From assembly GCA_964551995.1 (NCBI GenBank), contig CAZKFD010000011.1, forward strand, positions 43,374 to 107,373: a DNA stretch of 64,000 bases, in the 5' to 3' direction. Position 1 is the stretch's first letter. The number at the start of each line of letters is the position of its first letter. The notes beneath the pieces were generated by a model. It searched no databases. It had not been told where the DNA came from and saw only the letters and a list, made by a program, of their open reading frames with translations. The translations under genes and the position numbers were made by a program. The stretch is from an uncultured Eubacteriales bacterium (GTDB lineage: Bacteria; Acidobacteriota; Aminicenantia; Aminicenantales; Saccharicenantaceae). Positions 1 through 64,000 of this stretch are shown one piece after another.

Positions 1-341
1 CCGAGAAACAGAAGCTTGCGGCAGGTATGAGGCCGCCCTGTCCGGCACTGGTCGCAGGTCCCGCAGGAGACGGCCGGCTCGATGACGACCGCGCTCCCGG
101 GCTTGACTCGAGTGACGCCCCGGCCGGCGGCTTCGACGACGCCGGCACACTCGTGTCCGGGGATGAACGGGTAGCGCACCCGGTCTGCGCCGACGGAATC
201 CGAGAGGTAGTAATGCAGGTCGCTGCCGCAGATCCCGACCGCCCGGTTGCGGACGAGGACAGCGTCGTCTCCCCCGATCTGCGGCTCCGGGACGTCCCGG
301 ACCTCGACTTTTCCCGGCCCGGTGAGGACGGCGGCTTTCAT
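1..341 (-). CDS. Zn-dependent medium-chain alcohol/polyol dehydrogenase, 5' part only (rest lies beyond the window edge)
   Basis: Minus-strand translation from the ATG at 341..339 gives MKAAVLTGPGKVEVRDVPEPQ...GICGSDLHYY...PGHECAGVVEA...CGTCDQCRTG. This shows the GroES-like N-domain, the catalytic-Zn GHE motif and the structural-Zn Cys cluster typical of sorbitol/xylitol/threonine dehydrogenases. The plus-strand ORF 27..434 in the track is its antisense. Confidence 0.8.
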   Translation of the reverse strand, partial: MKAAVLTGPGKVEVRDVPEPQIGGDDAVLVRNRAVGICGSDLHYYLSDSVGADRVRYPFIPGHECAGVVEAAGRGVTRVKPGSAVVIEPAVSCGTCDQCRTGRPHTCRKLLFL

Positions 342-469
342 GGCTCCATTATTATAGAACATCGGGGTCGGCTTCGAAAGGCCGGCTGTCCCCTGTCGCG
401 TCCGCCCCGGCGGGACGCGCCGGACGGAGACTAGGATTTTTCGGGAGAATATGGTAAGCAGTAAACGCA

Positions 470-1744
470 ATGGTCGAAGATCATGACGAAGCGGCCGCGC
501 CCGGCCCCCCGCCGCCGTCGCTCGTCTCCGCGGTCCCGGGGCTTACGGGCCGGTTAGCGGCCCTTTGGCTGGAAGACGGCGGCCGGCCGGACCTCGGGCG
601 GACTTTCGCCGGTCGCGAGCGAAAGCCGCGAGAAAAAGCCCTGGCCGTCTTCCTCGATGCCGTTCTGGCGGAGACGAAGCGGCCGCCGCTCGCGCCGACC
701 GATCGCGAGGCCGCTCAAAGGCGGATCTTCGAGGCCTTCGAACGGTTCGCGCGGACGGCCCTGGACTGGGAGGACCGGCACATCGATATCCTTCTCTCCG
801 GCGGCTTCGGCCGGGCGGCGAATGAATTTGTCCGCAAAGCGAAGGATTTCGATGCGGCCCTCCGCTCGCAGGACATCTTCCAGGCTTGCCGGAACGTCTG
901 GGTGGCGAACGGCCTCCAGCGCCTTCTCGGCCGGCCGGTCCGGCTGACGCCGGCGATCTTCGCCTACAGCCTTCTTTATCCCTATACGGACAATTATCTC
1001 GATGACCCGGAAACGGGGGAAGAAACGAAACGCTCTTTCAACGGCCGGCTCCGCTCCCGCCTCGAAGGCCGCGAGGTCGGGCCCGGGAACGGCCGGGAAA
1101 GGCGGATTTTCGATCTTGTGGCGATGATCGAGACTGAGCACGACCGGGCCCGTCATCCGCAGGTCTTCGAAAGCCTGCTCGCGATCCACGAGTCCCAGGT
1201 GAAGAGCCTCGGGCTGCTCCGTTCGGACCGGCCGGTCGGGGAGGCCGAAGCCGTGAAAATCGGCCTCGAAAAAGGCGGGACATCGGTCCTGGCGGATGGA
1301 TGCCTGGCCGCCGGCTTGCTGGCTCCCGGCGAGATCGCATTCCTGTTCGGCTTCGGGGCTTTTCTGCAGCTCATGGACGACCTCGAGGATGTCGAAGAAG
1401 ACGGGCGGGCGGGGCTTCAGACGGTCTTTTCCCGCTCTGCCGGGCGAGAGCCGCTCGACGCGGTCACGGACCGCACGTTCCGGCTCGGCGTGGCTGTCCT
1501 AGGAGGCCTTGATGGCTTCGGCGTCCCGGACGCCGAGCCCCTCAGGGAACTCATCCGTTCCAGCCTCGTCCAGGGTCTGGTCATGTCGGCAGGACGGTTT
1601 GGCAGGCTCTACAGCCGGGCCTACCTCAGGGCGCTCGAGGCGCACGCGCCGTTCCGCTTTTCCTTCCACAACAGAGAGCGGCGCAAGCTCACGCGCCGCC
1701 GGGCCGCGATCGGCCGCCTCTTCGAATCCTTCGCTAAGGCCTGA
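470..1744 (+). CDS. hypothetical protein with two Asp-rich motifs spaced like a trans-isoprenyl diphosphate synthase fold
   Basis: 424-aa ORF with ATG start. It contains YTDNYLDD (about residue 175) and GAFLQLMDDLED (about residue 310). The second resembles the GxxFQxxDDxxD second aspartate-rich motif of polyprenyl synthetases, and the two lie about 135 residues apart. No other recognisable family signature. Confidence 0.6.
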   Translation: MVEDHDEAAAPGPPPPSLVSAVPGLTGRLAALWLEDGGRPDLGRTFAGRERKPREKALAVFLDAVLAETKRPPLAPTDREAAQRRIFEAFERFARTALDWEDRHIDILLSGGFGRAANEFVRKAKDFDAALRSQDIFQACRNVWVANGLQRLLGRPVRLTPAIFAYSLLYPYTDNYLDDPETGEETKRSFNGRLRSRLEGREVGPGNGRERRIFDLVAMIETEHDRARHPQVFESLLAIHESQVKSLGLLRSDRPVGEAEAVKIGLEKGGTSVLADGCLAAGLLAPGEIAFLFGFGAFLQLMDDLEDVEEDGRAGLQTVFSRSAGREPLDAVTDRTFRLGVAVLGGLDGFGVPDAEPLRELIRSSLVQGLVMSAGRFGRLYSRAYLRALEAHAPFRFSFHNRERRKLTRRRAAIGRLFESFAKA

Positions 1745-1860
1745 TTCGGCTTGGAAGTACGTTCTTTTGCCGAAGATCAGGTGGGGACTGCTATGCGGGG
1801 CAGGAGGCCGCCCGACAAAAGGAAGCAAAAGAATCATACTCTCCTTAGGGATATTTACCA

Positions 1861-1893
1861 GAAGTGGAGCTCCGAGTAGCTCCGCTCCACTTC
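1861..1893. terminator. GC-rich hairpin (10-bp perfect stem) between convergent genes
   Basis: GAAGTGGAGC at 1861..1870 pairs with GCTCCACTTC at 1884..1893 around a 13-nt loop. No U-tract follows. It lies downstream of both the 470..1744 (+) and 2034..3512 (-) genes. Confidence 0.25.
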
Positions 1894-2033
1894 TGCCGGT
1901 CGCTCCTTAGAATCCGCTCCCTGCCGGAAGGGGACCCGGCGGGATTTTCGACGGGGGAGCCGGGACAGGTTTCTGGGGCCGGGCGATAAGGGTGGCCTTT
2001 ATTCCCGTTCTAACCGATACTCGAGAGCTTAGC

Positions 2034-3512
2034 CTAGAACGGATTTTCAGTCGGGTAGAGCATCCCGACGGGCTGGTTGAATGAGAGGTCGCCGATCCCG
2101 AGCATGCGCATGGCTGCCCAGAAGGCCGCCCCGGCGTGACGGAAGGCGACGGCCGTATGGTGCGGGAATCGCTTCCCGATAAGCACGTGCCGGTAGAACC
2201 GCCCCATCTCCCGGATGCCGATGACGCCGATGCCGCCGAACGATTTCGGGTCGATGTCGAGGACTTCCCCCTCGGCGATGTACGACCTCAGGACCGTGTC
2301 GGCCGTCGATTGGAGCCGGAAGATCGTGACCTCGCCGGTCCGGATCCGGCCTTCGAGCGTGCCGCGGGTAATATCCGGCGCCTTGCCCGGTTCGATGAGC
2401 CGGTGCATGATGAACTGGTAGCTCATCTGCGGATTCAGCATGCACGGGGCGGGAGTGTTGCCGCAGTGGAAGCCCATGAAAAGGTCCGTCGGCTTGTAGG
2501 CGCCAACGGCCTTCTTCGCGGTCCGGATCATGTCCGCCGGGACAGTGTTGTTGATGTCCAGAAGGGTCGCCGGGAGCTCCGTCGCGCACGTGCATATGTA
2601 TTCGCTCAGGGCGCCGTAGATGTCGACTTCGCAGGCCACGGGGATGCCCCGCGAGGCCAGCCGCGAGTTGACATAGCACGGCACGAAGCCGAAGAAGGAT
2701 TCGAAGGCCGGCCAGCACTTGTCGGCGAAGACGCCGTATTCGGAGTCGCCCAGATTCTTCTCCATGAACTCGAGGAGCGCCACCTCGAACTGGGCCAGCT
2801 TGGGCAGGAGGTCCGGAAACGGGTTCCCGCCGCCGAGCTCACGGGCCATGTCCCGGGCGACGGACTTGATGGAGGGGCGGCCCTTCGCCTTGAGGAAGAT
2901 GTCGTAAAGGTCGAGCTCGCTGTTTTCCATGATCTCGACGCCGAGGTCATAGAGCGGCTTGATGGGCGCGTTGCAGGCCAGGAAATCCTGTGGCCGGGGC
3001 CCGAAGGAAAAGATCTTGAGCCGGGCCAGGCCGAGGAGAACGCGGGCGACGGGCACGAAGTCCCGGATCATCCCGGCGACTTCTTCGGCGGCCCCGACCG
3101 GGGACTCGGGGATGTGGGTCCGGAGCCTGCGGAGTCCGGCGTTGTAGGATGTGTTGAGCAGGCCGCAGTAGGCGTCGCCACGGCCGCCGACGAGGTCCTT
3201 TCCGCTCTCTTCGGCCGCGGCGGCGAACATCACCGGCCCGCCGAACTTCTGGGCCAGCAGGGTCGTCGGACCCTCGGGCCCGAAGTTGCCGAGGTAAACG
3301 ACGAGGGCGTTGACGCCCCGCGTCCGGATCTCCTCGAGGCCCGCCCGGGCGTCGATCTCGTTCTCCACGGTCGTCTTGATCTCCGTGACCGGGAGCCCGG
3401 CCCTGCGGCACTCGGCCACGACGCGGGCGCGCCGTTTGCGCGACAGATCGACCGGGAAGCAGTCGCGGCTGACGGCCACAATGCCGAGTCTGACATTCGG
3501 GATGTTCTTCAT
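2034..3512 (-). CDS. L-fucose/L-arabinose isomerase family protein (COG2407-like); likely the L-arabinose isomerase of this operon
   Basis: Start ATG at 3512..3510 is preceded by an AAGGAGAG RBS and overlaps the araD stop as ATGA. The protein reads MKNIPNVRLGIVAVSRDCFPVDL... (493 aa) and resembles FucI-like sugar isomerases. The 123-aa N-terminal extension in the track ORF is not coding. Confidence 0.8.
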   Translation of the reverse strand: MKNIPNVRLGIVAVSRDCFPVDLSRKRRARVVAECRRAGLPVTEIKTTVENEIDARAGLEEIRTRGVNALVVYLGNFGPEGPTTLLAQKFGGPVMFAAAAEESGKDLVGGRGDAYCGLLNTSYNAGLRRLRTHIPESPVGAAEEVAGMIRDFVPVARVLLGLARLKIFSFGPRPQDFLACNAPIKPLYDLGVEIMENSELDLYDIFLKAKGRPSIKSVARDMARELGGGNPFPDLLPKLAQFEVALLEFMEKNLGDSEYGVFADKCWPAFESFFGFVPCYVNSRLASRGIPVACEVDIYGALSEYICTCATELPATLLDINNTVPADMIRTAKKAVGAYKPTDLFMGFHCGNTPAPCMLNPQMSYQFIMHRLIEPGKAPDITRGTLEGRIRTGEVTIFRLQSTADTVLRSYIAEGEVLDIDPKSFGGIGVIGIREMGRFYRHVLIGKRFPHHTAVAFRHAGAAFWAAMRMLGIGDLSFNQPVGMLYPTENPF

Positions 3513-4213
3513 TGGGACTCTCCTTTTTTCTGACCGTAATAGGCGTGGGGGCCGTGTTTCCTCTGATAATGCTTTTCCAGCAGGTAATCCTCGAGGGGGG
3601 GCTGATCGCCGCGGATTGCGAGCGTGCCGAAGGCCATCTTGGCCACCCGCTCCAGGATAATGTTGACGCGGACGGCCTCGCCGGGCGTCCGGCCCCAGGT
3701 GAACGGCCCGTGGCCGGCGACGAGGACGGCCGGGATGACGAGCGGGCTGAGGCCCCGGAAGCGGTCCACGATGACCCGGCCCGTATTGAGCTCGTAGTTC
3801 CCGCCGACCTCGGACTCCGTCAGCTGACGCGTCATCGGGACCGGCCCGTGGAACAGGTCGGCGTGGGTCGTGCCCAGGCACGGAATTTCCTTGCGGGCCT
3901 GGGCGAACATCGTCGCGTACTCGCTGTGCGTGTGGGAGACGCCTCCGATCTCGGGGAAGGCCTTGTAGAGCTCGATGTGGGTCGGCGTATCCGAGGAGGG
4001 ATTGAGCCCTCCCTCGACGACCCGGCCTTCGAGGTCGACGAGGACCATGTCTTCGACCTTCATCTCGTCATAGGGCATGCCGCTCGGTTTGATGGCCAGG
4101 ATGCCCCGTTTGCGGTCCAGGCCGCTGACGTTCCCGAAGGTCAGGATGACGAGCCCGGCCCGGGTGAGCTCGAGGTTGGCCGTCCAGACGAATTCCTTGA
4201 GTTCGGCGAGCAT
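3509..4213 (-). CDS. araD: L-ribulose-5-phosphate 4-epimerase (class II aldolase/adducin family)
   Basis: 234 aa starting MLAELKEFVWTANLELTRAGLVILTFGNVSG... and containing the GVSHTHSEYA metal-binding His motif. ATG is at 4213..4211. The upstream part of track ORF 3509..5455 is antisense to araB. Confidence 0.9.
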   Translation of the reverse strand: MLAELKEFVWTANLELTRAGLVILTFGNVSGLDRKRGILAIKPSGMPYDEMKVEDMVLVDLEGRVVEGGLNPSSDTPTHIELYKAFPEIGGVSHTHSEYATMFAQARKEIPCLGTTHADLFHGPVPMTRQLTESEVGGNYELNTGRVIVDRFRGLSPLVIPAVLVAGHGPFTWGRTPGEAVRVNIILERVAKMAFGTLAIRGDQPPLEDYLLEKHYQRKHGPHAYYGQKKGESQ

Positions 4214-4215
4214 GC

Positions 4216-5913
4216 TCAACTCCTCAGCTGGCGGTCCCGGATCGCCAGGAGCTCCTTCATGACCGGGAAGAGATGGCCCGCCCACTCCCGCGTCCCGAAG
4301 GCGTCGTGGAGCTCGCGGTAGAGCCGGTAGAGCCGGACGTATATTTCGTGGCGCTCCGGAGACGGCCTGTACGTCTTCTTCTTGAATCCGGACATGGCGG
4401 CCTGGGCCTCGGCGAAGGTGTCGTGGCCGCCGCCGGCTCTTCGGGCCGCCACGGCCCCGGCCATGGCCGCGCCGAGGGCGCAGGTCTGCGCCGAGCGGGC
4501 GATCTTCATCTCGAGGCCGATGACGTCGGCGTAGATCTGCATGACGAGCGGGTTCTTCTCGGCGATCCCGCCGCAGTTGACGACCTCGCGGATCTCGACG
4601 CCGAACTCGCGGAACCTCTGGATGATGGTCAGGGCGCCGAAGGCCGTGGCCTCGATGAGGGCCCTGTAGATCTCCTCGGGCCTGGTGTGGAGCGTCAGGC
4701 CGAGGATGAGGCCGGTCAGGCGCTGATCGACCAGGACCGTCCGGTTCCCGTTGTGCCAGTCGAGGGCGAGGAGGCCCGACGCGCCGGGCCTGAGGGCCGC
4801 GGCCTTCCGGGTCAGGGCCTCGTGGGAGCCCTTTTTCGGTCCGCCCGGTTCGATCTCGTTGACGAACCAGTTGAAGATGTCTCCGACGGCCGATTGGCCG
4901 GCCTCGAGTCCCAGGTATCCCGGCAGGACGGACCCGTCGACGATGCCGCAGAGGCCGGGAATGTCCGGCAGCTTCTCGCCGGCGGGCCAAACGCAGATGT
5001 CGCAGGTGCTCGTGCCGACGATCTTGACGAAGCGGCCCGTATCCACCCCCGAGCCGACCCCGCCCAGGTGTGCGTCGAAGGCCCCGACCGCGACGGGGAT
5101 GCCGGGCCTCAGTCCGAGGGCCTTGGCCCACTCCCGCGTCAGGGCGCCGGCCGGGGTGTCCGACGTATAGGTCTTCTTGTACAGGCGGTCGCGGAGCTCG
5201 CCGAGCCTCGGGTCGAGCCGGACCAGGAACTCCCGCGCGGGCAGGCCTCCCCAGGCGTCGTTGAACATCGCCTTGTGGCCGGCCGCGCAGCGGCTCCGCT
5301 TCATGAGCAAAGGGTCGGTCGTCCCCGTCAGGACCGCGGGGAGATAATCGGCGCATTCGACCCAGGAAAACGCGGCCGCCGAAACCTTCGGGTCGACGTG
5401 CAGGGCGTGGCGGATCTTGCTCCAGAACCATTCCGAGGAATACGTCCCGCCGCACTTGGCCAGATATTCGGGATGCTCCTTCGCCGCCAGGGCCGTAATC
5501 TCGGCGGCTTCGGCGTGGCCCGTGTGGTCTTTCCAGAGCCAGGCCTGGGCGTTCGGGTTTTTCCGGAACTCCCGATAGAGGGCCAGCGGCTTTCCGACGC
5601 GGTCCACGGGGAGCGGCGTCGAGCCCGTGGTGTCGATGCCGATCCCGATGACGTCCGCGGGATCGAACGTCCGGCTCTTCTTCCGGACCAACAGGACCGC
5701 CTCCCTCACCGTCGACCGGATTCCCGCCAACCAGTCGGCGGGATTCTGGCGGGCCAGATTAGGGTCCTTGGGATCGAGGATGATGCCGGCATGCCCCGTC
5801 AGATAGTCGAAGATGGCGGTTCCGACCTCGTTCCCGTTCCGGATGTCGACGATGAGGGCCCGGACCGAATTGGTCCCGAAATCGAGGCCGATGGCGTACT
5901 TGGATTTTCCCAT
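4216..5913 (-). CDS. araB: ribulokinase (FGGY carbohydrate kinase)
   Basis: MGKSKYAIGLDFGTNSVRALIVD... carries FGGY N- and C-domain signatures. ATG at 5913..5911 has GGAAAGGAG upstream. The track's MPDM start at 5922 is a TTG. Confidence 0.9.
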   Translation of the reverse strand: MGKSKYAIGLDFGTNSVRALIVDIRNGNEVGTAIFDYLTGHAGIILDPKDPNLARQNPADWLAGIRSTVREAVLLVRKKSRTFDPADVIGIGIDTTGSTPLPVDRVGKPLALYREFRKNPNAQAWLWKDHTGHAEAAEITALAAKEHPEYLAKCGGTYSSEWFWSKIRHALHVDPKVSAAAFSWVECADYLPAVLTGTTDPLLMKRSRCAAGHKAMFNDAWGGLPAREFLVRLDPRLGELRDRLYKKTYTSDTPAGALTREWAKALGLRPGIPVAVGAFDAHLGGVGSGVDTGRFVKIVGTSTCDICVWPAGEKLPDIPGLCGIVDGSVLPGYLGLEAGQSAVGDIFNWFVNEIEPGGPKKGSHEALTRKAAALRPGASGLLALDWHNGNRTVLVDQRLTGLILGLTLHTRPEEIYRALIEATAFGALTIIQRFREFGVEIREVVNCGGIAEKNPLVMQIYADVIGLEMKIARSAQTCALGAAMAGAVAARRAGGGHDTFAEAQAAMSGFKKKTYRPSPERHEIYVRLYRLYRELHDAFGTREWAGHLFPVMKELLAIRDRQLRS

Positions 5914-6124
5914 ATCAGGCAACTTCCGCTCCTTTCCGGCGGCCGCGCCGCTCGGACCGCTTTCTTATTATATCCAGCCGGGTGGGGAGGGCAATACGGC
6001 CGGAAAATAATCCCCGGCACTTCGGCGGCACGATCGAGAGCACATCTCCATCAGTGCCCGTCATTTGCGTTTCAGATGATCAAGAAGTGACTTGAGTGAA
6101 AGGCGCGCCTGGACGTCCATTGTG

Positions 6125-6232
6125 GAAAAAAATTGCTTATTTTCGCGCTTCACTATGATATATAATATATCAGCCCTGCAATGCCATGATATTTTTCACT
6201 CTTTTAGGAGAAATCCCTGTTTCATTGGAGGT
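6125..6232 (+). promoter_or_regulatory. AT-rich divergent promoter/operator region between araB and the BNR-protein gene
   Basis: A locally AT-rich island sits in a GC-rich genome and carries TATAAT-like boxes (gatatataatatat). Half-sites repeat as TTCACT-ATGATAT ... ATGATAT-TTTTCACT. A GGAGG RBS lies at 6227..6231. Confidence 0.35.
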
Positions 6233-6235
6233 CCG

Positions 6236-8980
6236 ATGAAATTCCGTCTGTTCGCCAAAACGGTCCTTTGCCTTGCGATCGCCGGCGTCGTCGCCGGCTC
6301 CGCAGCTTTCGGCCAGGGGCCCTCGACCGAGGCGCTTCTGGAAAACCTGACGTTCAGGAACATCGGCCCCTTCCGCGCCGGTTCCTGGGTGACGAGTTTC
6401 GCCGTGCCCGAAGCGCCGGAGAGGGCACACCTCTACACGCTCTATGTGGGCACGCGCAACGGCGGCGTATGGAAGACGACGAACAACGGCGTCACGTTCG
6501 AGCCCGTCTTCGACGGCCAGCCAAAGCTCTCGATCGGGGCCGTCGCCGTGGCGCCGTCGGACGGGAACATCGTCTGGGTGGGGACCGGCGAGGCCTACTG
6601 CGCCCGGAGCTCCAACAGCGGTGACGGCGTTTACAAGTCCGTCGACGGGGGAAAGACCTGGACGAATATGGGGCTGCGCGATTCCCAGCACATCGCCCGG
6701 ATCGTCATCCATCCTAAAGACCCGGACATCGTCTATGTGGCCGCCATGGGGCACCTGTTCTCGACGAACGCCGAACGGGGCGTGTTCAAAACGGCCGACG
6801 GCGGCCGGACCTGGCGGAAGGTCCTGTACGTCGATGACAGGATCGGGGCGATCGACCTCGCCCTCGTCCGGTCCGAGCCGGAGACGCTCTACGCGGCCAT
6901 GTACGACAAGGTCCGGCTGCCCTGGACCTACGAGATCGGCGGCCCCGAAAGCGCCATCTACAAGACGACCGACGGCGGCCGGATCTGGGCCCGGCTCGGC
7001 GGAGGTCTGCCGAAGGGCCGCATCGGACGGATCGGCTTGGACGTCTATCAGAAGAACCCGAAGGTTCTCTGCGCCGTCGTCGAAAACGGCAATCCGAGGC
7101 CGGCGACCGCCCAGGAGGCCGAGCAGGACAGACGCCGCGGCGGAACGCCGTCGGCCCGGACGGTCGGTAACGAGGTCTACCGGAGCGACGACGCGGGCAA
7201 GACCTGGCGCAAGATCAACCCCGGACATGAAGGGGACCTGAACAAGGCGCCCTATTCCTTCAACCAGCTCCGCCTCGACCCGGCCGACCCGGACGCGGTC
7301 TACATCACCGGTCAGTCGCTCTACAGCACCAACGACGCCGGCAGGACCTGGAAGGGCGTCACTTGGCCCCCGGACGGTGTTTTCCAGAACGCCTTCGGAG
7401 ACTTCCGGGCCATGTGGATTGACCCCCAGGACCACGACCGGATGATCTTCGGTTCCGACGGCGGGGTCTACGTTTCCTATGACCGGGGCAAGACCTGCAT
7501 CCACCTTTACAACATCCCGCTGGGTGAATTCTACGCCGTGGGCGTCGACATGGAGGATCCCTACAACATCTACGGCGGCCTGCAGGACCACGAATCGTGG
7601 AAGGGGCCGTCGAACGGCTGGGCGAGGCAGATCTCGCTCGCCGACTGGGTCACGGTCGGCGAGGGCGACGGGATGTACAACGTCGTCGACCCGACCGACA
7701 GCCGCTGGGTCTACAACAACCGCGAGATGGGGACCATGTGGCGGTTCGACCAGAAACTCGGCGTGCAGACCGAGATCACGCCGAAGCGCGGGGCCGGCGA
7801 GAAGCCTTGGCGGTTCAACTGGACGCCGCCGATCGCCCTTTCGCCGCACAACCCGGCCATCGTCTACACAGGGGCCCAGGTCCTTTTCCGCTCCCTCGAC
7901 CGCGGAGACCACTGGCAGGGAATCAGCCCGGACCTGACTACTGATGACATTTCCAGGGAGCACGGCGAGGGGAACGTCACGTACTGCACGCTGACCACGA
8001 TCGCCGAGTCGCCCGTCCAGCCCGGGCTTATCTGGACCGGGTCGGACGACGGCAAGGTCCAGGTCACGAACAACGGCGGCGCCACCTGGCTGGACCGGAC
8101 GGCGGCGCTGGGCGCTGCGGGCGCGCCCGTGAACTTCTGGGTCAGCAGGGTTTTCCCCTCGCCCCACGCGGCTGGGACATGTTTCGTCGCCAAGACGGGC
8201 TGGCGGTTCGACGAATTTGAGCCCCTTCTCTATAAGACGACGGACTACGGTGAAACCTGGACGTCGATCGCCGGCGACCTGCCGGCGGGCAAGGCCGTCA
8301 ACGCCGTCGTCCAGGACCGCAAGAACCCCGGCCTGCTGTTCGTCGGCACCGAGCAAGGAGTGTACGCGACACTCGACGGCGGGACAAGCTGGCTGCCCTT
8401 CAAAAACAACATGCCCTGGGTCAAGGTCACGGATCTCCTCATCCACCCGCGGCAGAACGACCTCGTCGTCGCTTCCTACGGCCGCGGCCTGTGGATCACG
8501 GATATCTCGCCGCTCCAGGAGATGACCGCCGAGATGCGGGCCGAGGACGTCCATCTTTTCGATATCAGGCCGCAGACCGAGCGGGTTTACGGCGGCATCG
8601 GCAACTATCAACTCTTCGGCGACAGCCATCTCCTGAGGCCTGATGAGCCCGACGCGGTCGCCGTGCGCTATTATCTGAAAGCAAAGACCTCGAGCCCGGT
8701 GAAGGTCACGGTCGCCGACCCCTACGGCCTGGTCCTGGGCGAGCTCGAGGGCAAGGGCGATGCGGGACTCAACACGGTACTCTGGTTCATGCGTGTCCAG
8801 AGGCCTGGACAGCCGGAGGGCGAATTCGAGGGCTCTTACGGCGGCCGGCTCGTGGATCCGGGTGAATACGTAGTGACGCTCGACGTGGCCGGCAGGAAGC
8901 TCTCGAAAAAAGCCCTCATCCGCGGGCGCCAGGGCTGGACCGTCGGGCCGGTTCCGATCGAGATCAGGTCCTCGCGGTGA
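6236..8980 (+). CDS. secreted BNR/Asp-box repeat protein (sortilin/GH74-like beta-propeller)
   Basis: N-terminus MKFRLFAKTVLCLAIAGVVAGSAAFGQ is a signal peptide. About ten S/TxDxGxTW Asp-box motifs are present (SVDGGKTW, TADGGRTW, TTDGGRIW, SDDAGKTW, TNDAGRTW and others). GGAGGT RBS is 4 nt upstream of the ATG. Confidence 0.85.
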   Translation: MKFRLFAKTVLCLAIAGVVAGSAAFGQGPSTEALLENLTFRNIGPFRAGSWVTSFAVPEAPERAHLYTLYVGTRNGGVWKTTNNGVTFEPVFDGQPKLSIGAVAVAPSDGNIVWVGTGEAYCARSSNSGDGVYKSVDGGKTWTNMGLRDSQHIARIVIHPKDPDIVYVAAMGHLFSTNAERGVFKTADGGRTWRKVLYVDDRIGAIDLALVRSEPETLYAAMYDKVRLPWTYEIGGPESAIYKTTDGGRIWARLGGGLPKGRIGRIGLDVYQKNPKVLCAVVENGNPRPATAQEAEQDRRRGGTPSARTVGNEVYRSDDAGKTWRKINPGHEGDLNKAPYSFNQLRLDPADPDAVYITGQSLYSTNDAGRTWKGVTWPPDGVFQNAFGDFRAMWIDPQDHDRMIFGSDGGVYVSYDRGKTCIHLYNIPLGEFYAVGVDMEDPYNIYGGLQDHESWKGPSNGWARQISLADWVTVGEGDGMYNVVDPTDSRWVYNNREMGTMWRFDQKLGVQTEITPKRGAGEKPWRFNWTPPIALSPHNPAIVYTGAQVLFRSLDRGDHWQGISPDLTTDDISREHGEGNVTYCTLTTIAESPVQPGLIWTGSDDGKVQVTNNGGATWLDRTAALGAAGAPVNFWVSRVFPSPHAAGTCFVAKTGWRFDEFEPLLYKTTDYGETWTSIAGDLPAGKAVNAVVQDRKNPGLLFVGTEQGVYATLDGGTSWLPFKNNMPWVKVTDLLIHPRQNDLVVASYGRGLWITDISPLQEMTAEMRAEDVHLFDIRPQTERVYGGIGNYQLFGDSHLLRPDEPDAVAVRYYLKAKTSSPVKVTVADPYGLVLGELEGKGDAGLNTVLWFMRVQRPGQPEGEFEGSYGGRLVDPGEYVVTLDVAGRKLSKKALIRGRQGWTVGPVPIEIRSSR

Positions 8981-8994
8981 GAGGAAGGGCGCCG

Positions 8995-11511
8995 ATGAAC
9001 CGCCGCTCAAGGGCCGGGATCGTCGTCTTCGCTTTGGTGCTTCTGTTTTCCCAGAGCTGCGTCCGGCGGGCGCCGAAAGCCGATTACCCTGTGAAGCCGG
9101 TGCCCTTCACGGACGTCCATCTCACCGATTCATTCTGGGCGCCGCGGCTCGAGACGAACCGGACGGTTACGATCCCCCATATCCTCAAGGAGGAAGAGGA
9201 CACCGGCCGGGTCAGGAATTTCGACCTGGCTCGGGAAGCGATTGCGGGCGAAACGAGCCTCAAGTTCTGCACGAGCTATCCGTTCGACGATTCCGACGTC
9301 TACAAGACGATCGAAGCTGCGTCCTACGCGATGGCTGTCCGCCCGGACCCCGGGCTCGACAAGTTTGTCGACGGGCTCATCGCCAAGATCGCCGCGGCCC
9401 AGGAGAAGGACGGATACCTCTACACCATCCGGACGATCGGCGGCCCCCCGCCCGTCGATTGGATGGGGAAGGAGCGGTGGTCTCACCTCTACATGAGCCA
9501 CGAGCTGTATAACCTTGGGCACCTCTTTGAGGCCGCCGTCGCGCACTACGAGGCCACGGGGAAAAAGACCCTCCTCGACGTCGCCCTGAAGAGCGCCGAT
9601 CTTGTCTGCCGGGAATTCGGTCCCGGCAAGCAGACAAACCCGCCGGGCCACGAAGAGATCGAGATCGGCCTGGTCAAGCTCTACCGGGCTACGGGGAGGA
9701 CCAAGTACCTCGACATGGCCCGTTTCTTCATCGACGCGCGGGGCAAGACCGAAGGCCGGGTCCCGTACCGCGGCAACAACGGCGAGCCGCTTCTCCTGTA
9801 CGGCGAGTATTCTCAGGACCACAAGCCCTTCGTCGAGCAGGACACGGCCGTCGGGCACGCCGTCCGAGCCGGGTACCTTTATGCGGGCGCGGCCGACGTC
9901 GCGGCCCTCACGGGGGACCGGGACTACGTCGTCGCCCTCGACAAGATCTGGGACGATGTCGTCGGCGCGAAGATCTACCTGACCGGCGGCATCGGGGCGG
10001 CGGGAGCCTGGGAGGGCTACGGCCCCCCTTATCGCCTCCCCAACGCCACGGCCTACGCCGAGACCTGCGCCAATATCGCCACGTTCCTCTGGAACTCGCG
10101 AATGTTCCGGCTGGAGGAGGACGCGAAGTACGTCGATGTCATGGAGCGCATCCTCTATAACGGCATCCTCTCCGGGCTCTCGCTCTCCGGCGACCGCTTC
10201 TTTTATTCGAATCCGTTGGCCTCTTTCGGCCAGCACGAGCGCGTGCCCTGGTTCGGCTGCGCTTGCTGCCCGCCGAACGCAGCCCGGATCCTGGCCTCCG
10301 TGCCCGGCTACGTCTATGCCGCGGATGCGGGCAAGGTCTATGTAAACCTCTTCGCTCAGGGGACGGCGCAGATCGCCGCCGGCGGGACGAGAGTCGAAAT
10401 CGCGCAGTCCACCGAATACCCGTGGAAGGGGAATATTCGTATCGACGTCCGGCCGGCGAAGCCGGTCGCGTTCGCCCTATGCGTCCGCATCCCCGGCTGG
10501 TCCCTTGGACGGCCCATCCCCTACGATCTCTACCGGTACGCGGACGAAAGCGCCGGTCTGGCGGGGGGAGAGAAGGGTCAGGGCGGGGAGACCGTCCCGG
10601 CGCCCGTCCTGAAGGAGATCGAAATGCCCATGGTCAAGGTCGACGGCCAGGCGGTCGACCTCAACCTCGATAAGGGATACGTCGTCCTGCGCCGGACCTG
10701 GCAGGCGGGCGATACCGTTGAGGTCAGTCTTCCGATGCCCGTCCGCCGCGTGGCGGCCAACGATAAGGTCGAGGCCGACCGCGGGCGGATCGCCGTCGAG
10801 CGCGGGCCGCTCGTCTACTGCGCGGAGGCCGTGGACAACGGCGGCCGCGTCTCGAACTTCGTCCTTCCTGACGGCGTTCCGCTCGCCGCCGCGATGCGTC
10901 CCGACCTTCTGGGCGGGGTCGTCTCGATCACGGGCGAGGCCGAAGCCCTGAGCGAGAAGGGCGGAGGGATCACCGCCGAAAAAAAGGCCGTCACCCTGAT
11001 TCCGTACTACGCCTGGGCCAACCGCGGGAAAGGGGAGATGGAGGTCTGGATCGCCCGCGAGCCCGCCAAAGCTCGGGTTGCGGCGGAGCCCGGGCTCGCC
11101 GCCCGGGCGATTGTCACCGCCTCCGAAGGAGCCAAAGGCATCAAGGGCGTCAACGACCAATATGAACCGGAAGCGTCCGACGACCCCGTCGGCTATATGC
11201 ACTGGTGGCCGAAGAAAGGCACGACGGAATGGGTCGAGTACGCCTTCCCGGAGCCCGTCCGCGTATCCCGGACGGCGGTCTACTGGTTTGACGACACGGG
11301 CGGCGGCGAATGCCGCGTGCCCGCGTCCTGGCGACTGCTCTACAAATCCGGCGGCAAATGGCTGCCCGTCGCCAACGCCCGTCCTTACGGGGTGGCCAAA
11401 GATGCCTGGAACACGGTGACCTTCGCCCCGGTCAGGACGACCGCCCTCCGGCTCGAAGTCGAGATGCAGAAAGAATGGTCCGCCGGCATCCATGAGTGGA
11501 AGCTCAGATAA
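8995..11511 (+). CDS. GH127 beta-L-arabinofuranosidase (DUF1680, HypBA1-like), secreted/lipoprotein
   Basis: MNRRSRAGIVVFALVLLFSQSC is a signal peptide. The conserved Cys-rich active-site motif WFGCACCPPN is present, along with GH127 N-terminal blocks (YPVKPVPFTDVHLTDSFW, SHELYNLGHLFEAA). GAGGAAG RBS. Confidence 0.9.
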   Translation: MNRRSRAGIVVFALVLLFSQSCVRRAPKADYPVKPVPFTDVHLTDSFWAPRLETNRTVTIPHILKEEEDTGRVRNFDLAREAIAGETSLKFCTSYPFDDSDVYKTIEAASYAMAVRPDPGLDKFVDGLIAKIAAAQEKDGYLYTIRTIGGPPPVDWMGKERWSHLYMSHELYNLGHLFEAAVAHYEATGKKTLLDVALKSADLVCREFGPGKQTNPPGHEEIEIGLVKLYRATGRTKYLDMARFFIDARGKTEGRVPYRGNNGEPLLLYGEYSQDHKPFVEQDTAVGHAVRAGYLYAGAADVAALTGDRDYVVALDKIWDDVVGAKIYLTGGIGAAGAWEGYGPPYRLPNATAYAETCANIATFLWNSRMFRLEEDAKYVDVMERILYNGILSGLSLSGDRFFYSNPLASFGQHERVPWFGCACCPPNAARILASVPGYVYAADAGKVYVNLFAQGTAQIAAGGTRVEIAQSTEYPWKGNIRIDVRPAKPVAFALCVRIPGWSLGRPIPYDLYRYADESAGLAGGEKGQGGETVPAPVLKEIEMPMVKVDGQAVDLNLDKGYVVLRRTWQAGDTVEVSLPMPVRRVAANDKVEADRGRIAVERGPLVYCAEAVDNGGRVSNFVLPDGVPLAAAMRPDLLGGVVSITGEAEALSEKGGGITAEKKAVTLIPYYAWANRGKGEMEVWIAREPAKARVAAEPGLAARAIVTASEGAKGIKGVNDQYEPEASDDPVGYMHWWPKKGTTEWVEYAFPEPVRVSRTAVYWFDDTGGGECRVPASWRLLYKSGGKWLPVANARPYGVAKDAWNTVTFAPVRTTALRLEVEMQKEWSAGIHEWKLR

Positions 11512-11516
11512 CCCGG

Positions 11517-12113
11517 CTAGACGTCCTGGAAGTAATGGCCGTCGCGGAAAAGTCTGAAGAAGCATCTGGCGCAGGCCTCGAGATCGTTCGCGGCGTCGTG
11601 AGCCCCCTCATAAGCGCGGCCGAAAAGGCACATATGGAGTTCCTCGAGGCTAGGCCATTTCAGGCCGAATCCCCCGGGTCTCGGCAGGCGGCAGATGCCA
11701 GTCGTCGTCTTCATCGTGCAGATCCCCGGCCGTTCGATGCAATCCAGCGGTCTGTCCAGACGAACGAGCTCGGCGGCGATGACGCCGCGATCGTAGTCGA
11801 GGTTGTGGGCGACGAGGACGATGTCCCCGCTCGCCGCCGCGCCCTCGAACTCGATCAGAACCTCCGCCAGGTCCCGTCCGACCCGGCGGGCCCGGGTGTG
11901 CGAGATCCCATGGATCGCCGTCGCCTCCGCCGGGATCCTGAACCCATCGGGGCGGACAATCCGGCAGCGCGTCTGTTCGGCGTGCCCCTTGGCGTCATAG
12001 ACGGCCCAGGCGACCTGGACGAGTCGGGGCCATGCGGAAACGTCTTCGACCGAGAAATAGCGGTGGCGCGGCAGCCCCGTCGTCTCGCAGTCGAAAAGCA
12101 GGAACCTGTTCAT
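11517..12113 (-). CDS. DnaQ-like 3'-5' exonuclease (DEDDh family)
   Basis: MNRFLLFDCETTGLP (Exo I motif), HNLDYDRGV (Exo II-like) and GAHDAANDLEA (Exo III-like). 198 aa. Confidence 0.85.
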   Translation of the reverse strand: MNRFLLFDCETTGLPRHRYFSVEDVSAWPRLVQVAWAVYDAKGHAEQTRCRIVRPDGFRIPAEATAIHGISHTRARRVGRDLAEVLIEFEGAAASGDIVLVAHNLDYDRGVIAAELVRLDRPLDCIERPGICTMKTTTGICRLPRPGGFGLKWPSLEELHMCLFGRAYEGAHDAANDLEACARCFFRLFRDGHYFQDV

Positions 12114-12393
12114 TTGCCCGTGCTTATGCGCGCCCGGGAGGAACGGCCCCTCCCGCCGGGGTCAAGGCTATCTCCGGCCCCGGCCCCGTGTCAAGCGCCG
12201 GCGCTCCGGTGTCAACGCAGCATGAGATTTTCCTGTTCTTAGCAACGCGAAGACTTCCTATTTTCATCGTAATCCCACAGCCACGGGCCCATGCTTCCAA
12301 GGATGGGCGGTCGAGGGACGGACTTAGGCGGCGGCCTCCGGACATTGTCCGATCGAACTCGAACAGCCGCCTTAAAAGGGGCGCCGGGGAGCG

Positions 12394-12422
12394 TTGACAG
12401 ACTCCCGGGGTCAGTGTACATT
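12394..12422 (+). promoter_or_regulatory. sigma70-like promoter for the GH51 gene
   Basis: TTGACA at 12394..12399, a 17-nt spacer, then TACATT at 12417..12422. It lies about 65 nt upstream of the ATG at 12489. Confidence 0.4.
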
Positions 12423-12488
12423 CCCCTCTGTCGGGCGGGCGTTCGGCGCCGCTTGGTGAGAGGCCCGGCACGCCCGGGAGGAGGAATC

Positions 12489-14897
12489 ATGACCGTGTCG
12501 CCCAGTCATCGTCCGCGCCACGCCGCGCTGCTTTTCGCCTGCGGACTGGCGCTTGTCCTCGGAGGCTGCAAATCCGGGCCGTCGAAGGCAGGAGACGAGC
12601 TCGCTGGCAGAACCCAATTCATCGCCAACCCGTCGTTCGAGGACATCGAGGGCGGACATCCCCGGGGATGGTCGCCGCGGACGTGGCAGGGGCAACCGGA
12701 CGCCGAATTCAAAGTCGATTCGCTCGCTCACACGGGCGCGCGTTCCGTCATGATCGCCTCCGCGAAGGGAGCCGATGCGTCGTGGGTCGAGGTCGTTCCC
12801 ATCCTGCCCTATTCCCGCTACCGTCTCAGCGGCTGGATCAGGACCGAGAACCTCGTCGCGGGCTCGGGCCGCGGGGCCCTGCTCAATGTGCACGGCGTCG
12901 AGGCCTGGCGAACTCCCGCCGTCACCGGCACCAAGGACTGGACGAAGGTCGAGGTCGAGTTTGACGCCGGCGCGAACGACGCCCTCGAGGTCACCTGCCT
13001 GTTCGGCGGCTGGGGCAAGGCAACGGGCAAGGCCTGGTTCGACGACCTCGCGCTCACCCGGCTCTCCGGGAAGGACCTCAGCCATCCGTCTGTCAGGATC
13101 GACTCCGGCAAGATCGGCGCGCTCCTGTCGAAATATATCTACGGCCAGTTCATCGAGCATCTCGGCCGCTGCATCTACCAGGGGATCTGGGCGGAAATGC
13201 TTGAGGACCGCAAGTTCTTCTGGTCCGTCGGACAGGGAGAGTCGCCCTGGAAGGCGGTGGGGGATCCGGCTCTGGTCAGGATGGACAGCGCCGCCCCGTT
13301 TACGGGGGAGCATTCGCCGCGGATCCGGCTCACGGGGAAAGCCGAGGGCGGGATCTTTCAAGGCTCCCTGGCCCTCGTCGAAGGCAAGGACTATGTCGGG
13401 CGCGTGATCCTCGCCGGCGACCGGAGCGCCGCGCCCGTCCGGGTCAGCCTCGTCTGGGGGCCCGGCGCGGACCAGAGGCAAACCATCGAGGTCAAGGGTC
13501 TCGCCTCCGGCTACAGGACCTTCCCCTTCTCGTTCCGGGCCGGAGCCTCGACCACCGACGCCAGGCTCGAGATCGTCTCCTCCGGCCGCGGTTCCTTCGC
13601 GGTCGGCACGGCCTCGATCATGCCCGCGGACAACGTTGACGGCTTCCGCCCCGATGTCCTGGCTCTCCTCAAGGAGCTTGACGCGCCCGTCTACCGCTGG
13701 CCGGGGGGGAACTTCGCCAGCGGCTATAACTGGCGCGACGGAATCGGCGACCGTGACAGGCGGCCGCCGCGCAAAAACCCCGCATGGCAGGGCGTCGAGC
13801 ACAATGACGTCGGCCTCCACGAGTTCCTCGATCTCATGCGGCTCCTCGGCGCCGAGGCGTACATCACGGTCAACAGCGGCCTGGGCGATGTCAAGATGGC
13901 CGTTGAGGAACTCCAGTACGTGAACGGCGCGGCGGACACCTCCATGGGGCGCCTCCGGGCCAAAAACGGGCACCCCGAGCCCTGGGGCGTCGAGTTCTGG
14001 TCCGTCGGCAACGAGATGTACGGGGACTGGCAGCTCGGCCACATACCGCTCGCGATGTACGTCCGGAAGCACATCCAGTTCGACGTGGCTATGAAAGCCA
14101 TGGACCCCTCGATCAAAATCACCGCCGTGGGGGCCTTGGGGAGATGGGACGAGAGGATGCTTGCCGAGGCCTCGAATCACATGGACTTCATCAGCGAACA
14201 CTTCTACGTCGGCGAAAAGCCGGGGCTTCTCAGCCACGTCAGCCAGGTCCCGGCCGAGATCCGGCGCATCGCCGAAGCCCACAGGGAATACCGCCGGACG
14301 ATCCCGACGCTCGCAAATCGCGTGATCCCGATCGCCCTCGACGAGTGGAACTACTGGTACGGGCCGGACCTCTACGGCGAGATCGGGGTGCGCTATTTTC
14401 TGAAGGACGCCCTGGGCATCGCGGCCGGGTTCAACGAGTACGCGCGGGAGAGCGACATGTTCGCCATGGCCAACTACGCCCAGACCGTCAACGTCATCGG
14501 CGCGATCAAGACGACCAAGACGGCGGCCGCGTTCGAGACGACAGGCCTGGCCCTCGATCTCTACCGGCACCACTTCGGGACGATTCCCGTCGAGGTCACG
14601 GGTGCGCCTGAGCCGCTGGATGTCATGGCCTGCTGGAAAGACGCCGCGAAGAAGGTGATGACCGTCTCGATCATCAACCCGACAAAGGCCCGGCAGACGA
14701 TCCGGCTCGATTTCGGTAAACTCGGCCTCTCGAGGACGGCGACCCTCTACCTCATCGCCGGCGACGACCCGGGGCTTTACAACGAGCCCGGCAAACCTCC
14801 GGCCGTGGTCATCCGGGAAAACGACGGCGCGCCCTTCGGCACGAAATTGACGGTCCCGCCGATCAGCGTTTCGTTGTACGAGGTGGCCGCAAGATAA
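12489..14897 (+). CDS. GH51 alpha-L-arabinofuranosidase with N-terminal carbohydrate-binding-like domain, lipoprotein
   Basis: GGAGGAGG RBS precedes MTVSPSHRPRHAALLFACGLALVLGGC (lipobox). GH51 blocks are present: PGGNFASGYNWRDGIG and WSVGNEMYG (acid/base Glu), plus C-terminal Alpha-L-AF_C-like sequence. Confidence 0.9.
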   Translation: MTVSPSHRPRHAALLFACGLALVLGGCKSGPSKAGDELAGRTQFIANPSFEDIEGGHPRGWSPRTWQGQPDAEFKVDSLAHTGARSVMIASAKGADASWVEVVPILPYSRYRLSGWIRTENLVAGSGRGALLNVHGVEAWRTPAVTGTKDWTKVEVEFDAGANDALEVTCLFGGWGKATGKAWFDDLALTRLSGKDLSHPSVRIDSGKIGALLSKYIYGQFIEHLGRCIYQGIWAEMLEDRKFFWSVGQGESPWKAVGDPALVRMDSAAPFTGEHSPRIRLTGKAEGGIFQGSLALVEGKDYVGRVILAGDRSAAPVRVSLVWGPGADQRQTIEVKGLASGYRTFPFSFRAGASTTDARLEIVSSGRGSFAVGTASIMPADNVDGFRPDVLALLKELDAPVYRWPGGNFASGYNWRDGIGDRDRRPPRKNPAWQGVEHNDVGLHEFLDLMRLLGAEAYITVNSGLGDVKMAVEELQYVNGAADTSMGRLRAKNGHPEPWGVEFWSVGNEMYGDWQLGHIPLAMYVRKHIQFDVAMKAMDPSIKITAVGALGRWDERMLAEASNHMDFISEHFYVGEKPGLLSHVSQVPAEIRRIAEAHREYRRTIPTLANRVIPIALDEWNYWYGPDLYGEIGVRYFLKDALGIAAGFNEYARESDMFAMANYAQTVNVIGAIKTTKTAAAFETTGLALDLYRHHFGTIPVEVTGAPEPLDVMACWKDAAKKVMTVSIINPTKARQTIRLDFGKLGLSRTATLYLIAGDDPGLYNEPGKPPAVVIRENDGAPFGTKLTVPPISVSLYEVAAR

Positions 14898-14934
14898 CCG
14901 TCGGGGCCGGCCAGGAGGCGAAAGAAGCCCGAAA

Positions 14935-15780
14935 ATGACCGCCGGGGAGAGATCGCCCGTCATCGACGGCCACGCCCATTCCGCCGGAGAGTTCTGCTTC
15001 GGCGAGGAGATCGTGCGGAGGCTGGACGAGCTCGGGGTCGAAAAGGTCGTCCTCTGTCCAGGTCCCGTTAATGAGCCGATCAAGTGGCCGGTCCCCAATC
15101 TGGCCAGCGTCTTCAAGTCCCGAGGCCCCGGCCTCGCCGGCAGCCGGGCGCTCCGTCTGACTGCCGGATATGTCGCCAAGCGCTTTGACTTCGCCGACAG
15201 CAACGCTTACGTGGCCGGGCTCGCCCGGCGCTTCCCCAGCCGCGTCATCCAGGCCTGCTGGGTCGACCCAGCGGACGCGGAGACGATGCGGGATCTCGGA
15301 GCGCGTCACAAAGAATGGAAATTCCGGGCGCTCAAGGTGCACCAGTGCTTCCAGCGCGTTCCTTCGGATTCCGTCCCCATGCGCGAGCTGGCCCGCTTCG
15401 CCGGTCGACGGGGCCTCGCGATCTTCATCCACCTGTATTCGAGAAGGGAGGCCGCGGGTCTCATGACTCTGGCCGCCGAGCACCCGGAAACGTCCTTCGT
15501 CGTCGCCCACCTGCTCGGGTTCGAAGTCTTCGCCGCGGCCGGGCGGGAGACGCCGGGCAACATCTCTTTCGACATCTCCCCGCCGAGCATGACTCCCCGG
15601 CAGCTGGTCATGAGGGCCGTCGCCGCGTTCGGGGCCGGCCGTCTTCTGATGGGCTCCGACACCCCGTACGGAAAAGACAACCTGAAAGAAGCCCTGGCTC
15701 TCGTCCGCGGCCTGGATATCCCGGAGGCGGACAAGCGCCTCATCCTCGGCGGGAACGCCCGCCGCGTCTATCATCTTTAG
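14935..15780 (+). CDS. amidohydrolase-2 family TIM-barrel metal-dependent hydrolase (possible sugar lactonase)
   Basis: PVIDGHAHSAGE is an N-terminal HxH metal motif. Later His/Asp residues (VAHLLGFE, LMGSDTPY) are conserved. It sits 38 nt downstream of GH51. Confidence 0.75.
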   Translation: MTAGERSPVIDGHAHSAGEFCFGEEIVRRLDELGVEKVVLCPGPVNEPIKWPVPNLASVFKSRGPGLAGSRALRLTAGYVAKRFDFADSNAYVAGLARRFPSRVIQACWVDPADAETMRDLGARHKEWKFRALKVHQCFQRVPSDSVPMRELARFAGRRGLAIFIHLYSRREAAGLMTLAAEHPETSFVVAHLLGFEVFAAAGRETPGNISFDISPPSMTPRQLVMRAVAAFGAGRLLMGSDTPYGKDNLKEALALVRGLDIPEADKRLILGGNARRVYHL

Positions 15781-15808
15781 TCCGGCCGCGCTTTCTGACC
15801 GCTTCAGA

Positions 15809-16831
15809 TCATTTGAGGGGGATCGGCCGGAATCCAGCCTTCTCTTTCAGCCGGGTCAGGAGGGCGTCGAAGGCGACGGCCTCTTTCTGTTCCTTGATCT
15901 GCGCCGCGATCTGGGCCTTGACCTCGTCGAGGGGCTTCGTCTCCTTCTTCCGGTTCTCGACTTTGATGATATGGTAGCCGTAGGCGGTCTCGACGATGCC
16001 GCTGATCCCGCCGACGGGGATGCTGAAGGCGGCGTCCTCGAACGGCTTAACCATCGTGCCCCGGGCAAAATCCTCGTAGAGGCCGCCGGTGGCCTTAGAG
16101 CCGGGGTCCTCGGAGTATTCCTTGGCCAGCGCGGCGAAGTCCTCGCCCTGTTTTGCCCGGGCCAGGATGCCTTCCATCTTCTTCCGGATCTCTGCCTTCT
16201 CCTGAGCGGATTTTCCCTGGGTCAGAAGAAGGATGTGGCGGACGGAGGCGGTCTTGTCCTCTCCGTAGACCTTCCGGATCTCCGCGTCCGTCACCCGAGC
16301 GTTTGAGGCCAGCGCTCCATCGAGGTATTTGCGGATAGTCATCGCCTCCGCCGCCCCCTTCCTGAAGGCCTCGACGCTGATCCCGTTTTCCTTTAGACTT
16401 TCCTCGACCTTAGCCTCGCCCCCCGCCTGGGCGTACTGGGCTTCGAGAGTCGCCTTGATCTCCTCCGGCGTGGCCTCTTTTTTCGCCTCGACGGCGGCGG
16501 CAAGGAGGAGCTTCCGCTCGCCGAGCTGGATTCCGAACTGCTCGATGACGGCTTTCAGGCGGTTGGCGTCAAGCCCCTTCAGCTGCTGGGCCTGGTTGCC
16601 GCTCGTCTCGAGGATGGCCTCGAGAACTTCGCCGGCCGACACGTCGAACCTCTTGGACGTGGCTATCAGTGTGACTTTATCGGGGGCGAGGGCCGGCACG
16701 GCCGCCGCCAGGTCCTTGGCCAGGGCGTAGGCGGGGGTACCCGCCGCGAGCTTCATGGGGGCCTCCTTCTTCGAAGAGCAGCCGCTGGCGGCCAAAACCA
16801 GGACCAGGCCGAGGATCGGGATTTTTTTCAT
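15809..16831 (-). CDS. peptidyl-prolyl cis-trans isomerase, PrsA/SurA-like parvulin lipoprotein
   Basis: [18 protein letters not shown] is a lipobox. The parvulin domain reads [11 protein letters not shown]...[43 protein letters not shown]. Confidence 0.85.
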
Positions 16832-17105
16832 GGGCGTCTCCTTGCGTGTGAGAAAGGACCTCTACTTCATCACATTCAGGGTGAAAATTCAAAGGATATT
16901 TGGCCCCGGGGGTATGAGATTTTCTTAAGCCGCCGAGGCGAACGTGCGGCCGGGTCGCGGCTCCCGCGCCGAGGGCCGGACGGGACTCAGGACCTGCCGG
17001 ACGGCGGAATGGCCGCGGAAACCGAGGAGATGGGAGAATGGAGAACGTGAGGGCCAGACGACGCAAATCGCGATACCTGGCCGGGGCCGCGGGACGGAAG
17101 AAAAC

Positions 17106-17291
17106 CTAGGCTGCTTCCGGGTTCTCGTTTTCGGGCGTTTGACCGCCCGGTTCCTGATCCGGCCCCGGTTCGCCCTCGGGCGGCTGGTGGTGACGGGCCA
17201 GGCGTTTCAGCCTTTTTTCTTCCTGTTTCTTCAGGCGGGCCAACTCGCGGATCCTTTTCGAACTCTTATAGGCTCTGCTGCTTTTTGCCAA
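17106..17291 (-). CDS. small K/R-rich hypothetical protein (61 aa), TTG start
   Basis: GGAGGT lies 4 nt upstream of TTG. Sequence is MAKSSRAYKSSKRIRELARLKKQEEKRLKRL... followed by an acidic/Pro-rich tail. No family assigned; small-ORF caution applies. Confidence 0.3.
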   Translation of the reverse strand: MAKSSRAYKSSKRIRELARLKKQEEKRLKRLARHHQPPEGEPGPDQEPGGQTPENENPEAA

Positions 17292-17417
17292 AAGACCTCC
17301 TTCCCGTTTTTTTCATCATATCATATTCGGGCGTTCGGGGCGAGTGGGGTCGGAGAAAAGATCAGCCGGCGCTGATTCCCTTTGCTGCGGCCGCGGGCCG
17401 CCCCTTTCGTCCCCCGC

Positions 17418-18020
17418 TCAGGCCGCCCCTTTGTCCGAGGCGCCGGGCTTTGTGACGGGCAAGCCTTTCTTGCAGAACGGGCAGGCGCCGGGCTCGAAGG
17501 CCTCGACCTTGAGGGCGAGGAGGCTCCCGACGGGCTTCCCTTCGATCGGCACGGCCCCGCCGGTCCGGTCGACCAGGACATAGATCCCCTCGATTGAAGC
17601 ATGCCGCTCCTTGAGGCAGGCGACGACCTCCTGGATCGAGCCTCCGGTCGTCAGGATGTCCTCGACGATGACGGTGCGGGAGCCGTCGAGTCCGGAAAAC
17701 CCCGGGCGGATGGACATCTTCTCGTCGACGCGCTGGCTGAAGGCGAACTTCTTGCCGAGCTTCAGGGCGGCCAGAAAGCCGATGGCGATGGCCCCATAGG
17801 CTGGCGAGACGACATAGTCGAATTCGGAGACTTCGGCCTCGATCTTCTCGACGAGGAGGTCCACGATCTTTTCCAGGGACGCCGGCTTCTCGATAAGGCG
17901 GATTTTTTCGAAGTACCACTCCGAGTGCTTCCCAGAGGTCAGCCTGAAATGGCCCTGGAGAAGGGCGTCGCATTCCTTGAAGAGGCTGAGGACCAGTTGC
18001 TCGCGGGGCGTTTCGGGCAT
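17418..18020 (-). CDS. pyrE: orotate phosphoribosyltransferase
   Basis: 200 aa. PRTase motif VIVEDILTTGGS and OPRTase N-terminal region (LLQGHFRLTSGKHSEWYF). Confidence 0.9.
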   Translation of the reverse strand: MPETPREQLVLSLFKECDALLQGHFRLTSGKHSEWYFEKIRLIEKPASLEKIVDLLVEKIEAEVSEFDYVVSPAYGAIAIGFLAALKLGKKFAFSQRVDEKMSIRPGFSGLDGSRTVIVEDILTTGGSIQEVVACLKERHASIEGIYVLVDRTGGAVPIEGKPVGSLLALKVEAFEPGACPFCKKGLPVTKPGASDKGAA

Positions 18021-18180
18021 CGGACCGCTCCTTCGGAAAAGCCGGATTGGCAGACCCGATTATATCGGGATCGCGGGCCGTGGACAAGACCCCGGGCGCG
18101 GCCCCGCTTGGGGGGCGCCGGAGGCCCCTCATACCCAACAGGCCCCGAAAAGAGTAACATGGTGCGGAGAGGAAAACGGC

Positions 18181-18585
18181 ATGAACTGGGAATTCGAGGA
18201 TAACGGGCGTTGCTTCGTTTGTGGCGCGAACAACCCGGACGGGCTGAGGCTCGGCTTTAGGATAGACCGGGAGCGGGGCGAAGCGAAAGCGGAGGTCGAG
18301 TTTCCCGAGCGCTTCCAGGGGTGGGAAAGAACCGTCCATGGCGGGCTCCTGGCCACAGTCCTCGACGAGGCGATGATCTACGCCGCCGGCGCGAGGGGCT
18401 TCCGCTGTGTGACCGGAGAAATTACCATCCGCTATGTCAAGCCTTTCCGGACCGGCGCCCCGGGCACGGTCAAAGGCCGCTTTCTCGGGGACAAGGGCCG
18501 GATCGTCATGGCCGAGAGCGAGGTTGCGGACGTGAAGGGCGTCATCGCGGCCAGGGCCACGGGAAAGCTCTTCAAGCTCGCCTGA
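18181..18585 (+). CDS. hotdog-fold acyl-CoA thioesterase (PaaI/YbgC-like)
   Basis: MNWEFEDNGRCFVCGANNPDGLRL... with the HGG motif (RTVHGGLLATVLDEA). ATG is at 18181 with GGAGAGG upstream. The track's 17977 start adds 68 aa of non-coding sequence. Confidence 0.8.
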   Translation: MNWEFEDNGRCFVCGANNPDGLRLGFRIDRERGEAKAEVEFPERFQGWERTVHGGLLATVLDEAMIYAAGARGFRCVTGEITIRYVKPFRTGAPGTVKGRFLGDKGRIVMAESEVADVKGVIAARATGKLFKLA

Positions 18586-18624
18586 CCCGAACCCGGACCG
18601 CGGGCGCTTCGCGGGTCTTTCGAA

Positions 18625-19092
18625 TCACTGAACGGTGATGTTCGTTACGGCCGTCAAGCCCGGGTCGGGGGGTTCGCTCGTTATCCAAGCCCAGGCCATG
18701 TAAGGCCCCGGGGCCGCGGGCCGCCCGTCGTTGTCCTTGAGGTCCCAGGAGGCCGGCAGGATGCGGGACTCGCCAGGCGCCAGGCTCATGGACGTAAGAA
18801 CCTGGAGAAAGCCCTTGTCATGCGACCAGGCCCAGATCGTGCGCCCCAGGCTGTCGGCGACTTTGATATCGAAGGTCTGCGAGCTGGAGAAATTCGCCGT
18901 GACCTCTCTCGTGCCTGTGTTTTTGAGCGTGATCTCAAAGCTCAGGCCGTCCGTCTCTTGTTCTCCTACGGCTAAGTAAAGTCGAAGTCCCTGGACATAC
19001 AGCGAGCCGCTCAGAGCCTGCCCGGATTGGGACCGGCAGCAGGCACAGGCGATAAGGAGGACAATGCTGACAGAGATCGCCGCTTTTTTAAT
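18625..19092 (-). CDS. BsuPI-type intracellular proteinase inhibitor domain lipoprotein; apparent ATT initiation codon
   Basis: Absent from the ORF track. Minus-strand translation gives (I/M)KKAAISVSIVLLIAC (lipobox), then ...LSFEITLKNTGTREVTANFSSSQTFDIKVADSLGRTIWAWSHDKGFLQVLTSMSLAPGESRILPASWDL, which matches the BsuPI fold pattern. The frame opens just after a TAA stop. GGAGGA sits 5 nt before the ATT at 19092..19090. No in-frame ATG, GTG or TTG occurs before the signal peptide. Confidence 0.65.
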   Translation of the reverse strand: MKKAAISVSIVLLIACACCRSQSGQALSGSLYVQGLRLYLAVGEQETDGLSFEITLKNTGTREVTANFSSSQTFDIKVADSLGRTIWAWSHDKGFLQVLTSMSLAPGESRILPASWDLKDNDGRPAAPGPYMAWAWITSEPPDPGLTAVTNITVQ

Positions 19093-19174
19093 GCTTTCCT
19101 CCGATTTACCGATTTTTCCCCCCGGCCGGTCACTTTAAAAATAGCGCCCGAAGGGGAAGTTGTCAAGGCGCCGC

Positions 19175-19960
19175 CTATAGGAAGAAGCGGACGGCGACGA
19201 AAATGAGGAACAGGCCGTAGAGGAGCTTGACCGTGGCCGAGCGGAGCCGGATAGTGATCAGGGCCCCGATGACCGTACCTATAAAGAGGCCCAGGGCGAC
19301 CCAGGCCGCCGCGCCGAGGGCGAGCGTTCCCTGGTGGTAGTAGACGAGGACACCCGGCAGTCCGAACGGGGGGAGGATCGCCCCGAGGGATGTGGCAATA
19401 GCCCGCTTGGCCGGATAGCCGAGGACGAGCGCGAGCAGGGGGACGATGATGTTGCCGCCGCCGATGCCGAACATCCCGGCCATCACCCCGGCCAGAACAC
19501 CGACGGCCACGAGCGCCAGGGTATGAGGATGGGGAGAAGCTTCGGGTTCGGGCCTGGGCGGGACGTCCAGGCCCATGAGATGCCTGAGGAGGCGGACGGG
19601 TTCGATGAAGTTCCAGCTGACATACAGGCAAAAGACGGCGAAAAGCCTCCTTATGATCCCTACCGGCAGCGAGTTGGCGAGCCAGGCGCCGAGGGCCACC
19701 GAAGCCAGGATCCCGGCGGCGATGAGGAGGGAGGCCCGGACGTCGATGATTTTCGCCCGGTAATAGGCGATCACGCCAAGGATGCCGACGGGAAGCATGA
19801 TGGCGGCCAGGGATGTTCCCGTCGCCTTCACCAGCGGAAAACCGGCGAAAAGGATGAGAGCGGGAACGATGATGATGCCGCCGCCGATCCCGAAAAGCCC
19901 GGCGAACACTCCCGCCGCGGCGCCGACGGAAATGAGCCAGGGGCCGGTCATGGCAGCCAT
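19175..19960 (-). CDS. TauE/SafE (DUF81) family sulfite-exporter-like membrane protein
   Basis: MAAMTGPWLISVGAAAGVFAGLFGIGGGIIIVP... A second GMFGIGGGNIIVPLL repeat is present, typical of the duplicated 4-TM TauE fold. ATG at 19960..19958. The longer track ORF is an upstream extension. Confidence 0.85.
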   Translation of the reverse strand: MAAMTGPWLISVGAAAGVFAGLFGIGGGIIIVPALILFAGFPLVKATGTSLAAIMLPVGILGVIAYYRAKIIDVRASLLIAAGILASVALGAWLANSLPVGIIRRLFAVFCLYVSWNFIEPVRLLRHLMGLDVPPRPEPEASPHPHTLALVAVGVLAGVMAGMFGIGGGNIIVPLLALVLGYPAKRAIATSLGAILPPFGLPGVLVYYHQGTLALGAAAWVALGLFIGTVIGALITIRLRSATVKLLYGLFLIFVAVRFFL

Positions 19961-20132
19961 TGTACTCGAAACGGGGCCGCGCCTCAATCGTTTATCAGAC
20001 GGCTCCCGCCCCGGCTTCGCTCCCGCGGGCAAAGTCCCTAAAACCCGGAGAAAAACGCTTCCGACGGCAACCCGGCCGTCCGCCGCGGGCTTTATTGTAT
20101 AATGGCTTATATCGTCGAACCGGAGGAATGGC

Positions 20133-22214
20133 ATGCCGCTCGTCAATAAGCTGGCCGGGGCGGCCGCTCTCGGCCTCGGAGTCGCCGCCGCGACCCTTCT
20201 CGCGCTCGCCGGAGGCGGACGCTCCCGGAGCTCGATGCCTCGGCTTCCCAGGGATTATCCCATCCGCCCGGTGGCCTTCACCGATGTCGGGATCACGGAC
20301 GCCTTCTGGGCGCCCCGGCTGGAGACGGACCGGACCGTTTCGGTCCCTTACGCCCTTCGGATGAACGAGGAAACGGGCCGTGTCGACAATTTCCGCAAGG
20401 CCGCCCGCCTGATAAGCGGGCCCTACACGGGCAAGCGCTACAACGACTCCGACGTCTATAAGGCGATGGAGGGCGCCGCGTACACGCTTATGCTCCATCC
20501 CGACCCGGCCCTCAAGAAGACCCTGGATGATCTCGTCGCCATCATCGCCAAGGCCCAGGAGCCGGACGGCTATCTCTACACGACGCGGACGATCGATCCC
20601 GCGCATCCCGCGCCCGGCGCCGGCTTGGAACGGTGGTCGAACCTCCGGGTCAGCCACGAGCTCTATAACGTCGGCCACATGTACGAGGCGGCCGTCGCCC
20701 ATTATCTCGCGACCGGCGAGCGCTCGTTCCTGGATATAGCCCTCAAGAACGCCGACCTCCTGGTCAGGACCTTCGGCCGCGGCCCGGGCCAGCGGCGGGG
20801 CTTCCCCGGCCACGAGGAGGTCGAAATCGGGCTGTCCAAGCTCTACCGGGTCACCGGCAACGAGGCCTATCTCACTCTGGCCAAATTCTTCCTCGACGAG
20901 CGGGGCCACTATTTCGGCGGTGAGAAGCACGGGCCGAACGACCCCTTCGCGGTCTACGATTCCGACGAATATCTGCAGAACCACAAGCCGGTGCTCGAGC
21001 AGGACGAGGCTGTGGGCCATGCCGTCCGCGCGATGTATCTCTATTCCGGCATGGCCGATGTCGCCGCTCTCGGCGGATATCCCGAATACGCCGCCGCCAT
21101 CGACCGGCTTTGGGAGAATGTCGTCGGCCGGAAGATGTACCTGACCGGCGGCGTGGGCTCGCGCGGCGAGATCGAGGGCTTCGGTCCGGACTGGGACCTG
21201 CCGAACAACGGTTACGCCGAGACCTGCGCGGCGGTGGGCAACGCCCTTTGGAACCATCGCTTGTTCCTGCTTCACGGCGAAGCGAAATACATCGACGTCA
21301 TGGAGCGGGTCATCTACAACGGCCTGCTCTCCGGCGTCTCGCTCCGCGGCGACCGGTTCTTCTATCAGAATCCGCTCGAATCGGCGGGCGGCTACGGCCG
21401 CAGTTCCTGGTTCGAGGTCGCCTGCTGCCCTGCGAACATCAACCGCTTCCTGCCGTCTCTGCCCGGGTACATCTACGCGGCGAAAGGCGATACGGTCTTC
21501 GTCAACCTCTTCGCAGGGAGCACGGCCCGGGTCGATGTCAACGGGCGGACAGTCGTGTTGACCCAAGAGACCCGCTATCCCTGGAATGGGGCTGTCAGGA
21601 TCGCGGTCAGCCCGGAAGGGGGCGGGGCCGGTTTCGAGATCGCGGTGCGCATTCCCGGCTGGGCGCGAAACGAGGCGGTTCCCGGCTCCCTCTACCGGTT
21701 CCTGGACCGGAACGATGCCAGGCCGAAGCTCCTCGTCAACGGCCAATCCGTCGGCCTGGCTCCCTCGTCCGGATACGCCCGGATCCGGCGGGACTGGAAG
21801 GCCGGCGATGTCATCGAACTTTCTCTCCCCATGCCCGTGCGGCGGGTCGTGGCGGACGAGCGCGTCAAGGCCGACTCCGGGCTGGTGGCTCTCGAGCGGG
21901 GCCCCATCGTTTTCTGCGCCGAGGCCGTGGATAACGGCGGCGACGTCTTCGACCTCGTGCTTCCCGACGCGGCCGAGCTTCAGTCCGTTTTCCGCTCCGA
22001 CCTGCTCAACGGCGTCGTCATTGTCACGGCGCAGGCCATAGGTTCGGTCAGGGGGAAAGACGGCTCGGTCCAGGACAGGACAGTGAAATTCCAGGCCGTG
22101 CCCTACTACGCGTGGGCGAACCGCGGCGCGGACCAGATGTCCGTCTGGCTGGCCCGGACCAAGGGCGCGATCAAGCCCCGCGAGGGCCGCGGAAGGATCG
22201 GTCCCATTTACTGA
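20133..22214 (+). CDS. GH127 beta-L-arabinofuranosidase paralog 2, secreted
   Basis: GGAGG RBS; MPLVNKLAGAAALGLGVAAATLLALA is a signal peptide. YPIRPVAFTDVGITDAFW and WFEVACCPANINRF Cys motif. About 45% identical by eye to the 8995..11511 protein. Confidence 0.9.
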   Translation: MPLVNKLAGAAALGLGVAAATLLALAGGGRSRSSMPRLPRDYPIRPVAFTDVGITDAFWAPRLETDRTVSVPYALRMNEETGRVDNFRKAARLISGPYTGKRYNDSDVYKAMEGAAYTLMLHPDPALKKTLDDLVAIIAKAQEPDGYLYTTRTIDPAHPAPGAGLERWSNLRVSHELYNVGHMYEAAVAHYLATGERSFLDIALKNADLLVRTFGRGPGQRRGFPGHEEVEIGLSKLYRVTGNEAYLTLAKFFLDERGHYFGGEKHGPNDPFAVYDSDEYLQNHKPVLEQDEAVGHAVRAMYLYSGMADVAALGGYPEYAAAIDRLWENVVGRKMYLTGGVGSRGEIEGFGPDWDLPNNGYAETCAAVGNALWNHRLFLLHGEAKYIDVMERVIYNGLLSGVSLRGDRFFYQNPLESAGGYGRSSWFEVACCPANINRFLPSLPGYIYAAKGDTVFVNLFAGSTARVDVNGRTVVLTQETRYPWNGAVRIAVSPEGGGAGFEIAVRIPGWARNEAVPGSLYRFLDRNDARPKLLVNGQSVGLAPSSGYARIRRDWKAGDVIELSLPMPVRRVVADERVKADSGLVALERGPIVFCAEAVDNGGDVFDLVLPDAAELQSVFRSDLLNGVVIVTAQAIGSVRGKDGSVQDRTVKFQAVPYYAWANRGADQMSVWLARTKGAIKPREGRGRIGPIY

Positions 22215-22254
22215 CGGCGGCGGCCGGCCCGCCGTCGGCCCGCCGGGTTGCTCG

Positions 22255-24221
22255 TCAATCTCTTTCCCGATGCTGGGGCGGCTTGGCCAGCTCCCAGTAG
22301 ATCGAGTACCTCTGGCCGAAGAGCTTGTAAAAAGGAATGAGAGTGACGTCGTAGGGCTTTCCGGCGTTCACGGTTTGGAAGGTCAGCGGCTTCCCGGGGA
22401 CGGGCTTGATCCATTTTTCCAGGGGGACCTCGTCATGCCTCTCGAACGAAGGCACGGGCACGGGGTTGCCCTCCGGTCCGTACTGGCCGTAAACCTTGTC
22501 CCGGGTCAGCGCCTCGCCTCCGCCCAGCTCGCCCGCCAGGACGATCGGCCCGTAAAGGATGGCCGCGATGTCCCGCCGGTCGGGAAGTCGCTCGAGGTGG
22601 AGCGACATGGGCAGTGAGACCTCGACCCGGTCTCCGTTTTTCCAGACGCGGTCGACGGTAAGATAGCTCGACGGGCTTGAGAACTGGGCGAGTCTCTGGC
22701 CGTTGGCTTTCACGAAGCCGCCCTCCGCGATCCATTCGGGGATCCGGATGCGGAGCGCCAAGCGGACAGGTTTCGCCGCTGAGAACACGAGCGTCGTCCC
22801 AGGCTCCTCGGGGAACCGAGTCTCTTGGCGGACCTTGAGGCCCTTCTCCGTCCAGTTGAGCTCGGAGGCAATGAAGAGGTTGACGAAGAGCCCGTCCGCG
22901 TCGTGAAAATAGATGCTGTCGCCGTACTTGGCGTGGTTCTCCATGCCCGTCCCCGTGCAGCACCAGAACGAATCGTACGGGCTCATGAAGGTCCTGTACA
23001 TGCCCGGCATCATGGGGACGTAATACATCATCATGCCGTCCTCCGGATTTTGGGAGGAAAGAATCCCGTTCCACAGGGCCCGCTCGTAGAAGTCGGCGTA
23101 CCTCGCGGAGGCCTCCCAGCTGAAAAGGTGCCGGGTGAGCTTCAGCATGTTGTATGTGCAGCAGGACTCGTGGCTGTCCTTGCCGAGCTCGCCGAACATC
23201 TGAAACGGGCCGGCTTCCCAATGCTCGTTGTTGCTCGTCCCGCCCGTGGCGAAGCTCCGGGCTCCCGCGACCTCGTTCCAGAAGAACTCCGCGCTCCCGC
23301 GGAGGACGGGGTCGCCGGTCATCTCGTATTCGCGCGCCGCGCCGATCACGTTGGGAATGAAGGAGTTGGCATGCTCGCCCTCGAGCTTGTCCACGGAGTG
23401 CGCGAGCGGCTCGGTGTAATGCCTCTCGTCGAAGCGGCGGGCCGTGGCCAGGTATTCGGGGTTGCCGGTGATCGAGTAGAGATTCGACAGGACCTCGTTC
23501 ATTCCGCCCTGCTCGGTGAAGTCGAGCACGCGCTCCATGTGGACCGCGTCGGACTTCGCCGTGAACGATTTGACCCAGCGGGCCATGCCCTCGACGATCT
23601 CCAGGGCCTGGCTGTTCCCGCAGTATTCGTACATGTCGGTGAGGCCGGCCATGATCTTGTGGATCGTATAGAAGGGCGCCCAGACCGTGCGGATCGAGTC
23701 GACGCGGTCGAAGAAGGTCTCCGGGAAGGCGCTCAGGTAGCCGCTCGGGCCGAGGGCCTTCTGGCACTTGGCGAGCTCAGCGACGACGGCGTCCGCCTTG
23801 GCCCTGACTTTTTCATCGCCCGTCGCCGCGTACATGAGCGCGGACGCGGACAGGAAGTGGCCGGTCGTATGGCCCCGCAGCTCGACGTCCGGCCTCTCCC
23901 AGCCCCCGTAGGCCTCAGCCGGCGCCGGCAGACCGGCCGTGACGCGGAACATATGGAGGAGGCGGTCTGATTCAAGGCTCATCATATATTTGAGGTCACG
24001 CTCCATGGCCTGCCGGAACGGGCCTCGAGCAGCCGGACATCCTTCAGGTTGAAGGGGTAGGCACGGATCCCGGCCTTGGGCGCGACCGAGATCTCCGGAA
24101 ACATCGTGTCGTTCAGGGCCGCCCGGTGCCGGGACGGCCCCGTCGCGCCGACGGCCACAACCGGCGACAGCACGGAGAGAACTGCCGCCGCGATTGTGAG
24201 CATGTGGCTTCTTTTTCTCAT
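22255..24221 (-). pseudogene. GH127 (DUF1680) paralog 3 interrupted by a single-nucleotide frameshift (pseudogene or sequencing error)
   Basis: The N-terminal exon (24221 down to 23982, MRKRSHMLTIAAAVLSVLSPVVAVGATG...YPFNLKDVRLLEA) ends at a stop. The main body (24006 down to 22255, ...PFRQAMERDLKYMMSLESDRLLHMFRV... with CCTGTG Cys motifs) continues in the +1 frame. The two frames join at the GAGGCCCG run near 24019..24025. RBS GAGGGAG lies before the ATG at 24221. Confidence 0.7.
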
Positions 24222-24486
24222 GGATTCTCCCTCGTTCAATGAAATCGGGAATAACCTAGCACCCGGGAGCGGGAGCGTCAAGCGAAGCCAGGCGAGGCCC
24301 GCAGGATTCTCCCCCGGCCCGGTGCTGCGCGGGCTTCCGCCTCTTTTGTGGATTCCGGTTTGTGCCGGATCGCGGATTCCCGCAAGGGAAAACCGGGCTC
24401 GACCTCCCGCCGGTTGCTTTTCCGGGGCCTTCGGACTAATCTTCCTTATGGCCTTTAGCGGGGCCGCCCCGCGGAAAGCAAGCACG

Positions 24487-27369
24487 ATGAAGGAGGCGCC
24501 GGTGAGCCAGCGCGGACTGGTCCGTCTGATTCTGGGGATGTTCGGCATCCTGGCCGTGTCCGTCCTTTCGGGCGCCCGCCCGCCGCAGGAGAACGCCCCG
24601 GCGCTCGTGAACGAGAACCTCAGGGCGGATTTCAACGACCACGGCCTCGTCTCCCTCACGGGCGTCAGGACGAACCGGAAAATCGTTCTCTCCGGCGATC
24701 CCTCCGCCGTGACCGTCGACGGGGCGAGGCTGGAGATCTCGAGCCTCGGCCTGGCCGAAATGGAGATCAAACCGTCCCGTCTGACCTATCGCTACGTCAA
24801 GGACCCCTATACGATCGAAGTCGTCTATGAGCTCCGGCCGGGCTGGGGGTTCCTGAGCAAGCAGATCGTGCTGTCCTCGGCCGCGGGTGCGGCCTTCCAT
24901 GTCAGCGAGGTCTCGGAGCTCGAGACCTCGCTCGATGTCCCGGTCCTCGACGAGCTCAGGATCGCCGAGGGGAAATGGGGCTCCTTCTGCCGTTTCAACG
25001 CCGGCGGGTCGGCCGCGGCTCCCCCCGTCTGGGGGGCTTTTTTTGTCCTTCAGAACCCGTTCATGGTCTGGAAGAGGGACGGCCGGAACATCTCCGCCTC
25101 CTATGCCCCGGACATGGACTGGAGTCCGGACGACGGGCCTTTCGCCGCCGACCGCCTCTGCGTCGGGATGTACGAGCTCAGCGGGGTCCGGTTTCCGGCC
25201 AAGGCCGTCCCCGAATGGAAGTACGTCCCGGACTACGACCGGCTCCTCCGCGAGGTCCCGACGATCGACCTCAACGAGGTCGATGCGCTGTCCGACTGCG
25301 TTCGCTCCTTCTTGCTCTATTTTCCCGGCCGGACGCGCGTCCATATCCCCTGGTGCGAGAACGACTACCAGATCGACGTCGGGACCCCGGAAGGCGTCGA
25401 GGAGTACAAGCGGATCATGGACCGGGCGGCGGAGCTCGGCTGCCGAGACGTCCTTTATACGCCGGCCAACAGCGGGCTTTCCCGCGTCGAGGACAACGCG
25501 GACGCCTGGGGGTGGGAGAACGTCCTTTGGTTCGGGCTTGGCCAGAAGATCCGTCTGGGCGAGTGGGATCCTGACCGGGACGATGTCCCCGACGGAATCA
25601 AGGCGATGCTGGACTACGCGGCTACCAGGGGGCTCAAGCTCATGGGCTACGCCTATCCGTCCCTGCCGTTCCTCCAGAACCCGGCGTGGACGAAATGGGC
25701 CGGGACCAAGGTTGGGGGATACACGGGTGCCGACACCGGGCTCCGCAGCTTCCAGGACTGGTGGCTCGAGAAGCTCCTGTCCTTCGCCCGCAAGACCGGC
25801 GCGGGCGGGTTTTCCTTCGATCACTGGTGGATCGCCTACGACAACGCCTCCAGCAAGTACGCGCAATGGTTCGGCTGCCGCCGCATCCTGGAAACCCTGC
25901 GTCGGGAGCTCCCGGATATCGTCATCGACGGACGGCAGCAGTATCAGAACTTCGGCCCCTGGACCTGGCTCGCGGGCTCCTATCCCCACCCGACGCTGAC
26001 CGACGAACAGCCGGAAAGCTTCACCGCCTTTCCCGATCTCCACACGGACAGGGTCTCGGCCGACCGGCAGAGGTTCGCCGCCTGGACCTACCGGGTGGAG
26101 CGCTTCGCCCCGCCGGAGATCGTGCCGGGCTTCATCACCCACCAGTCGGAGAGGTCCGACGAAAAGGGCGTGATGCGCCGCGACCGGTTCCGGCCGCGCG
26201 ACTGTGATTATCTGGGCTGGAAATACTCGGTCCTGTCCTCGGTCGGAACGGCCCCGTTCAACCACGTCGTCAACTTCATCCCGGCCCGCGACCCCGAGGA
26301 ATTCAAGGCTTTCTCGGATGAGGATAAGGCTTGGTTCCGCCGCTGGCTCGACTGGACCGACGAGAACCGGCGGTTCCTGCATGCGCTGCGGCCCATTATC
26401 GGCCCTCCCATGATTGGCCGGGCCGACGGCACCGCGGCGATCGTCGAGGACCGCGGCTTTATTTTCCTCTTCAATCCCAACCCCGGCCCGGTCGAGGCCC
26501 GTTTCCGGCTGGACGGCTCGATCGGTCTCACGAAGGGCGACCGATTCATCATCCGGGAGATCCACCCCGAGGAGGGGCGGTTCGTCGGCTCGCCCGAGGG
26601 CTTCTGGAAAGCCGGCAGCGAGGTCGCCGTCCCGATGTCCGGGGCGGACGCCCGGGTCTTCGAGATCTTCCCCGCCCCGGCCGAGCTCGGTGAAGCCGTG
26701 CTCTTCAACGTCGCCGGCTCGGCGGCGCTCAGGGACGGGCGGCTTGTACTCAGCATCACGGGCGAGACCGGGACCGTCCGTGACGGCCTGATCCTTCTGC
26801 CGGCGGGCGCGAGGGTCCGCGCCATGTCCGTAAACGGCGTGCCCTATCCGTTCAGGCAGGAAGGAGCGCTCGTCCCCTTCACGACGCGGTTTGCCGGCCG
26901 GGCCTTCGGGCGGCTCGAGCGCGCGGGAACGGCCGATCCGGCCTTCGCCGGCGGGACCTTCAAGGCGAAATTCTCGGTCCCCGGCAGGGTTTTCAGGCAG
27001 CTTGCCGAGCGGAAAAAGGAATGGCCCGTGACCTATACGGAAGACGATCTCCGGGCGCCCTGGCTCGGCCCCTGGCGGCTTCTCCTGTTTATTGCGGTCG
27101 CCGAGCCGGCCGAATCCATGGACGTCGCCGTGAGGATCGACGGCCGGCCCGTCACGGTCATGAGGGCATACAACAGCGTTTACCCGCATTCGTCCGAGCG
27201 GACCTTCCTGGGGAGCTACGTCGACCTGTCCGCTCTCCAGCCGGACCGGGCCTACGAGATCGAGGTGGCCCTGCCGCCCCTCGCGCCCGGCCGCTTCATG
27301 GGCCTGTTCTTCGAGAACGTCGAGCCGGAATTCAGCCAGGCGATCCTCGCCCCCCGTCCCCTCCGCTGA
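24487..27369 (+). CDS. large secreted hypothetical protein, putative TIM-barrel glycoside-hydrolase-like enzyme (family not identified)
   Basis: 960 aa from the ATG at 24487 (MKEAPVSQRGLVRLILGMFGILAVSVLSG is a signal peptide). The central region (WCENDYQIDVG...GFSFDHWWIAYD...) looks like a glycosidase TIM barrel. The 137-aa upstream extension in the track overlaps the GH127 pseudogene on the antisense strand. Confidence 0.7.
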   Translation: MKEAPVSQRGLVRLILGMFGILAVSVLSGARPPQENAPALVNENLRADFNDHGLVSLTGVRTNRKIVLSGDPSAVTVDGARLEISSLGLAEMEIKPSRLTYRYVKDPYTIEVVYELRPGWGFLSKQIVLSSAAGAAFHVSEVSELETSLDVPVLDELRIAEGKWGSFCRFNAGGSAAAPPVWGAFFVLQNPFMVWKRDGRNISASYAPDMDWSPDDGPFAADRLCVGMYELSGVRFPAKAVPEWKYVPDYDRLLREVPTIDLNEVDALSDCVRSFLLYFPGRTRVHIPWCENDYQIDVGTPEGVEEYKRIMDRAAELGCRDVLYTPANSGLSRVEDNADAWGWENVLWFGLGQKIRLGEWDPDRDDVPDGIKAMLDYAATRGLKLMGYAYPSLPFLQNPAWTKWAGTKVGGYTGADTGLRSFQDWWLEKLLSFARKTGAGGFSFDHWWIAYDNASSKYAQWFGCRRILETLRRELPDIVIDGRQQYQNFGPWTWLAGSYPHPTLTDEQPESFTAFPDLHTDRVSADRQRFAAWTYRVERFAPPEIVPGFITHQSERSDEKGVMRRDRFRPRDCDYLGWKYSVLSSVGTAPFNHVVNFIPARDPEEFKAFSDEDKAWFRRWLDWTDENRRFLHALRPIIGPPMIGRADGTAAIVEDRGFIFLFNPNPGPVEARFRLDGSIGLTKGDRFIIREIHPEEGRFVGSPEGFWKAGSEVAVPMSGADARVFEIFPAPAELGEAVLFNVAGSAALRDGRLVLSITGETGTVRDGLILLPAGARVRAMSVNGVPYPFRQEGALVPFTTRFAGRAFGRLERAGTADPAFAGGTFKAKFSVPGRVFRQLAERKKEWPVTYTEDDLRAPWLGPWRLLLFIAVAEPAESMDVAVRIDGRPVTVMRAYNSVYPHSSERTFLGSYVDLSALQPDRAYEIEVALPPLAPGRFMGLFFENVEPEFSQAILAPRPLR

Positions 27370-27436
27370 CGCCGCCCGGGCAGACCGTCGGTCTTTCTTC
27401 CGGCGCCGCGCCTCCCGGAGAACGTCCCGGATGCTC

Positions 27437-27465
27437 TTGACTCCGGTTGCGGTGTTGCATATTCT
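27437..27465 (+). promoter_or_regulatory. sigma70-like promoter upstream of the GntR regulator gene
   Basis: TTGACT at 27437..27442, a 17-nt spacer, then TATTCT at 27460..27465. It is 35 nt upstream of the ATG at 27500. Confidence 0.35.
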
Positions 27466-27499
27466 AATTTTTTAAGGACGCGCGAGCGGAGGGATTCCC

Positions 27500-28186
27500 A
27501 TGGACCGAAAACCCATCCTGAACCTGAAGTCGCTCAAAGAACAAGTCTACGAATATCTCCGCGAGCAGATGCGCACGGGGGCGATCCTGCCGGGGTCGGT
27601 CATCGATATGGAGGAAACCTCCACAAAGCTCGGCGTGAGCAAAACCCCCCTCCGGGACGCTCTCCTCCAGCTCGAGATGGAGGACTTCGTCACCATCCTG
27701 CCGCGGCGGAAGGTCGTGGTCAACGTTCTGACCGAGCGGGACATCCGGAATTTCTACGACATCATCGGAGCCTTGGAGAGCATCGCCCTGCGCAACGCCT
27801 TCGACTGCCTCCGGCCGTCCGACATCGACGCCATGCACTCGCTGAACGAAGCCATGGAGAAGGCCATCGACGCCAACAATTTCGATCTCTATTATGAAAA
27901 GAACCTCGCCTTCCACAACACGTTCCTTCATCTCTGCGGCAACGAGAGCCTGATCAAGATCGTCACGACGCTCAAGAAAAGGCTCTATGATTTCCCCCGT
28001 TCCAAGGGGTTCGTCAAGGAGTGGGAGCAGGCCAGCATCGGCGAGCACCAGACCCTCGTCGACCTCATCCGCCAGGGGAAGCGCGAGGCCGCGGCCGACC
28101 ACATCCGGGACGTGCACTGGTCCTTCAAGATCCAGGAACCCTACATTCACAAGTATTACGCGCACATCGCCAAGAGCCTGGCATGA
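27500..28186 (+). CDS. GntR family transcriptional regulator (FadR/FCD subfamily)
   Basis: N-terminal wHTH reads LKEQVYEYLREQMRTGAILPGSVIDMEETSTKLGVSKTPLRDAL. The C-terminal region is an all-helical FCD domain. 228 aa. Confidence 0.9.
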   Translation: MDRKPILNLKSLKEQVYEYLREQMRTGAILPGSVIDMEETSTKLGVSKTPLRDALLQLEMEDFVTILPRRKVVVNVLTERDIRNFYDIIGALESIALRNAFDCLRPSDIDAMHSLNEAMEKAIDANNFDLYYEKNLAFHNTFLHLCGNESLIKIVTTLKKRLYDFPRSKGFVKEWEQASIGEHQTLVDLIRQGKREAAADHIRDVHWSFKIQEPYIHKYYAHIAKSLA

Positions 28187-28224
28187 CGCCGGCGTCCCTT
28201 GCCCCCCGATAGCGAGGCGGAGAG

Positions 28225-29283
28225 ATGCGCCGGGAAACGATGTCGCCGCGCGAGCGATGGCAGGCTGTCCTCCGGAGGGAAAAGCCCGACCGGGTTCCCA
28301 TGGACTTCTGGGGCACGGACGAGGCGGTCGCGTCGCTGGCGAAGCATCTCGGCTGCGGCGGCAAGCGGGAGGCCCTTGAGAGGCTCCATGTCGATTTCGT
28401 GGTCAAGGCGATCCCCTCTTACGTCGGCCCTCCTCTCGCGCCCGGCTCCGACCCCTTCGGGCGTCTGTACAGGAAAGTAGCCTTCGGCGGCGGCGTCTAT
28501 GACGAGTGCGTCAACAGCCCTCTTGCGGCTTACGGCTCTGTCGAGGAGATCGAACGGGGCTACGCCTGGCCGAGCCCGGATTGGTGGGATTACGGCTCCC
28601 TGGCCGCCCGGCTCGAAGGGCTTGAGCGATACCCCGTCCAGGGGGGCGGCTCCGAACCTTTCCTGATCTACAAAGACCTCCGCGGCCAGGAGCAGGCCTT
28701 TGTCGACCTCGTCGAGAACCCTGAGATGGTCGATTACTGCCTGGACAAACTCTTCGCCCTAGCCTATGAGGACACCCTGCGGACGCTCGGGGCCCTTCCC
28801 GGCCGCGTCCTGTTCACGTATGTGGCCGAGGACATGGGCGGCCAGAACGATCTGATGCTCTCCGTCACCCATATCCGCAGCTTCCTCCTCCCCCGGATGA
28901 AGCGGATCATCGACCTCTCACACGACGGCGGCGCCTACGTCTTCCACCACAACGACGGCGCGATCCGCCGCATCATCCCGGACATGATCGAGGCCGGAAT
29001 CGACCTCCTCAACCCGATCCAATGGCGGTGCGGCGGCATGGACAGGGAGGTCCTGAAGAGGGATTTCGGCTCCCGGGTCGTTTTCCACGGCGGCATCGAC
29101 AATCAGCAGACGCTGCCCTTCGGGAGCGCGTCCGAAGTCCGGCGGGAGGTGCTCGACAACCTGAGGATCCTGGGCCGGGACGGCGGCTACATCCTGGCGC
29201 CCTGTCACAATATCCAGGCCCTGACCCCGCCCGAAAACATCGTGGCCGTGTACGAAACAGGCTATGAGAACGGCTGGAGCTGA
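28225..29283 (+). CDS. uroporphyrinogen decarboxylase (URO-D)-like family protein (MtaA/CmuA-like TIM barrel)
   Basis: 352 aa with URO-D family-like blocks (RVPMDFWGTDEA, GGQNDLMLSV..., VFHGGIDNQQTLPFGS). Start is ambiguous between the ATGs at 28225 and 28240. Confidence 0.8.
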   Translation: MRRETMSPRERWQAVLRREKPDRVPMDFWGTDEAVASLAKHLGCGGKREALERLHVDFVVKAIPSYVGPPLAPGSDPFGRLYRKVAFGGGVYDECVNSPLAAYGSVEEIERGYAWPSPDWWDYGSLAARLEGLERYPVQGGGSEPFLIYKDLRGQEQAFVDLVENPEMVDYCLDKLFALAYEDTLRTLGALPGRVLFTYVAEDMGGQNDLMLSVTHIRSFLLPRMKRIIDLSHDGGAYVFHHNDGAIRRIIPDMIEAGIDLLNPIQWRCGGMDREVLKRDFGSRVVFHGGIDNQQTLPFGSASEVRREVLDNLRILGRDGGYILAPCHNIQALTPPENIVAVYETGYENGWS

Positions 29284-29361
29284 GTCCGTCCCCCGGAGCC
29301 CGGGCGCCTCGGCCTCCGGCGGATGACCCGGGGGAGCGGCCGGGTTCATTAGGAGGACGAC

Positions 29362-29716
29362 ATGAGGACGAGACGAGCTGCCGTCTCTTGGCTGGTCATC
29401 GCCGCGGCGGGAGCGATCATCCTGACAGGAAAGGCACAAGCCTACGGATCGGAGCCCTCCCGTCTCGGCGGCGGGAGAGCGTCGTCCGCGGCCCCTTCCG
29501 ATCCCTGCACCAGCCTCTGGTATGCCCATCCCGCCGATAAGTGTGAGGACGGCTTTCCGGTCGGGAACTGACGGCTCGGGACCATGGTCCCCGGCAGGAC
29601 CGACGAAGAAGACATCTCGCTCAACGAAGAGACCTGCTGGTCGGGCGGTCCGCTTCATGTCGCTGGAAGTAGGCGTGACCGAGTTCGAAACCCGGCCGGC
29701 CAGAGCTTCCTCGTGA
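29362..29716 (+). pseudogene. remnant of a GH95 alpha-L-fucosidase gene (signal peptide plus about 40 aa of the conserved N-terminus), with in-frame TGA and 3' truncation
   Basis: AGGAGG RBS and signal peptide (MRTRRAAVSWLVIAAAGAIILTG). Then SLWYAHPADKCEDGFPVGN*RLGTMVPGRTDEEDISLNEETCWSGGP matches the GH95 N-terminal consensus LWYxxPAxxWxEALPIGNGRLGAMV...LNEDTLWSGGP. TGA (29569..29571) replaces the conserved Gly codon. Homology is lost after about 29650. Confidence 0.6.
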
Positions 29717-29926
29717 GAGCCCGGTGAGACGCCTGAGCGCGCCGGGGGGCCCACGGCCATTGAAGTTCGGCGCGAGAAGCGATATGTTGAGTCTCCTCCG
29801 CCGGCCAGGGGCCGGAGGCCCGAGGATGAGGCCGATTTCGGGCGTCCTCGGTCCCGGCGGGACGCCGGGCGGATGGAGCCGCCCCCGGGCGGACGATGAC
29901 GGATAAAAAAGAGGAGGCCAGCCGTG

Positions 29927-32200
29927 ATGAGAAAACGTTTCGTCCTGATCCTTCTCGTCGTATTGATGGCGGGACTCGGCGTGCCGCGCGTCGGCGCGGC
30001 CCCGGACAAGCCTGCGGACCCGATCTTGACGATCGACCGCATCTTCGCCTCGCGGGAATTCATCCCCGAGCGCTTCGGCCCGGCCCGCTGGATGAAGGAC
30101 GGAGAATCCTACACGACGCTCGAACCGAGCGCGGCGGCGAAGGGCGGACGGGACCTCGTCCTCCACGACGCCAAGACCGGGAAGCGGGATGTCCTTGTCT
30201 CCGCCGCCCGGCTCGTCCCCCCCGGCGCGTCTGAGCCGCTGTCCATCGAGAACTATGACTGGTCTCCCGACGGCAAGGTCCTGATCATCTTCTCGAACTC
30301 CAAGCGCGTCTGGCGCCAGAACACGCGCGGCGACTACTGGACCTTCGACCTCCGCTCGGGCCGACTCCACAAGCTCGGAGCGGAGTTCGAGGCGTCGACC
30401 CTCATGTTCGCCAAGCTCTCGCCGGACGGGCGGCTGGCGGCCTACGTCGTCCAGCATAATATCTATGACGAAGAGCTCGCGACGGGCTTGGTCCGGCAGC
30501 TCACGTTCGACGGCGACGCGGACACGGTCAACGGGACGTCCGACTGGGTCAACGAGGAGGAGCTCGACATCCGCGACGGGTTCCGCTGGAGCCCCGACAG
30601 CCAGTCCATCGCCTTCTGGCAGTTCAACACGCGCGGCGTCGGCCTCTTTTCGATGATCAACAACACGGATGCCGCGTACCCCGAGATCATCAGTTTCACG
30701 TACCCCGAGGCCGGGACCACGAACTCGGCGGTCCGGGTGGGCGTCGTCTCCGCCGGCGGGTCCGCGCCCGTCTGGATGAAGGCCCCCGGCGACCCCCGGA
30801 ACAATTATATCCCGAGGCTCGAGTGGGCCGGGAACTCCCGGGAGGTCATCTTCCAACAGCTCAACCGCCTGCAGAACACGGACAGGGTCTTCATCGGAGA
30901 GGCCGCGACCGGCGACGTGCGGCCGATCTTCACGGACAGGGACGAAGCCTGGGTCGACATCATGCCCGAGTTCATCTGGCTGGCCGGCGGAGAAAGCCTT
31001 CTCTGGTTGAGCGAGAGGGACGGCTGGAGACACGTTTACGCCGTGCCCCGCGCCGAAGGGGACATCAAGTTGCTGACGCCGGGCGACTACGATGTCGTAA
31101 GCATCGACGGCCTGGATGAAAGGGGGGGCCGGCTCTATATCACGGCGTCGCCCGATGACGGCACGAAGCGCTTCATCTACTGCGTCCGGCTGGACGGCCG
31201 GGGAAAGCCGGAGCGCGTCGGCCCGGCGAACCAAACGGGCGTCCACCGCATAGACGTCTCCCCTTCGGGCCGCTGGGCATTCCATACCTGGTCGAGTCTG
31301 GATACCCCTCCCGAGACCGAACTCGTACGCTTTCCCGGGGGGGAGAGCGTCCGCGTTCTCGCCGCCGATAAGGAGCTCCGGGCCAAGGTGGACGCGCTCA
31401 AGCGGAACAGGGTCGAGTTCTTCAAGCTCGCGATCGGCGGCGGCGTCCGGGTGGACGGCTGGCGCATCCTGCCGCCGGATTTCGATCCGGCCAAAAGGTA
31501 CCCGCTGTTCGTCTATGTCTACGGGGAGCCGGCCGGCCAGACCGTCCAGGACGGCTGGGGAGGGAACACCTACCTCTGGCATCTGATGCTTGCCCAGCGG
31601 GGATACATCATCGCCAGCTTCGACAACCACGGGACGCCGGCGCCGCGCGGCCGGGCTTGGCGCAAGAGCATCTACCGGCAGGTCGGCATCCTCGCCTCGG
31701 CGGACCAGGCCGCGGCGGCCCGGGCGGCCATCGCCGCTTGGCCGTTCGTCGATCCCGATCGGGTCGGGATCTGGGGCTGGAGCGGGGGCGGCTCGATGAC
31801 CCTCAACGCCATGTTCCGCTACCCCGGCCTCTACAAGACGGGGATCTCCGTCGCCGCCGTGCCGGACATGCGGCTCTACGATACGATCTACCAGGAACGC
31901 TATATGGGACTCCCGCAGGAGAACGAGGAGGGGTACCGCGACGGTTCGCCGATCACTTTCGCGAAGCAGCTTGAGGGGCGGCTCCTGATCGTTCACGGCA
32001 CGGGCGACGACAACGTCCATTACCAGGGCTTCGAGAGGCTGATCAACGAGCTTGTGGCCCATATCAAGCCGTTCACGATGATGTCCTATCCTAACCGCAC
32101 CCACGGGATCTTCGAAGGCCAGGGCACAACGCGCCACCTTTACAATCTGTTTCTATGGTTTCTGGGCGAGAACCTGCCGCCGGGAGCCAGGGCGCATTGA
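29927..32200 (+). CDS. S9B family dipeptidyl-peptidase IV-like serine peptidase, secreted
   Basis: GAGGAGG is 9 nt upstream of the ATG at 29927 (the track's 29924 is a GTG). Signal peptide MRKRFVLILLVVLMAGLGVP. DPP4 beta-propeller region, then alpha/beta-hydrolase domain with GWSGGGSM (nucleophile Ser), and a C-terminal Asp/His. Confidence 0.9.
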   Translation: MRKRFVLILLVVLMAGLGVPRVGAAPDKPADPILTIDRIFASREFIPERFGPARWMKDGESYTTLEPSAAAKGGRDLVLHDAKTGKRDVLVSAARLVPPGASEPLSIENYDWSPDGKVLIIFSNSKRVWRQNTRGDYWTFDLRSGRLHKLGAEFEASTLMFAKLSPDGRLAAYVVQHNIYDEELATGLVRQLTFDGDADTVNGTSDWVNEEELDIRDGFRWSPDSQSIAFWQFNTRGVGLFSMINNTDAAYPEIISFTYPEAGTTNSAVRVGVVSAGGSAPVWMKAPGDPRNNYIPRLEWAGNSREVIFQQLNRLQNTDRVFIGEAATGDVRPIFTDRDEAWVDIMPEFIWLAGGESLLWLSERDGWRHVYAVPRAEGDIKLLTPGDYDVVSIDGLDERGGRLYITASPDDGTKRFIYCVRLDGRGKPERVGPANQTGVHRIDVSPSGRWAFHTWSSLDTPPETELVRFPGGESVRVLAADKELRAKVDALKRNRVEFFKLAIGGGVRVDGWRILPPDFDPAKRYPLFVYVYGEPAGQTVQDGWGGNTYLWHLMLAQRGYIIASFDNHGTPAPRGRAWRKSIYRQVGILASADQAAAARAAIAAWPFVDPDRVGIWGWSGGGSMTLNAMFRYPGLYKTGISVAAVPDMRLYDTIYQERYMGLPQENEEGYRDGSPITFAKQLEGRLLIVHGTGDDNVHYQGFERLINELVAHIKPFTMMSYPNRTHGIFEGQGTTRHLYNLFLWFLGENLPPGARAH

Positions 32201-32597
32201 ACGCGCCCTTCGGGGATGGAACGGAATCCTCATACCTCCGGTTGACGGGCGCGCTGGGAACGTATTCCGGGCTGTTCATGACCATCTTCCTGATGAGCAG
32301 GACCATGCGCTCTCCGAGCCCTCCCCCCGTATCGGCCACCAGGTACCGGACGGCCCGCATCGTATCGTCGAAAAAGAAGTCGCCGACCTTGCCCACGTCG
32401 CCGTCGGTGGCCACGATCTGGTAACCGAGAAGTTCCTTGACGCTTCTCAGCGCTTGATGAGCTTCTGCCTGAATAGGGGACGGAAGCCGGCCGCCGGTTC
32501 GCGCCCACTCTGCACCGTTCCCGGGAGACGGGAGCCGATTGAAAAGCCCCCGGCCGGGGCCTATAATGGCCGTGGGCCGTTCAGGGCCGTGATTCAT
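32091..32597 (-). CDS. PRC-barrel domain protein (tentative boundaries)
   Basis: SVKELLGYQIVATDGDVGKVGDFFFDDTMRAVRYLVADTGG is a clear PRC-barrel signature. The ATG at 32597 lacks an obvious RBS. The 3' end overlaps the S9B gene by about 110 nt, so the N- and C-termini are uncertain. Confidence 0.45.
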   Translation of the reverse strand: MNHGPERPTAIIGPGRGLFNRLPSPGNGAEWARTGGRLPSPIQAEAHQALRSVKELLGYQIVATDGDVGKVGDFFFDDTMRAVRYLVADTGGGLGERMVLLIRKMVMNSPEYVPSAPVNRRYEDSVPSPKGAFNAPWLPAAGSRPETIETDCKGGALCPGLRRSRGCG

Positions 32598-32619
32598 CCA
32601 TGGGCCGACGGAGGGGACG

Positions 32620-33387
32620 ATGGCAAAGTTATCCATGCGGAGGAACCTGGCGCTCGCGGCGACGGCCCTTCTCCTGATGCTGGCCGGGGGTCCGTTCCCG
32701 GCCCGCGGGCAGAACGCCGCATCCGACGAGGGCGTCCGTGCCCGGGTCGAACAGAAGTTCATGAAGGAGGGGCTCCTCGTCGGTAACGACATCCATGTGA
32801 CGGTCGAGAACCGGACCGTGACTCTGACCGGCAATGTCAGGACCCTGGCCCAGGCCGAGACGGCTCGGAAGGCCGCGGAGTCCGAGGCCAAAGGGTACAA
32901 AGTCATGAGCCGCCTCGAAGCGGCCGGGCCGGACCGGCCCATTCGGCAGATCGCCGAGAGCATCATGAGTGCTATCGATAAGTATCCCTCGTATTATATT
33001 TTCGATTCTGTCGGCGTCGGCATCGACGACGCGGGTGTGACCACTCTCAAGGGCTGGACGTATTATCCCTGGAGCGCCGAGGACTTCGTCAAGATCGCCG
33101 AGAACCAGCCGGGCGTCACGAAGATCAAGAACGAGATTACGCGGCTGATGAGCATGAGCTCCGACACGGCGCTACGCTTTCAGGTCGCCCGGCTGATCTA
33201 CAGGCGGCCGCTGGCCGCTTCTTTCGCCCGCATGAGCGGGCCGATCCACATCATCGTGAACAACAGCGTGGTCACGCTGGTGGGGACCGTCCGGAGTGAG
33301 AGCGACAGGAGCAGTTACGAACAGATGGTCCGCAGCAATACGGGGGCGCTTAACGTCATCAACGAGCTCCGGGTCAGCGGGAAGTGA
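32620..33387 (+). CDS. BON domain-containing secreted protein (OsmY-like, three BON repeats)
   Basis: Signal peptide MAKLSMRRNLALAATALLLMLAGGP. Repeated BON-like segments (VTVENRTVTLTGNV..., GVGIDDAGVTTLKGW..., IIVNNSVVTLVGTV...). Confidence 0.85.
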   Translation: MAKLSMRRNLALAATALLLMLAGGPFPARGQNAASDEGVRARVEQKFMKEGLLVGNDIHVTVENRTVTLTGNVRTLAQAETARKAAESEAKGYKVMSRLEAAGPDRPIRQIAESIMSAIDKYPSYYIFDSVGVGIDDAGVTTLKGWTYYPWSAEDFVKIAENQPGVTKIKNEITRLMSMSSDTALRFQVARLIYRRPLAASFARMSGPIHIIVNNSVVTLVGTVRSESDRSSYEQMVRSNTGALNVINELRVSGK

Positions 33388-33484
33388 CCGGGAGGCATTG
33401 GCGCCCGCAAGGGGGTCGCAGGAAACGGCGGGTCGTGGTATACTCGGGCAGCCCCGCGGCCGGCCGCCCCGGGCGCCGACGGTC

Positions 33485-34057
33485 ATGAAGAAACCGGGCT
33501 ATCTCAGGCAGTATATCGGCGACAAGGACGTCGGCGCCCTGCATCCGAGCTCTCACTTTCTCGTCCGGCGGCTCATCCGGTGCCTGCGTCCCGGGTCCAT
33601 CGGGACCCTGGTCGAGTTCGGTCCGGGGCCAGGCGTTTCGACCCGCCCGATCCTGGAGGTCATCCCCGAGTCGGCCCGCTACGTCGCCATCGAGAAGAAC
33701 CCCGCCTTCCTGGCGGCGCTGAGGTCGGAGATCACGGACCCCCGGCTCCTGGCCGTCGAGGGGGACGCCCGGTCGGCCGGCGACATCCTGTCGGGGCTGG
33801 GGATCGTGACCGCCGATGCCGTCATCGCCAGCATTCCGTTCTCGTTTTTATCCCGCGACGAGCGGGGGGCGATGCTCGACACGGTTTATTCGATCCTGGC
33901 CGACGACGGCGACTTCGTGATCTTCCACCAGTTCTCCCTCATGATGCGCTCGGAGTTGAAAGAGAGGTTTGCCGGCGTCCGGGTCCATTTCGAGCCGCGC
34001 AACGTCTTCCCCTGTTTCCTGCTCCACTGCAGAAAGCAGCCCCGGCGGGAGGTTTGA
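33485..34057 (+). CDS. small class I SAM-dependent methyltransferase
   Basis: MKKPGYLRQYIGDKDVGALHPS... with motif I LVEFGPGPGVST. 190 aa. An extended -10 (TGgTATACT at 33435..33443) lies upstream. The track's 33296 start adds 63 aa of non-coding sequence. Confidence 0.8.
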   Translation: MKKPGYLRQYIGDKDVGALHPSSHFLVRRLIRCLRPGSIGTLVEFGPGPGVSTRPILEVIPESARYVAIEKNPAFLAALRSEITDPRLLAVEGDARSAGDILSGLGIVTADAVIASIPFSFLSRDERGAMLDTVYSILADDGDFVIFHQFSLMMRSELKERFAGVRVHFEPRNVFPCFLLHCRKQPRREV

Positions 34058-34133
34058 ACGAATTTTTAGGAAAAGTTCAGTGGGGGAAGCCGGGAAGGGG
34101 TGATATCCTGCGGAGGAGCGAAAGGCCGACTCC

Positions 34134-34817
34134 TTGAACATCCTGGTTATAGAGGACGAAAAGAAAGTCGCTCAGGCCCTCAAGAAGGGGCTGACGGCCG
34201 AGCGCTACGAGGTCGAAGTCGCGCTAACGGGCGAAGAGGGCTTTCTCCTGGTCTGCTCAGAGACCTTCGACCTCATCATCCTGGACCTCATGTTGCCCGG
34301 CCGGGACGGCATGGAAATCCTTCGGGCGCTCCGCCAGAACAACGTTCGGACGCCCGTCCTGATCCTGACGGCCAGAGACGCCGTCGGTGACAAGATCCTC
34401 GGCCTGGACCTGGGGGCGGACGATTACCTCATCAAGCCTTTTGCCTTTCCCGAGCTGACGGCCAGGATCCGGGCCCTGCTGAGGCGGGGCCGCGGCGAGC
34501 CGCCGACGAAGCTGGGCCTCGCCGACCTCGAAATGGACCTCCTCGAGCGGACGGTCCTGCGCGCCAAGCAGGTCATCTCGCTGACGGTCAAGGAATTCGA
34601 GCTGCTCGAGTTCCTCCTCCGCAATCAGGGGCATGTCGTCACGCGGGAGATGCTGGCCCGGGACGTCTGGAAGGAAACAATGCGGGCGACCCCGCTGGAT
34701 AACGTGATCGATGTCCACATCGGCCGGCTGCGCAAGAAAATCGACGAGCCGTTCCCCCGGAGGCTGCTCCACACCGTGCGGGGGGTCGGGTTCATCCTTT
34801 CGGAGAAAGCATCGTGA
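34134..34817 (+). CDS. OmpR-family response regulator
   Basis: Receiver domain (MNILVIEDE...DLIILDLMLPGRDG...LTARD) plus a winged-helix trans_reg_C domain (LTVKEFELLEFLLRNQGHVVTRE). Confidence 0.9.
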   Translation: MNILVIEDEKKVAQALKKGLTAERYEVEVALTGEEGFLLVCSETFDLIILDLMLPGRDGMEILRALRQNNVRTPVLILTARDAVGDKILGLDLGADDYLIKPFAFPELTARIRALLRRGRGEPPTKLGLADLEMDLLERTVLRAKQVISLTVKEFELLEFLLRNQGHVVTREMLARDVWKETMRATPLDNVIDVHIGRLRKKIDEPFPRRLLHTVRGVGFILSEKAS

Positions 34818-36172
34818 GCTTCCGTCCCTCGAGCGTGCGCGTCCGGCTGACCCTCTGGTATACCCTAATCCTGGCGGGCATCGTCGTCGTCTTTTCGCTC
34901 GTCGTCTTCTACTTCGTCAGGGCCAGCCTCTACCGTCAGCTTGACCGTCAGCTGGACGCGTATTTCCAGGAGATCTCCCAGGCCTCGTCCGAGGAGCCGG
35001 GCAAGATCCCCGACTTTGAAACCCAGGGTGCCACGGAGTTTTTTCAGCTCGTCAAAGGCGGAAAGCTCTTCTTCGAGACTCCGGCCTACGGGAGGTCCGG
35101 CCTGCCGGTCTTCGGCCCGTCGTCCGCCTCCGGCACCCGGACGCTCCGGTCCCCGGCCGGCGCCCGGTTCCGCTTGAAGACGGGGCCGGCCGCAGGGGAA
35201 GTTCGTCTCACGGTCGCCGTCGAAGCTGGGCCCGTGCGGACGGCTCTCCAAACGCTTGCCGTCATCCTCTTGCTCGTCCTCCCCGCCGCTCTCGTTCTGG
35301 CGGCTTTCGGGGGATATGTCATGGCCGGACGCCTCCTGAAACCCGTCGCTGGCCTGGCCGCCCGGGCTGACAAAATCTCGGCCGAGAACCTGTCGGCGCG
35401 GCTGCCGGTGGAAAATCCGCGCGACGAGTTCGGGCAGCTGGCAGGCGTCTTCAACCGCACCTTGTCCCGCCTGGAGGACTCCTTCGAGCGGCTGCGCCGC
35501 TTCACGGCCGACGCGTCCCATGAGCTGAGGACGCCCCTGACGATGATCCGGAGCGTCGGGGAAGTCGCGCTCGAGGAGGACCTGGACCCGGCCGCCTACC
35601 GTGACCGGATCGGCAGCATGCTTGAAGACGTCAGCCGGCTGACCCGCCTCGTCGACGACCTCCTGACGCTCACGCGGGGCGATTCCCGGGCTGTGGAGCT
35701 TCGGCGTCGTGAGGCCGATGTCGGCCGCCTGGTTGAACGAGCGGTTGAAGATATGCGCCCCCTGGCCGAGGAAAAAAACCAGAGCCTGATCCTGCCACCG
35801 GAAGGGCCGGCCGCGATTCTTGCGGACGAGGCGACGCTGAGGCTGGCGCTGGTCAACCTTTTGGACAATGCCATCAAATACACTCCCGAGGCGGGCGAGA
35901 TCACGGTCCGTTCCCGTGTCCGCGGAGACGAGGTCCTTATCGAAGTCGCGGACACGGGCCCCGGCATCCCACCCGGATACGGAGACCGGATATTCGACCG
36001 GTTTTACCGGGTCGAAAGGGGCCGGTCAAGTCCGTCCGGAGGAGCCGGGCTGGGCCTGTCCATCGCCAAGTGGGCGGTGGAAGCGAACGGCGGGCGGATT
36101 GAATGGGAATCCCGGGAGGGAGAAGGAACCACCTTCCGCCTCGTCTTTCCCGTTATTCCCAAGAGAACCTGA
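34814..36172 (+). CDS. sensor histidine kinase (2 TM, HAMP, HisKA, HATPase_c)
   Basis: GTG start overlaps the response-regulator stop by 4 nt. H-box FTADASHELRTPLT, N-box LVNLLDNAIKYT, G-boxes DTGPGIP and GGAGLGLSI. Confidence 0.9.
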   Translation: MSFRPSSVRVRLTLWYTLILAGIVVVFSLVVFYFVRASLYRQLDRQLDAYFQEISQASSEEPGKIPDFETQGATEFFQLVKGGKLFFETPAYGRSGLPVFGPSSASGTRTLRSPAGARFRLKTGPAAGEVRLTVAVEAGPVRTALQTLAVILLLVLPAALVLAAFGGYVMAGRLLKPVAGLAARADKISAENLSARLPVENPRDEFGQLAGVFNRTLSRLEDSFERLRRFTADASHELRTPLTMIRSVGEVALEEDLDPAAYRDRIGSMLEDVSRLTRLVDDLLTLTRGDSRAVELRRREADVGRLVERAVEDMRPLAEEKNQSLILPPEGPAAILADEATLRLALVNLLDNAIKYTPEAGEITVRSRVRGDEVLIEVADTGPGIPPGYGDRIFDRFYRVERGRSSPSGGAGLGLSIAKWAVEANGGRIEWESREGEGTTFRLVFPVIPKRT

Positions 36173-36184
36173 GAGGAGGAAATC

Positions 36185-36559
36185 ATGCGTCGTTGCGCCG
36201 TCCCATCCGTCCTGGCGGGTGCGTTCGTCTTCGTTCTGTCGTTGGCGGCGCCGTCCCCATCTGCCGGCCGGCAGGGCCACGAACGCGGAACTGGAGGGGA
36301 GACGCATATGCCTCCCGCCGTGGCCCGGGCGGTCGAGGCCAACTGCGGTCGCAACGGTCAATCAGGTCGAGAAATCCGAGGTCCGGGCCGAAATCCGCAA
36401 GGCAGGCAAAAAGGGCACCATCGCCAAGCTCGTTCCCCCGAAGCATGTCTATGAGGCGGAACTGGTCAAGGGAGAGCGCAGGGGTGAAGTTCAGGTGTCG
36501 CCCGACGGCAAGATTGTCGAAGGCGCCAAATGGGGTGCCGGGGATTTCCCAAGTCGGTA
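36185..36559 (+). pseudogene. small secreted PepSY-like protein, apparently frameshifted
   Basis: A strong RBS (GAGAGGAGGAAATC-ATG) and signal peptide (MRRCAVPSVLAGAFVFVLSLAAPSPSA) lie in one frame and stop at 36454. The PepSY-like body (PTAVATVNQVEKSEVRAEIRKAGKKGTIAKLVPPKHVYEAELVKGERRGEVQVSPDGKIVE) is in the +1 frame and ends at 36559. The junction falls between about 36270 and 36340, at a G4 run (36296..36299) or the CCCGGG run. Confidence 0.5.
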
Positions 36560-36630
36560 GCGCGGCAAGGAATAAGCGGATAGAATAGTGGGGACATAAA
36601 CGCTCGCGAGGAGTCCCGGAAGAGAGGTCC

Positions 36631-37887
36631 ATGGTCCCCGATGCCGCCGTTCCCGGAGTGACGCCGCCCGCCGTTGCCAGGAGATCTGCCGCGGCCGGTT
36701 ATTTCGTGCCTGCCGTTCTGGCCATCTGCCTGCTGTTTTCGATCGTGATGGCCATCCGGAAGCCCATCCCCCACGGCCACCAGTATGAGCTGGCTGTTTT
36801 TCTGTATGCAAACTTGATCTTTGTTTGGTTCCTCTATGCGGTCCGGCCGGCGTGGATCTTCCGGAAAGCGCTCCTCATCGGCATCCTCGCGATCGGACTC
36901 GTCTTCGGCGCTTGGGGTCTGGCCCGGATGGACCCGCACCCGGAAGTCGTTTCCGTATACGGCTCCGTCTTCGAGGCGCTCAAGAACGGCCAGAACCCCT
37001 ATACGTGTGGAACGATCTTCCATTGGGCTGAGTTCCGCCGCGTCGTCTACGGGAATTTCAATTACATGCCGATGGAAATCTACCCCTATTATGCGGCCCG
37101 GCTCATTGCCGGCCGGTGGAACCTTGCCGTGCTGACCATCGCCATCCTACTCTTCCAGGCGATCGCGTGTCTCGTCCTTGTCCGGACGTTTCCGAAGATC
37201 AGGCTGGCCTATCTCTGGCCCCTCTTCCCGTTGTTCATCTTTGGCGAGTTCCGGACGAACTCGGCCGTGACGCTCCTCATGGCGGCCCTGATCCTCTGGG
37301 CCATCAAAAAGGAGCGCGACATGCCCGGCAAAGGCTACCGCTATCTCGTTGCCGTCCTGTTCGGGATCGGGCTGACGACCAAGTTCCTGATCATCCCCTT
37401 CTTCGCGGCCTACTATTGGAACAAGTTCGACGCGAAGAGGCTCCGTTCGCTCTTCGACATCGCCGTCGAGGCCGGCATCGGCTTGGCGACGGCGCTCCTC
37501 ATCATCGTGCCCTACGGCGTGAAGGCCGTGGTGAAGAGCACCGTCCTCTTTAACCTCGTCCTGAAGGACCGGGACGCGGAGACGACCTTTTTTCCGAACG
37601 TCCTGTCGGGGGCCTTCAGTTGGGCCGGACTCTCGGCGTGGTATCCCTACATCGCCCTGGCCGTCTTCGCCGCCGCAATTTTGGTCGCGCCCAGGCTCAA
37701 TGTCTTCTCGGCCATGCTGGCCGCGACTTTCGCTTTCTTGATCGCCTCGCCCACGCCGAGATCGCAGTTCCTGAGCACTGTCATCTACCTGGCCGTTGCC
37801 GGGATCTATATGAACGCGGAGCGAATGGGGACATTGCCCGCGAAGGTTTGGAGGGCCGGATGCGCCGCAGAGGCCGGCCCAGCCTGA
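36631..37887 (+). CDS. GT-C fold integral-membrane glycosyltransferase, DUF2029/PimE-like (paralog 1)
   Basis: 418 aa with about 10 predicted TM helices by hydrophobicity. An N-terminal loop with conserved acidic/aromatic residues follows TM1-2 (FEALKNGQNPYTCGTIFHWAEF). Confidence 0.75.
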   Translation: MVPDAAVPGVTPPAVARRSAAAGYFVPAVLAICLLFSIVMAIRKPIPHGHQYELAVFLYANLIFVWFLYAVRPAWIFRKALLIGILAIGLVFGAWGLARMDPHPEVVSVYGSVFEALKNGQNPYTCGTIFHWAEFRRVVYGNFNYMPMEIYPYYAARLIAGRWNLAVLTIAILLFQAIACLVLVRTFPKIRLAYLWPLFPLFIFGEFRTNSAVTLLMAALILWAIKKERDMPGKGYRYLVAVLFGIGLTTKFLIIPFFAAYYWNKFDAKRLRSLFDIAVEAGIGLATALLIIVPYGVKAVVKSTVLFNLVLKDRDAETTFFPNVLSGAFSWAGLSAWYPYIALAVFAAAILVAPRLNVFSAMLAATFAFLIASPTPRSQFLSTVIYLAVAGIYMNAERMGTLPAKVWRAGCAAEAGPA

Positions 37888-38810
37888 GGGACCGTGGCGC
37901 GGAGACGGCCTCGTCCGTATGGAAGGCCGGCGGAAAACCACGGAGGGGCGTGAGAAAGAATATCGCCGGGGGGCCGGACGCGCCGCGGGTCGCAGATCTC
38001 GAGACCGTCGTTTCCTTTTACACCGTCGCCGACGAGAAAAGCCGGCTGGTCACGGGCCTGGGCCGCGTCGAATTCGCCCGGACCAAGGACATCGTCAAAA
38101 GATACCTGCCGCCCCCGCCCCGCGTGCTCCTCGACGTCGGAGGGGCCGTCGGCCGCTACTCCTGCTGGCTGGCCAAGGAAGGTTATGAGGTGCACCTCTT
38201 CGATCCCGTGCCGGCCCTCGTGGATGAGGCCCGGAAGGCCTCCCTGGAACAGCCGGAAGCCCCGGTCGCAAGTCTTCACGTCGGCGATGCCCGGGCTCTG
38301 GATTTTCCCGACGCGACGGCGGACGCCGTCCTCATGTTCGGACCGCTTTACCATCTCACGAGCGCCGGCGACAGGCACAGGGCGCTCCGGGAGGCCCACC
38401 GGGTCATGAAGCCGGGCGGATACCTTTTCGCCGCCGGCATCTCGAGGTTCGCCTCGGCTCTCGAGGCGGTCATCAACGGCTTTCTCGATGACGGAGATTT
38501 CTTCGGGATCGTGCTCCGGGATCTCCGCGACGGACAGCACCGGAACGACACGGCGAACCTGACGTATTTCACGGACGCTTATTTTCACCGCCCTGGGGAA
38601 CTGAGGCGGGAAATCCAGGAGGCGGGGTTCGCCCCGCTGGATTTTGTCATGGTCGACCCGTTCGCCTACTCTTTCAAGAACATCGACAAGTATTGGGAGG
38701 ATCCCGTCCGGCGGGAACGGTTGATGGATATCCTCCGGAGGCTGGAAAGCGAGCCGGCCCTCATGGGGGCCGGGCCTCATCTGATGTGTGTGGCTTACAA
38801 AGCCCGGTGA
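37860..38810 (+). CDS. class I SAM-dependent methyltransferase
   Basis: Motif I VLLDVGGAVGRYSCWLAKEG, motif II-like FDPVP, and post-I acidic residues (DAVLMFGPLYHL). ATG at 37860 has GGAGGG upstream and overlaps the preceding gene by 28 nt. The start may be further downstream. Confidence 0.75.
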   Translation: MRRRGRPSLRDRGAETASSVWKAGGKPRRGVRKNIAGGPDAPRVADLETVVSFYTVADEKSRLVTGLGRVEFARTKDIVKRYLPPPPRVLLDVGGAVGRYSCWLAKEGYEVHLFDPVPALVDEARKASLEQPEAPVASLHVGDARALDFPDATADAVLMFGPLYHLTSAGDRHRALREAHRVMKPGGYLFAAGISRFASALEAVINGFLDDGDFFGIVLRDLRDGQHRNDTANLTYFTDAYFHRPGELRREIQEAGFAPLDFVMVDPFAYSFKNIDKYWEDPVRRERLMDILRRLESEPALMGAGPHLMCVAYKAR

Positions 38811-38873
38811 CCCGCCGTCCGCGGTCAGGAAGGATGGAGTCCGGAGAGGAGGGACGGCTGTGAAGTTGACAGG

Positions 38874-40274
38874 ATGGCCCACGGCGTGACCGCGTCGGCT
38901 CCCTTTTCCGGGCAGTCTCCTCTCGACAGAGGCCGGGAACAGCTCCCCCCGCTGGTTGTCCTCTATTTCATCGTCCTGGCCCTCGTGTTGCTGCTCACGC
39001 ACGGCCACTTCACGACCGGGGGGCTGCTCATCACGACCCTGGCCTTTCTGGCCTATCTCGCCTCTCCGTGGCGGGCGGGACGAAAACCGGACCGTCCGTG
39101 GCTGACCCTGGAAACGGTGTTCTGCGTCCTCTGGCTGGCCTTTTCGGCCGCCCTGATGATCCGCAACGGGCTCATGTACCCCCAGATGAACCTATGGTTC
39201 GTCCTCCTCAGGACCGCTCTGGCCCTGAACTTCGTCTGCGCGGCCGCCACCGCCGTCCTGCTGTTCTCGAGCGGCAAAATGCCGCGGGCCGCGAGGGTCC
39301 TGCTCCCCGCCGCGCTCGTCCTCGTGGCCTCCTGCTTTGTCCTGACCCTGAAAGCGTCGCCCGCGCCCCATATCGATGTCTTCACGATCTGCTCCAAGGC
39401 CGTAGATTTGCTCCGCGCCGGCCACAATCCCTACGACTTCCTTTACGCGGACATTTACGGGGGGAAATACACCTACCACCCCCGGCTCATGTATTGGCCC
39501 GTCGTAACCTACATGATCACGCTCGGCAAGCTGCTCGCGGGAGACGTCCGGTTTGGCTATGTGCTCGCCCAGTTCGCGGCGGCCGCCGGCCTGTGCCTCC
39601 TGGGCCGCCGCCGTGGATGGAGTCTCGAGAAGACCTTTCTGGCCGTCCTGGTCTGGTTCACTTTCCCCGTCTCTTTTTTCGTCCTGGAACAGTCCTGGGT
39701 GGAGGGGCTCCTCATGCCCGCGCTGGTCTTCTTTGTCTATTTCACGGAACGGCGGCAATGGGCGGCCGCGGCGGTGATGGCCGGGCTGGCGTGCGCGACG
39801 AAGCAATATATGATCTTCTTTGCGGTTTTTTCGTTCGTGTATGTCTGGAGGAAAGCAGGCCGGGGCAAGGCCTTCGGATACGCCGGCATCGCCTCCCTCA
39901 CGACGATGGCGACCATGGTCCCTTTTCTGGTCTGGAACTGGCGCGTCCTTCTGGACCGTACCGTCTTCGAGATCCTGCGTTACGACATCCGGACGGAATC
40001 GCTGTCCTGGATCGCCTTCTCGATCAACCGGCTGCGCGTTCCGTTCAACGCTTCGCTCTCTTTGGCGCTGACGGTCCTGCTGAGCGTCCCGGCCCTGGCG
40101 GTGATCCTCCGAAGGGGAGAGGTCCGGCCGGCCGACCTGATGTTTACCCAGGCCTCCGTCTTTTCCGCGGTTTTTCTCTTCGGCAACCAGGCCCTGTGCA
40201 ATTATTACTATTTCCTGAGCTTCCTCGTCTTCCTCCACCTCGTTCTCGTGGACGGAACCGGGAGTGAAGCGTAA
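38874..40274 (+). CDS. GT-C fold integral-membrane glycosyltransferase, DUF2029/PimE-like (paralog 2)
   Basis: 466 aa, multi-pass. The loop CSKAVDLLRAGHNPYDFLYADIYG is equivalent to paralog 1's FEALKNGQNPYTCG. Confidence 0.75.
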   Translation: MAHGVTASAPFSGQSPLDRGREQLPPLVVLYFIVLALVLLLTHGHFTTGGLLITTLAFLAYLASPWRAGRKPDRPWLTLETVFCVLWLAFSAALMIRNGLMYPQMNLWFVLLRTALALNFVCAAATAVLLFSSGKMPRAARVLLPAALVLVASCFVLTLKASPAPHIDVFTICSKAVDLLRAGHNPYDFLYADIYGGKYTYHPRLMYWPVVTYMITLGKLLAGDVRFGYVLAQFAAAAGLCLLGRRRGWSLEKTFLAVLVWFTFPVSFFVLEQSWVEGLLMPALVFFVYFTERRQWAAAAVMAGLACATKQYMIFFAVFSFVYVWRKAGRGKAFGYAGIASLTTMATMVPFLVWNWRVLLDRTVFEILRYDIRTESLSWIAFSINRLRVPFNASLSLALTVLLSVPALAVILRRGEVRPADLMFTQASVFSAVFLFGNQALCNYYYFLSFLVFLHLVLVDGTGSEA

Positions 40275-40299
40275 AATCGAACAGGAGGTAAAAAAAGAG

Positions 40300-41334
40300 A
40301 TGAAAACGTTTCGTCTCGGCTTGGCCGTTCTCTTAGCTGTGGCTATGGCGGGTTCTGCGCCGGTCCGGGCCCAGGACACGGGCGGCTACCGCCTCCTCAA
40401 GACATATACGCTCGGCGGGGAGGGCTTCTGGGACTACATGGCCTTGGATGCCGGAGCGCGCCTCCTCTATGTGACGCACGGCACCGCCGTCGAGATCCTG
40501 AACGTCGACACGGGCGTCAAGGGCGCGCCGATCACCGGCCTCAAGGGCATTCACGGTGTGGCCTTCGCCCCGGACAGGAACCGGGGTTACATTTCCAACG
40601 GAGGCGGAGACTGCGTGACCGTCTTCGACCTCAAGACGCATCAGGTTATCGTGGAAGTGCCGACCACGGGAAAAAATCCCGACGCCATCCTGTATGACCC
40701 GTTTTCGGGGCGCGTCTTCACTTTCAACGGGCGGAGCGGCAATGCCACGGCCATCGACGCTTCGACGGACAAGGCCGTCGGGACGGTCGACATCGGCGGC
40801 AAGCCCGAGTTCGCGGCCACGGACGGCGCGGGCACGATCTTCGTCAACGTCGAGGACAAGAGCGAGATCGTGGGTTTCGGCGCCAGGTCCCTCCAGGTCA
40901 TGAAAAGATGGTCGATCGCGCCCGGAGAAGGCCCGAGCGGGCTGGCCATCGACCCCGAGCACAAGCGCCTGTTCAGCGTCTGCGATAAGCTCATGGTCGT
41001 GTCGGATTTCGAGAGCGGTAAGGTCGTCGCCACGGTCCCGATCGGCAACGGCCCGGACGCGGTCCGGTACGACGCGGGCACGGGGCTCGTCTTCTCCTCC
41101 AACGGGGAAGGGACGCTGACCGTCGTCAAGCAGGATTCCGCAGACACGTACGAGGTCCTCGAGACGGTGAAGACGGCTCGCGGCGCCCGGACCATGGCCC
41201 TGGATCCCGAGACGCACCACGTCTTCGTCGTGACCGCGGACTTCGGCCCGGCCCCGGCGCCAACCAAAGACCACCCGAGGCCCCGCCCGACGGTCGTTCC
41301 GGGCTCGTTCAGGGTGCTCGAGTTCGGCAGATAA
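40300..41334 (+). CDS. secreted YVTN-family beta-propeller repeat protein
   Basis: AGGAGGT is 9 nt upstream of the ATG. Signal peptide MKTFRLGLAVLLAVAMAGSAPVRAQD. Repeated about 40-aa units have the G-x-x-P-x-G-hydrophobic-A-x-D pattern (GIHGVAFAPD, GKNPDAILYDP, GGKPEFAATDG, GEGPSGLAIDP, GNGPDAVRYD). Confidence 0.85.
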   Translation: MKTFRLGLAVLLAVAMAGSAPVRAQDTGGYRLLKTYTLGGEGFWDYMALDAGARLLYVTHGTAVEILNVDTGVKGAPITGLKGIHGVAFAPDRNRGYISNGGGDCVTVFDLKTHQVIVEVPTTGKNPDAILYDPFSGRVFTFNGRSGNATAIDASTDKAVGTVDIGGKPEFAATDGAGTIFVNVEDKSEIVGFGARSLQVMKRWSIAPGEGPSGLAIDPEHKRLFSVCDKLMVVSDFESGKVVATVPIGNGPDAVRYDAGTGLVFSSNGEGTLTVVKQDSADTYEVLETVKTARGARTMALDPETHHVFVVTADFGPAPAPTKDHPRPRPTVVPGSFRVLEFGR

Positions 41335-41398
41335 GGCCCGAGGGCGCCCGAAGAAGCGCCCGGAGCAGACCCGCGGGCGGAGAGGCTTTCCGGCCGCG

Positions 41399-44300
41399 TC
41401 ACTCCGTCGCGCGGCGGCGGACCATCAGATAATAGAGCGTCGGCGTGGCGATGAGGGAGAGCAGGACCGAGATGCAGAGAGCGCCGATGACCGCCACGGC
41501 CAGGGGCTTCAACATGTCGGCGCCCGAGCCGACGCCGTAGGCCAGGGGCAGCATCCCGAGCGCGGCGGCCAGCGACGTCATCAGGACGGGACGGAGCCTG
41601 CGGAGCCCCGAGCGCACGACGGCCTCGGCCAGATTCAGGCCTTCGGCGCGGAGCTCCTTGACGAAATCTAGCATCAGGATGCCGTTCTTGGCGACGATGC
41701 CGATGCCGATGATGACCCCCAGCAGGGAGACGATGTTCAGCGACGTCCCCGTGATCCAGAGGGCAAGGACCGTTCCGAAGAGAGCCAGAACGGCGCCGAA
41801 CATGATGGCCACGGGCTCGTAAAAGGACCCGAACTCGAGGAGCAGCACGGTGAAGACCAGGAAGATGGCCATGCCCAGGACCATCATCAGATTGCGGAAC
41901 GACTCCTGCTGCTGCTCGTAGGTTCCTCCGTACTCGATCGCTCCCGGCGGCAGGGTCGGGTCCTTGCCGAGCGTCGCGCGGATTTCCGCCATGGCGCTTC
42001 CCATGTCGCGGCCTTCGAGGCGCGCCGAGACGGCCACGTCCTGACGGAAGCCGTCGCGCCGCAGCTCGAGCTGGCCGGGCTCCTCGACGACGTCGACGAC
42101 CTGGGAGAGCTGGACCAGCTGCCCGTCGGCGGTCCTCAGCGGGAGATGGCGGAGCTTCTCCACGCGGTCGATGTCGGAGGGCTCGGCCTTGACGCGGACG
42201 GCGACGACCCGGTCCCCTTCGAGTACTGTGGAGGCGGTCTCGCCGATCATCGCCGCGTTGACGGCCGAGGCAATGTCGTTGGCGGTCAGGCCGAACCGCT
42301 CGGCGTCGACATAGCACACCCGGAAGCTGATGGCGGGGCCGCAGTAGACCAGGCCGTTGAAGACGTCGACGACGCCCCTGATCTTGTCCAGTCGTTCCGC
42401 GATCTGGGGCGCCTTCTCCTTCAGATAGGCCGTGTCGGTGGAGAAGAGCTTGACCTCGATCGGCTGGGGCGCGTACATCAGGTCGCCGATGAGGTCGCTT
42501 AGGATGCCGGGGAATTCCCAGATGACGTCGGGCAGGGCGGCGTTGAGCCTGTGGCGCAGCTCGGTCAGGACCTCTTCGGTCGAGCGCTTGCGGTCGGGGC
42601 GCAGCTTCAGCAGGAAGTCGCCGTTGTTCGGTTCGGTGATGAAGAGGCCCAGCTGGGCGCCGGTGCGCCGGGAGTAGCTCTCAAGCTCCGGGACCGACCG
42701 GATGATGTCTTCGGCGTACTTGAGCTGGCGGTCGGTCTCGGCAAGGCTCGTCCCTGGCGGAGTGAGGTAGTCGATGACGAAGCCGCCCTCATCCATCGGC
42801 GGCAGGAACTCGCTTTCCAGGCTCTTATAGATGAAGGCCGAGAGGAAAAGGACGGCGGCGCAGGCGGCGATCGTCGGCCCGCCGTGCCGCAGGGCCGTCC
42901 GTACGCCTTTTTCGTAGATCCCTGTGACGCGCCGCAGCAAGCGGCCGCCCTGTTCCTTCGAAACCTCTCCGCCCGCCGGCTCACCTGGCTTCAGCAGCCA
43001 GGCGGCCAGGGACGGCGTCAGGGTCCCGGCCAGGGCCAGTGAGGTCAGCAGGGCGACGACCATGGTCATGGCCAGGGCGCGGAAGAAGACCCCGGGGATG
43101 CCCGTCAGGAAGGCCAGCGGGATGAAGACGACCACGGGGGTCAGGGTCGAGCCGATGAGGGGACGGAAGATCTCGCCGAGGCCCTCCCGGATGGCCGCCA
43201 GGGGACCGAGCCCGGCCGTCCGCTTGGTGTGGATGGCTTCGACGACGACGATGGCGTCGTCGATGACGAGACCGATGGCGGCGGCGATCCCGCCCAGGGT
43301 CATCAGGTTGAACGACATCCCGGCCGCCTTGATGGAGATCAGCGTGACGAGGACGGTGACGGGGATGACGAGGATGGCCACAAACGTCGTCCTCCAGCTC
43401 TTGAGGAAAAAGTACAGGATCAGGACGGACAGGATGAGCCCGAAGATGATGGCCTCCCAGACGCTGTGGACCGAAGCGCGGACGAGCAGGGACTGATCAT
43501 AAAAGAACGCCAGCCTCAGGTCGGGCGGCAACTCGTTCTTCAGGATTTTCAGCTCCTCCCGGAGGCGCCGGGCGATGTCGAGGGTGCTCCCGTCCGGCTG
43601 GCTGTAGATGTTGACGAGCACGGCCACTTTGCCGTCGGCGGTGACGATATTGAAGACCGGCTCGGGGCCCCGCACGACCCGCGCGAAATCGCGGACGAGG
43701 ACCGGGTGCTTGCCGGAGACCGTCACCGGGAAGTTCTCGATGTCCCGGATCGAGTGCACGCGGCCGTCGACCACGGCCAGATAGAGCATACGGTTCTCTT
43801 CGTGGAGTCCCGTCGACGCGACGAGGTTGTTCTTGTTGAGCGCGTCCGTGACTTCGGACAGGGTGAGGCCGGCCGCCTGGAGGCGGAGCGGGTCGACGAC
43901 GATGTGGTATTCGGGCGTGCGGCCGCCCACGAGGTCGGCGCGGGCGACGCCCGGGATCTGCAGGAACCGCGGCTTGAGCTGGTAGCGGGCGATCTCCCAG
44001 AGATCGATCAGGTTGCGCTTGGGGCTGGTCAGGCTGATGCCGATGATGGGGAAGTTCGAGAAGGTCACCCGGTAGACCTGGGCCTCGGCCGTGGCGGGGA
44101 GAGAGGCGCGGATCTGGGACAGCCGGCCGAGGACGTAGAGCTCCGACCGGATCATGTCGACCTTCCAGTTGAAGAAGATGTTGACCTCCGCCGAACCGCG
44201 CCCCGTGGCCGAACGGATCGTCGTCACCCCAGGAATGTCTTTCATGCTCTCTTCGATCGGCCGGGTGATGGTCGCCATCATCTCGTCGGCTGGCATCACT

Positions 44301-44476
44301 CCGTTGTCGACGAGAATGACGACGCGGGGGAAATTCGTCTGCGGGAAGACCGACGACGGGATGGTCAGGGCCGAGTAGACGCCGCCCAGGCAGAGGGCGA
44401 TGCTGATGAAGACGATGGGCAAAGCGTGACGCGTCGCGAACCGGCCGACGGCGGAATCTTTGGCCATGAACGTCAC
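41399..44476 (-). CDS. RND family efflux permease (CzcA/CusA-like, HME subgroup likely)
   Basis: 1025 aa with 12 TM helices and two large periplasmic loops. Typical AcrB/CzcA blocks are present. GTG start overlaps the upstream stop as GTGA. Confidence 0.9.
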   Translation of the reverse strand: MTFMAKDSAVGRFATRHALPIVFISIALCLGGVYSALTIPSSVFPQTNFPRVVILVDNGVMPADEMMATITRPIEESMKDIPGVTTIRSATGRGSAEVNIFFNWKVDMIRSELYVLGRLSQIRASLPATAEAQVYRVTFSNFPIIGISLTSPKRNLIDLWEIARYQLKPRFLQIPGVARADLVGGRTPEYHIVVDPLRLQAAGLTLSEVTDALNKNNLVASTGLHEENRMLYLAVVDGRVHSIRDIENFPVTVSGKHPVLVRDFARVVRGPEPVFNIVTADGKVAVLVNIYSQPDGSTLDIARRLREELKILKNELPPDLRLAFFYDQSLLVRASVHSVWEAIIFGLILSVLILYFFLKSWRTTFVAILVIPVTVLVTLISIKAAGMSFNLMTLGGIAAAIGLVIDDAIVVVEAIHTKRTAGLGPLAAIREGLGEIFRPLIGSTLTPVVVFIPLAFLTGIPGVFFRALAMTMVVALLTSLALAGTLTPSLAAWLLKPGEPAGGEVSKEQGGRLLRRVTGIYEKGVRTALRHGGPTIAACAAVLFLSAFIYKSLESEFLPPMDEGGFVIDYLTPPGTSLAETDRQLKYAEDIIRSVPELESYSRRTGAQLGLFITEPNNGDFLLKLRPDRKRSTEEVLTELRHRLNAALPDVIWEFPGILSDLIGDLMYAPQPIEVKLFSTDTAYLKEKAPQIAERLDKIRGVVDVFNGLVYCGPAISFRVCYVDAERFGLTANDIASAVNAAMIGETASTVLEGDRVVAVRVKAEPSDIDRVEKLRHLPLRTADGQLVQLSQVVDVVEEPGQLELRRDGFRQDVAVSARLEGRDMGSAMAEIRATLGKDPTLPPGAIEYGGTYEQQQESFRNLMMVLGMAIFLVFTVLLLEFGSFYEPVAIMFGAVLALFGTVLALWITGTSLNIVSLLGVIIGIGIVAKNGILMLDFVKELRAEGLNLAEAVVRSGLRRLRPVLMTSLAAALGMLPLAYGVGSGADMLKPLAVAVIGALCISVLLSLIATPTLYYLMVRRRATE

Positions 44477-45546
44477 TTGTCCCCGATGATGTGGATCTTC
44501 GTCTCCCCGGTGATGTTGTAGGCGTCCGTGGTGACGATGACCAGGCCCTCCTTGAGCCCTTCGCCCTCGACCTCGGCCAGGCCGGCGTCGCGGAGGCCGG
44601 CCTTGACGGGCCTGGGGATGGCCTTGTCGCCTTCGACGACCATCAGCACGGTCCCGCCGGCGGGGCTGGGAACGACGCTCTCTTCGGGGACGGCGAGGAC
44701 GTCGCGGCGCTCCTCCGAGACGATCCTGACGCTCAGGAACTGGCCAGGCTTGAATTGCGCCCTCACCGGCAGGGACGTTCGGACGAGCACCGTATCGGTC
44801 TTCGGGTCGATGTCCTTGCCGACGAGTATCAACGTTCCGTATCCCTGGACCCCGGGGCCGAAATCGACCGGCTGCCCGGTTTTGAGCGGGCCTGCGTCGC
44901 GGCTCGGGATCTGGGCCGTGAGCACGAGGCGGCTGAAGGCTATGACCTCGGCCAGGACCGCGCTCGGGTCGACGGTCTGGCCGATGCGGGCGTTGATCCG
45001 GACCACCGTCCCGGAAAGAGGCGCTTTGATCTCGAGATAGGACAAGTCTGTCCGTGCCGCGGCGAGGTCGTTCCGGGCCGCCTGGAGGGCGAGAGCTGCT
45101 TCCTGGACGGCCTTCTCCGAGGTCCCGCCGGCCGGGAGCAGTTTCTTCTGCCGTTCGTAGGTCTTTTCGGCGAAATCCAGCGCCTTTTCGGCCTTGGCCA
45201 CGGCGACTTCGGCCAAGCGCGTGTCGAGGCGGAAGAGGATTTCGCCGCGTTCGACGCGCTGCCCCTCCGTGCAGCGGATCTCGGTCAGGATGCCGCCCAG
45301 CGGAAACGACAGGTCGGCTCCCGCCGCGGGCCGCCCCTCGGACGGCGGCTCGGGCTCGACGGTTCCGTAGGCCGTAACGTAGTTCCGGAGAGTCGCCCGG
45401 GTGATCTTCCCGACATGAACGGCCACGTCGGTGACGACTTCCTCTTCCTCGCCGGCCTTGTGCCCCAGGCCCTTGATGAGGACGAGAACGGCCGCCGCGG
45501 CGACCGCCAGAACGATCAACGCGGTTATGGCCCTGCGTTTATTCAT
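44473..45546 (-). CDS. RND efflux membrane fusion protein (HlyD/CzcB family)
   Basis: N-terminal TM anchor, coiled-coil hairpin (VAVAKAEKALDFAEKTYERQKKLL...), then lipoyl and beta-barrel domains. Confidence 0.9.
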   Translation of the reverse strand: MNKRRAITALIVLAVAAAAVLVLIKGLGHKAGEEEEVVTDVAVHVGKITRATLRNYVTAYGTVEPEPPSEGRPAAGADLSFPLGGILTEIRCTEGQRVERGEILFRLDTRLAEVAVAKAEKALDFAEKTYERQKKLLPAGGTSEKAVQEAALALQAARNDLAAARTDLSYLEIKAPLSGTVVRINARIGQTVDPSAVLAEVIAFSRLVLTAQIPSRDAGPLKTGQPVDFGPGVQGYGTLILVGKDIDPKTDTVLVRTSLPVRAQFKPGQFLSVRIVSEERRDVLAVPEESVVPSPAGGTVLMVVEGDKAIPRPVKAGLRDAGLAEVEGEGLKEGLVIVTTDAYNITGETKIHIIGDK

Positions 45547-46969
45547 CCTCGCGCTCCTTCTCGGGACCGGACTGCCCCGGCGCTTTCGTGTAAATCCAGT
45601 CCTTCACCTCGAGGGGGCTCTGGGCCGCGTTCTCGAGCCTCCCGACGGACTGCTGGGCTTGAACCAAAGCCTCCAGTCGGGCCTGCTCGCCGGCGTTGAG
45701 CTCGAGCTCGACGGTCAGAAGCTCGAGCGTCGAGATCTCGCCGAGCTCGTGTTTGGCCGCGGCTGCCTTCGCCTGCGCGGCGAGGTTGGCCCGGAGGTCG
45801 TCCGCCGCCTGAGCTTTCCGGAGGGCCGAGCGGCAGTCCTCGACGGCGGCGTCGAGCTCGCCGATGACTTGGGACTGAAGGGCGAGGAACGCGGCCGCGC
45901 TCGCGGCGCGTTGAGCCTCAGCCTCGGCGATCGGGCCCCGGTTGCGGCTGAAGATGGGAAGCTCGAGCGCCAGGCCGAGGGTCCATTTGCTGTCGGTCTG
46001 GTCGAGCTGGTAGTCGGGCGAGAGGCGGATGTCCGGATATTGCTTGGCGATTTCCAGGCGCAGGGCCGACTCGCTGGCCGCATATTCCGAAAGGGCGGCC
46101 AGGAGGTCGGAGCGGTTCAGGACCGCGTGGCGGCGGACCTCGCCCTCCGGGAAGTCCGGCGAGGGCGGGCGGAAGTCCTCGTAGGAAATCTGTACCCCGT
46201 CCAGGGCCTTCCTGGGGAGGCCGATCGCGGCGGCCAGCCCGGCCATCGCTTCTTCCTTGGCTCGGGCGGCCTCGATCGCGGCCAGACGGCTTCCGTCGAG
46301 CGCAACCCGCGCCTGGGAAACCTCGTAGGCCGAAACCTCTCCGGCCTCATGCTGGACATCAAGAAGCCGAACCGTTTCCCGTTGGAGTCTCTCCGCCTCG
46401 GCGAGGAGGGACTCCCGCTCGCCGGCCGCATAGGTCTCGAGCAGGGTGCTGCGCAGGCGGCTGCGCATGTCCCAGGCGGCTTTGAGGATATCCCAGCGCG
46501 CCGCCTCGGAGAGGTGCCTGGCCTCGGCAATCCTCAGGCCGCGCTTGCCGGCCGTCTCGATCGGGATCTCCAGGAGGATCTCCGGGATCCAGGGCGTCAT
46601 CAGGCTCACCGGGGTCGTGCTGTTGTATCCGACCAGGGGGTTCAGGGTCGGGTTGGGACGTTCGCCGGCCGTGATCCGGCCCGCCCGGGCCACCCCCCAC
46701 TGGGCGCGGGCGACGTCCATATCGGGATTGTAATACAGCGCGGCCAGGGTCAGAGACTTGAGATCCCATACCGCCGGCGGCCAGTCCTTGACGTCGCCGT
46801 TCTGGAGAAGGAAATCTTTGAGTTCCGTCGAGGTGAGCCTCCGGGCCTCGAACGCGTCCATGGCTTTGGCCGGTTCGATGGGCTGGGGATGGTAGCGGAC
46901 GCAGGCCGGCGTCATCGAGAGGGCAAGAGCCACGCCGATGACCATGAACAGCGCACGTGATCTCATCAT
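45539..46969 (-). CDS. outer membrane efflux protein (CzcC/TolC family lipoprotein)
   Basis: Lipobox ALSMTPAC. Duplicated OEP repeats have the typical alpha-helical-barrel periodicity. It forms a C-B-A gene order with the two downstream genes. Confidence 0.9.
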   Translation of the reverse strand: MMRSRALFMVIGVALALSMTPACVRYHPQPIEPAKAMDAFEARRLTSTELKDFLLQNGDVKDWPPAVWDLKSLTLAALYYNPDMDVARAQWGVARAGRITAGERPNPTLNPLVGYNSTTPVSLMTPWIPEILLEIPIETAGKRGLRIAEARHLSEAARWDILKAAWDMRSRLRSTLLETYAAGERESLLAEAERLQRETVRLLDVQHEAGEVSAYEVSQARVALDGSRLAAIEAARAKEEAMAGLAAAIGLPRKALDGVQISYEDFRPPSPDFPEGEVRRHAVLNRSDLLAALSEYAASESALRLEIAKQYPDIRLSPDYQLDQTDSKWTLGLALELPIFSRNRGPIAEAEAQRAASAAAFLALQSQVIGELDAAVEDCRSALRKAQAADDLRANLAAQAKAAAAKHELGEISTLELLTVELELNAGEQARLEALVQAQQSVGRLENAAQSPLEVKDWIYTKAPGQSGPEKEREDE

Positions 46970-46989
46970 GCCGCATTCCCCAGTCCGGC

Positions 46990-47001
46990 GTCTCCGGAGA
47001 C
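46990..47001. promoter_or_regulatory. perfect 12-bp palindrome GTCTCCGGAGAC in the 5' leader of the czcC-like operon
   Basis: The sequence equals its own reverse complement. It lies 21 nt upstream of the ATG at 46969. Confidence 0.3.
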
Positions 47002-47240
47002 CGCGCCGCCCGTCCCCCGCAGACGACGGGACGGCCCGGAATCCTCCGGATCCGAATATCCGCTATAGGGACGACGCGAAACGCGGTTTCCTTCCCGAAG
47101 TTCCCGGTTTAAGAGGTTTCTGATCATGAGGTTGTCAGGAACGGTATTATCATTCCCGGGCGGGGAGGCTTTCAACTGAATTTTCCGTCAGATAGGAACC
47201 TGTTTTTGGCCCGGCGGCCAGGGATCTTTCTATGTCGCGG

Positions 47241-47465
47241 CTAGGCGGGATTCCTCTTGTAGAATAGCCGTTTGACGACCTCGGCCGCGGCGCCGTCGCG
47301 GACGGCCGTGGCCTTGACCCGGACGAGGGAGATGGGCCTGCGCACGGCGTCGGCCGCCCCCTTCTCCTGCCAGAAGCCGAGGAGGCTGCTGGCCAGGATG
47401 ATGAACAGGATGATGGAGGCGTCCGTTTCGGACAGGCTCCAGAAGCCCCGGAGGTCTCCGGCCAT
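47241..47465 (-). pseudogene. 74-aa ORF that is a fragment of a P-type cation ATPase (TM2/actuator junction), remnant
   Basis: MAGDLRGFWSLSETDASIILFIILASSLLGFWQEKGAADAVRRPISLVRVKATAVRDG matches the P-type ATPase segment ...VDAIVILxxVxxNAxIGFVQEYRAEKAxEALKKLSAPxAxVxRDG. Homology stops abruptly and the ORF ends at KRLFYKRNPA*. GGGAGG RBS precedes the ATG. An atypical AT-richer spacer lies downstream (47000..47240). Confidence 0.5.
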
Positions 47466-47476
47466 CGAGCCTCCCG

Positions 47477-48163
47477 TCAGTTGTTCTTTTCGATCTCGCG
47501 GCGGATGCTGGGCTCCAGGTCTTCGGGGTGGGCCCGGCAGTGGTATTCGATCCCGCTCGCCGAACGATGGGCCTTGAAATAGGGCCAGCCAAGACTCATC
47601 AGGTGCCGTTCGTGGAGCTCGTGCAGGAGCACGAACTTCCGGTCGCCGGGGCTGAGGTCATCGTCCAGCCAGACCTCTTCCTTCGGGACGAAGTGATAGA
47701 CCTTGTCGTGGCCGCCCTCGGTGAAGTCGATGAAATAAAGGCTCCGCACGAGCTCTCCCCGGATGATCCAGACCTTGACCCGCCCGCTGTATTTCTTGAG
47801 GAGCCTTTTATGGATGGAGGCGACGATGGTTTTCCGGCCCAGGGACGCGACCTGGCGGATCATCTCCGACTTCCGGCGCTCCCTCTTCTCCACGGCGTCG
47901 GCCTTCTCCAGGGCGTCGTCGTAGGGCATGCCGCCGGCCATCAGCCGGTGCTCGACGAGCAGGTGGTCGATGAAGAACTGCTCCTCCCCCGGGCCGTACT
48001 CCTTGTCGATCCAGAATTCGTTGCGGGGGATGAACCGGAAGCGGAAGTGCTGGCCGAAATTCGTGAATTCCTCGTCGATGCTTTTCCGGACGTAGCGGCC
48101 GTCGACGATCCAGACCGTGAAGCCGCCGACCTCGTCGAACTTCCTGAGATAGGGTTTTTTCAT
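47477..48163 (-). CDS. hypothetical protein composed of two tandem copies of an uncharacterised about 75-aa domain
   Basis: MKKPYLRKFDEVGG... Repeat 1 is FTVWIVDGRYVRKSIDEEFTNFGQHFRFRFIPRNEFWIDKEYGPGEEQFFIDHLLVEHRLMAGGMPYDDA. Repeat 2 is VKVWIIRGELVRSLYFIDFTEGGHDKVYHFVPKEEVWLDDDLSPGDRKFVLLHELHERHLMSLGWPYFKA. AAGAGGG RBS; the start overlaps the upstream S9 peptidase stop as ATGA. The first 148 aa of the track ORF are antisense to the peptidase gene. Confidence 0.7.
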   Translation of the reverse strand: MKKPYLRKFDEVGGFTVWIVDGRYVRKSIDEEFTNFGQHFRFRFIPRNEFWIDKEYGPGEEQFFIDHLLVEHRLMAGGMPYDDALEKADAVEKRERRKSEMIRQVASLGRKTIVASIHKRLLKKYSGRVKVWIIRGELVRSLYFIDFTEGGHDKVYHFVPKEEVWLDDDLSPGDRKFVLLHELHERHLMSLGWPYFKAHRSASGIEYHCRAHPEDLEPSIRREIEKNN

Positions 48164-50199
48164 GAGCCCTCTTTCTTCAGGTACTTGTCGTACCAGGCCA
48201 CATACCGTTCGTAGTGGTCGCGGACGTAGCTCGGGGTCGTGAGGCCGTGGAACTGGCCCGGGTAGATGACGAGTTCGGTGTCCACCCCCAGGCTCTTGAG
48301 TGCCTCGTACATTTGCTCGCCGCCGATGAGGGGCACGTTGAAATCCTTGTCGCCGCCCATGAAGAGCGTCGGCGTCCGGATGCGGTCGGCGTGAAAGAAC
48401 GGATAGGAAATCTTGAGCCACAGGTCCGTCGTCTTCCAGGGGGCCCCGATCTCGAGATCGTATTGCCGGATGTATTCGTCGTGCCCGTACATCGAGAGCT
48501 GAAGGGCGCTGCCCGCCCCGCTGATTGCCGCCTTGAAGCGGCTGTCGGTAGCGATGGTGTAGTCCGTCAGGATTCCGCCGTAGCTCCAGCCGCCGATGCC
48601 GAGCCACTGCGGGTCGGCGATGCCCGCCGCCACGGCTCCGTCGACCGCGCCGAGAAGGTCCATGACTTCCTTGTGCCCCCAGTCGGCGAAAATGGCCTTC
48701 TGGAACGCCGAGCCGCGGCCCGAGCTGCCGCGGTAGTTGACCGCCAGGACGACGTAGCCGTTCGCGGCCAGGAACTGGTGCTCGAAGCTGAAGCTGTATT
48801 CATCCTGGCCGATCGGCCCGCCGTGGATCCGGAGCAGCAGAGGGTAGCGCCGGCCCGGGGCGAAGGAGGCCGGCTTCACGATGAGGCCGTGAACGACGGT
48901 GCCGTCCTTGCTCTTCGAGGAGAAATCCTCCGTCGTCGCCAGCTCGAGCCCGGAGAGCAGGGCGTCGTTCTGGTGGGTCAGCCGCCTGAGCGTTCCGGCC
49001 TCGAGCGCGTCAACCTCGGCGAGCTCAACGGCCGTGCCCGAAAGCAGCGTCAGGGCGCCGTCGGCGCCGAGCGAAATACTGGAGACCGTCCGCCGGCCGG
49101 TGGTTAGCTTCTCGACCGGCCCTCCAGAGAAAGCGGTCTCGCCGACATAGACGACTCGATCATCCTCGACAAGGAAGATCAGGTTCTTCCCGTCCGCGGT
49201 CCAGAGGATAGGGCCGACAACAGCCCGGTCTAGCGCTTCCGTCAGGATCTTCTGCTCGCCGCCCGCCGCCGGGACGACGGCCAGCTTGTTAAGATTGTAC
49301 GCGGAAAAGCGCGGGGGATCGCCGCTGAGGAAGGCGATCCATTGCCCGTCGGGGCTCCAGGCCGGACGGCTCCCTTCGGGGCCTTCCCGGCTCGTGAGGC
49401 GCTTGGACTCCGCCCCGGGCCTGGCTTCGACAACGAAAACGGCGGTGTCCGGATTCCGGTCCGGGTCTGACCCGCAGTCGCTGATGAAGGCGACCCGGCT
49501 TCCGTCCGGCGACCAGGCCGGCCGCACGTCATCCCACGATCCCGACGTGAGGGGCTCGGCTTTTTTTCGGGCCGCCACGTCGAAGAGCCACAGGTGCGAA
49601 TACAGCCGCTTGAGATATCCTTCCCGGTCCTCCTTGAAATGGTAGCGGTCGATGACCATCGGCGCCGGCGTCTTCCGCTTCCAACCCTCCAGCTTTTCCG
49701 GCTCGTCCGCCGGGTCCTGGTCGCTCGTAACGATGACCAGCCGCCGGCCGTCCGGAGACCAAGCGTAATCGCTGACGCCGCCTTTGATGTCCGTCAACCG
49801 CTGCGCTTCGCCGCCCCTCCTGTCGAGAAGCCAGACCTGGGGGCCGAGCTTCTTCTCCTCCTCGGTGCCGCGGGAGGCAAGGAAGGACAGGAAGCGCCCG
49901 TCCGGACTCCAGCGGGGAGAGGTCTCGCTGTCCGGATCGGATGTCAGGCGGACCTCCTGAGAACCGTCCCAGCTCGCCATCCAGATATCGCTGTCGCTCT
50001 TATCCTTTTCGAAGTCTGTCGTGCCGACGGTATACGCCACCCATTTCCCGTCCGGCGAGCGCTGGGGATCACCGACCATGCGGATCCTGGCCAAGTCGTC
50101 AAGCGTGATGGCGCGCTTGGCCGCTTTCGCCGGGCCGGCCTGCCCGGCGGCTGCGGCCACACCGATTGCCACGAAGACGATCCCGAGACGACGCAACAT
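48160..50199 (-). CDS. S9 family serine peptidase (prolyl oligopeptidase/acylaminoacyl-peptidase type) with N-terminal TolB-like beta-propeller, secreted
   Basis: Signal peptide MLRRLGIVFVAIGVAAAAGQAGPAKA. Beta-propeller blades (SPDGKWVAY, SPDGRFLSF, SPDGRRLVI, SPDGSRVAF, SPDGQWIAF). Catalytic GGWSYGG (Ser), then Asp and His in the C-terminal hydrolase domain. Start is chosen at the ATG at 50199; earlier in-frame ATG and TTG codons lack signal-peptide logic. Confidence 0.85.
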   Translation of the reverse strand: MLRRLGIVFVAIGVAAAAGQAGPAKAAKRAITLDDLARIRMVGDPQRSPDGKWVAYTVGTTDFEKDKSDSDIWMASWDGSQEVRLTSDPDSETSPRWSPDGRFLSFLASRGTEEEKKLGPQVWLLDRRGGEAQRLTDIKGGVSDYAWSPDGRRLVIVTSDQDPADEPEKLEGWKRKTPAPMVIDRYHFKEDREGYLKRLYSHLWLFDVAARKKAEPLTSGSWDDVRPAWSPDGSRVAFISDCGSDPDRNPDTAVFVVEARPGAESKRLTSREGPEGSRPAWSPDGQWIAFLSGDPPRFSAYNLNKLAVVPAAGGEQKILTEALDRAVVGPILWTADGKNLIFLVEDDRVVYVGETAFSGGPVEKLTTGRRTVSSISLGADGALTLLSGTAVELAEVDALEAGTLRRLTHQNDALLSGLELATTEDFSSKSKDGTVVHGLIVKPASFAPGRRYPLLLRIHGGPIGQDEYSFSFEHQFLAANGYVVLAVNYRGSSGRGSAFQKAIFADWGHKEVMDLLGAVDGAVAAGIADPQWLGIGGWSYGGILTDYTIATDSRFKAAISGAGSALQLSMYGHDEYIRQYDLEIGAPWKTTDLWLKISYPFFHADRIRTPTLFMGGDKDFNVPLIGGEQMYEALKSLGVDTELVIYPGQFHGLTTPSYVRDHYERYVAWYDKYLKKEGS

Positions 50200-50270
50200 G
50201 ATTTTGGCGCTTTTCTCAAGCATAGAAAATTTATACTGTCGGGCCGCTGTCATGTCAAGGCGGCCGGAAA

Positions 50271-50299
50271 TTGATTCTGGTGCCGGGTTCACTTATAAT
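50271..50299 (+). promoter_or_regulatory. strong sigma70-like promoter for the gamma-glutamyl cyclotransferase-like gene
   Basis: TTGATT at 50271..50276, a 17-nt spacer, then TATAAT at 50294..50299. It is 40 nt upstream of the ATG at 50340. Confidence 0.45.
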
Positions 50300-50339
50300 C
50301 GAGGGCGAGTGGATCGAACCTGGCCGCAAGGGGTGTGCG

Positions 50340-50777
50340 ATGCTCTACTTCGCCTACGCTTCGAATATGAACCACGCGCAGATGAAAGAGAGGTGTCCCG
50401 GAGGGCGCTTTCTGAAGCCCGCCGTCCTCAGCGGCTACCGATTCGTCTACGACGGCTATTCCGTGGCGCGCCAGGGTGCGACGGCCAACATCGTGAATTC
50501 GGGTGTCGACAGGGTCTTAGGGGCGCTCTTTGAGATTACGGAGAAGGACCGGCTTGAGCTGGACGCCTACGAAGGCTACCCCAAGGCCTACGACAGAAAA
50601 GACGTCGAGGTTAGGGACGGTGAGGGAAAGGCCTATAAAGCGATGGCCTATTTCCGGACCGGGCGGGCCCTCGGGAAGCCGCACCCCGACTACGAGAAAG
50701 TCGTCCTCGAGGGGGCGAAAGACTGCGGGCTGCCCGAGGACTACGTGGACAAGTACCTGCGCGTGATCCGGCTCTGA
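50340..50777 (+). CDS. gamma-glutamyl cyclotransferase-like (AIG2/GGCT fold) protein
   Basis: MLYFAYASNMNHAQMKERCPG is the YGSNM-type N-terminal motif of GGCT/AIG2-like proteins. 145 aa. Confidence 0.8.
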   Translation: MLYFAYASNMNHAQMKERCPGGRFLKPAVLSGYRFVYDGYSVARQGATANIVNSGVDRVLGALFEITEKDRLELDAYEGYPKAYDRKDVEVRDGEGKAYKAMAYFRTGRALGKPHPDYEKVVLEGAKDCGLPEDYVDKYLRVIRL

Positions 50778-50789
50778 GCCCGCGCGGCG

Positions 50790-50827
50790 CCCCGGAGAGA
50801 GACGCATCCGGGGTCCGGCCCTTTTTT
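50790..50827 (+). terminator. putative intrinsic terminator after the GGCT-like gene
   Basis: GC-rich inverted repeats (CCCCGGA...TCCGGGG and CCGG-GGT-CCGG) are followed by CCCTTTTTT (T6 at 50822..50827). Confidence 0.35.
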
Positions 50828-51065
50828 GGCGACTTCTTGACGATTTTTTCGCGGACCCGTGACACCTTTGTCCTCCGACTGGACCATTATTCTCTTGCCG
50901 GGCGGAAGCCGGGAGGCTTCCGGGATCTCTGCTCCAGGCAAAGGCCGAAGCTCTGCCTCCGGGAACGGATGAGTTGCTTTCCCGCCGGCTCCGCTGATCG
51001 CCCGAAGAACCGTCTGTCGAGGAACCGCCGGGGTCCCGGTTCCGGTAGGTTTTCCGGAAGACTCT

Positions 51066-51074
51066 TGGTATAAT
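51066..51074 (+). promoter_or_regulatory. extended -10 promoter element (TGgTATAAT) upstream of the CE4 deacetylase gene
   Basis: TG at 51066..51067, then TATAAT at 51069..51074. It is 40 nt upstream of the ATG at 51114. Confidence 0.35.
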
Positions 51075-51113
51075 GAGACCTCGCCGGAGCGGCTCCGGCC
51101 CCCGTGGGAGACG

Positions 51114-51929
51114 ATGAAAATCAAAATCGCTTTGGCCGCGACGGGAGTGTCCCTGGCCGTCATGGCGCTTCCGGCCTGGGCGCTCGCTTCGCTCTGGAGC
51201 GCCGGGCCGGCCTTTCAGGTCTGGTGGGGGATCCTGGCTTTGGCCGCCGACGGGGTCATTCTCGACGGCGTTTTCCGCCATCACGCGCCCGTTTTCGGCC
51301 GAGTCTTCTGGCGGGGAGACGAAGACCTCCGGGCCGTAGCGCTGACGTTCGATGACGGCCCTAACGGTCCCCACACCTCGCGCATCCTGGACGTGCTCGG
51401 CGCGGCGGGCGTCAAGGCGACATTCTTTCTCCTCGGCCGTAACGTTCGGCGTTTTCCGGATCTCGTGGCGAGGATCGCGGGCGAGGGGCATGAGATCGGG
51501 AACCACGGGCTTAGCCACAGCCCTCTTGCACTCAAGTCTCTGGCCGACGTCCGCCGGGAGATCCGGACGACGGCCGCCCTCATCCGGGAGGCGTCCGGCG
51601 GGGCGGAGGCCCGGCTCTTCCGGGCCCCACACGGCTGGAGGAATCCCTGGACGAACGCCGCCGTCCGCGCCGAAGGATGTCTCCCCGTGTCCTGGACATT
51701 CGGCGTCTGGGACACGTCCCGCCCAGGGGCGGAGGTGATCGTCCGCCGCACGCTGCGGGGTCTCGGAAACGGCTGCGTCTTCCTTTTCCATGACGGGCGG
51801 GGCACGGAAGAGGCTGCGGACTCGAGCCAGCTGGCCGAGGCCCTGCCCGAGATCATCGCCGAGATCCGTAGACGAGGATATGATTTCCTGACTCTTTCCG
51901 AGATGATGACGAGGTCGCGGCGGGCATGA
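51114..51929 (+). CDS. polysaccharide deacetylase (NodB homology domain, CE4) with N-terminal membrane anchor
   Basis: N-terminal hydrophobic segments, then TFDDGP (motif 1 Asp-Asp), HEIGNHGLSH (His-His metal ligands), RAPHGW (motif 3) and LFHDG. Confidence 0.85.
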   Translation: MKIKIALAATGVSLAVMALPAWALASLWSAGPAFQVWWGILALAADGVILDGVFRHHAPVFGRVFWRGDEDLRAVALTFDDGPNGPHTSRILDVLGAAGVKATFFLLGRNVRRFPDLVARIAGEGHEIGNHGLSHSPLALKSLADVRREIRTTAALIREASGGAEARLFRAPHGWRNPWTNAAVRAEGCLPVSWTFGVWDTSRPGAEVIVRRTLRGLGNGCVFLFHDGRGTEEAADSSQLAEALPEIIAEIRRRGYDFLTLSEMMTRSRRA

Positions 51930-52903
51930 ACCGGCGCCGGGTCGTTTCGCTCATCTCGCTCGCGGCGTCGTTGGCCGTTCTCCTCCTTCTGTTCTCCCGC
52001 ATGAACCTGGCGCTGGCGGCCCGCTCCCTGACCGAGATCCGCTGGGGCTGGGTCCTGGCGCTGGCCCTGCTGAACATCGTTCACACGTGGGTCGAGGCGG
52101 AGCGATGGAACCTGATCATCTCGTCGGTCAAACCGGACTCCCGAGTGCCGCAGGCCTTCGCGGCCATCCTGGTCGGCGTCCTCGGCAACATCCTCCTGCC
52201 CCTCAGGCTGGGGGACGGCGCGAGAGCCCTCTTCCTGGCCAGGAAGCAGAAGATGCGGTTTTCGGGCGCCCTGTCCACGGTCGTCCTCGACCGGGTCGTC
52301 GATATCGCCTTTTTCCTGGCTCTTGTCGGCGTCACAGCCCTCTTTTTCCCGTTCTCGTCGTCCCAGAGGAGGACCTTCGCCGTCTCCGCCCTCGCTCTGG
52401 CCGTGGTGGTGGCCGTCCTCATTCTCCTCGCCAAGGGCAGCCTGAGCGCAAAAGTGAGGTCTCTCGGAAAGCCGGGCCGGGCGGTGAGCGATCAGATCGC
52501 GCACCTGAGGATTGGGGTCTCGGCCCTGAGGAACGCGGGCATCATGCTCCCGACCGGAGCCCTGGCCGCCCTGTCGTGGATCATGCGGGCGACGCTCGTC
52601 TGGATGATGTTCCGAGCTTTCCGGCTGGATCTGCCGGTTTTGGACGCCGCCGTGACGCTGATCCTGCTGAACGTGGGCACAGCCGCGGTCAACACGCCGG
52701 CCAACGTCGGCGGCTTCGAGCTTTCGGTGGTGGCCGCTCTGGCCCTCTTCGGCGTCGAGACGGAAAGAGCCCTGAGTTTCGCCGTGCTTCTTCACGCCGC
52801 GGAGATCATCCCCGTGGTCTTCCTCGGGCTCGGCGTCCTCTGGCTGACGGGCTTCCGCATCGAGGCCCCGGGGCCGGGCGTTAATTCAGAGAAAACCGGA
52901 TAG
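51926..52903 (+). CDS. flippase-like integral membrane protein (lysylphosphatidylglycerol synthase TM-domain / UPF0104 family)
   Basis: 325 aa, about 8 TM. The start overlaps the CE4 stop (ATGA). Family-typical conserved Arg/Glu residues in TM2-3 (WVEAERWNL) and a G-rich LGNILLPLRLGDG loop. Confidence 0.8.
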   Translation: MNRRRVVSLISLAASLAVLLLLFSRMNLALAARSLTEIRWGWVLALALLNIVHTWVEAERWNLIISSVKPDSRVPQAFAAILVGVLGNILLPLRLGDGARALFLARKQKMRFSGALSTVVLDRVVDIAFFLALVGVTALFFPFSSSQRRTFAVSALALAVVVAVLILLAKGSLSAKVRSLGKPGRAVSDQIAHLRIGVSALRNAGIMLPTGALAALSWIMRATLVWMMFRAFRLDLPVLDAAVTLILLNVGTAAVNTPANVGGFELSVVAALALFGVETERALSFAVLLHAAEIIPVVFLGLGVLWLTGFRIEAPGPGVNSEKTG

Positions 52904-54086
52904 GGTTCGCGGCGTCGCGCGTCCCATCCCATTGTTGGGGCGGACGGCCGAGCGGATTCTGTTCCGGGCGTTCTGCAGGCCGCTTGAGTGCGCGCCTGTA
53001 GACATCGGCGATGCGCTCGGCGATCCTCGGCCAGGCGAATTCCTGGGCCTTCCTCAGTCCGGCCTGCCGCATGACCCAGCGGTAGGCGGGGTCGTCGATC
53101 AGGTTCACGATCGCCCGGGTCCAGGCCTCCGTGTTGAAGGGGGGGACCATGACGGCCTCTCTTCCGCCGGCGATGAGTTCCCGGAATCCGATGATGTCGG
53201 AGGCGACGATCGGGGTGCCGCAGGCCATGGCCTCCAGAAGCGTGATCCCGAACGAGGCCCGCGTGGTCGGGCAGAGATACAGGTCCGAGCTGCCGTAGCA
53301 GTCCGGGCGCTCTTCGAAAACGTGCCCCATGAACTTGACGCTGGCCCCGAGGTCGCGAGCCTTCCGCTCGTAGTGGGAACGGAGAGGCCCGTCCCCGGCG
53401 ACGACCAGCTCCGCGTTCGAGTACCGGGCCAGCACCCCGGGCATGGCATCGAGAATCGTTTGGAGGCCGTTGCGGGGGTCGAGACGGCCGAGAAACAGGA
53501 GTCTCGGCCCTTGCTTGAGGGCGTCGTTCGGCTGCCGGCCGTTGGGATGAAAATATCTCACCTCGATCCCGTTCGGGATGATCTCCCAGTCGGCCCGGAA
53601 ATAGCGGGAGTGGGCCTGGATCACGGGTTCGCTGACGGCGATCTTGACGGCGATCGCATCCATGAGGATCTGCATGGGCTTTTGAAGAAGACGATAAGGG
53701 GGAGATCCCGGAAACCAGGAATGGAACGTGGCGACGACCGGAAGACGAAGCCTGTAGGCCGCCCATTGACCGACCATCCCCAGCGTGGGGGCCAGGGCAC
53801 CGTGAAGATGGATGAGCTCGATGCGGTCCTCGCGGAGAATCCGTTCGATGTCCCTCAGGAGCGTCCGGCCGGTGCTCACACGGGCGAAAGATCCGTTGCT
53901 GTAGATCAGCCGGCTCTTCCCGACGCGGCGGACGAACGGCTCGTCCCCGCTCTCGCCGGCCATGTGGGACGTGATGATCGTCGCCGAGTGGCCCATCGCC
54001 CTGAGCTCGCGGGCAAGGTGATGCACGTGCTCGGTCACGCCGCCGAGGTGCGGATAATAGAATTCGGTGATGAGCGCGATGCGCAT
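52881..54086 (-). CDS. GT4 family retaining glycosyltransferase
   Basis: MRIALITEFYYPHLGGVTEHVHHLAREL is the GT4 N-terminal motif. The C-terminal EX7E-type region reads FGITLLEAMACGTPIVASDIIGFRELI. Convergent with the flippase-like gene (23-nt overlap). Confidence 0.9.
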   Translation of the reverse strand: MRIALITEFYYPHLGGVTEHVHHLARELRAMGHSATIITSHMAGESGDEPFVRRVGKSRLIYSNGSFARVSTGRTLLRDIERILREDRIELIHLHGALAPTLGMVGQWAAYRLRLPVVATFHSWFPGSPPYRLLQKPMQILMDAIAVKIAVSEPVIQAHSRYFRADWEIIPNGIEVRYFHPNGRQPNDALKQGPRLLFLGRLDPRNGLQTILDAMPGVLARYSNAELVVAGDGPLRSHYERKARDLGASVKFMGHVFEERPDCYGSSDLYLCPTTRASFGITLLEAMACGTPIVASDIIGFRELIAGGREAVMVPPFNTEAWTRAIVNLIDDPAYRWVMRQAGLRKAQEFAWPRIAERIADVYRRALKRPAERPEQNPLGRPPQQWDGTRDAANPIRFSLN

Positions 54087-54147
54087 TCTCTTCCCCTCTT
54101 GTCTAAAAACGATATCTTCCGAACATGATCTCGGGAGACGACTCGTG

Positions 54148-54510
54148 TCACTTTATGATTTTGATGAACGTGGCCTCGTTGACGCCTTCGGCCGTTGTCG
54201 TGTAGCGCACCCGGACCTCTTCGCCTTTGACAACCTTGTCCAGGGTCAATGGTTTCCCTTTCGCGTCGTAGATCGTGGTCGTGGGCTTGACTAGGAACAT
54301 CAGTTTGGCGTTGGTTTTGTTGATGACCGTGATCTCGGATTTCGTCGCCGCGTCCGCGTCCGCCAGCGTCACCGCATCGACGGTCCCGACGACGCCCTTC
54401 GTCGGGACGTGGGGCGGCTTCGGCGCCGGGTTGGACTGCTGGCTGAAGCCCAGGAATGCAAATCCCGCCACGAACAGGATTGATGCCAGAGTCACGGCAA
54501 ACTTTCTCAT
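54148..54510 (-). CDS. small secreted beta-rich hypothetical protein (OB-fold/CusF-like topology, no metal ligands evident)
   Basis: GGGAGG RBS. Signal peptide MRKFAVTLASILFVAGFAFLGFSQQ. Mature region is about 95 aa (KGVVGTVDAVTLADADAATKSEITVINKTNAKLMFLVKPTTTIYDAKGKPLTLDKVVKGEEVRVRYTTT...). The 10 N-terminal residues of the track ORF are excluded. Confidence 0.6.
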   Translation of the reverse strand: MRKFAVTLASILFVAGFAFLGFSQQSNPAPKPPHVPTKGVVGTVDAVTLADADAATKSEITVINKTNAKLMFLVKPTTTIYDAKGKPLTLDKVVKGEEVRVRYTTTAEGVNEATFIKIIK

Positions 54511-54727
54511 CTTCGCCTCCCGCACGGATTCGCTCTCCATTCCTGTCGGTGACGTCTCGCGCCTCCACCGCTCCCTCGGTTCTCACCTCCCCAGATTTCC
54601 GCGCCCATCATACGCCGGAGCGCGTTACAGGCCGATTAAAATAAGATTAAAAAATTCTCATCTTTCGGCATCGACGGCCGGAGAGAGGCGAACCGGGCGG
54701 GGCGCCCGGCCGGAGACGAGCTGCCGG

Positions 54728-56209
54728 TCAATGGGAGGAGGGAAGGTGGACGGTGAAAGCCGTCCCTTTTCCGACCCGGGTGGAGACCTCGATTCTCCCC
54801 CCGTGGGCTTCCGCGATGGCTTTGGCGATGGTCAGGCCCAGACCGAATCCCGCCGGCCCACGCTTTCTCTCGGCCCGGTAGAAGCGGTCGAAGATATGGG
54901 GCAGGTCCCGGTCGGAGATCCCCGGCCCCGTGTCGCCGATAGTGATCTTGGCGCCGCCGGCGTCCCGGCCGACGGTGGCGGTCACGGTGCCACCCGGGGG
55001 AGTGTATTTCAGGGCGTTATCCAGCAGGTTCAGGAACAGCTGCTTGAGCCGGGACCTGTCGGCGCGGACGATGATCCCCTCGGGGGCCGTGATCCCGAGG
55101 CCGATGCTCTTCTGCTCCGCCGAGACCGTGAGGTCGGCCCCGATCTCGCCAACGAGCTGCCCGACGTCGACCGAGCTCTTGTCGAGCGTCATGGTGTTAC
55201 TGTCGTAGCGGGCCGCCGTCAGCAGGTTTTCGGAGAGAGTCGCCATCCTGTCGACCTCCTCGAGGCCGCTGCGCAGGATCTCCTCGTACTCCTCGGGCGA
55301 GCGGCTCTTCATGAGCGCCACTTCGATCTCGCCCTTGAGGACCGAGAGCGGCGTCCGGAGCTCGTGGGACAGGTCCTCGACGAACTGGCGCTGGCTCGAG
55401 AACGAACGTTCGAGCCGGTCGAGCATGCCGTTGAACGTCTCGGCCAGCCTGCGGATCTCATCTTCCGCCGCCGTTTTCGGCAGGCCGATGCGGGCCTTGA
55501 GGTTCTCGGCCGTGATGCCCCGGATCGTGTTGATCATCCGGTCGACCGGATTCAGGGTGATCTTGGCGAGAAAGACGCCGACGAGCCCACTGGCGACCAT
55601 GAGGGCGGGGAAGAGCAGGAACAGCAAGAGCTTCAAGTGGTTGAGGGTTGCGGAAAGCGACGTCAGCGGCGAGATCACCTGGATGGCGTAGGCCGGCCGC
55701 CCGTCTTCCAGGGCCAGCAAGGAGAAGGCCCTCAGCTTGACGCTCCGGCCGGGAACTGTCTCAGCGGACATGTCCGTCAAGCGGCCCGCCGGGCCCAGGC
55801 TCGAGACCGGCTCCCTGAGCGGGACGTCCCCGGCCGACGGAATCTTGCGGGAGGATGCAATCAGGGCCCCGTCGGCGTCCAGGATCCGGACGTCGATATT
55901 CAGCAGCACGGGATCGTCGATCTTCTCGAGCAGCCAGCGCTGGACGATCCGGTTGAAGTTCAGGTTGTGGATCTTGGTCAGGCCGGCGGGAGGCACGCCG
56001 GCCCGCACGGCGTCCGCCTTCTCGGCCTCCCAGAAGGCGTTGATGGAATCCCGGATCCCGCTGGCCTTGGAGGAGAGGAGGTCATTGATGTCGTCCTGAA
56101 GGTTCTGGTTAACGTAGTGATAGAGCACGGTGCCGAACACCACAAAGGTCAATGACAGCACGGCCAGATACCAGAGGACGATCCGCGTGCGGAGCGAGGT
56201 CAGCGCCAT
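54728..56209 (-). CDS. sensor histidine kinase (2 TM, HAMP, HisKA, HATPase_c)
   Basis: H-box VEDLSHELRTPLS, N-box LNLLDNALKYT, G-boxes DTGPGIS and GFGLGLTIA. Confidence 0.9.
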   Translation of the reverse strand: MALTSLRTRIVLWYLAVLSLTFVVFGTVLYHYVNQNLQDDINDLLSSKASGIRDSINAFWEAEKADAVRAGVPPAGLTKIHNLNFNRIVQRWLLEKIDDPVLLNIDVRILDADGALIASSRKIPSAGDVPLREPVSSLGPAGRLTDMSAETVPGRSVKLRAFSLLALEDGRPAYAIQVISPLTSLSATLNHLKLLLFLLFPALMVASGLVGVFLAKITLNPVDRMINTIRGITAENLKARIGLPKTAAEDEIRRLAETFNGMLDRLERSFSSQRQFVEDLSHELRTPLSVLKGEIEVALMKSRSPEEYEEILRSGLEEVDRMATLSENLLTAARYDSNTMTLDKSSVDVGQLVGEIGADLTVSAEQKSIGLGITAPEGIIVRADRSRLKQLFLNLLDNALKYTPPGGTVTATVGRDAGGAKITIGDTGPGISDRDLPHIFDRFYRAERKRGPAGFGLGLTIAKAIAEAHGGRIEVSTRVGKGTAFTVHLPSSH

Positions 56210-56210
56210 A

Positions 56211-56879
56211 TCAGCCTTTCAGTGTGTAGCCGCGGCCCCGGAGCGTGCTGATGAGCGGCTTCGAGCGGTTCTGGTCGACCTTTTTCCGGAGATAATTGAT
56301 GTAGACGTCGATGACGTTTGAAAAGGAGTCGAAGTTCATGTCCCAGACGTGTTCGGCGATCATCGTCCGGGTGACGACAGTGCCCTCGTTCCGCATCAGG
56401 TATTCCAGGAGGGCGAATTCCTTCGGTGTGAGGGCGACCTCCTCCCCGCCGCGGGTTACGCGATGGGTCACGACGTCCATCACGAGGTCGTCGACCTGGA
56501 GCTTCGTCGCGTCCCGGGAATCCTTCTTTCGCAAAAGAGCCCGGCAGCGGGCCAGGAACTCCTCGAAGGCGAAGGGCTTGGTCAGGTAATCGTCCGCTCC
56601 CGCGTCCAGCCCGACGACCTTGTCCCGCACCCTGTCTTTGGCCGTGAGCATGAGGATGGGGACGGCGAGGCCCTTTTCGCGCAGATTCCGGCACAGGCTC
56701 AGGCCGTCCATCTTGGGGAGCATCAGGTCGAGCACGATGAGATCGTATTTCTCCGTGGTGGCCAGGAAATACCCCTGCTCCCCGTCGTCGGCGACATCGA
56801 CGCTGTAGCCTTCTTCCTTGAGACCCCGCCTGACGAAGGAAGCGATCTTGGCTTCGTCCTCGATGACAAGAACTCTCAC
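56211..56879 (-). CDS. OmpR-family response regulator
   Basis: MRVLVIEDE...DLIVLDLMLPKMDG...LTAKD receiver domain plus a winged-helix output domain. Confidence 0.9.
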   Translation of the reverse strand: MRVLVIEDEAKIASFVRRGLKEEGYSVDVADDGEQGYFLATTEKYDLIVLDLMLPKMDGLSLCRNLREKGLAVPILMLTAKDRVRDKVVGLDAGADDYLTKPFAFEEFLARCRALLRKKDSRDATKLQVDDLVMDVVTHRVTRGGEEVALTPKEFALLEYLMRNEGTVVTRTMIAEHVWDMNFDSFSNVIDVYINYLRKKVDQNRSKPLISTLRGRGYTLKG

Positions 56880-56914
56880 CGGGAGCTTCTCCCCATACGG
56901 ATCGGCTGTTTGAT

Positions 56915-56947
56915 GGCCCGGCGCGATGTCCCGGATCGCGCCGGGCC
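56915..56947 (-). terminator. 13-bp perfect GC-rich stem-loop downstream of the MerR-family gene
   Basis: GGCCCGGCGCGAT (56915..56927) pairs with ATCGCGCCGGGCC (56935..56947) around a 7-nt loop. No U-tract follows. It lies between the merR-like stop and the response-regulator start. Confidence 0.35.
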
Positions 56948-56961
56948 GACCCTATTATACG

Positions 56962-57711
56962 CTACTTTTTCTTCGCCGCGGCATGGGCCTTCTTGATGAA
57001 GTCCCAGACCTCGGGGCCGAACATGCGGCGGTCCTCCGGGATCGCACCCGCCGTATAGGCCTGCCCGATCCTGGCCTTGAGCCCGGGATGGTTGCCGTAG
57101 GCTTCGTCGAGCAGGTCTTGCCAACGCTTCGCCAGAGATTGGGCGGTCTGGCCAGCCGGATCGGCGCCGAGGTTCTTTTTGACCTCGGCGATGAGCGCGG
57201 CCCAGCGGCGCTCGTACTCTGCCATGGCCGCGGGGGTGTAAGCCTTACCGATCTCCTGGAACTCCCGGAGCTCCTCCTTTGTGAAGAATTTCTCCTGCCA
57301 TGCCTTCTTGACGTCTTCGCCCATTTGAATGACCTCCATGATCTGAATGAGTTTTTTCCGGTTGATCCGGCCGTCCGTCTCGAGACGCTTCAGGACCTGA
57401 TCGATGGCCCGGGAGGCCCGCCTGAGCCGGCCGATCTCGTCCTTCACCGCCTCGCCCTGAATCTTCAGGGACCTGACGACTTCGAAGCCCTTGAGGTCGA
57501 GCAGGTCGCGGATCCGGGCAAGGGGGAAGCGCATGAACTTCAGCGTCACGATCTGCTGGAGACGAAGGAGGTCTGCCTCGCCGTAGACGCGGTACCCGTT
57601 GGGCTTCTGGAAGCTCGGCTTGAGCAGGCCGATCTGGTCGTAGTAATGGAGTGTCCTGACCGTGACCTTCGTCAGATCGGCGAACTCCTTGACGAGATAG
57701 GTTTGTTTCAT
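56962..57711 (-). CDS. MerR family transcriptional regulator with TipAS-like C-terminal effector domain (TipAL/Mta-like)
   Basis: MKQTYLVKEFADLTKVTVRTLHYYDQIGLLKP... is the MerR HTH. A coiled-coil linker is followed by a roughly 140-aa helical C-terminal domain, as in TipAL/SkgA/Mta. Confidence 0.9.
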   Translation of the reverse strand: MKQTYLVKEFADLTKVTVRTLHYYDQIGLLKPSFQKPNGYRVYGEADLLRLQQIVTLKFMRFPLARIRDLLDLKGFEVVRSLKIQGEAVKDEIGRLRRASRAIDQVLKRLETDGRINRKKLIQIMEVIQMGEDVKKAWQEKFFTKEELREFQEIGKAYTPAAMAEYERRWAALIAEVKKNLGADPAGQTAQSLAKRWQDLLDEAYGNHPGLKARIGQAYTAGAIPEDRRMFGPEVWDFIKKAHAAAKKK

Positions 57712-57729
57712 GCTCTTATCCCGGCCCCC

Positions 57730-57760
57730 ATTATCAACTATGACGTAACGTCAAAGTCAA
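57730..57760 (-). promoter_or_regulatory. MerR-type promoter: -35 TTGACT, 19-bp spacer containing the dyad TGACGT-a-ACGTCA, -10 GATAAT
   Basis: On the minus strand the sequence reads cTTGACT-ttgacgttacgtcatagt-tGATAAT. The 6-1-6 perfect palindrome (plus-strand 57741..57753) sits inside the 19-bp spacer. It is about 18 nt upstream of the merR-like ATG. Confidence 0.55.
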
Positions 57761-57892
57761 GAGTTTCCGCGGCTGCCGGCGTTTCACGGCCGGAATGAGA
57801 GGGGCCGGTGTTCCGGACGATGCCTCCGCTCTCTCCCCCCGAAGGCCATTCCTCCGGAAACGGCGGCCGGGAAGCGTCCCGATGGGGGCCGG

Positions 57893-59206
57893 TCAGTCGG
57901 TCACGGGCAGGCCCGTCGCCCGGTCGAGGGCCGTCTGGCTCAGGACAAACTCGTAGAGGGCCCGGAGCTTGAGGAACTGGGCCTCGACGAAGGCGTCTTC
58001 GGTGTCCAGAAGATCCAGGTTCGTGATGGTGCCGGCTTCGTAGCGGGCTCTGGCGAACTCCAGGGCTTTTTTGGCCTGCTCGATGTCGACCTCCACGGAG
58101 CGGAGTTTTTCTTCGCTGGCTTTCACGTCGGAAACCGCTTGCAGGACTTCGGACCGGATCAGGTCGTCGAGCTCGCGCGTCCGGTTTTTGATAGCCGTGA
58201 GCCCGGCTTCCGCTTCCGCCTTCAGGCTTCGAGTGAGGCCGCCGTCAAAGATGGGAACATCGACCTGGACGGCGGCCACGTAATCGAGCTTCCAGGTGTT
58301 GACGTTGGGGATATAGCCGTTCTTCGTTCCGCCGAGGATGTTCAGGCTGACCGAGGGCCGGTCGCGGAGACCGGCGACGCGAACCTGGAGGTCGGCCGTC
58401 CGGATCAGGTTCTGGAGGGCCCGGGCCTCCGGCCGCTTCTGCCACGCGTCCTTGATAAGCGCGTCGGGGTCGAGGGCCATCTCGCGGTAGGTGAATTCGC
58501 CGCGGAGCTTGAGCGGGGCGACGGATTCAAAGCCCATCAGGCGGCGCAGGGCAAGCTCCTGCTTTTCCATGCTGTTCTCGAGGTCGACGATCTGGTTCTG
58601 GGCCGCGACGAGCCGGACCTGCGTATTGAGCACCTCGAGCTCGGTCGCCGTTCCGATGGCCAGCTTCTTGCGGCTGATCTGGATGTGGTCGTTGAGGTCC
58701 CGGACGTGGTCGTTTTCGACGCGGATGCTCTCCTGGAGGAAGAGAATGGCGTCGAAGAGTTGGGCGGTCTCGAACGCGAGATCGCGCTTCATCAAGTCCC
58801 TGTGGTCCTCGGCCGTCGCCACTTCGGACGTGGAAAGTCTGACCGATTCCTTGGTCCGTCCGCCGTCGTAGATCAGCTGGCGGAGGCCGGCGTGGAGGTC
58901 GAAATTATTGGCCGGGTACAGTTCGAAGGTGCCGAGGCCGGGGACGGCCAGGACTTCCAGCGGCCCGATCCGGGTGTATGAGAGGCTGCCGGCGAAGTTG
59001 GGCTTGAGGGCCGTGCGGGATTCATCGACGCGGGCCAGGGAGACGGCCACGGAATCCGAGGCCTCCTTGAGGGCGGGGTTGTGGGCCAGCACGATCCGCA
59101 CCGCATCCTCGAGGCTGAGCGAGTCGGCTTCGGATGTCTGGGGGAATGCCGACAGGGGGAGAAAAAGGACCAGAAGAATCAAAATGTTCACGCGAAGATG
59201 TCTCAT
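57893..59206 (-). CDS. TolC-family outer membrane efflux protein
   Basis: Signal peptide MRHLRVNILILLVLFLPLSAFPQ. Two OEP repeats with the typical heptad pattern. 437 aa. Confidence 0.85.
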   Translation of the reverse strand: MRHLRVNILILLVLFLPLSAFPQTSEADSLSLEDAVRIVLAHNPALKEASDSVAVSLARVDESRTALKPNFAGSLSYTRIGPLEVLAVPGLGTFELYPANNFDLHAGLRQLIYDGGRTKESVRLSTSEVATAEDHRDLMKRDLAFETAQLFDAILFLQESIRVENDHVRDLNDHIQISRKKLAIGTATELEVLNTQVRLVAAQNQIVDLENSMEKQELALRRLMGFESVAPLKLRGEFTYREMALDPDALIKDAWQKRPEARALQNLIRTADLQVRVAGLRDRPSVSLNILGGTKNGYIPNVNTWKLDYVAAVQVDVPIFDGGLTRSLKAEAEAGLTAIKNRTRELDDLIRSEVLQAVSDVKASEEKLRSVEVDIEQAKKALEFARARYEAGTITNLDLLDTEDAFVEAQFLKLRALYEFVLSQTALDRATGLPVTD

Positions 59207-59289
59207 CGTCGTTCACCTTTCGGTCCGTCTTGTTACGGGATTCGCCCCGGCCGCGGCCCCGGCCGGCGGCGTCCCTGAACGATCGCCGG

Positions 59290-60321
59290 CTACTTGATCC
59301 GGATCTTGATCTCGACCGACATTCCGGGGCGCAGGGGAAATTCCCTCCGAAGCTCGGGGTTCATGTCGTCCAGGTAGATCCGCAGCGGCACCCGCTGCGT
59401 AATCTTGGTGAAATTGCCCGAGGCGTTGTCGGGTGGGATGAGTGAGAACTGGGCGGCCGTGTAATCGTAGATCAAACCGACCTTCCCGGTGAAGGTCCGG
59501 CCGGGATAGGTGTCGATCGTGACCGTCGCCGGATCCTGCAGCCTGATGTGGCCGAGCTTGGTCTCTTCGAGGTTGGCCGTCACCCAGATGCGCTCGGTCT
59601 CGTAGATCGTGAAGACGGGCTGCCCGGGCTGGACGATATCCCCCTCCATCAGCCAGCGCTTCGAAACGATCCCGTCGAAAGGGGCCACGACGGTCATGTT
59701 CTGCAGCTGCGTCTCGGCGACGCCCAGCTGGGCCTTGGCCACACCGATTCGGGACACGGCGATGGCATATTCCGCCCGGGCCGCGTCCAGGGTCTGTTGG
59801 GCGTGGATATGCTGCTCCTTGGTGATGACCGAATTCTTGTATTGCAGATCCGCCCTTTCGAAATCGTCCGAGGCCCGGTCGACGTTGACCTTGGCCAGCT
59901 CGAGGCTGTTCTCGGCCAGGCTGAGACCGGCCCTGGCCTGCTCCACCTGGGCCCGGACGTCCGTGTCGTCGAGCTGGATCAGCAGCTGGCTCCTCTTCAC
60001 CGCGCCCCCCTCGTCAACCGTCAGCCGGACGATCCGGCCGAGGACCTTGGTGCTGATCGAAACCCGGTCGGCGTCCAGGTAGGCGTCGTCCGTGGAAACG
60101 TAGTTGAGCAGGTTCTTGTACCAGTACCAGGCCCCGAGAGCCATGGCCAGGACGAGGAGAAAGAAGGGAATGAGAACCCGCTTCTTCCGGTAGAGGGGGA
60201 CATGATTGATCGCTTCGTTGTCCTCGCCGCCGTTCGGCGGCGTCGCGGCATCCGGCGGAGGATCGGCCGGCCCGGTGCTGGCCCGGCCAGCGGGCCTAGG
60301 CTCTTTCGGTCCCTGTTCCAT
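59290..60321 (-). CDS. HlyD-family membrane fusion / secretion protein (EmrA-like)
   Basis: Low-complexity cytoplasmic N-terminus, one TM (VLIPFFLLVLAMALGAWYWY), a long coiled-coil (VRAQVEQARAGLSLAENSLELAKVNVDR...), then lipoyl/beta-barrel domains. The true start may lie downstream of 60321. Confidence 0.85.
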   Translation of the reverse strand: MEQGPKEPRPAGRASTGPADPPPDAATPPNGGEDNEAINHVPLYRKKRVLIPFFLLVLAMALGAWYWYKNLLNYVSTDDAYLDADRVSISTKVLGRIVRLTVDEGGAVKRSQLLIQLDDTDVRAQVEQARAGLSLAENSLELAKVNVDRASDDFERADLQYKNSVITKEQHIHAQQTLDAARAEYAIAVSRIGVAKAQLGVAETQLQNMTVVAPFDGIVSKRWLMEGDIVQPGQPVFTIYETERIWVTANLEETKLGHIRLQDPATVTIDTYPGRTFTGKVGLIYDYTAAQFSLIPPDNASGNFTKITQRVPLRIYLDDMNPELRREFPLRPGMSVEIKIRIK

Positions 60322-60766
60322 AAGTGGATCTCCTTCGTTCGAGGTTCGCCCGGATATGCTCCAGAAGCCGCCGCAGCAACTTTTTCTCTTCTCCCGTCAG
60401 ACCCGACAGCAGCCGCCTCTCCTGGCTGCGCCAGACACGGAGAACGGGGCCCTCCAGCACCCGGCCTTTCCGCGTCGCATAAACCCGCGTCACCCGGGCG
60501 TCGTCCTTGTCGGGGCGGCGCCCGACGAGGCCGGCTTTAGCCATGCGCCGGAGCATAATGCTGACTGTGGCCTGTTCCACACCGAGCCGTTCCGCCAGCT
60601 GCCCCTGGGATAGGCTATGGCCGGCACAAAGGTGGATGAGCAGGAGCTCCTGTCCGACGCGCAGTCCGAGCCGTCCGAGCGCCCTTTCTCCCTCCTGACG
60701 AAAGGCCTTGTGGGCCATGACGAATTCGATGCCCACGAAGCCCGCAAGTTGCTTGACGGTCGTCAT
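60296..60766 (-). CDS. MarR family transcriptional regulator
   Basis: 156 aa. wHTH region reads LSQGQLAERLGVEQATVSIMLRRMAKAGLVGRRPDKDDARVTRVYATRKG. Confidence 0.85.
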   Translation of the reverse strand: MTTVKQLAGFVGIEFVMAHKAFRQEGERALGRLGLRVGQELLLIHLCAGHSLSQGQLAERLGVEQATVSIMLRRMAKAGLVGRRPDKDDARVTRVYATRKGRVLEGPVLRVWRSQERRLLSGLTGEEKKLLRRLLEHIRANLERRRSTYGTGTERA

Positions 60767-60882
60767 GCGGGTCTGTCGCCTCCGGAGGAACAGTCAACTG
60801 ATTAGACGTCAAAGCATTATCGTTCGATCGCCGCGGGCTGTCAAGAACGAGGAGAAATTTTTTTCCGCTGGGGCCCGGTGTT

Positions 60883-62196
60883 TCACCGCCAGCGGTAGCC
60901 CGTTGTGAACTCGAAAGCGCTGCGCGTGAGGTTCGCGTCGCTCGTCCGGGAAAACTGGAATTCGAGCCGGACGTTCCGGAAGATATACCAGGTGACCCCG
61001 GCCGCGTAGATGTTGCCCGGGGTGGGGAGCAGGTCCTGGATGGTCAGGTCCTCGAGCAGCCGGGTGCCGTGGCCGTAGCCGACCGAAATGAAGTTGTCGG
61101 TCGAAAAATACCGCCGGAGGTTGAGGACCCAGGAAAAGGTGGCGTTTCCATTTTCGGAGCCGTAATTCAGGCGGACGTAGGGATAGTAGTTCCCCAGATA
61201 ATAACCCACGGAGCCCAGGACGAGCGTCATCGGCCGGTCCACGAAGCTCATGTGCCAGACGCCGACCGACACCTCCGCCGCGGATAGGATCCCCTGATAG
61301 ATTTCAATGAGCGCGGATAGCCTCGGGTAATAGACGGCTTCGGGCGAATAACTCAGGTCGATCCGGGCATAGGCTTTCGTCCAGAGCCGCGGATAGGCTT
61401 CGGCCTCGAACTGACGGTCCGTCTCGGCATAGCGGTGGGTCTGGTTGTATTTCAGGGCCATGACGCCGGTATCGCCGGGGAGGCCGAAGAGCACCGCGAC
61501 CTGATCGTCCTGGAAATCCGCCCGGCCGTCGCTCCAATCGTCCACCTCGTGGCCGTAACGGACCTCGAGCCTCGGCTCCAGCCGCGGCGTCGACGACGTC
61601 AGGAAGATCTTGTAGTCGTCGTTCGCCGGGTCGAGAGCGGCGGCTTTCTCGAAGTCTTCCCGGGCCCGACCCCGGTTCCCCTGCCACTGCTCGACGAGTC
61701 CGAGATGGAAATAGGCGTCCGCGTTCCGAGGGTCGCGGGCGAGCACTTTCTGAAGGATGGTCCGGGCCTCGGCGAAGTCCCCGCGCCGCGCCGCGATGTC
61801 GGCAGTGCCGACCAGGGCCCCCTCGTTGGCCGGGTCGAATCCGAGAACCTCGCGGTACCGGGCGAGGGCGTCGGCATACCGCCCCTTCCAGGTGAGGAGC
61901 CTCGCCATGAACAGGAGGACGTCCCCGTTCCTGGGGAAGAGGGCGTTCATCCTCTCGAGCCGGGACAGGGCCTTGTCTCTTTCTCCGGAGCGGGAATAGG
62001 CCTGGACGAGAAGGAAGTTGACGTCGTAATTAGCCGGCGCCGACTCGAGGAGGTCGAGGCAGATCGTGATCGTCGCCGCGTAATCCTTCTGCTGGAGGGC
62101 GCGCTGCGCCCGGTCGTACGGACGGTTGTCGTCGGCGGCCCACAGCTGAGAAATTCCGACCAAGAGAGCCAGTGCGATCGCGGTTGTTCTTTTCAT
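60883..62196 (-). CDS. YaiO-family outer membrane beta-barrel protein with N-terminal TPR repeats
   Basis: Signal peptide MKRTTAIALALLVGISQLWA. About four TPR units (AYSRSGERDKALSRLERMNALFP..., ADALARYREVLGFDP..., AEARTILQKVLARDP..., GRAREDFEKAAALDP). A C-terminal amphipathic beta-strand region ends in an aromatic-rich terminus (FTTGYRWR). ATG at 62196 overlaps the upstream gene's stop as ATGA. Confidence 0.75.
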   Translation of the reverse strand: MKRTTAIALALLVGISQLWAADDNRPYDRAQRALQQKDYAATITICLDLLESAPANYDVNFLLVQAYSRSGERDKALSRLERMNALFPRNGDVLLFMARLLTWKGRYADALARYREVLGFDPANEGALVGTADIAARRGDFAEARTILQKVLARDPRNADAYFHLGLVEQWQGNRGRAREDFEKAAALDPANDDYKIFLTSSTPRLEPRLEVRYGHEVDDWSDGRADFQDDQVAVLFGLPGDTGVMALKYNQTHRYAETDRQFEAEAYPRLWTKAYARIDLSYSPEAVYYPRLSALIEIYQGILSAAEVSVGVWHMSFVDRPMTLVLGSVGYYLGNYYPYVRLNYGSENGNATFSWVLNLRRYFSTDNFISVGYGHGTRLLEDLTIQDLLPTPGNIYAAGVTWYIFRNVRLEFQFSRTSDANLTRSAFEFTTGYRWR

Positions 62197-63614
62197 GGCT
62201 GTTCGTGCTCCAGCGTGAACCCCTTCTTTTCCATTGTCCCCCACTCATTCCGGCCGCAGGCCAGGTCCCAGAAGGCCTTGACCCGGACGGCGGCGAGCCA
62301 CTGCCGATACACGAGATTTTCCAGGATGCCGAAGACCGTGATGGTGATGACATCCACCAGGCGCGGATAGCGCTGCAGGGAGTATTCCTCGAGGAGGATG
62401 GCCGTGAGCGAGAGGAGCATTCCATAGACGACGGCCAGGAGAAAGAAGCGAACGGCGAACGGAGAGTCGACTTGGCCGGTGACGATGAAATAGAGGAAAA
62501 GGATGTAGCCAAGGATCTCAATAGGAGGTCCCAACATCTCAAAGATCATGTAGAACGGCATGGCGACCATCCCGGTCGCCCCGTAGCGGGGATTGAACAT
62601 CATCCTCAGGTTCCGGGTGAGGACATCGACGAGTCCCCGGTGCCAGCGGTTCCTCTGCCGGGCCAGGGTCTTGAAGTTTTCTGGGGCTTCGGTCCAGCAA
62701 ATGGGGTCGGGGATGAAGGTGATGCGATAGGGAATCCTCCGCTCGTGGAGGTGCCGGCGGAGGCGGACGACCAAATCCATGTCCTCGCCGATAGTCTCCT
62801 TCCTGTAGCCGCCGATCTGAAGTGCCATATCCTTTCGGAATAGGCCGAAGGCTCCGGAGATGATGAGGAGGCAGTTCATCATGCTCATCCCCATCCTTCC
62901 GCCGAGGAAGGCCCTCAGGTATTCGAGGATCTGGAAGCGGGCCAGGGCGTTGCGCGGCATCCCGATCCTGTGGACTTGACCGCTCTTGATCACGCATCCG
63001 TTGCTCAGCCGCACGACTCCCCCGACGCCGACAGTCCGCTCGGGGTCTTCGTGAAAGGGCCGGACGACCTTGAGGAGGGCATCGCGGTCGAGAATGGAGT
63101 CCGCGTCGATCGCGCAGAACAGCGGGTAGCGAGCGATATTGAGACCGGCATTCAGCGCGTCCGCCTTTTTGCCGTTGACTTTGTCTACGACGACGAGCTT
63201 GGGCTCCTGGGGCGACATGTAGATTCCGTGGACAGGCGCCGTCTCGATGGATTTGCGGAAGACCCGGCTTGTTTTTTTCAGGTCAAAGGCGCGGATGAGT
63301 ATGTCGAGCGTGGCATCGGTCGACCCGTCATTGACGATAATGACCTCGTAGAGCGGGTATTCGAGGGTCAGAAGCGACCGGACGCTCTCGATAATGCCCT
63401 GCTCTTCGTTGTAGGCCGGGGCGATGATTGAGATCGGTTTGGCCAGCGGGAGGGTGAAGATCTCGTTCAGCCGGACATAGCTGGTCAGCCTCTGGTAGCG
63501 CAGGATGCCCACAAGCGAGAGGAGGACGAAGAGCAGATAGAAACTGTTGATCAGGAGGAAATAGACCAGGATGGAATCGGAGACGAGGCGGAAAAGAAAG
63601 TCGAGCACGTTCAC
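62193..63614 (-). CDS. GT2 family processive membrane glycosyltransferase (PgaC/IcaA/YaiP-like synthase)
   Basis: N-terminal TMs, then a GT-A domain with DGSTD, DAD (CAIDADS) and QRNRWHRG (QxxRW) motifs. C-terminal TM helices follow. Confidence 0.9.
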   Translation of the reverse strand: MNVLDFLFRLVSDSILVYFLLINSFYLLFVLLSLVGILRYQRLTSYVRLNEIFTLPLAKPISIIAPAYNEEQGIIESVRSLLTLEYPLYEVIIVNDGSTDATLDILIRAFDLKKTSRVFRKSIETAPVHGIYMSPQEPKLVVVDKVNGKKADALNAGLNIARYPLFCAIDADSILDRDALLKVVRPFHEDPERTVGVGGVVRLSNGCVIKSGQVHRIGMPRNALARFQILEYLRAFLGGRMGMSMMNCLLIISGAFGLFRKDMALQIGGYRKETIGEDMDLVVRLRRHLHERRIPYRITFIPDPICWTEAPENFKTLARQRNRWHRGLVDVLTRNLRMMFNPRYGATGMVAMPFYMIFEMLGPPIEILGYILFLYFIVTGQVDSPFAVRFFLLAVVYGMLLSLTAILLEEYSLQRYPRLVDVITITVFGILENLVYRQWLAAVRVKAFWDLACGRNEWGTMEKKGFTLEHEQP

Positions 63615-63616
63615 CC

Positions 63617-64000
63617 TCAGTCCCCTTGCGAATACGAGAAGTCCTCCAGAGCCATGACCGCCATGTCCGAGGCGAAACGGTCAGCTTTCTGCCTTGCCAC
63701 TTCCTTCAGCCTGCGGAAGCCGAGGGGGCCGAGGTTGAGGAGCCCTTCCCGGGCATTGTACCGTACGTGCCAGATGGGAGAATACAGACCCCGCGTCAGG
63801 ATGACCAGGGCAGAGGGGTTCTTCAGGTTTCCCAAGCCCTTGAGTGCCTGTGCCTGGACCTCCCATTCCCGGTCTCCGGCCATCTGCTCCAAGGTGTCGT
63901 ATGATTCGGGGATCAGAAGCCGGCTTAGGGCTCTGGCGACCTTGATCCTGACCTCTTTCTCGGGGTGACTCGCGTAGGCTTTGATCTCGGGATACAGAGC
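63617..64000 (-). CDS. HEAT/PBS-lyase-type repeat protein, 3' part (5' end lies beyond the window)
   Basis: The frame stays open up to the window edge (...ALYPEIKAYASHPEKEVRIKVARALSRLLIPESYDTLEQMAGDREWEVQAQALKGLGNLKN...). Its stop lies 2 nt before the GT2 start. Confidence 0.65.
   Translation of the reverse strand, partial: ALYPEIKAYASHPEKEVRIKVARALSRLLIPESYDTLEQMAGDREWEVQAQALKGLGNLKNPSALVILTRGLYSPIWHVRYNAREGLLNLGPLGFRRLKEVARQKADRFASDMAVMALEDFSYSQGD

Follow-up and report, generated by a model that had tools for sequence, protein, structure and literature searches.

A predicted L-arabinose harvesting and catabolism region of an uncultured Aminicenantes bacterium and its exported protein of an unclassified family, alpha-galactosidase-like in fold

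Introduction

Enzymes encoded in the PULs of B. thetaiotaomicron, of which BT3674 (GH127), BT0349 (GH146; 5OPJ) and the GH97 beta-L-arabinopyranosidase (5XFM) are compared here, are exported and act on plant arabinogalactan and arabinan side chains. In the cluster of BAD_1528, which is intracellular, a GH127 beta-L-arabinofuranosidase adjoins an enzyme of GH36 architecture, and a GH51 gene belongs to the cluster. For the catabolic side the reference is the canonical araBAD operon (E. coli, Bacillus, Geobacillus), and for propeller proteins the GH74 xyloglucanases (6MGJ, 2CN3, 4LGN), built as a tandem of seven-bladed propellers with BNR/Asp-box repeats.

The window analysed here, a stretch of 64,000 nucleotides from an uncultured Aminicenantes bacterium (Acidobacteriota), had been described in an earlier note as carrying an L-arabinoside utilization region with DUF1680 enzymes, a GH51 enzyme, a BNR propeller, an araB-araD-isomerase set and a large GH-like protein. 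Homology supports that description, and every gene listed was found in its place and in the family predicted for it. The gene set is an otherwise ordinary one for L-arabinose harvesting and catabolism; the large GH-like protein, here termed X960, represents a family that could credibly constitute a new one among the GH families.

Organization of the Region

Genes were called from codon-position GC, and the calls match independent ones on the assembly of a relative, L084, in which the BNR protein is identical and the surrounding genes are the same. The arabinose genes are all present, as the single locus proposed earlier would have them; they are, however, arranged in two separately conserved modules, Module A (2034-15780) and Module B (19175-29283), with housekeeping-type genes between (11517-12113 and 15809-19960), and do not constitute one operon. 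In Module A the order isomerase-araD-araB, divergent from BNR-GH127 and followed further on by GH51, is kept in L084, L085 and L086, while Module B is flanked in relatives by RND efflux genes and not by Module A. We infer the operon structure across the region. A Pfam scan of the window places three PF07944 genes within 15.2 kb, a clustering that is beyond chance. Export signals, either a signal peptide or a lipobox, are carried by GH51, GH127a, GH127b, X960, the BNR protein and the upstream frame of the GH146 gene, hence by at least six proteins and not by the two enzymes formerly thought to be secreted or lipid-anchored. Neither a sugar transporter nor a TonB-dependent receptor was found in the Pfam scans of the window.

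Catabolic Operon and Divergent Promoter Region

On the minus strand, araB, araD and the isomerase gene form one operon, whose order recurs in L085 and L086. The ribulokinase AraB (4216..5922; FGGY_N and FGGY_C) scores 660 bits against NF003154 (cutoff 428) and 590.5 bits against TIGR01234 (cutoff 583.25), and the 234-residue L-ribulose-5-phosphate 4-epimerase AraD (3509..4213; Aldolase_II, 161 bits) scores 337 against NF006047 (cutoff 257). Both thus stand as proposed. The third gene (2034..3512; 492 amino acids), the ATG of which at 3512 overlaps the araD stop codon, was rejected as a canonical AraA since Fucose_iso_C (77 bits) is its sole Pfam match; a search of PDB sequences with it gave no match, and its resemblance to the sulfoquinovose isomerase model NF048012 is weak (55.8 bits; cutoff 700). 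Judged by where its gene sits in the operon, this FucI-like sugar isomerase is presumed to be the functional L-arabinose isomerase.

The intergenic region between araB and the divergent BNR gene contains a 17-bp palindrome, TGATATATAATATATCA (6156..6172), which occurs once in the window, where chance alone would give 0 matches. L086 has it at the corresponding position, as does L085 in a copy that differs by three bases, and the flanks have diverged; it is a candidate operator.

The DUF1680 and GH51 Enzymes

Three GH127 paralogs had been proposed. Two belong to that family, and the third is a frameshifted GH146 homologue. GH127a (8995..11511, plus strand; 838 amino acids) matches PF07944 with 369 bits and GH127b (20133..22214, plus strand; 693 amino acids, with a Sec signal peptide) with 344 bits, both accompanied by the M and C domains PF20736 and PF20737. 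Their closest solved relative is 6EX6, which we take to be the PDB entry of BT3674, at 674 bits for GH127a and 689 bits for GH127b, so that both genes on which the earlier claim had been staked beforehand match GH127. GH127a has an additional C-terminal domain of about 150 amino acids and, with an N-terminus reading ...VVFALVLLFSQSC, is a probable lipoprotein or secreted protein. The equivalents of HypBA1 Glu322, Glu338, Cys340, Cys417 and Cys418 are conserved in the GH127b alignment, and the GH127a motifs WEG, AETC and GCACCPPN align with those of Glu322, Glu338/Cys340 and Cys417/Cys418, respectively. The Cys-rich motifs quoted earlier are present in all three proteins, as WFGCACCPPN in GH127a, WFEVACCPANIN in GH127b and SFWCCTGTG in the third. 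The Cys3-Glu zinc ligands and the acid/base Glu, whose roles have been described (PMC10850190), are likewise conserved in all three.

The third gene (22255..24221, minus strand) has BT0349 as its closest solved relative, at 388 bits as opposed to 92 bits or fewer to any GH127. Its main frame (22255-24006; PF07944, 385 bits) retains the ESC and WCC motifs; in the assembled sequence, a 1-nt frameshift near position 24024 leaves the signal peptide and the first 66 or so codons in another frame. The orthologues L004-L011 read uninterrupted through ...VRLLDGPFKQAMERD..., and the window shifts frame after DVRLLE. This copy may be a pseudogene.

The GH51 assignment also stands. The alpha-L-arabinofuranosidase (12489..14897, plus strand; 802 amino acids) contains Alpha-L-AF_C, scores 264-266 bits against the GH51 structures 3S2C and 3UG3, bears the lipobox LVLGGC of a lipoprotein, and has an N-terminal extension of about 380 amino acids that includes a CBM-like stretch. 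The substrates of the GH51, GH127 and GH146 enzymes given below are those that their sequences would predict.

X960 and Its Neighbourhood

X960 (24487..27369, plus strand; 960 amino acids, exported) belongs to an unclassified, widespread family. It returned no match from Pfam at E<=10 or from a PDB profile search, and hhalign against the GH31 enzyme YicI gave a probability of 2%. An N-terminal beta-sandwich is followed by a (beta/alpha)8-like barrel and by C-terminal beta-sandwiches, and the best structural matches are GH36 and GH27, not GH31, with Foldseek in agreement; GH31 and GH97 folds were matched too. The label "GH-like" was therefore correct and can be sharpened: judged from its model, X960 is alpha-galactosidase-like by fold only, clan GH-D-like and a member of no family by sequence. 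Across several phyla (23 sequences), conservation is highest in the barrel, whose invariant acidic residues include D293, D297, D339, E344, D445, D481, D506 and E507; residues 481-530 are the most conserved stretch, yet they are modelled at pLDDT <50. As X960 has no GH family match at the sequence level, its catalytic residues were placed only from predicted secondary structure. Asp445, which is invariant and lies where strand 4 of the barrel ends, is the likely nucleophile. Our best guess is a retaining enzyme of the beta-L-arabinopyranosidase/alpha-galactosidase type.

In most long Aminicenantes loci GH127 lies immediately 5' of X960, and in a subset of them GH146 is placed between the two or GH127 is found a few kb farther; shared ancestry, and not selection, may in part account for this synteny. 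A TauE/SafE-family permease (19175..19960, minus strand, with an inferred start codon; PF01925, 149 bits), divergent from GH127b, is syntenic with it in nearly all Aminicenantes loci. A regulator with GntR and FCD domains (27500..28186, plus strand) follows X960 directly, or a few kb on, in most of the long loci. Next comes a URO-D/MtaA-like protein (28225..29283, plus strand; PF01208, 62.9 bits), whose place in the system is uncertain; URO-D-like genes lie about 1.5 kb or less from X960 homologues in L038, L041, L058 and L081. In Module A, an Amidohydro_2 protein (14935..15780, plus strand; PF04909, 62.6 bits), located 38 nt 3' of GH51 and at the same position in L084, is a possible accessory gene.

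Proposed Function and Alternatives

Taking together the family memberships, catalytic motifs, export signals, X960 fold and neighbourhood conservation established above, the two modules probably act jointly, releasing L-arabinose extracytoplasmically from glycans of plant type and then catabolizing it, with X960 as the retaining glycosidase that removes a cap. The palindrome-containing promoter region would serve araB-araD-isomerase on one side and the propeller protein and then GH127a on the other. The GH51 lipoprotein, further 3' in Module A, would cleave off alpha-L-arabinofuranose, and the GH127 and GH146 enzymes beta-L-arabinofuranose by means of a zinc-bound cysteine nucleophile. X960, as a new sequence family of GH36/GH27-like architecture with Asp445 as its likely nucleophile, would take off a pyranose cap in axial linkage, for which beta-L-arabinopyranose and alpha-D-galactose are the likeliest candidates. 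L-Arabinose would enter through a transporter that is not among the Pfam matches of the window, to be converted to L-ribulose by the FucI-like isomerase, to L-ribulose-5-phosphate by AraB and to D-xylulose-5-phosphate by AraD.

The specialization on extensin and other HRGPs proposed earlier is not specifically supported, and we regard it as unlikely. GH127 and GH146 would there strip beta-L-Araf from Hyp, X960 would be an alpha-galactosidase acting on Gal-alpha-Ser, a chemistry compatible with its GH36/GH27-like fold, and proline-specific peptidases would digest the Pro/Hyp-rich backbone. Certain GH146 members, Bll4HypBA1 and XeHypBA1, do cleave Araf-beta1-Hyp (PMC10850190). A DPP-IV (S9) gene lies at 29924-32200, and 3-10 kb 3' of X960 in many Aminicenantes loci; a second S9 peptidase is encoded at 48160-50292, and L084 has an S15 X-Pro dipeptidyl peptidase just 5' of the stretch equivalent to the window. 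This peptidase linkage is, however, restricted to one lineage, Pfam scans of the window found neither a GH121 beta-L-arabinobiosidase nor a GH43 HypAA-type enzyme, and the nearest characterized DUF1680 relatives act on arabinogalactan (BT3674) and on arabinan/RG-I oligosaccharides (BT0349).

That X960 is unrelated to arabinose, or is no hydrolase but a binding protein, transglycosylase or phosphorylase for an unrelated glycan, brought next to GH127 by inherited synteny, seems quite improbable. All of its known relatives are labelled hypothetical, no catalytic motif could be aligned to a known family, and 20 of the 27 distant X960 loci have no arabinose-related neighbour, their heterogeneous surroundings including Laminin_G_3, DUF6055, GFO/IDH/MocA, GH42 and GH43. 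Adjacency to GH127, GH146 or araBD nevertheless recurs across several other phyla. The remaining seven have arabinose-related genes no more than about 6 kb from X960, namely GH51, GH127 and GH146 in L050, GH127 in L060 (Opitutia) and L061 (Armatimonadota), a protein clustering by BLAST with PF07944 genes in L064, araB-araD in L069, GH146 in L074 (Planctomycetota), and GH146, araB and araD in L082 (Vicinamibacterales). If PF07944 makes up some 0.1% of a genome, a rough estimate, about 0.1 matches would be expected among 100 or so neighbour genes, a value that the observed recurrence far exceeds. Moreover, the barrel is rich in invariant Asp, Glu, Trp and Tyr, as is typical of active glycosidases, and the family bears export signals and, in its long members, modules of the lectin or surface kind (Laminin_G_3, PAN and CarboxypepD_reg among them).

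The exported BNR/Sortilin-Vps10 protein (6236..8980, plus strand; 914 amino acids; Sortilin-Vps10, 106 bits in Pfam) always lies between araB and GH127 in the relatives (L084, L085, L086). Its AF2 model (pLDDT 71) matches GH74 xyloglucanases in Foldseek (E 1e-27, TM 0.63-0.65, identity 15-17%), no PDB entry matched it at the sequence level, and phmmer and hmmsearch gave no global match to any GH74; by its model it has a GH74-like double beta-propeller fold without sequence-level GH74 membership. In solanaceous xyloglucan, beta-L-Araf occurs in the T side chain. An arabinosylated xyloglucan target, with the BNR protein as backbone cutter, GH51 and GH127 acting on the alpha- and beta-L-Araf of S and T side chains and X960 as a GH31-like alpha-xylosidase, would agree with the propeller fold, with the GH31 and GH97 matches of X960 and with GH95 genes a few genes 3' of X960 in L001 and L002, but is highly improbable given that mapping failed to locate the catalytic Asp pair of the BNR protein, that GH36 and GH27 rank above GH31 for X960, and that beta-glucosidase, beta-galactosidase and xylose-catabolic genes were not found in the window scans.

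Comparison with Known Systems

As in canonical araBAD, three genes form an operon with a start/stop overlap and AraB and AraD score as members of their families, whereas the AraA slot is taken by the 492-residue protein with Fucose_iso_C only. The BNR protein shares the propeller tandem and the BNR/Asp-box repeats of GH74 and differs by an additional C-terminal domain of about 130 amino acids. Compared with GH36 (AgaA, 4FNP), GH27 (rice alpha-galactosidase, 1UAS; Abp, 4NX0), GH31, GH97, GH101 and GH129, X960 has about 10% identity and no HMM or profile match, and it is distinguished by residues 484-530, a long insertion that follows beta5 and is extremely conserved, and by two or three additional C-terminal beta-sandwich domains. 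The Cys3-Glu zinc site is common to the DUF1680 proteins and their B. thetaiotaomicron counterparts; unlike these, GH127a carries its extra C-terminal domain, and the GH146 copy, at 583 amino acids against the 802 of BT0349, is frameshifted and without the full C-terminal region. The window has no SusC/SusD pair and no hybrid two-component regulator, so its cluster is not a PUL. With respect to the BAD_1528 cluster, the isomerase, regulator and propeller protein differ, the window's cluster is without transporter genes, X960 is without sequence-level GH36 or GH27 membership, and the enzymes are exported in a diderm bacterium. Both nevertheless place a GH127 enzyme beside one of GH36-like architecture and include a GH51, and would share the logic of stripping every type of L-arabinose cap.

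Gene content and layout of the region

The arabinose genes form a real L-arabinoside and L-arabinose utilisation region, ordinary in kind and made of known families, in an uncultured lineage of Acidobacteriota. In outline the earlier note had read it correctly, and those of its claims that could be checked proved true, with the corrections given below. Because the window has a G+C content of 65%, the raw lists of ORFs were full of shadow ORFs; the real frames were chosen by third-position GC and then checked with family searches. The resulting map was matched by gene calls made independently for L084, an assembly in which the same genes surround a BNR protein identical to that of the window. 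A reading of the frames as chance ORFs was discarded on the strong third-position GC bias and the family matches in all genes.

The earlier note had treated the region as a single locus, but it is two modules and not one operon. In module A (2034-15780) the genes for the isomerase (2034-3512, minus strand), AraD (3509-4213, minus; a real coding region, though covered by a shadow ORF) and AraB (4216-5922, minus) are divergent from those of the BNR protein (6236-8980, plus) and the DUF1680 enzyme GH127a (8995-11511, plus), which are followed by a DEDD exonuclease (11517-12113, minus) and a GH51 gene (12489-14897, plus). The module is found again in the relatives L085 and L086, where the BNR protein is followed by one GH127 gene or two. 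An Amidohydro_2 gene (14935-15780, plus), of a family that includes sugar lactonases, lies 38 nt downstream of the GH51 gene on the same strand, likewise in L084. Genes for a PPIase (15809-16831), a phosphoribosyltransferase (17418-18020) and a BsuPI inhibitor (18625-19134), all on the minus strand, come next.

In module B (19175-29283) a TauE permease gene (19175-19960, minus) is divergent from that of a second DUF1680 enzyme, GH127b (20133-22214, plus), followed by X960, the 960-aa exported protein (24487-27369, plus), and a GntR gene (27500-28186, plus); this order recurs in most long Aminicenantes loci. A GH146 gene (22255-24221, minus; frameshifted in the window) has been inserted, in reverse orientation, between these GH127b and X960 genes, both in the window and in a subset of the loci (L004, L006, L009-L011, L019 and L020). 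In L002 and L003 RND efflux genes, and not module A, precede module B, so that the juxtaposition bringing three paralogues within 15 kb is lineage-specific. In nearly all Aminicenantes loci the permease gene, of the TauE/SafE family, forms a divergent pair with GH127b; its long ORF as listed (19175-20146) overlaps the GH127b start, and its true start is likely 19960. A URO-D/MtaA-like gene (28225-29283, plus) follows GntR, and URO-D-like genes lie within ~1.5 kb of X960 homologues in the more distant loci L038, L041, L058 and L081; speculatively, they may be functionally linked, for example by handling methylated sugars.

Between araB and the BNR gene lies a perfect palindrome of 17 bp, TGATATATAATATATCA (6156-6172), the only copy in the window. 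Its retention in L086 (9919-9937) and, with three base changes, in L085, amid flanks that diverge, marks it as a candidate operator for the arabinose genes. A search for an operator common to five promoter regions returned only GC-rich chance 9-mers.

Two enzymes had been predicted as secreted or lipid-anchored; export signals are instead the rule. The GH51 protein carries the lipobox LVLGGC and GH127a the sequence ...LLFSQSC, and signal peptides or leaders of the Sec type were found in GH127b, X960, the BNR protein and the upstream frame of the GH146 gene. Pfam scans of the genes called throughout the 64-kb window recognised no sugar transporter, TonB-dependent receptor or member of the SusD family, and a Bacteroidota-type PUL was rejected for want of a SusC/SusD-like pair beside the CAZymes. 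Several peptidases, proline-specific or of the S9/S15 families, flank the glycosidase modules: DPP-IV (29924-32200, plus), a prolyl-oligopeptidase-like protein (48160-50292) and, in L084, an X-Pro dipeptidyl peptidase (461-2338). Many Aminicenantes loci have DPP-IV at a distance of 3-10 kb on the downstream side of X960. The remaining genes of the window encode two-component systems, RND efflux and glycosyltransferases. At 470-1744 there is a 424-aa ORF with good coding statistics and no Pfam or NCBIfam match, whose acidic DDLEDVEED motif is reminiscent of prenyl and terpene synthases.

The DUF1680 and GH51 glycosidases

GH127a and GH127b, which the earlier note had set as decisive for its GH127 claim, matched the catalytic, middle and C-terminal domain models above their cutoffs (PF07944/PF20736/PF20737 at 369/71/95 and 344/78/88 bits, respectively). 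Against the solved GH127 structure 6EX6 they scored 674 and 689 bits, and against 4QJY 481 and 544 bits, while the GH146 structure 5OPJ gave only 34-52 bits; by these comparisons both belong to GH127, nearer to its characterised members than to GH146. In HypBA1 the zinc ligands are Glu338, Cys340, Cys417 and Cys418 and the acid/base is Glu322 (PMC10850190). Residue by residue against the HypBA1 structure 3WRE, the Glu of EIEGF in GH127b corresponds to Glu322, ETC to Glu338/Cys340 and CC to Cys417/Cys418, and the WEG, AETC and GCACC of GH127a fall in the matching columns. The Cys-rich motifs pointed out earlier thus lie on the zinc ligands. One GH127 member, BT1003, is an aceric acid hydrolase and not a beta-L-arabinofuranosidase; this function was rejected here, the NCBIfam model giving 474 and 426 bits for GH127a and GH127b, far under its cutoff of 950. 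Both are predicted beta-L-arabinofuranosidases. The C-terminal ~150 aa of GH127a (10990-11511) form an extra domain absent from GH127b, which matched no Pfam model and resembles a beta-sandwich or discoidin-like binding module.

The earlier note had counted three GH127 paralogues. Two of them stand; the third is by its scores a GH146 enzyme, with 388 bits to 5OPJ, the founding member BT0349, and 226 to 8K7Y, versus at most 92 to any GH127. It carries the HESC and WCC motifs (Cys3-Glu motif). Its reading frame, including the export signal, is not intact: one frame holds the first ~66 codons, with a typical signal peptide (MRKRSHMLTIAAAVLSVLSPVVAVGA...), up to ...DVRLLE, and another frame holds the remainder (GPFRQAMERD...), base 24024 being common to both. 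Seven orthologues of 75-82% identity are uninterrupted across the junction (VRLLDGPFKQAMERD), and therefore the window lacks one G in a short G run, at ~24024 (GAGG|CCC), the gene being otherwise intact. Either the assembly is wrong at this point or the gene has very recently become a pseudogene.

The assignment of 12489-14897 to GH51 was borne out by an Alpha-L-AF_C match of 65 bits and by a catalytic region that scored 264-266 bits to 3S2C and 3UG3; by sequence the protein has both the GH51 catalytic barrel and the Alpha-L-AF_C domain.

The arabinose operon and its isomerase

The proposed araB-araD-isomerase operon is real, its three genes having abutting or overlapping start and stop codons. 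AraB scored 660 bits with NF003154 (cutoff 428) and 590.5 with TIGR01234 (cutoff 583.25). AraD scored 337 bits with NF006047 (cutoff 257) and 314.7 with the equivalog TIGR00760, under its cutoff of 389. By these scores AraB and AraD are bona fide. The isomerase has Fucose_iso_C as its sole domain match; domain models gave no AraA signature, PDB sequences gave nothing at E<=0.01, and of the NCBIfam models that for sulfoquinovose isomerase scored highest, weakly, with 55.8 bits versus a cutoff of 700. It has at least 8,000 homologues at E <= 1e-10, the named ones being only "L-fucose isomerase-like" or "fucose isomerase". On domain content it is not a canonical AraA. With bona fide partners and translational coupling to araD, it would most simply be read as a non-orthologous L-arabinose isomerase; a literature search returned nothing relevant on such an enzyme.

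The BNR propeller protein

Sequence searches with the BNR protein gave only BNR-repeat and Sortilin-Vps10 matches, and phmmer against the PDB nothing at E<=0.01. Its AF2 model (pLDDT 71) has a predicted tandem seven-bladed beta-propeller fold, and Foldseek matched it with more than 20 chains of GH74 xyloglucanases (E 1e-27, TM 0.63-0.65, 15-17% identity, ~840 columns). The profile search gave only local matches at BNR-repeat level, and no residue-level alignment to a GH74 on which the pair of catalytic Asp could be placed. Hence the protein, as modelled, is GH74-like in fold only and falls outside GH74 at the sequence level. The gene keeps a fixed place between araB and GH127, which speaks for a protein that either acts on the glycan supplying arabinosylated fragments or binds it.

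X960, a candidate for a new glycosidase family

X960 matched nothing relevant in Pfam even at E<=10, the sole listing being a spurious CBM_10 (E 4.3), and had zero matches in NCBIfam. PDB sequences gave none at E<=10 with either the single sequence or a 33-sequence profile. A sequence link to GH31 was discarded, hhalign against E. coli YicI giving a non-significant probability of 2%; its one aligned stretch, EWDP...GLK...P, falls in the expected barrel region and was not used as evidence. By these searches X960 is not a member of GH36, GH27, GH31 or GH97 at the sequence level. The exact protein has no record in the exact-sequence index and tblastn found none in plasmids. The family is large: at least 870 homologues were found, every named one a "hypothetical protein", and the profile searched against 1.84 billion representatives retrieved 1,531 clusters at E<=1e-3, of which 390 reached E<=1e-30, a family of ~1,500 clusters at 50% identity. 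The best 80 species-representative genomes are all MAGs, with full-length matches of 44-75% identity; by record title they are Aminicenantes and other Acidobacteriota, Armatimonadota, Verrucomicrobiota and Planctomycetota, besides one bin each under the labels Lentisphaeraceae and Porphyromonadaceae. Longer proteins of the family carry additional Laminin_G_3, DUF1349, PAN, Big_3_5, PATR or CarboxypepD_reg modules, as is typical of surface carbohydrate-active enzymes.

The AF2 model (pLDDT 78.5, pTM 0.82) places an N-terminal beta-sandwich at 39-240, a (beta/alpha)8-like barrel at ~280-630 and beta-sandwiches at the C-terminus. Foldseek matched it to GH101 and GH36 at E 1e-15 to 1e-13 with ~10% identity, and the predicted architecture is of the clan type seen in GH36, GH27, GH31 and GH97. 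The description of this protein in the earlier note, as large, GH-like and of unassigned family, agrees with a glycosidase-like modelled fold without a family match. The families matched in fold cleave axial (alpha-D or beta-L) pyranosides and are retaining, except for some GH97 enzymes; the nucleophile of every one of these families comes after strand beta4. Conservation in X960 is highest in the barrel, where many Asp, Glu, Trp and Tyr are invariant, and the invariant D445 (FSFDHWW), a candidate nucleophile, comes after the predicted strand 441-444. D481, D506 and E507 are candidates for the acid/base, which in these families would lie on beta6. Residues 481-530 (GRQQYQNFGPWTWLAGSYPHPTLTDEQPESF...) are the most conserved stretch and yet the worst modelled by AlphaFold (pLDDT <50); they form a long insertion after barrel strand 5, which may serve as an active-site lid or oligomer interface.

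GH127b, X960 and GntR stand together in most long Aminicenantes loci. As this clustering could be inherited synteny, 27 more distant X960 loci (<=59% identity) were examined, the neighbours being called with a codon-position GC filter and submitted to one pooled Pfam scan (90 neighbours). Arabinose-related genes occurred within ~6 kb in seven of them: an uncultured bacterium (L050) with the order GH51, X960, GH127, GH146; a member of the Opitutia with GH127 (L060); two Armatimonadota, one with an adjacent GH127 (L061) and one with a protein grouping by BLAST with PF07944 genes (L064); an Acidobacteriota with adjacent araB-araD (L069); a Planctomycetota with adjacent GH146 (L074); and a member of the Vicinamibacterales with adjacent GH146 plus araB and araD (L082). 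The other 20 have heterogeneous neighbours. PF07944, Laminin_G_3 and URO-D were among the families that turned up most often in the scan of the 90 neighbours.

Target glycan and proposed role of X960

The nearest characterised relatives of the enzymes point to arabinogalactan and pectic arabinan side chains as a candidate target; BT0349 acts on arabinan oligosaccharides from an RG-I PUL (PMC10850190). Specialisation on extensins and other hydroxyproline-rich glycoproteins, as proposed in the earlier note, gains some colour from the conserved proline-specific peptidases nearby, but the GH121 and GH43 partners expected for it are missing. Arabinoxyloglucan is suggested by the GH74-like fold of the BNR protein and by GH95 genes in relatives, although the rest of that pathway is missing. 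A literature search found nothing relevant as a study of Aminicenantes GH127. The value of the locus is mainly descriptive, in showing how plant-derived glycans may serve as food for uncultured Aminicenantes, whose MAGs were recovered from samples of peat, lake, sediment, groundwater and digester.

Three components, judged by sequence, fall outside the families that they resemble: X960 with regard to GH36/GH27, the BNR protein to GH74 and the isomerase to AraA. From the locus, the last two may be a GH74-like protein with a link to arabinose use and a non-orthologous L-arabinose isomerase, respectively. Set apart by the Pfam, NCBIfam and PDB comparisons, X960 is a well-supported candidate for a new GH family, and a good one for a CAZy entry given its large "hypothetical" family, the confidently modelled glycosidase-like fold, the invariant acidic residues and the repeated linkage to beta-L-arabinofuranosidases; nothing relevant was found in a literature search for a newly founded GH family matching it. 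A fuller proposal, to which we give slightly less than an even chance, is that X960 would be the first recognisable member of an unclassified GH family, a deeply diverged offshoot of GH36/GH27 (clan GH-D), which together with GH127 and GH146 would remove a cap, for example beta-L-arabinopyranose or alpha-D-galactose, blocking access to beta-L-arabinofuranosyl plant glycans. If so, the co-conserved FucI-like isomerase and the GH74-like propeller would be two more non-canonical parts of an arabinoside pathway in uncultured anaerobic soil and sediment bacteria.

Mechanistically, X960 would be a retaining glycosidase that takes off an axial pyranose cap, beta-L-Arap or alpha-D-Gal, in cooperation with GH127 and GH146. 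To name beta-L-Arap as the substrate is a guess, less likely than not to be right. The retaining, cap-removing activity is favoured on the gene context and on a published precedent, a cluster in which a GH127 enzyme stands beside an enzyme of GH36 architecture, the same pairing as that of X960 with GH127.

Follow-up and report, generated by a model that had tools for sequence, protein, structure and literature searches.

At 18625..19092, the minus strand of the window (the whole stretch of 64,000 nucleotides analyzed here) encodes a small lipoprotein. The gene is genuine, conserved, and accessory, and its first codon is an ATT at the very position where its orthologues have an ATG. Comparison of the DNA with that of its relatives makes translation from this ATT, at reduced efficiency, the most probable reading, to which we assign a probability of roughly 0.6. 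NCBI, JGI, ENA, Logan, and GEM list this conserved 155-residue lipoprotein as a hypothetical protein of 54 residues, for no other reason than its ATT start codon.

As the original prediction had stated, the frame opens after a TAA, found at 19137-19135 on the minus strand, and it continues through 169 open codons to the TGA at 18627-18625 (Table 1). From the ATT at 19092-19090 onward the DNA continues KKAAISVSIVLLIAC, and the translation reads IKKAAISVSIVLLIAC... over 155 residues. The only open reading frame (ORF) listed in the BsuPI frame is one of 54 aa with an ATG start (18625..18789), which implies that no in-frame ATG, GTG, or TTG is present among the 115 codons that follow the TAA; none of these codons occurs before residue 102. 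The predicted absence of a canonical start ahead of the signal peptide is thus borne out.

Table 1. Features of the lipoprotein gene and its start region, in window coordinates
Feature	Position	Strand	Remarks
Full CDS, BsuPI-domain lipoprotein	18625..19092	-	155 codons + TGA; first codon ATT 19092-19090
Internal ATG (Met102), start used by gene callers	18787..18789	-	yields spurious 54-aa product
BsuPI (PF12690) Ig-like beta-sandwich domain	18673..18963	-	residues 44-140
Predicted lipoprotein signal peptide, lipobox L-I-A-C	19045..19092	-	Cys16 codon TGT at 19047-19045
ATT at orthologues' ATG start position	19090..19092	-	derived G-to-T change at 19090
Shine-Dalgarno GGAGGA	19097..19102	-	4 nt upstream of ATT
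In-frame near-cognate ATC	19111..19113	-	7 codons upstream of ATT, behind G-run
Upstream in-frame TAA	19135..19137	-	directly downstream of -10 box
Sigma-70-like promoter	19138..19166	-	TTGACA 19166-19161, 17-nt spacer, TATTTT 19143-19138

The 155-residue translation matches the Pfam BsuPI profile with an E-value of 2e-22 and a score of 79.5 bits (gathering cut-off 22.9 bits), where residues 44-140 align to positions 8-99 of the 101 in the profile. Such a score marks the frame as coding sequence rather than a chance open frame. An NCBIfam search of the same translation gave no significant match. Among solved structures, a sequence search of the PDB (phmmer) retrieved the Bacillus subtilis intracellular proteinase inhibitor (IPI), 3ISY, with an E-value of 4.9e-6 as the sole relative of significance. 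An AlphaFold2 model, built from a 22-sequence alignment, has a mean pLDDT of 79.6, with disorder over residues 1-28 and nine strands within residues 36-154; means over 10-residue blocks are about 86-94 for residues 31-155, save for a dip near residues 94-96. When this model was compared with the PDB by Foldseek, 3ISY again ranked first (E=1.3e-7, TM 0.82, target-normalized). By its profile score as well as by an Ig-like beta-sandwich that resembles 3ISY, the protein belongs to the BsuPI family.

The N-terminus has the makings of a lipoprotein signal peptide, as predicted from a charged n-region (K2 and K3), a hydrophobic h-region, and a lipobox cysteine that falls within residues 15-35. The stretch ISVSIVLLIAC (residues 6-16) fits the pattern {DERK}(6)-[LIVMFWSTAG](2)-[LIVMFYSTAGCQ]-[AGS]-C, which is of the PROSITE PS51257 type, and C16 is almost invariant in the 22-sequence orthologue alignment. 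Between them, the lipobox match and the Pfam score support the identification of a BsuPI-domain lipoprotein gene that the original prediction had put forward.

That the gene had been missed by ORF calling also proved right, with seven assemblies holding nothing but a 54-aa "hypothetical protein" at this place. The fragment (P0003) is recorded under that name in NCBI, JGI/IMG, Logan, ENA, and GEM. It could be argued that this annotated ORF is the real product, since the ATG at 18789 is the sole canonical start in the frame and every pipeline calls it. However, it begins in the middle of the beta-sandwich and removes more than half of the domain (residues 44-140), so it cannot be the real product, and we give it next to no credence. 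Besides, the fragment comes without a signal peptide, without a Pfam match, and without an SD-like sequence upstream; conservation of Met102 does not extend to distant orthologues, whereas the 101 codons that precede it are conserved as protein.

A further question was whether the ATT is there at all, as the original prediction had weighed genuine ATT initiation against a base error. In the case of a sequencing or assembly error, the true plus-strand base at 19090 would be a C, giving an ATG on the minus strand; the position adjoins an A6 homopolymer, and this one base change would restore a normal gene. However, exact look-ups with the window's flanking 4HBT and TauE proteins led to six other contigs (L004-L009), deposited in ENA (ERZ27251267, ERZ27251255, and ERZ27251294, with MEGAHIT-style k141 contig names), Logan (SRR7004205), and JGI (3300018086 and 3300035643), and all of these have the identical ATT. 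They are 99.5-100% identical to the window, from which five of the six differ by 1-17 substitutions or indels, and are thus separate assemblies of slightly different strains. All the differences fall outside 18436-19320. Over the 576 nt that span the gene and its leader, each of the six is 100% identical to the window, ATT included, and in every one of them the gene callers give only the 54-aa fragment, without a Pfam match. In addition, the version of the window protein with Met at residue 1 is absent among about 15 billion protein sequences. Because several sequencing efforts, in six further assemblies, arrived at the same base, and five of these assemblies have SNPs elsewhere, the base-error option can be put aside as extremely improbable. 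The ATT is a real genomic base, and it is fixed in the sampled population of one species-level uncultivated lineage.

As an aside, strain polymorphisms in the window cluster in intergenic DNA. SNPs are located downstream of the PRTase gene at 17373, 17374, 17376, 17397, and 17398, and a 1-nt C insertion is found at 18049, between the PRTase and 4HBT genes, in two assemblies (L004 and L008).

To place the ATT in an evolutionary context, we turned to the orthologues. A search covering 5.8 billion protein clusters delivered two close ones, P0001 and P0002, which are 81% and 71% identical to the window protein, have 155 aa each, are collinear with it from residue 1, and begin with MKKAAI. Their contigs are syntenic with the window, comprising GH127, TauE, BsuPI, the convergent 4HBT thioesterase, and PRTase. 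At the DNA level the start region reads ...gagATGaaaaaagca for P0001 and ...gacATGaaaaaagca for P0002, next to ...agcATTaaaaaagcg for the window; listed by locus, it is ...gggggagagATGaaaaaagca in L001, ...ggtggagacATGaaaaaagca in L002, and ...cggaggaaagcATTaaaaaagcg in the window. More distant syntenic orthologues were reached by using TauE homologues as handles. Here the start is ATG-AAA as well, preceded by GGGAGGGAG in L014-L016 and by GGGAGGGGG in L021, and found likewise in L023 and L024. All six syntenic orthologue lineages (L001, L002, L014, L021, L023, and L024) therefore have ATG, at the DNA level, at the position of the window's ATT. A profile search extended the orthologue group to 25 members, some 20 of which are full length (155-163 aa) and start with M-K-K/R, after which come a hydrophobic stretch and a Cys.

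Since the orthologues start with ATG, this codon is the ancestral state, and the window's ATT is a derived third-position G-to-T change. The comparison of start codons across orthologues, which the original prediction had named as a check, thus turned out in its favor, as the ATT is homologous to the ATG start in every orthologue examined. It occupies the start that the orthologues define, and there is no canonical in-frame start that would keep the protein whole.

Other searches added less. A scan of genome contigs found only a 30%-identical Acidobacteriota relative (L003), which is uninformative for the start codon, and scans of metagenome contigs with peptide patterns and a 25-base start-region DNA pattern gave no matches, the relevant samples evidently lying outside that collection. 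For TauE, the nearest named relatives are 75-78% identical and come from "Candidatus Aminicenantes" metagenome-assembled genomes, with one from Terriglobales; the window thus probably belongs to an uncultivated, Aminicenantes-like representative of the Acidobacteriota. We also observed that orthologues with an ATG can be miscalled: the call at L014:3311-3835 is extended to 174 aa and runs into the promoter, that at L021:3434-3859 is cut to 141 aa at an internal ATG despite the upstream ATG that follows GGGAGGGGG, and that at L024:2496-2981 has 161 aa versus 155 aa in a sister contig.

The orthologues also bear on a second near-cognate codon in the frame. The ATT had been proposed as the only plausible start, and the orthologues agree with its position; taken literally, however, the claim overlooks the ATC at 19113-19111, which, apart from the ATT, is the one near-cognate codon that follows the TAA. 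Translation from this ATC would lengthen the signal peptide slightly (M-GKSEES-IKKAA...) and leave the mature protein the same. The codon is in frame, and the G-run in front of it is able to form a -9.4 kcal/mol duplex with the anti-SD at a 3-nt spacing. Against it, the orthologues begin at the codon homologous to ATT, and conservation of the reading frame breaks down upstream of that codon, where L002 carries a 2-nt indel and the ATC of L001 is out of frame. The orthologues thus have noncoding sequence ahead of the start, which argues against a start at the ATC. Furthermore, the canonical GGAGGA lies between the two codons and serves the ATT, and the extra acidic residues would be atypical of the n-region of a signal peptide. 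Taken together, we consider initiation at the ATC very unlikely.

The regulatory elements ahead of the ATT are intact. A Shine-Dalgarno (SD) sequence stands before it at a functional distance. The 5-nt spacing given in the original prediction applies to the GGAGG core, whereas the full GGAGGA leaves 4 nt. With this 4-nt spacer, the duplex of SD and anti-SD amounts to -9.5 kcal/mol, within the range of -8.6 to -12.9 for the orthologues. As the window's SD does not exceed in strength those of orthologues with an ATG, there is no sign of compensation, and we rejected the idea that the SD had been strengthened to make up for the ATT.

Further upstream, a promoter scan found a sigma-70-like site with 10 of 12 matches, compared with an average of 0.2 sites in shuffled sequences. 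Its TTGACA -35 box is invariant in the three close sequences and also occurs in L014, L021, L022, and L024. The TAA at 19137-19135 probably precedes the transcription start. At 19125-19132 (minus strand), shortly after the -10 box, there is an 8-mer, TGACCGGC, that the window shares unchanged with L001 and L002 amid varying flanks and that is absent from the distant orthologues. This 8-mer may serve as an operator or mark the transcription start, or may simply result from limited divergence. A regulatory RNA or structure in the leader was considered and rejected: an Rfam search of the 5' UTR returned nothing significant (the best hit, with E=0.47, was on the other strand), and the fold of the 5' UTR is no more stable than that of shuffled sequences (z=+0.97). 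A terminator scan between the convergent BsuPI and 4HBT genes likewise yielded nothing convincing.

A window-wide control that sought other genes without canonical starts was uninformative because the GC-rich sequence yields about 100 long spurious open frames. The most striking of these, at 41399-45538 on the minus strand, was rejected, as its translation upstream of the start of an efflux pump is Arg-rich and not protein-like. In its part at 44477-45538 (minus strand), some 350 codons run without a stop or a canonical start before the RND efflux-pump start (MAKDSAVGRF...), and the Arg-rich translation suggests an out-of-frame reading of other sequence.

A real ATT at the site of an ancestral ATG may also signal a gene on its way out. 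Here, the ATG-to-ATT change would have knocked down a dispensable gene, of which the ORF is still intact because the event is young, and the ATT would have become fixed by drift or because loss was favored. This adds a third alternative to the two of the original prediction (genuine ATT start and base error), and we treat it as the main rival, possible though on balance less likely. The state of the coding sequence speaks against it. The window ORF is free of stops and frameshifts over its 155 codons and is collinear with the 155-aa orthologues, so that none of the usual marks of a pseudogene (frameshift, premature stop, or truncation) is present. Promoter, SD, and lipobox are intact too.

Substitution patterns point in the same direction. 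Pairwise dN/dS values (Nei-Gojobori) are 0.25 for the window and L002, 0.37 for the window and L001, and 0.49 for L002 and L001. With the start codon excluded, the window branch has 16 synonymous and 12 nonsynonymous changes of its own, very similar to the 15 and 13 on the ATG-bearing L002 branch and far from the neutral split of about 25:75 (p=3e-4), although the three close sequences are near-trichotomous by dS and the "window branch" may therefore include history that predates the lineage. The replacements on this branch are conservative (V/I, L/I, T/S, and A/V). These counts show purifying selection on the window branch, comparable to that on the sister branch with ATG, and a rough Poisson estimate from them puts the neutral share of the branch at no more than about 15-20%. 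The dN/dS does not approach 1, as relaxed selection would have it, but it is averaged over the whole branch and blind to very recent loss of function, which means that a very recent origin of the ATT, with drift since, would go undetected. Polymorphism within the lineage offers weak additional evidence: not a single SNP or indel is found in the gene's 576 nt across the seven genomes, where about 2.7 would be expected (p about 0.07), while 17 differences separate the most divergent strain from the window in 3670 nt elsewhere.

On the other hand, the lipoprotein gene is accessory and dispensable, as can be seen from the variable TauE-PRTase interval among relatives. The window, L001, L014, and L022 have BsuPI plus the 4HBT thioesterase in this interval. 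In L017-L020 (3290-3419) there is neither gene, with TauE directly followed by PRTase; L025 (2290-2950) has the thioesterase only, and L021 (3434-5211) combines BsuPI with a chromate transporter. With the gene missing from this interval in some relatives (L017-L020 and L025), start loss as a first step of decay stays a candidate. The missing compensation in the SD fits such decay as well, and so does the extreme rarity of AUG-to-AUU changes in functional annotated genes, at 1 in 61,358 (PMC5622118).

A further point in favor of decay is a second orthologue lineage in which one contig has ATA for ATG, plus a nonsynonymous SNP. Apart from this contig, the orthologue lineages other than that of the window all have ATG at the DNA level. 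This second near-cognate start, independent of the first, is located at L022:2370-2372, versus ATG at L023:2370-2372, within the same syntenic BsuPI orthologue group. L022 is a 62-kb contig from ENA (ERZ27247924) and L023 comes from JGI (3300032163); they differ at 3 positions in 2837 nt, 2 of which, the start codon and a site with an S/L change, fall in the BsuPI gene. The ATG allele also occurs in a Logan contig (P0126), whereas the ATA allele (P0125, called as 143 aa) is seen in one assembly only and is possibly an error there. Two start-codon changes among few lineages could mean that selection on a dispensable gene has been relaxed or that its output has been tuned down repeatedly, and the fact that both are near-cognate is statistically uninformative. 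It is conceivable, if rather improbable, that near-cognate starts repeatedly turn down this accessory lipoprotein in uncultivated Aminicenantes-like bacteria (with ATT fixed and ATA polymorphic in L022/L023). If true, this would be a case of start-codon tuning of a dosage-sensitive envelope protein, of a kind that is visible only by synteny, since annotation pipelines discard such genes.

We thus prefer translation from the ATT with lowered output. In this scenario, the gene would be transcribed from its own sigma-70-type promoter, the GGAGGA would position the 30S subunit, and the initiator tRNA would pair with AUU despite a mismatch at the third position. An fMet-initiated precursor would then be exported, lipidated at Cys16, and cleaved. 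Given cleavage at Cys16, the mature protein would be unchanged and only its amount lowered, to a large extent. It also speaks against decay that a near-cognate ATT still initiates at a low level, so that the gene would not be silenced outright. Both initiation at the ATT and the reduced output are what we infer from the start region and its orthologues.

The case illustrates how noncanonical starts can hide real genes in metagenome-assembled genomes, and its main value is practical. It does not reveal a new mechanism; the event is rare and the phenomenon already known. Nonetheless, it is a clean, polarized natural example of an ATG-to-ATT change, of which the ancestral state is known, the derived state is fixed in the population, and the ORF appears to be under purifying selection. 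As such, it could be used to gauge near-cognate initiation with a good SD outside model organisms.

Regarding the protein itself, the closest characterized system is IPI of B. subtilis, reported as an inhibitor of the subtilisin Isp1 (PMC3901451). The window protein shares its domain by HMM (PF12690) and its Ig-like beta-sandwich by predicted fold (3ISY). Many members of the family, possibly including IPI, have signal peptides and are extracytoplasmic, and the window protein likewise bears a signal peptide; whether the family consists of true inhibitors or of general protein-binding Ig-like modules is debated, with many members being secreted (PMC3901451). Unlike IPI, to which it is only about 25% identical, the window protein is predicted to be lipid-anchored and comes from a Gram-negative-type uncultivated lineage. 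There is also no adjoining subtilisin gene: the genes nearby are those for TauE, the 4HBT thioesterase, PRTase, and GH127 glycosidases, and no protease or subtilisin gene is found among the neighbors of the BsuPI gene. Going by family membership alone, the protein would bind or inhibit an extracytoplasmic protease or another partner, as proposed for IPI.

As for the start codon, the AUU of infC is conserved and underlies IF3 autoregulation, while that of pcnB limits a toxic enzyme. As in these two Escherichia coli genes, the window has a near-cognate AUU after the SD site of a normal protein-coding gene, and low translation initiation, as seen with the AUU of infC and pcnB, is predicted for it too. 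The likeness to infC ends there. The window's ATT is confined to one species-level lineage, at least 99.5% identical, and ATG is the start of the orthologues, which leaves no evident regulatory logic; the infC-style autoregulation that had been raised as an analogy found no support, and we rejected it, as the ATT is conserved in no other species. The confirmed AUU starts of E. coli are those of infC and pcnB, with near-cognate codons yielding 1-2% of the output of AUG (bioRxiv 10.1101/063800).

Another parallel is provided by ebpA of Enterococcus faecalis, which encodes a pilus tip protein. Its ATT start attenuates output and the annotated downstream ATG is wrong, as established by mutagenesis and lacZ fusions (PMC4447247). 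In both cases the gene codes for an exported or surface protein, the ATT is situated upstream of the signal peptide, and a downstream ATG has been annotated instead. The proteins are unrelated, though, and the ATT start was shown by experiment for ebpA, whereas for the window gene it is predicted from sequence. Finally, Belinky, Rogozin and Koonin (2017) counted 1 AUG-to-AUU switch in 61,358 ancestral AUG starts, working from annotated starts (PMC5622118). Like the case in their survey, ours is a natural replacement of AUG by AUU that was reconstructed from close relatives; unlike theirs, annotation does not show it, and it came to light through synteny.

Follow-up and report, generated by a model that had tools for sequence, protein, structure and literature searches.

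The PmrAB (BasRS) system controls ArnT, a GT-C glycosyltransferase that adds L-Ara4N to lipid A. Proteins with PepSY domains are encoded near two-component systems (TCS) more than 60-fold above chance, and one of them, DbfQ, binds the sensor domain of DbfS (PMC12714742). The predicted BqsR regulon includes genes for envelope and LPS modification, among them arnB, with BqsR-dependent induction and a link to protection against cationic stress, and the BqsR box, TTAAG-N6-TTAAG, overlaps the -35 and RNA-polymerase site (PMC4358008). The initial annotation of the locus analyzed here did not recognize its architecture as a described system. PepSY and TCS modules (BqsPQRS, DbfQRS), TCS control of GT-C enzymes (the arn operon in the BqsR and PmrA regulons) and TCS associated with RND pumps are however all known kinds (PMC12714742, PMC4358008). 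We analyzed a stretch of 64,000 nucleotides from an Aminicenantes (Acidobacteriota) bacterium, called the window below, and compared it with 15 related Aminicenantes loci in a presence/absence matrix of about 16 loci. The reading that we prefer, with a probability of roughly 0.55, is a BqsRS/DbfQRS-like operon that responds to envelope or cation stress, is coupled to efflux and carries accessory envelope-glycolipid genes. The initial annotation had proposed a dedicated glycosylation and methylation module under TCS control; its run of genes, its GT-C fold and the plausibility of TCS control were retained, but not the dedicated module.

ORF and gene calls agree that a run of co-directional plus-strand genes extends from the response regulator (RR) gene to the YVTN gene (34134-41334, Table 1), and three independent assemblies match the window over this run at the gene-by-gene level. 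All but one of the seven genes are intact; these encode an OmpR-type RR, a histidine kinase (HK), two GT-C-fold membrane proteins (GT-C1 and GT-C2), a class I SAM methyltransferase (MTase) and a secreted YVTN beta-propeller. The RR and HK genes overlap by 4 nt, the HK gene ends 12 nt before the next ORF, which is the PepSY-like remnant, and GT-C2 is separated by 25 nt from the YVTN gene, whose start in public gene calls is ATG 40300. The run also has gaps of 70 and 63 nt, which leave room for independent promoters. Two more genes precede it. The BON gene has a promoter-like site with 11 out of 12 positions matching and orthologs at 54-58% identity in five related loci (L014, L046, L071, L077 and L078). 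The OlsG/PmtA-like gene has orthologs at 64-79% identity in related loci; its NCBIfam scores (OlsG 83.8 bits, PmtA 44.8 bits) are both far under the cut-offs.

Table 1 Position of the features of the locus within the window
Feature	Coordinates	Strand	Basis or detail
BON-domain (OsmY-like) secreted protein	32620..33387	+	Pfam BON 92 bits
Small class I methyltransferase, lipid head-group N-methyltransferase-like (OlsG/PmtA-like), backbone gene	33485..34057	+	
RR promoter with direct repeat TTTAG-GAAAAG-TTCAG (34065-34080), then TGATAT; predicted RR autoregulation site	34065..34106	+	Six-locus alignment
OmpR/PhoB-family response regulator (RR)	34134..34817	+	Response_reg 99 bits, Trans_reg_C 85 bits
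Sensor histidine kinase (HK): two TM segments, periplasmic loop, HAMP, HisKA, HATPase_c	34814..36172	+	Pfam
Pseudogene of a secreted PepSY-like repeat protein	36185..36560	+	tblastn, DNA alignment
GT-C1: GT-C-fold integral membrane glycosyltransferase, small family without a Pfam model, optional cargo	36631..37887	+	
Cytoplasmic class I SAM methyltransferase (MTase), optional cargo	37860 or 37950..38810	+	Methyltransf_11 69.9 bits
GT-C2: GT-C-fold glycosyltransferase, divergent GT87/GT50 relative, rare optional cargo	38874..40274	+	
Secreted YVTN-type seven-bladed beta-propeller, backbone gene	40300..41334	+	TIGR02276; signal peptide
Convergent tripartite efflux operon, backbone	41399..46969	-	OMP 45539-46969, MFP 44473-45546, RND permease 41399-44476
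Conserved efflux-operon promoter ...GGAAAATTCAGTTGAAA-N17-GATAAT; TTCAG half-site adjoining and overlapping the -35	47143..47191	-	Eight-locus alignment

The assignment of the TCS to the OmpR/PhoB type was confirmed, as all RR and HK domains score above their Pfam thresholds. As in BqsPQRST of Pseudomonas aeruginosa and DbfQRS of Vibrio cholerae, a gene for a secreted PepSY-type protein lies beside those for an OmpR-family RR and an HK. Unlike in these systems, the PepSY gene is downstream of the HK gene and encodes a PepSY_like protein (PF11396) with 2-4 repeats (191-339 aa in the orthologous loci, where the gene is intact) instead of one small domain, the operon also encodes a YVTN propeller and is oriented towards an RND pump, and the periplasmic sensor loop, as translated, has no His, Cys or Met. 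We also considered a heavy-metal sensor system of the CusRS/CopRS/CzcRS kind. In CusRS-CusCFBA and CzcRS-CzcCBA, too, the TCS genes adjoin those of a tripartite RND pump. For both RR and HK the top NCBIfam models are those of the heavy-metal subfamily, and the MFP matches CusB and CzcB-type domains. All heavy-metal models nevertheless stay below their curated cut-offs: the RR reaches 248.9 bits against TIGR01387 (cut-off 279.2; PmrA gives 205 bits) and the HK 276.5 bits against TIGR01386 (cut-off 292.55), in a match that spans residues 128-446 only and leaves the sensor loop outside. The sensor domain is unrelated and without soft-metal ligands, and the operons are convergent, not divergent. 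We did not assign the TCS to this class.

The PepSY-like gene is dead in this genome. Its first frame (36185-36346) encodes the signal peptide and the first 54 residues, and the +1 frame (36345-36533) the equivalent of residues 117-179 of the 339-aa L046 orthologue; tblastn and DNA alignment with L071 and L070 show that the two halves are split by an internal deletion of 188 bp, which is not a multiple of three. Public gene callers annotate nothing at 36172-36631, and the window copy has no Pfam match, whereas the intact L014 orthologue passes PF11396 (47.5 bits for a cut-off of 28.3). The window therefore lacks the intact secreted PepSY-family protein beside HK and RR that characterizes PepSY and TCS modules. 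Since such partners modulate the kinase in known systems, signalling may be altered in this genome. Part of the system may have decayed here.

A box of the type TTCAG-N6-TTCAG precedes the RR gene, its 3' end lying 51 nt upstream of the start codon at the same distance in 7/7 loci. On sequence it resembles the BqsR box: the predicted RR site here and the BqsR site are each a directly repeated 5-mer, TTCAG and TTAAG respectively, spaced by 6 nt and overlapping the -35. A TTCAG half-site also lies upstream of the pump operon, before the OMP gene, in all seven loci compared. The pump promoter of the window contains an exact 17-mer (47170-47186) with the TTCAG repeat site at 47173-47186; its upstream half-site, NTGAC, is degenerate, and the distance to the -10 is about 3 nt off that in the RR promoter. 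Within the 64 kb, the box GAAAANTTCAGTKG was found only in the pump promoter and at 34070-34083. The window shows no such box immediately before GT-C1, MTase, GT-C2 or YVTN, and in the cargo-bearing operon no terminator signal exceeded the level expected from shuffled sequence. The conserved and probably autoregulated RR promoter, together with the short gaps, makes TCS control of the downstream genes through co-transcription plausible, as had been suggested.

At the end of the run the YVTN protein is, as first described, a secreted beta-propeller: it scores 42.8 bits against TIGR02276 (cut-off 27.85), and its best PDB sequence match is 1L0Q, a Methanosarcina YVTN surface-layer propeller (E 2.8e-21). 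Orthologs at 71-78% identity adjoin an RND operon in L014, L020, L046, L071, L077, L078, L079, L081, L082, L155 and L160, and homologs at about 50% identity are again beside RND genes in L137, L147 and L148. In L115, also at about 50%, the gene order is RR-HK-YVTN-PepSY...MFP-RND. The pump, which the initial gene set had omitted, is part of the conserved set, with orthologs at 69-88% identity in related loci. It is a tripartite RND system (ACR_tran 770 bits, HlyD_D23, OEP; RND_mfp 175 bits for a cut-off of 94.9). The permease falls short of the HME-RND class (CusA/CzcA, TIGR00914, 512 bits, cut-off 701), and the generic multidrug model RND_permease_2 scores higher, at 630 bits, still under its own cut-off. 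In the MmpL3-TtfA-MSMEG_5308 system a seven-bladed beta-propeller is likewise tied genetically to an RND-superfamily transporter. The NCBIfam model for the MmpL3/TtfA transport complex stabilizer matches the YVTN protein very weakly (17.5 bits, cut-off 600), and the pump here is of the tripartite Gram-negative type and not an MmpL.

Comparison of the neighbourhoods did not bear out the seven genes as a co-conserved unit. The backbone common to the approximately 16 loci consists of the BON, lipid-N-methyltransferase-like, RR, HK, PepSY-like and YVTN genes facing the convergent RND/MFP/OMP pump. The conserved unit is thus the TCS, its PepSY-like partner, the beta-propeller and the facing pump; the two GT-C genes and the MTase gene are optional passengers. 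Between zero and four optional genes per locus occupy the PepSY-YVTN and YVTN-pump intervals, always in the order DUF5916, GT-C1, MTase, DsrE, GT-C2. L077 has the backbone alone. To the backbone, L079 and L082 add DUF5916, L160 MTase and DsrE, L071 GT-C1 and MTase, and L155 the first four cargo genes; L068 has DsrE and GT-C2, the only occurrence of GT-C2 besides the window. A different GT-C1 paralog (clade B) follows YVTN in L014, L020, L046 and L078, which have no MTase.

This mosaic could mean that the two intervals are simply permissive slots, in which unrelated genes with promoters of their own are gained and lost with no tie to sensor or pump. The cargo does stem from five families with no relation to one another (DUF5916, GT-C, MTase, DsrE and a hydrolase), none of its genes has a box in front, and the two GT-C1 paralog clades sit in different slots. 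We nevertheless consider this alternative improbable. All cargo genes are co-oriented with the operon, with gaps of 25-100 nt and no terminator above shuffle expectation, and their constant order resembles the outcome of differential loss from a single operon more than that of random insertion. A B12-radical-SAM gene separates HK from PepSY in L046, and there a second full copy of the promoter precedes PepSY, keeping the downstream genes under the box. The same neighbourhood has moreover recruited three GT-C lineages (clade A, clade B and GT-C2).

We give still less credit to the module as proposed initially, in which the TCS would switch on a methylated glycolipid or glycoprotein through the successive action of GT-C1, MTase and GT-C2, with YVTN and PepSY as periplasmic scaffold or acceptor. 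Short gaps and common orientation are in its favour, as are the adjacency of GT-C1 and MTase in five loci (window, L070, L071, L074 and L155), the presence of a GT-C gene beside YVTN in 10 of the approximately 16 loci, in all three lineages, and the finding of yet another GT-C-like protein behind YVTN in three distant loci. The parts separate readily, however: L077 retains RR, HK, PepSY, YVTN and the pump without GT-C or MTase, L160 has the MTase (82% identity) at a locus without GT-C, the clade-B loci have GT-C without MTase, and 54 out of 61 GT-C1-family loci lie outside this neighbourhood. The MTase is a class I SAM enzyme (Methyltransf_25 also above its cut-off, at 63.7 bits) without a signal peptide or an equivalog-level family; its best PDB matches are generic, and its homologs at 70% and 58% identity are in unrelated contexts (L157 and L159). 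The reported overlap of its start with GT-C1 amounts to 28 nt if ATG 37860 is used, but GTG 37950, with a 62-nt gap, is favoured because about 275 aa is the length of most of the homologs, of which there are more than 7600. Finally, the supposed PepSY component is the pseudogene described above.

The two membrane enzymes share the multi-pass GT-C fold of ALG3, PIG-M, PimE, ArnT and STT3. When checked by HMM, their initial assignment to DUF2029/PimE-like enzymes holds at this fold level but not at that of the family: GT-C2 scores 22.9 bits against PF09594 (GT87/DUF2029; E 8.3e-5, gathering threshold 25), and GT-C1 has no Pfam or NCBIfam match and none to PF09594 at E<=0.01, nor have two GT-C1-family orthologs a PF09594 match. 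They had been called paralogs, which on sequence comparison holds only distantly (profile-profile probability 98.5%, E 3e-15), BLASTP giving just 25% identity (E 0.048). The GT-C1 family is small (about 100 clusters at 50% identity in 1.84 billion representatives), with several paralogs per genome. The locus differs from PmrAB-ArnT in several ways: scores for the PmrA and ArnT families stay under threshold, the window is without ArnC- or ArnB-type donor-synthesis genes, and the GT-Cs, which are optional in the locus, are nearer to ALG3, GPI mannosyltransferase I (GPI-MT-I) and PimE than to ArnT. With PimE (GT87) and PIG-M (GT50) they have the small GT-C fold in common, and the GT-C2 profile matches PIG-M in addition to the weak PF09594 match. 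GT-C1 and GT-C2 each have an acidic residue in their first external loop that is invariant, E105 across 20 GT-C1 sequences and D168 across 16 GT-C2 and GT87-like sequences. These residues align with each other and are candidate counterparts of the catalytic Asp of PimE or PIG-M; the PDB profile alignment begins past this position. Identity to PimE and PIG-M is however only 10-15%, and GT-C1 forms a separate, lineage-restricted family.

The suggestion that these enzymes use polyprenyl-phosphate sugars is plausible from their relatives and from gene context. The closest solved relatives of both use polyprenyl- or dolichyl-phosphate-mannose donors, and in 16 of 61 GT-C1-family loci a GT2 gene lies directly upstream whose best matches are polyprenyl-P-sugar-synthase types (AglJ, ArnC, PpgS, dolichyl-P-hexose transferase). 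Another 11 of the 61 have a CDP-alcohol phosphatidyltransferase in this position, with archaetidylinositol-P and PIP synthases as best matches. The window itself contains neither a polyprenyl-P-sugar synthase nor a PIP synthase within its 64 kb, and what is proposed for donor and acceptor comes by extrapolation from other GT-C1 paralog clades. That the GT-Cs are instead protein O-glycosyltransferases acting on the co-encoded YVTN propeller or PepSY protein is very unlikely, despite their adjoining YVTN in most loci and the conserved, partly invariant Pro/Thr-rich segment at the YVTN C-terminus (...FGPAPAPTKDHPRPRPTVVPG), since the best structural matches (ALG3, GPI-MT-I and PimE) use lipid acceptors, the genes linked to the GT-C1-family paralogs are PIP-synthase-like and GT2 genes and not YVTN, and the YVTN orthologs of L077, L079, L081, L082 and L160 occur without any GT-C.

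Under our preferred reading of a stress operon coupled to efflux, the BqsRS/DbfRS/PmrAB-like TCS would be transcribed from its own promoter carrying the TTCAG-N6-TTCAG repeat, and RR, HK, the PepSY-like gene, any cargo and YVTN would probably form a single transcript. Upon activation, by what may be an envelope or cation stress, the phosphorylated RR would bind the predicted sites in its own promoter and in that of the pump, and thereby raise production of the pump, of the periplasmic beta-propeller and of whichever cargo the operon holds. The most likely activity of the GT-Cs would be to move a hexose, supplied by a polyprenyl-phosphate donor, onto a glycolipid of the envelope on the periplasmic side, and this acceptor may be based on an inositol phospholipid. 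Stress would then bring about efflux and surface-glycolipid remodelling together, by the logic with which BqsR and PmrA act on the arn operon and ArnT.

A wider proposal, which is tentative and which we regard as rather unlikely to hold in full, is that a lineage-restricted GT-C family of Aminicenantes builds PIM/GPI-like glycolipids anchored on inositol phospholipids from polyprenyl-phosphate sugars, and that a BqsRS-like stress operon, which drives an RND pump as well, recruited members of two of its paralog clades and of a GT87-like lineage on repeated occasions. If this is true, efflux would be coupled to an inducible remodelling of surface glycolipids, and the YVTN propeller would act in the periplasm as a partner either of the pump or of the glycolipid machinery.

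The initial annotation had described seven co-directional genes of the window (G+C ~65%) as a likely two-component-controlled envelope glycosylation/methylation module. Six of them are intact, with family names that were right at the fold level and gaps as small as had been described, but the PepSY-like gene is a pseudogene. Over the stretch examined, the window matches contigs of an uncultured Aminicenantes bacterium (ENA k141_3465494, 385 kb), with 99.4-100% identity for twelve of its proteins searched by tblastn. The features discussed are listed in the table.

Coordinates of the features discussed, by position in the window
Feature	Position	Strand	Remark
RR-promoter direct repeat	34065-34080		
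OmpR-type response regulator (RR)	34134-34817	+	
Histidine kinase (HK)	34814-36172	+	HAMP, HisKA, HATPase_c domains
Interval holding PepSY-like remnant	36173-36631	+	459 bp
GT-C1, membrane protein	36631-37887	+	418 aa
Class I SAM methyltransferase (MTase)	end 38810	+	
GT-C2, membrane protein	38874-40274	+	466 aa
YVTN beta-propeller, secreted	40300-41334	+	TIGR02276, 42.8 bits vs cut-off 27.85
Efflux-operon promoter	47170-47186	-	
LPG_synthase_TM	51926-52903	+	second envelope cluster
GT4 glycosyltransferase	52881-54086	-	second envelope cluster
Second OmpR-type HK	54728-56209	-	43% identical to first HK
Second OmpR-type RR	56211-56879	-	51% identical to first RR
OEP	57893-59206	-	second envelope cluster
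CusB-like MFP	59290-60321	-	second envelope cluster

For comparison, relatives of GT-C1 led us to 61 genome loci and those of YVTN to 80 metagenome loci, while the closest homologs of GT-C1, GT-C2 and MTase supplied further contigs; all window proteins were placed in these sequences by tblastn. The related loci share a backbone made of BON, a small OlsG/PmtA-like methyltransferase, RR, HK, PepSY-like and YVTN genes facing a convergent RND/MFP/OMP efflux operon; the backbone proteins are 54-88% identical to those of the window. Gene content varies in the PepSY-YVTN and YVTN-pump intervals, and the optional genes, where present, always follow the order DUF5916, GT-C1, MTase, DsrE, GT-C2. With this cargo variable and the backbone conserved, co-conservation holds for sensor, propeller and pump, not for the seven genes as one module. 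The GT-Cs and MTase being optional, a dedicated glycosylation/methylation module could not be upheld. The GT-C assignment holds and two-component control is plausible, but the efflux operon, the real conserved partner, had been missed.

Cargo genes of the related loci
Locus	Cargo
L077	none
L079, L082	DUF5916
L160	MTase, DsrE
L071	GT-C1, MTase
L155	DUF5916, GT-C1, MTase, DsrE
L070, L074	GT-C1, MTase; both contigs end early
L068	DsrE, GT-C2
Window	GT-C1, MTase, GT-C2
L014, L020, L046, L078	GT-C1-family gene 3' of YVTN, without MTase

An obligatory pair of GT-C1 and MTase was rejected because L160 carries MTase and DsrE without a GT-C. MTase homologs at 70% and 58% identity lie in unrelated contexts. 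YVTN homologs at ~50% identity again adjoin RND genes or two-component systems, one locus having the order RR-HK-YVTN-PepSY...MFP-RND (L115). In a neighbour-joining tree the GT-Cs located before and after YVTN fall in different paralog clades, and the sister of the window's GT-C1 clade consists of genes in an unrelated LysM-DUF4126 context. Sequence inspection also revealed, 3' of a distant YVTN homolog in three loci (L096, L106 and L120), a ~680-aa multi-pass protein with a PMT/ArnT-type GT-C look, a further YVTN and GT-C adjacency involving a different GT-C family. By the same means MprF-like genes, for the TM and the C-terminal part of lysyl-phosphatidylglycerol synthase, were found divergent from YVTN at 1212-4020 of L078, where BON is divergent from the OMP gene and the backbone is therefore rearranged. 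The RND permease orthologue of L014 (11214-14276) was matched as three separate pieces, which indicates frameshifts, due either to an assembly error in the MAG or to a decaying pump gene.

In the PepSY-like remnant a good ribosome-binding site still precedes the ATG (36185) and a signal peptide is present, and its similarity to orthologs shifts to the +1 frame past 54 residues. DNA alignment with two related loci showed a 188-bp internal deletion, not a multiple of three, so the gene that had been taken as working is out of frame. Gene callers left the interval empty, and at the level of whole genes three independent assemblies agree with the window across this stretch. Intact orthologs have 191-339 aa and two or four PepSY_like repeats; that of L014 passes PF11396 (47.5 bits, cut-off 28.3), and domain-model searches returned no match for the remnant. 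We also considered that GT-C1, MTase and GT-C2 arrived as a single insertion truncating the PepSY gene, and rejected this because L071 has a natural two-repeat PepSY with the same end point and because the cargo is mosaic.

Both membrane proteins belong to the GT-C enzymes, but GT87 membership could not be demonstrated for either. They had been called DUF2029/PimE-like; with HMMs, GT-C2 scored 22.9 bits against PF09594, just below the cut-off of 25, and no Pfam or NCBIfam model matched GT-C1. Their proposed paralogy was only marginal by BLASTP (E 0.048, with 25% identity across 309 residues), but profile-profile comparison of the two families gave 98.5% probability (E 3e-15, 298 columns), and they are therefore distant homologs. 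An invariant acidic residue of the first external loop, E105 in the GT-C1 family and D168 in the GT-C2 family, is mutually aligned. The alignment to PIG-M stops short of the catalytic loop, and the GT-C1 profile matched nothing among PDB sequences. The GT-C1 family is small, a search of 1.84 billion representatives yielding 98 clusters at E<=1e-3, and is confined nearly throughout to Aminicenantes, with several paralogs per genome. For GT-C2, just three close homologs exist among 5.8 billion proteins.

Clustering of neighbour genes across the 61 GT-C1-family loci placed a same-strand GT2 gene immediately 5' in 16 of them, the best NCBIfam matches being polyprenyl-phosphate-sugar synthases (AglJ, ArnC, PpgS, dolichyl-P-hexose transferase). 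A same-strand CDP-alcohol phosphatidyltransferase, best matching archaetidylinositol-phosphate and PIP synthases, is immediately 5' in 11, and one locus has both; a HAD-type hydrolase (9 loci) or galactokinase (6 loci) often lies 3' (GT-C1-family loci in the range L010-L056). These gene neighbourhoods hint that Aminicenantes have a pathway for inositol-lipid glycoconjugates. Taken with structural similarity to GPI-MT-I and PimE, the genes lying 5' suggest that inositol phospholipids are what the family glycosylates, with polyprenyl-phosphate sugars as donors. For GT-C1 and GT-C2 of the window such a role would be an extrapolation by analogy, and neither a polyprenyl-P-sugar synthase nor a PIP synthase was found within the window.

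The start of MTase, described as overlapping GT-C1, is uncertain: ATG 37860 gives a 28-nt overlap and GTG 37950 a 62-nt gap, the latter being favoured because most of >7600 homologs have ~275 aa. NCBIfam models and PDB matches gave MTase no specific family and it has no signal peptide; adjacency is all that ties it to a methylated glycan. Just 5' of the RR promoter lies the 190-aa methyltransferase of the backbone (33485-34057), whose best matches lie far under their cut-offs: OlsG, which N-methylates ornithine lipids (84 bits), and PmtA, which does so with phospholipids (45 bits). It may methylate head groups of membrane lipids. On either side of the locus lies one peptidase of the S9 prolyl-oligopeptidase/DPP-IV type (29924-32200 and 48160-50292).

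Alignment of six loci revealed, 5' of RR, a direct repeat (T/G)T(C/T/A)AG-N6-TTCAG followed ~19 nt downstream by TGATAT, and in 7/7 loci exactly 51 nt separate the 3' end of the repeat from the RR start. Equally conserved in eight loci, the efflux-operon promoter (...GGAAAATTCAGTTGAAA-N17-GATAAT) carries the same TTCAG half-site at its -35 element. With <=2 mismatches, the box GAAAANTTCAGTKG occurs in the 64-kb window only at these two promoters. Directly 5' of GT-C1, MTase, GT-C2 and YVTN in the window no box was found, and other TTCAG-N6-TTCAG matches lie outside their promoter regions; if the two-component system regulates cargo and YVTN, it would do so via read-through from the RR promoter. 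In L046 a B12-binding radical-SAM gene (6120-7685) separates HK from PepSY, and behind it a complete second repeat and -10 element precede PepSY (TTCAG-AAAGAG-TTCAG ... TGATAG). This duplication behind an insertion suggests that PepSY and the genes after it have to stay under this control. Terminator-like hairpins did not exceed shuffle expectation, nor did anything else in the promoter/terminator scan save the BON promoter.

A heavy-metal (Cus/Cop/Czc) system was rejected. The kinase does match a heavy-metal NCBIfam model, but with its cytoplasmic part only, the sensor loop being omitted; none of the heavy-metal models reaches its cut-off, so that the label is not secure. Nor is HME type clear for the RND permease, where a generic multidrug model outscores the heavy-metal one. 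The predicted periplasmic loop of HK (34925-35260, residues ~37-150) has no His, Cys or Met. By its likeness to BqsR, DbfQ and other PepSY systems, the locus would most resemble in its working an envelope-stress system of the BqsRS/DbfQRS or PmrAB type to which an RND pump is coupled. In P. aeruginosa the site bound by BqsR, TTAAG-N6-TTAAG, overlaps that of RNA polymerase, and the TTCAG-N6-TTCAG-type repeat of the RR promoter here resembles it; the predicted BqsR regulon of ~100 genes includes other envelope functions protecting against cationic stress and arnB, a gene with BqsR-dependent induction at the head of the operon that holds the GT-C ArnT (PMC4358008). PepSY-domain genes occur near two-component systems >60-fold above chance, DbfQ binds the sensor domain of DbfS in V. 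cholerae, and PA2658, the BqsS neighbour, is predicted to bind BqsS likewise (PMC12714742). Metal binding is described for the PepSY proteins UipA and lanpepsy (PMC8963506, PMC9988556), and Pb and Zn induce the PepSY-containing mmf cluster of Cupriavidus (PMC12029693). No described system that combines YVTN, RND and two-component genes turned up in a literature search. A second envelope cluster lies at 51926-60321 of the window.

The locus combines known kinds of association, namely PepSY with a two-component module, an RND pump paired with a two-component system, and two-component control of a GT-C, and its most interesting elements are the flexible cargo slot and the uncharacterised GT-C family. 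Comparison of ~16 related loci told core from cargo and showed that what had passed for a gene in the raw sequence is a pseudogene, a caution for annotation that a tidy co-directional gene run need not be one pathway. The phylum of the host is not known to have a cultured model. If the reading is true, the two promoters with a BqsR-like box would make a concrete, testable regulon, and one stress operon would keep its sensor/propeller/pump core while swapping envelope-modifying enzymes between close lineages. The partner genes of the GT-C1 family would likewise point to inositol-lipid glycoconjugates beyond the groups where these are known.
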